DNA from: an uncultured archaeon
GTDB taxonomy: Archaea > Aenigmatarchaeota > Aenigmatarchaeia > GW2011-AR5
Direction: 5' to 3'
NCBI GenBank assembly: GCA_964373695.1
Contig: CAYJVT010000018.1
Span: forward strand, 1-15,596
Length of the DNA: 15,596 bases
A model generated the notes under the pieces. It saw only the letters and a list, made by a program, of their open reading frames with translations. It had not been told where the DNA came from and ran no database searches. Shown in pieces: positions 1 through 15,596 of the stretch (position 1 is the first letter of the stretch; each line of letters begins with the position of its first letter). The position numbers were made by a program, and so were the translations under genes.

Positions 1-396
1 AAAGCAGCAGCAGCAAAGCCGCTATCATGACCATAATTAGGACAACAAACTCATTTTTAATGAGACCGAGAACCCTCATCAGGACGCTTGCAATCAGGCT
101 TATGTACGATGCTGCGAGCGCAGCCTTTAATGCATCCATGTCTCGCCTGAGCATCCCAAGCAGCGATACTATAAAGATGACGGCGAGCAGCACGATGCCG
201 AAATAATTGTCTGTGGTTGTGTTCGCATACTGGAACAGCGCCGTATAGCTTGACGCATTGACTATTGGAAAGTCTGTAAACGGCATCAGATATCAACCCT
301 GTTAGCTAGTTTTATGACTTGGAAGACTATATCATTGCTCAAAAGCAGCAGCAGCAAAGCCGCTATCATGACCATAATTAGGACAACAAACTCATT
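1..396 (+). repeat. Terminal direct repeat, left copy (same as 15201-15596)
   Basis: 1-396 reads identically to 15201-15596; ORF 57..296 recurs at 15257..15496 (offset 15200). Confidence 0.95.
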
Positions 397-627
397 TTTA
401 ATGAGACCGAGAACCCTCATCAGGACGCTTGCAATCAGGCTTATGTACGATGCTGCGAGCGCAGCCTTTAATGCATCCATGTCTCGCCTGAGCATCCCAA
501 GCAGCGATACTATAAAGATGACGGCGAGCAGCACGATGCCGAAATAATTGTCTGTGGTTGTGTTCGCATACTGGAACAGCGCCGTATAGCTTGACGCATT
601 GACTATTGGAAAGTCTGTAAACGGCAT
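286..627 (-). CDS. Chimeric copy of the 99-aa 3-TM protein fused in frame to the last 15 aa of the 139-aa protein (probable artefact)
   Basis: Same as 15187..15486 up to LLLL; then W->L, stop lost, read-through into IVFQVIKLANRVDI. Confidence 0.35.
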   Translation of the reverse strand: MPFTDFPIVNASSYTALFQYANTTTDNYFGIVLLAVIFIVSLLGMLRRDMDALKAALAASYISLIASVLMRVLGLIKNEFVVLIMVMIAALLLLLLSNDIVFQVIKLANRVDI

Positions 628-1046
628 CAGATATCAACCCTGTTAGCTAGTTTTATGACTTGGAAGACTATAAACACGACGGCTATCACTGCGAGCATGG
701 TCGTGAACCAATCCGGTATGGGGATCGATGTAAACAGATCAGGCACGTTAAATATCAGATCTACCATGACTGTCGCGAAACCCAGCAGCAGGCCGCCTAT
801 CTGAAAGACGAACAAAGTTGCCAAATCAAAAATCGATGTTATGGTAAAGTTCTCCACAATGGATCTCAGCTTGACGTCTATCTCCTTGACCCTGCTGGCG
901 ATTGCGCCTGTATTGTTCAGCTCGGAGAAATCTGTTGTCGTGTTGGCCACGCCGTAGGTGCTGCTGACGTCTGCGTAGAAAAGAGCCATGCCTGTGATTA
1001 CGCTCGAGAAAACTATGACCCCCATTATCAAGCTTGATAGATTCAT
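627..1046 (-). CDS. 139-aa membrane protein, putative minor virion protein (start revised to MNLSSLIMG)
   Basis: ATG at 1046 overlaps the adhesin stop (ATGA); N-terminal, central and C-terminal hydrophobic segments; NTT, NNT and NFT sequons; TGATG coupling to the next gene. Confidence 0.85.
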   Translation of the reverse strand: MNLSSLIMGVIVFSSVITGMALFYADVSSTYGVANTTTDFSELNNTGAIASRVKEIDVKLRSIVENFTITSIFDLATLFVFQIGGLLLGFATVMVDLIFNVPDLFTSIPIPDWFTTMLAVIAVVFIVFQVIKLANRVDI

Positions 1047-4000
1047 TTTCTCAGTCTCCAGAGAATTATAAATCCTACCAGGACTATGCTTGCGGCCCCG
1101 ATCGCTCCGAGACTGATCAGCCCTAGAGCGGCGGATCCCAGCAGACCAACGATGGCCATGACTATGGCTATAAAGGGCGAGCGAAAGCCCATCGTTCCTG
1201 TGCACAAAACTATGAGCAGCGCCATTATGATGCCTTCGGTGCCAAGGATGCCAGCGACCAATGAAAGTTCAAGATATCTGTTGAGCAGGAAAACACGATT
1301 ATTTGTGTCTGTGTTGAGGATTGCATAGAGACGATAGTTGAATTTGCGGCCTTGCAGTTCAGACCAGCTGGCCCAAGTATAGCCTATTGTGACTGCTGAT
1401 CCGGATTGGCAGGTATCTGTTATGACGTCGTCTGAAAGAGTGCCTATCCTATAGATCGTGAGACACGCCTGCGTCATCAGGTTGGATGAGTCGGACACTG
1501 TGCATGAGAGTGTCAACGTTGCATTGCTGTAGCTGCAGGCAAAACCTATCTTGTCATAATACTGGAAATAGTCTATCGATGTCTGGGGGCTTATTGTCAG
1601 CGTGTTCGATGTTGTGAGAATCTTAATTGTGTCGGTCTCTTTGAGGATATTGGCGCCCCGGTCAAGAATGATTTTATAGAAACCGTCGAATTGGCGAGCC
1701 TGGACTGCGAGGTTGCCCAGATAATCGGACCTGCCTATTTCAACAGTTGCGAATGCGTTGGTTGACGGCGAGTACCTTAAGAGTTTGAGATATACGCCTT
1801 CCAATGGCGTTCCGCTTGAATCCTGGATTGTGTAGGATATCCTAGTTGCGTAGGTGCTGTTAAGCAGATAGAGATTCAATAACGTCGATGATGCATTTGT
1901 CGAAAGGCTGGTCAGGCTGGCATTGACAAGATAATAAGTCCTCAGCGGGCTGGATCCGGATAGAAATTCCAGGGTGGCGTTGGTCTGCACTGTGGCGTTG
2001 GCCGGCGACATGCAAAGGCTGTAGGACTGGGCATTTTCGTAATGGAAACTATAATTTCTGTTGACAGGCTGGGATATATTCCAGACTGTAAAGGTCGCGT
2101 CTATTGTAAAGTTCTCGGTCAGGTTTGCGAATCCTTCCTCGTTGCGGCCAATGAACGTTATGACCCTGTTGCTGGGCGTGCCGGATGTGCAGTTACCGAG
2201 AGTGATTCGTGTGATTGTGACTGTAGTGTCGGATGAATAGACGGTTCTGCGGTTGTCGCCAAAGTCTATGTAAAGCGTGGTATTGGCGAGGACTGGGCTA
2301 GTTGCGTTTTCGATCAGCGGCAGTATGGTGGAAAATCCAAAGAGTTCAGTGCTGGCGCCAAACACATAGCTTGTATTGCCTGTCCGGGTGCCGTTAAAGG
2401 TCCAGTTGCCGCGCAGTGTTGACGTGTTGAGGAACTTGCCTATCGTAGAATTGAATAAGAAACTCTGGCTTTCTGGCGGTGTCGTCGAGCTTACGGATGT
2501 GCTGCTTATGTAATAAGCATAGTTTATGGACTGGTTGCCGGCCGCAGTTGTCACATTGGTCAAGACGGTGCCGTTGGTGTAGGTCAGGTTATATGACCAG
2601 TACCATGACACGCCGGTATTGTTGACTTGCAAGAGGGGGGGCGTCACGTTTGCCCCGAATGTAAAATTATCGCTAGCCTGCGAGAATGACGTGTTTGCAT
2701 ACCTGGTATTATTCCAAAAGAACGCGGCGGTGGTCCTGTTGATGTTATCAGCGACTCTCACCGTGAGATTAAAAGCCGTCCTGTTGGTTTCATAGATCGG
2801 CGATGTGGATGCATTGGCTGTCACGTTTGAATGAATTATTGAAAAGAGTATGGTGCGTGTGTCTGTATTGCTGCTGCCGGCCGCGCCGCTGCAGCTGACA
2901 TTGAGATTGAAAGTGATGGGATCCAAGTTGTTCAAGATTGCAGTTGTGAACGTGTTATTTGTCGTGTTGCCCATTGATGTCGAGTTTCCAGCCGGGATGA
3001 CCCTGGTGCAATTATAGCTTGCGGACGAGCCTGTGACAGTAAAGTTCAGAGTTACGTTGCTCCTTAGGAATGTAGAGTTTATCGGATTTATTATAGTTAC
3101 GTTTGGCGCGGCGGCTGACGGTGTATTTAGCTCACTCGCTCTCTGAGTTATCAAAGTAAAATTCCGACTTAGAATTCCGGCGATAGTTGCATTAAGCTCG
3201 TCGTTTGTCATTGTCCTGTTAAGAACAATGTAAGCATCAACAAGACCGCTGAAAAGACCGCTGCCTGTGTGGTCAGATCCTATTCTCCAAGCATTATTAT
3301 TGCTTCCTATGGTTGTCAATGCCGTTGCCGTCCTTGCCCTCATAAATGTGCCGTTGGTGTCCCATAATAACGCTTCTATTTCCGACCCGCTGGTATGCCT
3401 GCAAACGCTGACCATCCACCTATTCTGCACGATACCCCTGACCGTGGCTATCTGGAATCCTGCGCCGGTATTGCCGAACACACAATTCAAGTCACCGTTG
3501 CCTTCCATGTACGCGCGGAATCCTAGGGGGTTGGCATCGCCTTTGCTGAAAAGGTTTGTTCCGAAACCGGTGGATCTGAACACGGTTATTATTGTCATGC
3601 CATTTGTGGCTGTGTCTCCGACTGATTCGTCATTTGCTTCGTAATAAGTAGAGCCGTCAAAAACACCAGCCTGTCCGTACAATCCAGCAGCTTGATTGGT
3701 TGTCCCTGCGGCATCCGCCCAGCTGCTTAGATATCTTGCGCTGTCGTTATAGTCGCCGGTATTTCTGTTGCTGAAATGCACTTCAGCCAAGATATCCGTC
3801 GGCCTTGTAGAATTCTTGAATGTAGGATCCAAAGTGTTGTTGACATGGTAGATGCTCTTGTTTGTGTTATTGGGGCTGTCATAGGCGCCATAGATCCAGG
3901 TGGTTGCAGATGCTCCGCGGCATCCAAATGTTGCATTTCCGTAGCCTTCCCAAATATAATTCTGTTCGACATTGCTTGCATTCAATATTAGATAATCTGT

Positions 4001-4219
4001 GCATCTTATATTCGGCGTCATGTTGTTGACAAGCGGAATGAAAACTCTGGGTGCATCGCCGCCTATTGAAAACATGGGGGCGTCAAAGTTGACTGTGTTG
4101 TTGGTCCTGTTATCATAGCTTGTATTGCCCCATGGAGCAATTGCAGCAGCCATTGAAAGGGAGAATCCTGCAAGAAATATTATGGCGGGAATTAAAGGCC
4201 ATGGCTTGATTGTTTTCAT
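1043..4219 (-). CDS. 1058-aa membrane-anchored adhesin/tail glycoprotein with LamG (concanavalin A-like) domain
   Basis: N-terminal signal-like hydrophobic stretch; aa ~143-345 has LamG_3 hallmarks (GLYGQAGVFDGS, RWMVSVCRH, WRIGSD, FSGLVDAYIVLNRTMT); beta-rich stalk; about 55 N-x-S/T sequons by hand count; 2-3 C-terminal TM helices ending WRLRK. Confidence 0.9.
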   Translation of the reverse strand: MKTIKPWPLIPAIIFLAGFSLSMAAAIAPWGNTSYDNRTNNTVNFDAPMFSIGGDAPRVFIPLVNNMTPNIRCTDYLILNASNVEQNYIWEGYGNATFGCRGASATTWIYGAYDSPNNTNKSIYHVNNTLDPTFKNSTRPTDILAEVHFSNRNTGDYNDSARYLSSWADAAGTTNQAAGLYGQAGVFDGSTYYEANDESVGDTATNGMTIITVFRSTGFGTNLFSKGDANPLGFRAYMEGNGDLNCVFGNTGAGFQIATVRGIVQNRWMVSVCRHTSGSEIEALLWDTNGTFMRARTATALTTIGSNNNAWRIGSDHTGSGLFSGLVDAYIVLNRTMTNDELNATIAGILSRNFTLITQRASELNTPSAAAPNVTIINPINSTFLRSNVTLNFTVTGSSASYNCTRVIPAGNSTSMGNTTNNTFTTAILNNLDPITFNLNVSCSGAAGSSNTDTRTILFSIIHSNVTANASTSPIYETNRTAFNLTVRVADNINRTTAAFFWNNTRYANTSFSQASDNFTFGANVTPPLLQVNNTGVSWYWSYNLTYTNGTVLTNVTTAAGNQSINYAYYISSTSVSSTTPPESQSFLFNSTIGKFLNTSTLRGNWTFNGTRTGNTSYVFGASTELFGFSTILPLIENATSPVLANTTLYIDFGDNRRTVYSSDTTVTITRITLGNCTSGTPSNRVITFIGRNEEGFANLTENFTIDATFTVWNISQPVNRNYSFHYENAQSYSLCMSPANATVQTNATLEFLSGSSPLRTYYLVNASLTSLSTNASSTLLNLYLLNSTYATRISYTIQDSSGTPLEGVYLKLLRYSPSTNAFATVEIGRSDYLGNLAVQARQFDGFYKIILDRGANILKETDTIKILTTSNTLTISPQTSIDYFQYYDKIGFACSYSNATLTLSCTVSDSSNLMTQACLTIYRIGTLSDDVITDTCQSGSAVTIGYTWASWSELQGRKFNYRLYAILNTDTNNRVFLLNRYLELSLVAGILGTEGIIMALLIVLCTGTMGFRSPFIAIVMAIVGLLGSAALGLISLGAIGAASIVLVGFIILWRLRK

Positions 4220-4223
4220 GTCA

Positions 4224-4706
4224 TCATTCCCTCGGCTTGGCGAACAATGCTATCAGCATGCCGGCTGCTGTGATCAGAACGTAGATAGGATAGCGCTGCA
4301 TCAAGAATGTTGTCATTGGCCAGCGGGCTTCTACGTTTGCCGGCGACATGCTCGGATCTGTCGCAAAGTCAACGAAAGCATTGGCCAAAGGCGGCGCGAG
4401 CGCAAAGAGAACTATGGCAATCATTATAGCTACAATGAAAAATATCGGGTCTGTCGGTATGAAATACGCAAGAGCTATCACGCCCAATGATGCTGCGACC
4501 ATGACAAATGCTAGCACCGAGTCGGCCGTCGTCATTGCTACGTTGGTGCTGACTATAATTCTGTCGGATGCGGTGCTGGTATCAACCGAGTCGAGCGCGT
4601 TTTCGAGAGAACTTGAGATGCTGAACCACACATTGCTGACAAGAGCCGTGCCTACGACTGCCGCGAAAATAAGAATAGTTATGATGATGGTGTCTGTGAT
4701 GGCCAT
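4224..4706 (-). CDS. 160-aa 4-TM protein, putative minor structural/morphogenesis protein (start revised to MAITDT)
   Basis: Four hydrophobic segments; between capsid genes and adhesin; track start 4715 is TTG, first ATG is 4706. Confidence 0.85.
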   Translation of the reverse strand: MAITDTIIITILIFAAVVGTALVSNVWFSISSSLENALDSVDTSTASDRIIVSTNVAMTTADSVLAFVMVAASLGVIALAYFIPTDPIFFIVAIMIAIVLFALAPPLANAFVDFATDPSMSPANVEARWPMTTFLMQRYPIYVLITAAGMLIALFAKPRE

Positions 4707-4709
4707 TCT

Positions 4710-4728
4710 ATCCAATAGAATATTGGAT
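4710..4728. promoter_or_regulatory. 8-bp inverted repeat ATCCAATA-gaa-TATTGGAT, candidate operator
   Basis: Perfect IR between TATA-like TTTTAAG (minus, 4736-4742) and the ATG at 4706. Confidence 0.45.
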
Positions 4729-4735
4729 TTGACGG

Positions 4736-4766
4736 CTTAAAAGGAAAAAGAAAAGAAAGGGGGAAA
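4736..4766 (-). terminator. Pyrimidine-tract terminator after the capsid genes, ending in a TATA-like TTTTAAG
   Basis: Minus strand reads TTTCCCCCTTTCTTTTCTTTTTCCTTTTAAG, starting 10 nt after the stop at 4776. Confidence 0.65.
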
Positions 4767-4775
4767 TCAAATTGC

Positions 4776-5297
4776 TTAGAATCTTTTACGCAGCTGAAAG
4801 ACTACGAAGATTATTCCAAGAGCAGCTCCCAATCCTATGACCAGACCGATGAGGTCCAACTGCTGCGCGCCTTGGGATATTCCCTCGGTCGCGTTTGTAG
4901 CGACGTAATACGCCACTGTTCGTCTGCCTTCAACGTAGGTCACATTGTAGGTGCCAGATACCAATGTACCGCCAGCCGCTAGAAACGTCGTGTTGACGTG
5001 CGAAGCGTTGACAACTGTTAGATTACCGGTTAGGATAGTCATTGAATTGTTTCGTACGCTTGTAAGCGTATTAATCCTTCCGACCGGCCAGTCGGCAATC
5101 AGCCTTGTGGCGCTTGCATTTGTCAATGTCACAGACTGGTTGGTTATGGTGTTTGTGGCGCCATAGTCCAGCTGTGTTTCCAGATTGCCTGTGAGCTGTG
5201 CATTTAAGGATAGCACAAGTCCTGCAAGACCCAGGGCCACAAATGATGCGGCCAAGACTTGCAGGCCTGCCGATCCTTTAGCAGATTCTAAACCCAT
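4776..5297 (-). CDS. 173-aa capsid protein paralogue with ~82-aa sequon-rich insertion (VP3-like)
   Basis: Aligns to 5321..5617 in both helices (NATEGISQxAQQLDLIGLxIGLGAA); GGTGA SD 4 nt before ATG 5297 (track start 5300 is TTG); 8 sequons. Confidence 0.8.
   Translation of the reverse strand: MGLESAKGSAGLQVLAASFVALGLAGLVLSLNAQLTGNLETQLDYGATNTITNQSVTLTNASATRLIADWPVGRINTLTSVRNNSMTILTGNLTVVNASHVNTTFLAAGGTLVSGTYNVTYVEGRRTVAYYVATNATEGISQGAQQLDLIGLVIGLGAALGIIFVVFQLRKRF
4845..4865 (+). repeat. 21-bp exact repeat shared by the two capsid genes (copy at 5390-5410)
   Basis: accgatgaggtccaactgctg occurs at both positions. Confidence 0.9.
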
Positions 5298-5320
5298 CAA
5301 ATCACCTAGATTCGATGGAT

Positions 5321-5617
5321 TTAGAATCTTCCTCGGAATCTTAATGCCATGAAGATTACGCCGATTGCGGCACCCAATCCGATTATCAAACCGATGAGGT
5401 CCAACTGCTGGGCGGCCTGAGAGATACCTTCTGTTGCATTTGCAGCGACAGTGGCAGCGACTCCGGTCGTTCCAGTTTCGATGTTTCGGGTGACCGTTGC
5501 GATCACAGCACCTATTGCGCCTGCGATGCCTAGCATTAGAAAGGCACCTGGCAGCTCATTAAGCGCCACACCTTTGGATCTTCGGTTGAAAACCCTTTTG
5601 ATTAGACTAAAATCCAT
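5321..5617 (-). CDS. Putative major capsid protein, spindle-virus-type two-helix hairpin (98 aa, ~82 aa if leader is cleaved)
   Basis: Basic leader, two Gly/Ala-rich hydrophobic helices, short loop with NAT sequon, basic C-terminus RFRGRF; GAGGT SD; first gene of its unit with a paralogue in tandem. Confidence 0.75.
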   Translation of the reverse strand: MDFSLIKRVFNRRSKGVALNELPGAFLMLGIAGAIGAVIATVTRNIETGTTGVAATVAANATEGISQAAQQLDLIGLIIGLGAAIGVIFMALRFRGRF

Positions 5618-6041
5618 TAGAAATTACCTCGAACTTTTTAAATGTCCATGCGAATCTATCGCAAGCTTGGGGTTCATTAAAATAGAATTGTCATAGCCTG
5701 CTTATAACTCTATGCTAGCAGGCAGATTTAAATGTCTGGAGAACCAATAGAACTATTGACAATAAAATGCGTTTCTTATCTTAGGGTGTGAAAGGCCGGG
5801 ATGAAGGCCGATAAGAAATAAGGCAGGCAAAACACAATCCTGTTGACGCGGGGTTGAAAGGTTAAGCCTAGAGTTAGATTTATTTTCTAGGTTTATAAAC
5901 ATTAGCTTTATTGCTATCTCTTACCAGATTTGTTCTGGTGATCCAAATCGGAAAGAAAGAAAAAAAAAGGAAATAGTGGCTCACTAGCGGGCGCAAGGCC
6001 CGCCACACCACGTTTTTAAGTTTGCAAATTCCATTATTGTT
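5618..6041. promoter_or_regulatory. Largest non-coding region (~420 bp): divergent promoters plus clustered inverted repeats, candidate origin/control region
   Basis: IRs at 5649-5663, 5696-5723, 5745-5758, 5772-5818, 5891-5900, 5923-5939, 5987-6003; TTTAAATGTC repeat at 5637 and 5727; TTTTTAAG at 6013-6020. Confidence 0.6.
5951..6003 (-). terminator. GC hairpin followed by long T-tract (minus strand), candidate terminator
   Basis: GCGGGC-N5-GCCCGC (5987-6003), then TTTCCTTTTTTTTTCTTTCTTTC on minus. Confidence 0.5.
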
Positions 6042-6380
6042 ATGGCTGCCGAAGAGGGAATCCTGCTTCTATGGTCTGTTATTCCTTTCTTTTTTCTATG
6101 GCTGTCTATGCTGATCAGCGCCAAGGAATGGTATTTCATACCGATGAAAATATTCTCTATCGCTATTGGCATGGCCATGGTGCTGAACGCCATGGGACTG
6201 GCCTTTGAGATTGCGCAGGCGAACTCTTATTCTGATGATGTGATCACGGCCATGAGCGGGCATGTAGCTAACTTTACCTGGATTCTTTGGGCTTTTGTAA
6301 TGTACGGATTTGTCCTGCTAATCATATATGTCTTCAATTACCTAGGCGGTCTGCTTAGCTGGAGAGGTCGCAAGAAATGA
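6042..6380 (+). CDS. 112-aa 3-TM membrane protein, unknown function
   Basis: Three hydrophobic segments, basic C-terminus; TATA-like TTTTTAAG 22 nt upstream suggests a leaderless mRNA. Confidence 0.85.
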   Translation: MAAEEGILLLWSVIPFFFLWLSMLISAKEWYFIPMKIFSIAIGMAMVLNAMGLAFEIAQANSYSDDVITAMSGHVANFTWILWAFVMYGFVLLIIYVFNYLGGLLSWRGRKK

Positions 6381-6538
6381 GCAGTCCGACCAGGCGCATA
6401 TCAAAAGAAATGGAGACTGAAATCAGAGCCATGCAGAAAGATCTCCAGCGGTGGGGCAGGCCAGACGCCAGCTTTGTAGAAGCCAGCAAAGAACTGGCGA
6501 TGCTGAACAAAAAAACAAAGGTAAGAGTAATCCTCTAG
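6377..6538 (+). CDS. 53-aa protein, possible ribbon-helix-helix regulator (not in ORF track)
   Basis: MSSPTRRISKEMETEIRAMQKDLQRWGRPDASFVEASKELAMLNKKTKVRVIL; ATGA overlap with upstream gene; strand-helix-helix pattern; RHH call is by eye. Confidence 0.65.
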   Translation: MSSPTRRISKEMETEIRAMQKDLQRWGRPDASFVEASKELAMLNKKTKVRVIL

Positions 6539-7530
6539 CGCTTTCTTTTCCTGGATTTCGATTTCTTATACCGGCGCTTTGGCTTGAGCCTGGCTCGCTT
6601 TGTCGGCTTGGCCATTTTCCTGTATTTTTCCATGAGTTCGCCGCGCTCTTTTATTCTCCTGAGTTTTATAATTCCTTTCTCATAGCCTTTGTGCTTGACC
6701 CTGGTATGGCCGCCCAAGTCCCTGAACACAGACCTGTCAGGAAATATGTTGAACTTGTTGATCCAATCTCTTACAGTGCTTTCGCCGACTTGGTGTATTT
6801 CCATGATGTCTTTTATCGTCAGCGAATCCGACAACTGCTTTTGCACTTTCTCGCGCTCCCTCTGGATCTTTGCAGATTCGCGGTTGCTTGAGAGGAACCT
6901 GTTCTTGCGTTTCTCATAGTCCATCCAGAACCTATTCTTGTTGGGTATGCGCTTCCAGAAACCTACAAAGTCTGCATCGGGATATTGAAAGTTGTTTGAT
7001 TCTGAATCATACCTTATCTTTTGCAGGGCACCGCTCCTGTCGCCGTACGCCCTGAACATGCCGCGCCGCTCGACCTTGAAAATCGCATTGACCCTGGTCT
7101 CGCCTATGCCCCTGAGCCATTTCTCCAAGAGCCCCAATGACGGCGCGCACAAAACTATAAAGTGATTCTTCTGCCTGATCTGCGCGAACTTGAGGACCAT
7201 CTTCTTTTGCTGCGTGCTCATGGCGCCCCTCGAATAGAATATTTCTTCGCCTTCGTCAAAGTCCAGCGCGCTCTTTGGCTTGAGCTTTCTCTCCATCATC
7301 CTGTAATCCATGGCCGTAAACATTATTTTCTCTGTTGAAAATTGCTCGTCAACATAGCTGCAGCACAACTGCGCGAGCTGGCTTTTCCCGTCTCCGACCT
7401 TGCCCACGATCAGAATCATATAGTCGTAATTCTTATTTAGCCTGTGCAGGATGACCGCATCCAGATTTCTTTTTGTTGTCTCATCAAGCCTTGACTTGAA
7501 ATCTGCGCGGATCTCGTTTGTTGTTCTCAT
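6535..7530 (-). CDS. P-loop ATPase (Zot/pI/spindle-virus morphogenesis type) fused to HTH_17/MerR-like domain and basic tail
   Basis: Walker A GKVGDGKS (aa 43-50), Walker B ALDFDE (88-93), Arg-finger-like FAQIRQK; LTIKDIMEIHQVGESTVRDWINK...RDLGGHTRV (237-278); K/R tail. Confidence 0.9.
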   Translation of the reverse strand: MRTTNEIRADFKSRLDETTKRNLDAVILHRLNKNYDYMILIVGKVGDGKSQLAQLCCSYVDEQFSTEKIMFTAMDYRMMERKLKPKSALDFDEGEEIFYSRGAMSTQQKKMVLKFAQIRQKNHFIVLCAPSLGLLEKWLRGIGETRVNAIFKVERRGMFRAYGDRSGALQKIRYDSESNNFQYPDADFVGFWKRIPNKNRFWMDYEKRKNRFLSSNRESAKIQREREKVQKQLSDSLTIKDIMEIHQVGESTVRDWINKFNIFPDRSVFRDLGGHTRVKHKGYEKGIIKLRRIKERGELMEKYRKMAKPTKRARLKPKRRYKKSKSRKRKR

Positions 7531-7536
7531 CGCATA

Positions 7537-7713
7537 TCACTTGAGCAGCTGATGCTTCTGAAAGAGCTTGTTGCAAGTAACGCACCTAACCATTCCTTCA
7601 TGGTCCCCGTAGAATATTGGCGGCCCTATAGAGATCTGCACAAAGGTCCTGTTCTTAATCAATAATTTTCTCTTGATGAGCCCCTGTTCGGCAACCACAT
7701 TATGCTTGCACAT
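7537..7713 (-). CDS. 58-aa putative Zn-binding protein, CxH...CxxC (not in ORF track)
   Basis: MCKHNVVAEQGLIKRKLLIKNRTFVQISIGPPIFYGDHEGMVRCVTCNKLFQKHQLLK exactly fills the gap between flanking minus-strand genes. Confidence 0.75.
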   Translation of the reverse strand: MCKHNVVAEQGLIKRKLLIKNRTFVQISIGPPIFYGDHEGMVRCVTCNKLFQKHQLLK

Positions 7714-7714
7714 A

Positions 7715-8161
7715 TCAAGCCAACTGCCTACCTTCAGGAAATACAGACAGCCTTTCGATGCTGTAGATGCCCAGCCTTTTCAGGACGCCTGTCAGAACTT
7801 TGTAGCTTTGATAGAGATAAGAAAGCTTTAGCAGCTTTGCAGTTTCAGCAGGTATCATTGCGTCCAAGTCCGCCAATGATTTCTCTTCTTTGTCGTTGAG
7901 CTTCTCTCTGATGCTCATGTAAAACTTTATGGTGACTGACTGGATCATAACCTCGGCTCCTGCCTTGTCTGCCGTATAGCCTGGTCTTCGCGTGTTGCGC
8001 GAGTCTGTTATGGCCCGATAAATTGACCATGCGTTTTCCAGTTGATTTTGCTGTTCAAGCCAGCGCTGCTTTAGCAGCAGGGGCTCCGAGTATGCTAGTT
8101 TTTGCACAGCTTCCGGATCCATATCATTCTCAATGACTCTAGTTCTCTTCCCTGCCATCAT
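7715..8161 (-). CDS. 148-aa helical hypothetical protein (start revised to MMAGKR)
   Basis: Track start 8179 is TTG; ATG at 8161/8158 lies ~20-25 nt downstream of TATA-like TTTAAG (8181-8186); first gene of the ATPase unit. Confidence 0.85.
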   Translation of the reverse strand: MMAGKRTRVIENDMDPEAVQKLAYSEPLLLKQRWLEQQNQLENAWSIYRAITDSRNTRRPGYTADKAGAEVMIQSVTIKFYMSIREKLNDKEEKSLADLDAMIPAETAKLLKLSYLYQSYKVLTGVLKRLGIYSIERLSVFPEGRQLA

Positions 8162-8272
8162 AGATAAATAGCTGTCCAAACTTAAATGCTCCGAGGGTGC
8201 CGCCCCTTCCGAGCCTTTTGCACCACTTACCTAGTTTGGGGATATTTATACTATAAGAACCTAATGATTGTT
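8162..8272. promoter_or_regulatory. Divergent archaeal promoters
   Basis: TTTAAG on minus at 8181-8186 and TTTATA on plus at 8245-8250, each ~20-25 nt before an ATG. Confidence 0.6.
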
Positions 8273-8815
8273 ATGCCGGATGAAAATTACCGAGATTACA
8301 ATCAGCAACAGCCGTTGATCGGATCTTACATGTCGCCTGGTCTTCATCCAAGCACAACCGCATTGGAGCTCACCAATACAGATATTATACAGGACTTTAT
8401 GCACGCGCTGAAAGGCGAGAGATGGGATGAGGTTAACAGCAAGTATGAACAAATAGGTGAGGAGCTTGTCAACAAGACAGGCCGCGCCAAGTTGATGACT
8501 GTAATGCTGGCGGTTACAAACAGAAATATAATTCTTTCAGATCTTGACGAGGACGATATCGATTTGCAATCCAATGCAATAGGCCAGGCGATGATAACAT
8601 GGTTGGAAAACAATTATGAGGAATGGGGCATCGACGAGTCTGGGCTTGAAACTATATACCAGATTATTGATGTCAATATCTACGCCGCGCTGAGACGCAG
8701 CCTTGGCGGCCAGACACTCGCGCAGATAGCGCAGATGACAAAAAGAATCGAGGGGCGAGAGGGCGTCAAGCAGGACAAGCCTAGTTTCTTGGACCGGCTA
8801 AATCCTTTCAAGTGA
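8273..8815 (+). CDS. 180-aa soluble acidic helical hypothetical protein (start revised to MPDENY)
   Basis: TTTATA at 8245-8250 favours a leaderless start at 8273 (8264 also possible); 4-nt gap to next gene. Confidence 0.85.
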   Translation: MPDENYRDYNQQQPLIGSYMSPGLHPSTTALELTNTDIIQDFMHALKGERWDEVNSKYEQIGEELVNKTGRAKLMTVMLAVTNRNIILSDLDEDDIDLQSNAIGQAMITWLENNYEEWGIDESGLETIYQIIDVNIYAALRRSLGGQTLAQIAQMTKRIEGREGVKQDKPSFLDRLNPFK

Positions 8816-8819
8816 TGTT

Positions 8820-9434
8820 ATGGGAATTATAAAATTACTTGACATGGCATTAGGACGCTACAAATACAGGGTGCAGATATTCAAGCCCAGGGGCGGCGGC
8901 AAGTTCCAGGTCATAGCATTTGACAAGGCCATGAAAATAGACAAGCTCGGCACAGTCAAATACCGGATGTACAAACACGACAAGGTTGTTGCCGCATCAA
9001 AGCCTATACAGACGTCTGTCGATGAGAACGGACGAGATCTGCTTATTCTGACCCAATTGAGCGATGACACTTTTGCGCCTGTGACTTTTAAGCTGGACCA
9101 GGAATCCAAAGGAATACTTGAGAGTGACGGCGCCGAGTCTGCCAAGTTCTGGTCAAGCCAAGAGAGACGCAGAACTCAAGAGAGGTATGGCAAGCAGTCG
9201 GCCCTTGAAAGATACGGCCCCATTATCGGACTGATGTTCATTGCAATTATTCTCGCATTTGTCGCCGTCTATGGATTCAATACATGGAACAAGCTTGCTG
9301 ATGCGAATCTGCAAATAACCAGCGAATATGCAAAGATCACTCTGCAGCTTGGAGAGATCATCGCAAGGCAGGGTGGCGCAGTACAATCAGCGCAGCCAGT
9401 CCTAGGAACGCCCGCCGGACCTATTGGCCAGTAG
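8820..9434 (+). CDS. 204-aa single-pass membrane protein, unknown function
   Basis: Basic beta-rich N-terminal region, TM PIIGLMFIAIILAFVAVYGF, amphipathic tail. Confidence 0.85.
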   Translation: MGIIKLLDMALGRYKYRVQIFKPRGGGKFQVIAFDKAMKIDKLGTVKYRMYKHDKVVAASKPIQTSVDENGRDLLILTQLSDDTFAPVTFKLDQESKGILESDGAESAKFWSSQERRRTQERYGKQSALERYGPIIGLMFIAIILAFVAVYGFNTWNKLADANLQITSEYAKITLQLGEIIARQGGAVQSAQPVLGTPAGPIGQ

Positions 9435-9560
9435 CTTGATTGCATAGATGACGACCAATCCTATCACGCCAAGACCAATCCATTCTTTATTCTGCTGGGC
9501 TATGCCGCCTATGATTGCAACTGCAAAGAAAAGGAACGCGACAATGAATTTCAGACCCAT
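9402..9560 (-). CDS. 52-aa two-TM microprotein (not in ORF track)
   Basis: MGLKFIVAFLFFAVAIIGGIAQQNKEWIGLGVIGLVVIYAIKLLANRSGGRS; starts 4 nt after the upstream stop; overlaps the convergent gene by 33 nt. Confidence 0.7.
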   Translation of the reverse strand: MGLKFIVAFLFFAVAIIGGIAQQNKEWIGLGVIGLVVIYAIKLLANRSGGRS

Positions 9561-9564
9561 CCCA

Positions 9565-9753
9565 TCACTTGCCGGATTTCATACCGCAAGACGGACAGGA
9601 TGGCACATGCCAGCTATTACCGCATCGTTTCTTTCTTTGGGTCCTGGACATTTCTTTCTTTATGCGCATAATCTCCGGCCATAGAACATACACGCCTAAC
9701 ATCAGCACGAGGATGTAAACAATCCAATCTGGCAGACCGGGAATAAAATGCAT
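9565..9753 (-). CDS. 62-aa membrane-anchored protein with Zn-ribbon-like C-terminus
   Basis: TM WIVYILVLMLGVYVLW, basic linker, RCGNSWHVPSCPSCG; GGGG purine tract upstream. Confidence 0.75.
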   Translation of the reverse strand: MHFIPGLPDWIVYILVLMLGVYVLWPEIMRIKKEMSRTQRKKRCGNSWHVPSCPSCGMKSGK

Positions 9754-9764
9754 TTTCTAAACCC

Positions 9765-9905
9765 CTAAGCTTTCAATTTCCCTAAGCTTTTGTGTCCCCG
9801 TTTCTTCATAGTCATATTTCTCTGAATGTGACCGCCTATGGCGGAATTGCTTGCAAAGCTCCTTCCGCACTTGCAGCCATACCTGTTTGCCTGGATTCTT
9901 CTCAT
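9765..9905 (-). CDS. 46-aa C2H2-like zinc-finger protein (not in ORF track)
   Basis: MRRIQANRYGCKCGRSFASNSAIGGHIQRNMTMKKRGHKSLGKLKA; GGTGA SD at 9910-9914. Confidence 0.75.
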   Translation of the reverse strand: MRRIQANRYGCKCGRSFASNSAIGGHIQRNMTMKKRGHKSLGKLKA

Positions 9906-9924
9906 CTAATCACCTAATCATATT

Positions 9925-9975
9925 TGGGCTAGCCCACATATAAAACTATCACGTTTTGTGGTATTTATATTCTTT
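9925..9975 (-). promoter_or_regulatory. Promoter of Zn-finger operon with 12-bp palindrome TGGGCTAGCCCA
   Basis: Minus strand GAAAGAA-TATAAATA (TATA 9962-9969, purine-rich BRE), second TTTTATAT (9939-9946), palindrome 9925-9936. Confidence 0.55.
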
Positions 9976-10012
9976 CAAATTAAGCCTGGCCAATCAAGGG
10001 GATGCCAGCCAA

Positions 10013-10207
10013 TCAACTAACATTTTTAGTAGTATGTTTCGAATAGCCTTCCCATGTTTCGAGGGTTGCTACGATTTTCTTGATATGCCTTGAATCTATG
10101 CTGTCTAATTCGGATTTGTTCTTTGTAAGGATGTCTGCGATCAGCGCCAAGCCTTCTTTGAACAGCTTGATTTTATTCTCTCTGCTTAGCGTCTGCGGGG
10201 ATGTCAT
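10013..10207 (-). CDS. 64-aa soluble helical hypothetical protein
   Basis: ATGA overlap with upstream gene; GGAGA SD; last gene of the Rep-candidate operon. Confidence 0.75.
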   Translation of the reverse strand: MTSPQTLSRENKIKLFKEGLALIADILTKNKSELDSIDSRHIKKIVATLETWEGYSKHTTKNVS

Positions 10208-10398
10208 ACCTGTCTCCAGCGCTTTTTTTCTTGTTTAACCACAAAGCTCTTCAATTCCCTGATCTTTTCAGCCAGCTTCAAATCAATATTCTTTTCCATT
10301 TTGTCTATAATGTACTTCTGGGAGATATACTGGCCTATTACAACCCCAAAGCCAGTAAACAATCCAGTAAGTATTATTGTTATTGGATCAATCGTCAT
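10204..10398 (-). CDS. 64-aa single-TM protein with charged coiled-coil tail (start MTIDPI; 10416 is an alternative)
   Basis: GGGAG SD before ATG 10398; TM ITIILTGLFTGFGVVIG. Confidence 0.75.
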   Translation of the reverse strand: MTIDPITIILTGLFTGFGVVIGQYISQKYIIDKMEKNIDLKLAEKIRELKSFVVKQEKKRWRQV

Positions 10399-10434
10399 TA
10401 CTCCCAACCTTTGCATCGCTGGATTTATTCTGCT

Positions 10435-10653
10435 TCATTGCTTCGCCTTCTTTCTTTTCTTCGGCTTTATAAATTTGTCCAAGGTCTCTTGTGTCATTGG
10501 GTCCACCGGGTTATGCTTCTGCTTTTTCCTTCTAGTTAACCTTTCTTCCAGAATCTTATTAACCTTTCGCAGGACGGTCCAAGTGACCAGGATGGAGACT
10601 ATCTCTGCAATAATCAGCAGGGACATGAACCAGAACAGAATTTCTATAGCCAT
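10435..10653 (-). CDS. 72-aa single-TM protein with basic tail (start revised to MAIEIL)
   Basis: TGATG overlap with upstream stop; N-terminal TM; KPKKRKKAKQ tail. Confidence 0.75.
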   Translation of the reverse strand: MAIEILFWFMSLLIIAEIVSILVTWTVLRKVNKILEERLTRRKKQKHNPVDPMTQETLDKFIKPKKRKKAKQ

Positions 10654-10796
10654 CAGAACGCCGGTCTCCTGCTTTTGTACCAAACCATGAAAATAAACGC
10701 GGCCACAATTCCTAGGATATATACTGCGTTCTCTCCCTGCAAAGCGTTCCACGGCACTGCATTTTTCAGGTAATCCAGGATAGTCACGCTAATCAT
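10653..10796 (-). CDS. 47-aa single-TM microprotein (start revised to MISVTI)
   Basis: GGGAGA upstream; overlaps upstream gene end; TM AVYILGIVAAFIFMVWY followed by KSRR. Confidence 0.7.
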   Translation of the reverse strand: MISVTILDYLKNAVPWNALQGENAVYILGIVAAFIFMVWYKSRRPAF

Positions 10797-10983
10797 TCTC
10801 CCTTGTGTAAAGCCTGTGCAGCCAAAGGATGGACAATATCGCAAAGATTATCAACAGGCCGCCAGTCCATAGCTGCGCTGCCGGGGCCCAGCTTTTGATG
10901 GCAACCATTATAAAGTCCAGATTGATGTTGCTGGTTGGAATGTCCTTGATAAAGTCAAGACCGCCAGGATCCAGGATAGCCAT
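10789..10983 (-). CDS. 64-aa protein with C-terminal TM
   Basis: TM LWTGGLLIIFAILSILWL; starts 3 nt after the upstream stop. Confidence 0.75.
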   Translation of the reverse strand: MAILDPGGLDFIKDIPTSNINLDFIMVAIKSWAPAAQLWTGGLLIIFAILSILWLHRLYTREND

Positions 10984-10986
10984 GCG

Positions 10987-11181
10987 TTAACGACCTTCAA
11001 CAATCAAGGTTTTATTTAAAAGCTCGGTGACTGTCAGATTGATTTCACCGTCTGTTATTATCCTGTCTGAAAGCAGGGCCTTGTATGCAGCCGCCATCTC
11101 ATGGTATTCCAGATAGGTCATCAACAGCAAGACGCATGTAAATACTATGCCTGACATGATCAGCCAAAGGGGCCAGTTCAT
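10987..11181 (-). CDS. 64-aa protein with N-terminal TM (start revised to MNWPLW)
   Basis: ATGA overlap with the 458-aa gene stop; AGGTGG SD; TM WPLWLIMSGIVFTCVLLLMTY. Confidence 0.75.
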   Translation of the reverse strand: MNWPLWLIMSGIVFTCVLLLMTYLEYHEMAAAYKALLSDRIITDGEINLTVTELLNKTLIVEGR

Positions 11182-12554
11182 TGCAGCCACCTATAGATGC
11201 TATCGTCGTATGCGGGCCTTTCTGGCCGCTTTTCTGTTCTTGCAGCTGCCGCGCCTACAGGGGTTATGTGGCCTTTCGCAGTGTCAAAGATAATTTTGCC
11301 GGTGTTTTTCAGATAGACCAGAGCATGGCGGATGGTCTTGGGTGTCATGCGCCTGAACCTTTTCTGGACGTGAGTGTAAAGAGTTGATACATAGACTGGG
11401 CCATTCATCTTTCTGTGCAAATCAACGATCATATCCAAGACATCGTCATTGTCGGCCGCTGATGCCGGCCTGGACACTGGCCGCTGCACCGGCTGCTGAA
11501 CAAATGGCTGGACTTGCTTTGGCGGCTCTATCGGGGGTGCAGGCTGCGTTCCACGCAATGTCTGGCGCATTTCTGCCACGCCAGATGTGAGATCTTCTGT
11601 CGCCTTTTTCAATCCCTGGATGGCCGACATGTGCAGGCTCATCTGTTGCGTATAGTCTTGCAGCACCTTCATTGATCCGCCAAGTATCCTGGTGTTTTCC
11701 GCCTGCATGTCAAATAAATCATCTATACGCTCCGGCATCATAATCAGCTTTTCCGCATATCTCAGATCGTTTGTTTCCATTTCCACTACTCCATGACTGC
11801 GGTCTATCCATGCCTTTGCTGCTATAGGGCTATCTTCCCTGGTTCTCATTGGACCGAGTATTGATTCAGCCTGCCTTCCAAGGGACATAGTTACCTTTGT
11901 TTTTGGATCTACTTTGTCGTCATATTCAGGCGCATCATTCCCTATCTCCTGGCTGATTACTTCTTCATCACCGACTTCAATATTGTGGTTCTGCAACCAG
12001 AGACGCCCATAGATCAGGATCTTTGCCGTAAACTGCGCCAATGCTGTAAAGAATGTTCTGTCCCTTGGCAGGTGCTTCTGATGCACGTGAAATATTATGC
12101 TCTTTGTAGTTCGTTCGATTCTGATCTCGTGCGGCCATTCAAGGCTTACGTATTTCCTAAACCATCTGTTAAATCCGTCCGGCTTGATGCTGTCCCATTG
12201 CACTGTGTCCGGTCTTTCCGGATGCAGCAAGGGAAACTTGATCTGAAAATGCTCCACTCTGGATAAAGTTCTTGCTGCACTCAGACGTAGTGATGCTCGG
12301 TTGACTTCTTCACGTCCGTGCAAAGTCGGGATCCATATCTTCGGGTATTTCTGATCGGACTGAATAACCCATCCGGCCCTTTCCATTGCCTTTAACGCCT
12401 TGGATACGCTTTGTTTCGATATGCCGTCTCTTGCCAGGATGTTATTGATTTCAGCCTGGGTCAGCTTTTCCAGCACCAAAACAAACACTTTCCTACGTAA
12501 AGTCAACCTTCTGATGTCCACTGAGTTGACTTTGTTTATTTCTTCGATCGGCAT
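11178..12554 (-). CDS. 458-aa multidomain DNA-binding protein, candidate replication initiator: wHTH - unknown core - coiled coil - Pro/Gln linker - wHTH
   Basis: N-terminal wHTH (LTQAEINNIL...ISKQSVSKALKAMERAGWV); C-terminal wHTH aa 369-433; only large soluble non-ATPase ORF. CDS is secure, Rep role is inference. Confidence 0.8.
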   Translation of the reverse strand: MPIEEINKVNSVDIRRLTLRRKVFVLVLEKLTQAEINNILARDGISKQSVSKALKAMERAGWVIQSDQKYPKIWIPTLHGREEVNRASLRLSAARTLSRVEHFQIKFPLLHPERPDTVQWDSIKPDGFNRWFRKYVSLEWPHEIRIERTTKSIIFHVHQKHLPRDRTFFTALAQFTAKILIYGRLWLQNHNIEVGDEEVISQEIGNDAPEYDDKVDPKTKVTMSLGRQAESILGPMRTREDSPIAAKAWIDRSHGVVEMETNDLRYAEKLIMMPERIDDLFDMQAENTRILGGSMKVLQDYTQQMSLHMSAIQGLKKATEDLTSGVAEMRQTLRGTQPAPPIEPPKQVQPFVQQPVQRPVSRPASAADNDDVLDMIVDLHRKMNGPVYVSTLYTHVQKRFRRMTPKTIRHALVYLKNTGKIIFDTAKGHITPVGAAAARTEKRPERPAYDDSIYRWLQ

Positions 12555-12663
12555 TTAAAACACACTCTTTCTTTTCGAAATGTTATGTTAGTTGTGCTCG
12601 TTACTTTGTGGCACGACCTGCAACCGAATAAAAGTCTTTTCTTCACAGCTTTAGTTAGATTTC

Positions 12664-12679
12664 AAAGTATATATACTTT
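12664..12679. promoter_or_regulatory. 16-bp perfect palindrome AAAGTATATATACTTT, candidate bidirectional TATA box
   Basis: Self-complementary; between divergent genes; TATA core ~23 nt before ATG 12699. Confidence 0.65.
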
Positions 12680-12698
12680 ATAGGTTATAATTAGTTCT

Positions 12699-13031
12699 AT
12701 GTGGCTAAAGGACATGTTCAGAAAGGATCTGCCTTTGCTGTTCATGCTGACACTATGGATAGTGTCGCCAGGGATTGCGGCGCTGGAGACGTGGATGTGG
12801 TATAACGTGCCTGTTTTCAACACTATAGCATCGCCTGAGATCCATGTGGAACCTGGCTGGCTCCAGACTTTCTATGTGTTTCTGATCCAGAATTCTTTCG
12901 AACTCTTTCTATATTCCACCGGCTTGCTGTGGGCGAGATTCTACTATAGGCCGTCATCGCCTTCGGCGCCTTGGCATAATAAGAGGTCTGACACCAAGTC
13001 CCGACAGACGCCCCGTGGGCGCTCTCCTTAA
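12699..13031 (+). CDS. 110-aa two-TM membrane protein
   Basis: Two aromatic-rich hydrophobic segments; TATA at leaderless spacing; tail overlaps the convergent 746-aa gene by 78 nt. Confidence 0.75.
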   Translation: MWLKDMFRKDLPLLFMLTLWIVSPGIAALETWMWYNVPVFNTIASPEIHVEPGWLQTFYVFLIQNSFELFLYSTGLLWARFYYRPSSPSAPWHNKRSDTKSRQTPRGRSP

Positions 13032-15194
13032 AGGCCTTTCGAGACCGATTGTTCCACCGTAGCTTGGGACGTATTTTGTCAATCTGTCAAGGCTAAGCTT
13101 GGATTTTCCCGCTCCTTTTCCAAAGCCGAATGACGGCATCTTGAATGCAAAGCCCCCGGCCCCTGCAGCTCTAGCAGGCGCCATTCTTGGCGCTCTCAAG
13201 CTGATGCTCTGAATCTGCCTGAATAAAGGCCTTTGCCTTGGCGCAATTCTTTGCCTGAGTCCGCTGGCCTGCCTTTGCGCGCGCATAGGCCGCAATCCGA
13301 CAGCCTGATCAAATCCGCGCCCGATATCTGAAAATAGGCTCTGACCCCTTTTTGACAGGATCCCTAATGTAGGCGCGGATGACAATGCAGCGCGGTTCGA
13401 TCGCAGCGACAGTCTTGGACTTGACAAAGCATATTGCCTTCTTGCCGCTCTCGGTGTCCTTAGAAACTCTGCCGGCGGGGCTATAGCAACTTCTTTGGCT
13501 TTGCCTGCGCCGCCGATCCTTGGCACGCCTAACAAAGACGGTCCGGTCTTGCGAGACAATGATGGCGGAGCTGATACAGCAGCTAATTGCCGCGCGACCG
13601 GTTCAAGCTTTAGGCCGCCCGTTTTCTGGCGCGTGAATGTCCGCATGCTTGTTTTTCCAATGCTATCAAAACCTTTCAACTTCTCGAAACCGATAAAAGA
13701 TACCTTGCCGCCGAGCATGCCTTTGCCTTTTGGCAGGGTTTGAGAACGTCCAAAAAGAGCGAATGTCGCAGTCTTTATCCTGGCTGGATATGTTATCTTT
13801 TCTCCCATTGAGCCTTTGAAACTCACGCGTCCTGGCCTTGAGATAAATACCGCCTGCTTGGACAAAAGCTGTTCTACGCCAAGTTGCGTTCTTGACGCAG
13901 TAATCAGCTTTGTTTTTGATGGTTGGAATGAGACACTGTCGCCTTTGAAAGACAGGGACTTTGATAAGGAGATGCCAGATGTGACGGCGCCTTTTGTGGA
14001 CATTGTGTCGGTGAATCCTATGCCGACTGATCTGGTGCGCTGCGTAGATGAGATTTCAAATTCCTTGGGCGCGGCTCTGACGGCCGTTCTTGCCAGCGTT
14101 ATCGACTGGGGTTTGAAACCGCCCAGTGTGGCCCTGCTGACAGTCCTTCCGATTGTGAAAGCAGATACCCGTCCTTTCGGCAATACAATAGCTTCGCCTG
14201 ATACAGCTGTGATGGTTCCCATGGATCTTGTAGCTGTCAGCCGTCCTGCAAGTTTTCCGGTCCCTACAATCAAGGCGGCCGCCCCCGCGACTGTTGCGAC
14301 TGCTTCGAACGGCCTTTCCCTAAACAGCTTTACGGTCTGCTGCTTGGCAGATTCCAATTTGAATTTAGCTGGATCGATTCCTGCTTTGACAGTCTGAAAG
14401 AACTTTCTAGGGCCTTCCTTTATGAGGGCTCCGCCATAGACGGCGCCATAGACATAGGGCGTCTCTACAGCGCCCAGCGTAAACTCACGGCCCATAGTCC
14501 CCACGCGCTTTAGCGCGCCAATCGCCTGGTTATCGCCCGGCTTTATATCCAAGAAACTTGTTTTCTGCCGGACAAATTTAAACGATTTGCCAAAGGCTGA
14601 TTCCTCAAATCTTCCGAAAGCGCTGCCTAGTCTTAGCTGGGATTCGGTCGGTTCAGGGCCGGCGGCCTGCCTTTGCTGCTCGGCCAACAGATAGATGTCC
14701 AGCGGCCTTTCGTCCGGCAAAGGCTTGTATGATGGCGATTCGTATTTGCCGACAAGACTGGCTGCTGATTTTGCGCCTTCGCGGTCCACATAATAAAAGG
14801 ACTTTTCCCTGTCTGCGGCCTGCCTTTCACGCTCGCTGATCATGCCGAGCCTTGCCGCAATGCCCGGAGATACCGGGACCTGGCCGCCCCTTATCATCCT
14901 TTCAGATTCTTTCGCCTGCTCTTTCTGAGACTCTTCGAATCTCCTATCCAGCTCTTCTTGCGACAGCGCACGGCCAGTCGATAAAGTTTCTGTGGTTCTT
15001 TCGCTGAACGGCGTGGACGAACCCGAAAGCCGCTCGCCCCTTGATGCCGCCCTTTCAAAAAGCTCTCTGACACCCGGCGACACTGTTTCCCGGCCGGATA
15101 TGATATCGGCCACTCTCTCGGGCTCGTATGCGCCTATGGGTTCGCCCGAGGGCTTTCTGACAATTATCAGATCTCCGCTTGCCATCTTAATCAT
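12954..15194 (-). CDS. 746-aa low-complexity polybasic protein, candidate internal virion/DNA-delivery protein
   Basis: Long ORF coupled to the structural operon; central hydrophobic FEAVATVAGAAALIVGTG; K/R-rich C-terminal half ending RRRRR; start 15194 or 15185. Confidence 0.85.
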   Translation of the reverse strand: MIKMASGDLIIVRKPSGEPIGAYEPERVADIISGRETVSPGVRELFERAASRGERLSGSSTPFSERTTETLSTGRALSQEELDRRFEESQKEQAKESERMIRGGQVPVSPGIAARLGMISERERQAADREKSFYYVDREGAKSAASLVGKYESPSYKPLPDERPLDIYLLAEQQRQAAGPEPTESQLRLGSAFGRFEESAFGKSFKFVRQKTSFLDIKPGDNQAIGALKRVGTMGREFTLGAVETPYVYGAVYGGALIKEGPRKFFQTVKAGIDPAKFKLESAKQQTVKLFRERPFEAVATVAGAAALIVGTGKLAGRLTATRSMGTITAVSGEAIVLPKGRVSAFTIGRTVSRATLGGFKPQSITLARTAVRAAPKEFEISSTQRTRSVGIGFTDTMSTKGAVTSGISLSKSLSFKGDSVSFQPSKTKLITASRTQLGVEQLLSKQAVFISRPGRVSFKGSMGEKITYPARIKTATFALFGRSQTLPKGKGMLGGKVSFIGFEKLKGFDSIGKTSMRTFTRQKTGGLKLEPVARQLAAVSAPPSLSRKTGPSLLGVPRIGGAGKAKEVAIAPPAEFLRTPRAARRQYALSSPRLSLRSNRAALSSAPTLGILSKRGQSLFSDIGRGFDQAVGLRPMRAQRQASGLRQRIAPRQRPLFRQIQSISLRAPRMAPARAAGAGGFAFKMPSFGFGKGAGKSKLSLDRLTKYVPSYGGTIGLERPLRRAPTGRLSGLGVRPLIMPRRRRR

Positions 15195-15486
15195 TGCTCC
15201 AAAGCAGCAGCAGCAAAGCCGCTATCATGACCATAATTAGGACAACAAACTCATTTTTAATGAGACCGAGAACCCTCATCAGGACGCTTGCAATCAGGCT
15301 TATGTACGATGCTGCGAGCGCAGCCTTTAATGCATCCATGTCTCGCCTGAGCATCCCAAGCAGCGATACTATAAAGATGACGGCGAGCAGCACGATGCCG
15401 AAATAATTGTCTGTGGTTGTGTTCGCATACTGGAACAGCGCCGTATAGCTTGACGCATTGACTATTGGAAAGTCTGTAAACGGCAT
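15187..15486 (-). CDS. 99-aa 3-TM protein, putative minor virion protein (intact copy)
   Basis: Three hydrophobic segments; N-terminal NAS and NTT sequons; TGATG coupling upstream. Confidence 0.85.
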   Translation of the reverse strand: MPFTDFPIVNASSYTALFQYANTTTDNYFGIVLLAVIFIVSLLGMLRRDMDALKAALAASYISLIASVLMRVLGLIKNEFVVLIMVMIAALLLLLWSND

Positions 15487-15596
15487 CAGATATCAACCCT
15501 GTTAGCTAGTTTTATGACTTGGAAGACTATATCATTGCTCAAAAGCAGCAGCAGCAAAGCCGCTATCATGACCATAATTAGGACAACAAACTCATT
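15201..15596 (+). repeat. Terminal direct repeat, right copy
   Basis: Matches 1-396; the last 55 bp (15542-15596) also equal 1-55. Confidence 0.95.

Follow-up and report, generated by a model that had tools for sequence, protein, structure and literature searches.

A 15.5-kb contig binned with Aenigmatarchaeota probably represents an integrase-less, spindle-shaped archaeal virus

Gene content and closure of the contig

The window analysed here, a stretch of 15,596 nt, is the complete contig C18 within a 1.02-Mb Aenigmatarchaeota MAG. Approximately 26 open reading frames (ORFs) cover 92% of its 15,541-bp circular map and are arranged as four strand blocks (Table 1), in agreement with the roughly 25 tightly packed genes reported in a preliminary description made from the sequence alone. 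That description also called the element a minimal virus; its size of 15.5 kb is, however, ordinary, because SSV1, His1 and WyrdV1 measure 15.5, 14.5 and 15.6 kb, respectively. No tRNA gene, att site or host gene was found on the contig, and no paralogues of its genes were found elsewhere in the MAG, to the rest of which it shows a tetranucleotide correlation of 0.64, the lowest value. TATA-like boxes (TTTAAAAA or TTTTTAAG) precede g98, g112 and g163 by 23-31 nt, and GAGGT or AGGTGA precedes g98, g174 and g46 by 6-14 nt, such that g98 has both a TATA-like box and a GAGGT Shine-Dalgarno (SD) motif. The archaeal promoter and SD signals described earlier were therefore recovered at these genes, where they were checked by eye.

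Table 1. Positions of genes and other features in the window
Feature	Position	Strand	Description
Two repeat units (341 nt)	1..672	-	Each codes for a 113-aa protein with three transmembrane (TM) helices (g113)
g192	627..1046	-	Membrane protein of the structural block; likely true form 139 aa, start MNLSS
g1058	1043..4219	-	Spike or adhesin, 1058 aa; LamG; 56 NxS/T sequons
LamG domain of g1058	3194-3658		Residues 188-342 (Pfam PF13385)
g163	4224..4715	-	Membrane protein with four TM helices; conserved structural block
g174	4776..5300	-	Larger paralogue of the candidate major capsid protein (MCP), 174 aa; two predicted TM helices
g98	5321..5617	-	Candidate MCP, 98 aa; two hydrophobic helices
g112	6042..6380	+	Small protein with three TM helices, between the ATPase and MCP operons (ORF and TM prediction)
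g154, g58, g331	6535..8158	-	ATPase operon; g331 is the AAA+ ATPase
g209, g204	8264..9434	+	g209 likely 183 aa, acidic, soluble; g204 with one TM helix; divergent from the ATPase operon
g67, g64b, g105, g70, g64a, g46	9765..11190	-	Small-protein operon, mostly one TM helix
g458	11178..12554	-	Candidate replication initiator, 458 aa
Palindrome AAAGTATATATACTTT	12664..12679		Perfect, 16 nt, AT-rich; 110 nt upstream of g458
g746	12954..15194	-	Large orphan protein, basic (128 K+R, 59 D+E), with low-complexity sequence
First repeat unit and 55-nt terminal overlap	15187..15596	-	Holds g99
g99	15187-15486	-	Ancestral single-copy form of the repeat gene

The contig ends in an exact terminal overlap of 55 nt (15542-15596 is identical to 1-55), which sits within a 341-nt tandem repeat that extends over 15190-15541 and 1-672 and comprises 3.0 units with one mismatch. 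The 113-aa repeat protein matches g99 over its first 94 residues and then carries the tail of g192, the last 14 residues of which have been copied onto the repeat genes. In the related contig L031, the g99 homologue is a single copy of 99 aa with the C-terminus ...WKND.

Because the end overlap falls inside the repeat, closure may be an assembler artefact, and the contig could be one piece of an element that is larger or integrated, or the assembler may have looped wrongly through the repeat. The repeat contains both ends of the contig, 55 nt is a typical k-mer length, and no record of the hybrid 113-aa product was found elsewhere. However, two independent Logan contigs from two runs, L007 and L008, reproduce 14.6 kb of the window at 100% identity and end exactly 30 nt (k-1) inside the repeat on either side (breaks at 15230 and 643), with no alternative exits from the repeat seen in either; these ends imply that at least two tandem units are present in the reads. 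In addition, g192, the g113 copies, g99 and g746 are co-directional and overlap across the junction, and the genes together make up a complete and coherent virus. Together with the lack of an att site, tRNA gene or host gene, these features argue against an unclosed genome, which is considered improbable. The contig is therefore likely to be circular, as previously proposed from its ends, although the repeat copy number and exact length are provisional; the map most likely consists of approximately 14.9 kb of unique sequence and two to three 341-nt repeat units.

Capsid candidates and other membrane proteins

The helices of g98 are predicted at residues 22-43 and 71-94, with one NAT sequon in between. 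Its paralogue g174 is composed of the same N- and C-terminal helices and an inserted domain of approximately 80 residues that contains eight N-glycosylation sequons. The two proteins have a C-terminal stretch of approximately 45 residues in common (alignment A2) and their genes share a DNA repeat (D3) with 73% identity, which bears out the earlier recognition of paired helix-hairpin, capsid-like genes. One homologue of g98 was found (P0011, 79% identity), and a PHROG search with g98 gave a weak match to an unannotated family (phrog_24719, E 0.001); neither g98 nor the ATPase matched a phage collection by tblastn. The two-TM architecture of an MCP of approximately 80-100 aa is present, but no similarity in sequence could be detected when g98 and g174 were compared with His1 VP21, SSV1 VP3 and the MCP-like protein encoded by the related contig. 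Based on their size, hydrophobic pattern, paralogy and context, both are candidates for a capsid role.

Spindle-shaped viruses are expected to possess a large glycoprotein adjoining the MCP genes, and g1058 lies two genes downstream of the g98/g174 pair. It has an N-terminal signal or TM segment and three C-terminal TM helices. The LamG domain was missed in a full-length scan and was recovered when residues 130-400 were scanned alone (E 5e-7, 30.4 bits; cut-off 27.6); the Atlas lead for this protein agrees with the assignment, and the LamG adhesin of the preliminary description is thereby confirmed. No sequence similarity was found between g1058 and ORF676 of PAV1. Homologues of g1058 (4095-7193, E 3e-55), g163 (7190-7663, E 3e-7) and g192 (3648-4055) are present in L031, where the gene order at g163 is kept, and g112 is also called as a gene in L008.

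These membrane proteins could alternatively belong to a pleomorphic membrane-vesicle virus resembling pleolipoviruses, in which the small proteins would be matrix proteins and g1058 a fusogenic spike. Small multi-TM proteins grouped in a block, a large C-terminally anchored spike, further membrane proteins and an NTPase do together resemble the pleolipovirus core VP3-VP4-ORF6/7-VP8, and the capsid candidates lack a sequence tie to spindle-virus MCPs. However, g98 is unlike VP3 of HRPV-1 (0.2% in hhalign, with a single-sequence template of limited sensitivity), and a two-helix protein of approximately 100 aa that has a paralogue follows the pattern of spindle-shaped viruses. The ATPase also speaks against a pleolipovirus-like identity, as described below, and this alternative is regarded as unlikely.

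ATPase and remaining genes

The P-loop ATPase of the preliminary description was verified in g331, which possesses a Walker A motif (GKVGDGKS, residues 43-50), a Walker B motif (DFDEGEE, residues 90-96), and a C-terminal helix-turn-helix (HTH) at approximately residues 224-278 followed by a basic tail; its structure model is poor (pLDDT 52). A profile comparison with His1 and SSV1 proteins, as had been suggested, matched g331 to His1 ORF16 (hhalign 96%, E 2.5e-9, 122 aligned columns that include both Walker motifs) and to phrog_5484 (1.4e-6, profile positions 10-235 of 239), a family that is also matched by SSV1 B251 (5e-101) and His1 ORF16 (3e-62). B251 alone aligned with g331 over the P-loop only. 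An ATPase of the B251/ORF16 family, as possessed by spindle-shaped viruses, is therefore present, which supports the original placement of the contig as a virus-like extrachromosomal element of spindle-shaped lineage. In contrast, g331 showed no similarity to HRPV-1 VP8 (hhalign 0.2%, with a single-sequence template of limited sensitivity) and hence does not group with pleolipovirus enzymes, a grouping that had been put forward as a check. An inovirus-like ATPase, which had likewise been taken to speak against a spindle-shaped virus, is not a valid objection, as wyrdvirus ATPases are reported to be most like inovirus pI (10.1101/2021.07.29.453957); a sub-threshold Zot match obtained here fits this likeness.

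In both L009 and L025, homologues of g154 are located upstream of the ATPase, and a g209 homologue adjoins the ATPase in L031 (E 2.6e-6); g204 has a homologue in L033 (E 1e-5). Within the small-protein operon, g46 has a weak match to a C2H2-type zinc finger. No match to g746 was found in Pfam, PHROGs, NCBIfam or Atlas, and it is possibly a virion or DNA-associated protein.

A candidate replication initiator

The preliminary description found no replication or integration enzyme. With regard to integration this holds, since neither ORF scans nor six-frame searches of the contig detected an integrase (PF00589), and the element is most likely non-integrating, as had been claimed; protein-primed polymerase B (pPolB, PF03175), Rep_trans (PF02486) and DUF7845 (PF25227) were likewise absent from both. 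With regard to replication it is doubtful, owing to g458, which consists of an N-terminal winged HTH (wHTH, approximately residues 20-86), a beta-rich core resembling TATA-binding protein (TBP) at residues 97-271, a long helix, and a second wHTH at residues 365-432. Pfam recognises only the wHTH, and hmmscan of the core to E 10 gave no match to PF02486 or PF25227. An AF2 model of g458 (pLDDT 83) matched TBPs in Foldseek (probability 0.97-0.98, E ~2e-3 (~1e-3), TM ~0.4) as well as an archaeal-virus protein, and its pattern of BFVD matches (giant-virus TBPs and an Inoviridae protein) is like that published for RepSNJ2. VIA-align rows for g458 were taken up by the wHTH domains.

A HMMER search retrieved 147 relatives of g458, which are carried by viruses and integrative elements and in other elements adjoin integrases; g458 is one member of an unnamed family that is widespread among archaeal mobile elements. 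Conserved residues of the core are W249, D251, S253, E260, N262, D263, Y266 and K269. Among 60 sequences, D263 is invariant (60/60), D251 and E260 are each present in 58, and Y266 is present in 54; the tyrosine stands in a YxxK context with conserved acidic residues nearby. H101, T145 and D193, which are conserved in the family, differ in g458.

The TBP-like core and conserved YxxK tyrosine make g458 a candidate relative of Rep_trans and Rep-Arvir (DUF7845) initiators, in which a wHTH likewise accompanies a TBP-like beta-sheet core. However, the domain order is reversed in g458, where the wHTH comes first, the structural similarity is weak (TM ~0.4), and neither Pfam model matches. ORF528 of PAV1, for a long time listed as nothing more than a wHTH regulator, is a Rep-Arvir protein (PMC13107129); the g458 family matches it in the wHTH only. 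The virus probably encodes its own replication initiator, for which g458 is a credible candidate, and the reliance on host replication proposed earlier appears overstated. More tentatively, g458 may found a third, unnamed Rep_trans-like family with a TBP fold and catalysis by tyrosine, in which case the contig would be a non-integrating spindle virus that replicates by rolling circle in a DPANN host, and would represent the first virus lineage described for Aenigmatarchaeota, although we consider this full combination doubtful. If it is correct, a family with an N-terminal wHTH would span mobile elements of Aenigmatarchaeota, Nanoarchaeota, Thermoproteota and methanogen-related archaea. The palindrome AAAGTATATATACTTT sits in a gap of approximately 400 nt without a convincing gene and is a candidate promoter or origin element.

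Host and relatives

The host was left open in the preliminary description, and three lines of evidence narrow it to Aenigmatarchaeota. The contig is binned with an Aenigmatarchaeota MAG; a syntenic 19-kb contig (G128:C21) preserves the order of g163, g1058, g192 and g99 among its homologues of these genes and also has g209 and the ATPase, such that the structural block is conserved; and an 8.6-kb element integrated at tRNA-Arg in genome G100 encodes an ATPase with 32% identity and a homologue of g64a with 63% identity. Genomes G128 and G100 belong to the same class. The host is thus most likely an Aenigmatarchaeota (DPANN) archaeon, as far as binning, which can err for small contigs, and shared genes indicate. 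Of two further checks suggested at the outset, a search of IMG/VR found no relatives and the four CRISPR spacers available did not match the contig.

The element in G100 possesses the ATPase and has no MCP or spike, and satellites with the ATPase, the MCP or both have been described (10.1101/2025.02.15.638363). The contig could accordingly be a plasmid or satellite-type element comparable to pSSVx or SRCE, with a spindle-virus ATPase and membrane proteins and no virion of its own. Against this, a full structural block is present, in which the pair of MCP-like genes is accompanied by the 1058-aa spike and four further membrane proteins, and this block is conserved in synteny in the independent 19-kb contig; moreover, published satellites measure 2.7-9 kb (10.1101/2025.02.15.638363) compared with 15.5 kb here. 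A satellite identity therefore seems a slim prospect.

Spindle-shaped viruses are characterised by an MCP of approximately 80 aa with two hydrophobic segments and one or two paralogues, an adhesin and an AAA+ ATPase (10.1101/2021.07.29.453957; 10.1101/2025.02.15.638363). The contig fits this pattern because it encodes two paralogous two-TM proteins, an adhesin and an AAA+ ATPase. It is probably an uncultivated, episomal, integrase-less spindle-shaped (lemon-shaped) virus of a tiny Aenigmatarchaeota (DPANN) host, and most likely represents a new lineage within a kind of virus already known.

Proposed infection cycle

In such a virus, the hydrophobic hairpins of g98 and g174 would enter the host membrane and build the capsid lattice, and the glycosylated LamG spike g1058 would form the terminal and envelope-associated parts together with the small membrane proteins g163, g192 and g99/g113. 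The virus may also rely on its host for glycosylation and proteolysis, as was suggested at the outset. The His1/SSV1-type ATPase with its HTH, g331, may drive DNA loading and assembly at the membrane, and release would take place by budding without lysis, in keeping with a presumed chronic lifestyle. Replication would probably be started by g458, with its wHTH and TBP fold, perhaps as a Rep_trans-like nicking enzyme acting via Tyr266, after which the host replisome would take over.

Comparison with known viruses

A tie to Pleolipoviridae was not found in the VP8 and VP3 comparisons, and Fuselloviridae share only the ATPase PHROG with the contig, which has no SSV-type integrase in any frame. 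His1 (Halspiviridae) resembles it in its ATPase with a C-terminal HTH (phrog_5484 family), small two-TM capsid-type protein, large anchored glycoprotein, many small zinc-finger and TM proteins, and size of approximately 15 kb. However, the His1 genome is a linear molecule with inverted terminal repeats that encodes a protein-primed family B polymerase and a single MCP (VP21) dissimilar in sequence to g98, and its host is a halophile, whereas the contig has a circular map, its ends form a direct overlap rather than inverted repeats, and it lacks pPolB. PAV1 is likewise a circular episome without an integrase, and the Thermococcales spindle-shaped viruses PAV1 and TPV1 possess LamG/ConA-like surface proteins; PAV1 differs in its hyperthermophile hosts, and its record annotates no ATPase.

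Two further groups were compared by description. Wyrdviridae (WyrdV1, 15.6 kb) are alike in size and encode an adhesin, multiple zinc-finger proteins, MCP paralogues numbering one or two, and an AAA+ ATPase that lacks a TM domain and resembles inovirus pI/Zot, and their replication modules vary between relatives (10.1101/2021.07.29.453957); their hosts are Asgard archaea, a different phylum from that of the contig. [quoted passage not shown] They share the DPANN host, ATPase and MCP pair with the contig, which differs in its smaller size, its lack of an integrase and its Aenigmatarchaeota, non-halophilic host.

Foreign character and probable circular map of the element

The source genome comprises 1.02 Mb in 60 contigs at an estimated completeness of 91%, and the window is the whole of one of these contigs. 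Its SSU rRNA gene, which is interrupted by insertions, scores 505 bits against the archaeal model and 293 bits against the bacterial model. The GC content of the window (47.9%) falls inside the range of the MAG. Among contigs of at least 10 kb, the window exhibits the lowest tetranucleotide correlation with the remaining MAG sequence (0.64; 0.76-0.98 in the other contigs). None of its genes is paralogous to a gene on another contig of the MAG, and on both counts the window is a foreign, self-contained element. Rfam and tRNA searches of the window returned no match. Tyrosine integrase matches are present on two other contigs of the MAG, and one of these contigs, C21, is a possible further mobile element (13.8 kb, GC 44%, tetranucleotide correlation low at 0.79).

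The first 55 nt of the window are identical to the last 55 nt, and identical contig ends are the usual mark of a circular assembly. This overlap sits within a tandem repeat with a unit of 341 nt, in which the sole mismatch is a C at 15200 versus an A at 341 and 15541. Logan contigs reproduce two stretches of the window and end 30 nt (k-1) inside the repeat from each unique flank. A de Bruijn graph stops in this way when repeat-to-repeat and repeat-to-unique paths coexist; therefore, at least two tandem units are real. The map is likely to be circular at ~15.5 kb, with a length uncertain by multiples of 341 nt.

Each repeat unit carries on the minus strand a gene for a small three-TM protein. 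The copy adjoining the large orphan gene g746 encodes 99 aa and ends in ...LLWSND (g99), whereas the other two are 113-aa hybrids that combine the first 94 aa of g99 with the last 14 aa of g192, the upstream gene, as the product of the triplication; an exact look-up of the hybrid protein gave no record. The related contig L031 possesses one copy only, of 99 aa and ending in ...WLWKND, so that one copy represents the ancestral state and the triplication arose recently. The array seems to have formed by tandem amplification in the very recent past, and the new triplication of this membrane-protein gene gives a small-scale view of gene amplification in viruses.

Approximately 26 ORFs, arranged in four strand blocks, take up 92% of the map. 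The term minimal, applied to the virus in the preliminary description, was overstated. A long minus-strand block runs unbroken over the junction and contains the capsid candidates g98 and g174, the small membrane protein g163, the spike g1058, g192, the three repeat genes and g746. Searches of Pfam, PHROGs, NCBIfam and Atlas gave nothing for the product of g746, which also bears no resemblance to a 940-aa protein encoded by L031. Candidate signals include TATA-like boxes 23-31 nt 5' of g98, g112 and g163, and GAGGT or AGGTGA motifs 5' of g98, g174 and g46. At one site, two small minus-strand ORFs, one with two TM helices and the other with a TM helix and a C-terminal CxxC...CxxC, overlap a plus-strand ORF of non-coding look; none of the three was called by gene callers on the Logan contigs.

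Coordinates of features in the window, its source genome and related loci
Feature	Sequence	Position	Details
341-nt repeat array	window	15190-15541, then 1-672	3.0 units
Logan contig matches	window	15230-1354 and 11892-643	runs ERR4904391, ERR4904390; 100% identity
Overlapping small ORFs	window	9402-9753	52 aa (two TM helices) and 62 aa, minus strand; 78 aa, plus strand
AT palindrome	window	12664-12679	perfect, 16 nt
Possible ORF	window	12699-13031 (+)	110 aa
CRISPR array	G000:C11 (source MAG)	8246-8282 and 11917-12247	37-nt repeat CTTGCACGACATCTCACACCAATCTGAGATATGGAAC; four spacers
Tyrosine integrase match	G000:C21 (source MAG)	180-596	
Tyrosine integrase match	G000:C5 (source MAG)	37492-37785	
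Tyrosine integrase	L031 (G128:C21)	13648-14271	
Repeat-rich ORF	L031 (G128:C21)	15818-17158	446 aa; ETHxxxASH-type repeats
Integrated element	L025 (G100:C2)	10263-18876 (~88.3-96.9 kb of G100:C2)	8.6 kb; 15-nt direct repeat TCCCTTCGGGGCCAC as borders
g458-family gene and integrase	L035	9986-11633	
g458-family gene and integrase	L055	388-2523	

Signature proteins of spindle-shaped archaeal viruses

As predicted from its sequence, the element carries the module by which spindle-shaped archaeal viruses are recognised, with g98 and g174 as candidate capsid proteins. The AAA+ ATPase g331 possesses Walker A (aa 43-50) and Walker B (aa 90-96) motifs, a basic tail, and a C-terminal HTH (HTH_23 and HTH_17 matches), and His1 ORF16 likewise has a C-terminal HTH. 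The g331 family profile matches His1 ORF16 with 96% probability (E 2.5e-9, 122 columns), and g331 matches phrog_5484 over almost the full profile length (E 1.4e-6). SSV1 B251 (5e-101) and His1 ORF16 (3e-62) also match phrog_5484, which identifies it as the spindle-virus ATPase family. The preliminary description had considered that a grouping with pleolipovirus enzymes would count against a spindle-shaped virus; g331 has no similarity to HRPV-1 VP8, and its ties are to His1 ORF16 and phrog_5484. A match to Pfam Zot lies just under the cut-off (E 6.7e-4). The ATPases of wyrdviruses are reported to be most like inovirus pI without its TM domain (10.1101/2021.07.29.453957), and g331 similarly lacks a TM helix, so the Zot match is no argument against a spindle-virus ATPase. 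The AlphaFold model of g331 was set aside (pLDDT 52), and a profile search of the PDB with the ATPase family alignment gave P-loop noise only.

Relatives of g331 are rare: only eight are present among 5.8 billion proteins, at 48-66% identity and all from short contigs. A tblastn search with g331 and g98 of 50,697 phage and archaeal-virus records gave no match, IMG/VR yielded no relatives when scanned with the single ATPase sequence or its family alignment, and a metagenome scan found nothing beyond an already known JGI contig. The absence of the lineage from IMG/VR illustrates how viruses of this type escape automated cataloguing.

The capsid candidates g98 and g174 each exhibit one N-terminal and one C-terminal hydrophobic helix and have in common a C-terminal stretch of ~45 residues that includes a NATEGIS sequon, with g174 possessing an additional ~80-aa segment that carries eight sequons. 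Spindle-virus MCPs are proteins of ~80 aa with two hydrophobic segments and occur as one or two paralogues (10.1101/2021.07.29.453957; 10.1101/2025.02.15.638363), a definition that the architecture of g98 and g174 fits. The candidates have no sequence similarity to His1 VP21, SSV1 VP3 or HRPV-1 VP3, g98 has none to the MCP-like protein of L031, and a single close homologue of g98 was found; the MCP assignment is therefore made by architecture and context. The spike g1058 carries 56 NxS/T sequons; its N-terminal part contains a hydrophobic segment and its C-terminal part three TM helices. A full-length Pfam scan missed Laminin_G_3, but scanning residues 130-400 alone recovered it at E 5e-7 and 30.4 bits, above the Pfam cut-off of 27.6, bearing out the earlier LamG call. 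There is no similarity between g1058 and PAV1 ORF676.

Among known spindle-shaped viruses, wyrdviruses and His1 are nearest to the element in size and layout, and the nanohaloarchaeal DNSVs are nearest in host type. PAV1, which is circular, lacks an integrase, and has LamG proteins and a Rep behind a wHTH annotation, is nearest in presumed lifestyle. The window lacks the integrase and shared core genes of Fuselloviridae, the pPolB and inverted terminal repeats of Halspiviridae, and the VP8- and VP3-type proteins of Pleolipoviridae. Given that these defining features are missing, the element would be a separate family-level lineage. The virus adds weight to the view of spindle viruses as ancient and archaea-wide.

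Related elements and the probable host

In a profile search of 371 genomes of the phylum, nine (the source genome and eight others, all within one class) proved to encode the ATPase family. One relative, L031, is a 19.1-kb virus-like contig (GC 32%) whose homologues of g163, g1058 (E 3e-55), g192 and g99 keep the gene order of the window, followed by a 98-aa two-helix protein. It also encodes a g209 homologue, an ATPase (phrog_5484, 1.4e-8) and a tyrosine integrase, whereas its replication module is unlike that of the window and includes a Walker A ORF that runs off the 3' end. ORFs exit L031 at both ends, with no terminal overlap, and one further ORF is full of repeats.

A second relative is integrated at tRNA-Arg(TCG) in contig G100:C2. 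It encodes a tyrosine integrase, a homologue of the small gene g64a (63% identity), a spindle-type ATPase (32% identity), a DUF5677 protein, a 575-aa Zn-ribbon protein and a three-TM protein, and no MCP or spike was found in it. It resembles the satellite and plasmid forms described for spindle viruses (10.1101/2025.02.15.638363) and may represent such a form within the same virus group.

The relatives in L031 and G100:C2 support Aenigmatarchaeota as the probable host. The four spacers of the MAG CRISPR array match neither the window nor the related loci. No published virus of Aenigmatarchaeota, a DPANN phylum, was found in the literature, and DPANN spindle viruses have been described only for Nanohaloarchaeota (10.1101/2025.02.15.638363). 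A likely complete viral genome, together with its relatives in two further genomes of this class, offers a handle on viruses of these ultra-small symbionts.

Integration and the candidate replication initiator

Phage_integrase, DNA_pol_B_2, Rep_trans and DUF7845 gave no match in the ORFs or in any of the six frames of the contig. With neither an integrase match nor a tRNA, the element is not recognisably integrative, in agreement with the preliminary description. Its companion statement, that no replication enzyme is recognisable, went too far, as g458 probably serves to initiate replication. Alongside the recent triplication, the g458 family is the open point of greatest interest.

In a word-based search g458 is an orphan, but an exhaustive HMMER search recovered 147 relatives, 89 of them below 1e-10. 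A typical member has ~320 aa and aligns to g458 residues 20-335, and the only Pfam match in members is an N-terminal wHTH. Named members come from MAGs of Zestosphaera, Nanopusillaceae and Methanomethylicaceae. Full-length members are present in ~4 of 371 genomes of the phylum, a rarity in line with expectation for a mobile-element gene. A tyrosine integrase adjoins the family gene in loci L035 and L055, which suggests a conserved replication-plus-integration cassette; a 28-kb contig (L036) carries a family gene and a DNA methylase gene. The L035 and L055 integrases are short (194-199 aa) and follow directly, and the two loci are unrelated metagenomic elements. An argument that the family gene is the sole gene of small plasmids was dropped, as none of the small contigs with relatives has a terminal overlap.

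In the AlphaFold model of g458 (mean pLDDT 83, core >90 across most of its length), a wHTH precedes two halves built of beta-sheet plus helix (aa 97-271); a helix of 60 residues and another wHTH follow. Beyond the wHTH, the best Foldseek matches in the PDB are TATA-binding proteins (prob 0.97-0.98, E ~2e-3, TM ~0.4). In BFVD, an uncultured archaeal virus supplies the best match, an uncharacterised protein (E 4e-8); TBPs of giant viruses, one of them from Dishui lake phycodnavirus, and a protein of Inoviridae come next. A similar match pattern tied RepSNJ2 (Rep-Arvir, DUF7845) to Rep_trans endonucleases (Wang et al., PMC13107129). A wide VIA-align search gave wHTH domains only and none on the core, an Atlas shape search gave unnamed clusters, and the hhalign match between the family alignment and PAV1 ORF528 is confined to the wHTH. 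The top-conserved block, AKAWIDxSxGxxExETNDLxYEEK, contains an invariant D263 and near-invariant D251, E260, N262 and Y266, and K269 completes a YxxK like motif III of Rep_trans (PMC13107129). This block is retained in g458, which deviates at three other family-conserved positions. Overall, g458 is probably a replication initiator, and the chances that it acts as a tyrosine nicking enzyme are about even; it may instead be a pure DNA-binding regulator. The family offers a concrete, testable candidate for the means by which replication begins in numerous small viruses and integrative elements of archaea.

A perfect AT palindrome lies 5' of g458, in a ~400-nt gap without a convincing gene. A possible ORF with hydrophobic stretches is also present in this gap between g746 and g458, overlapping the end of g746.
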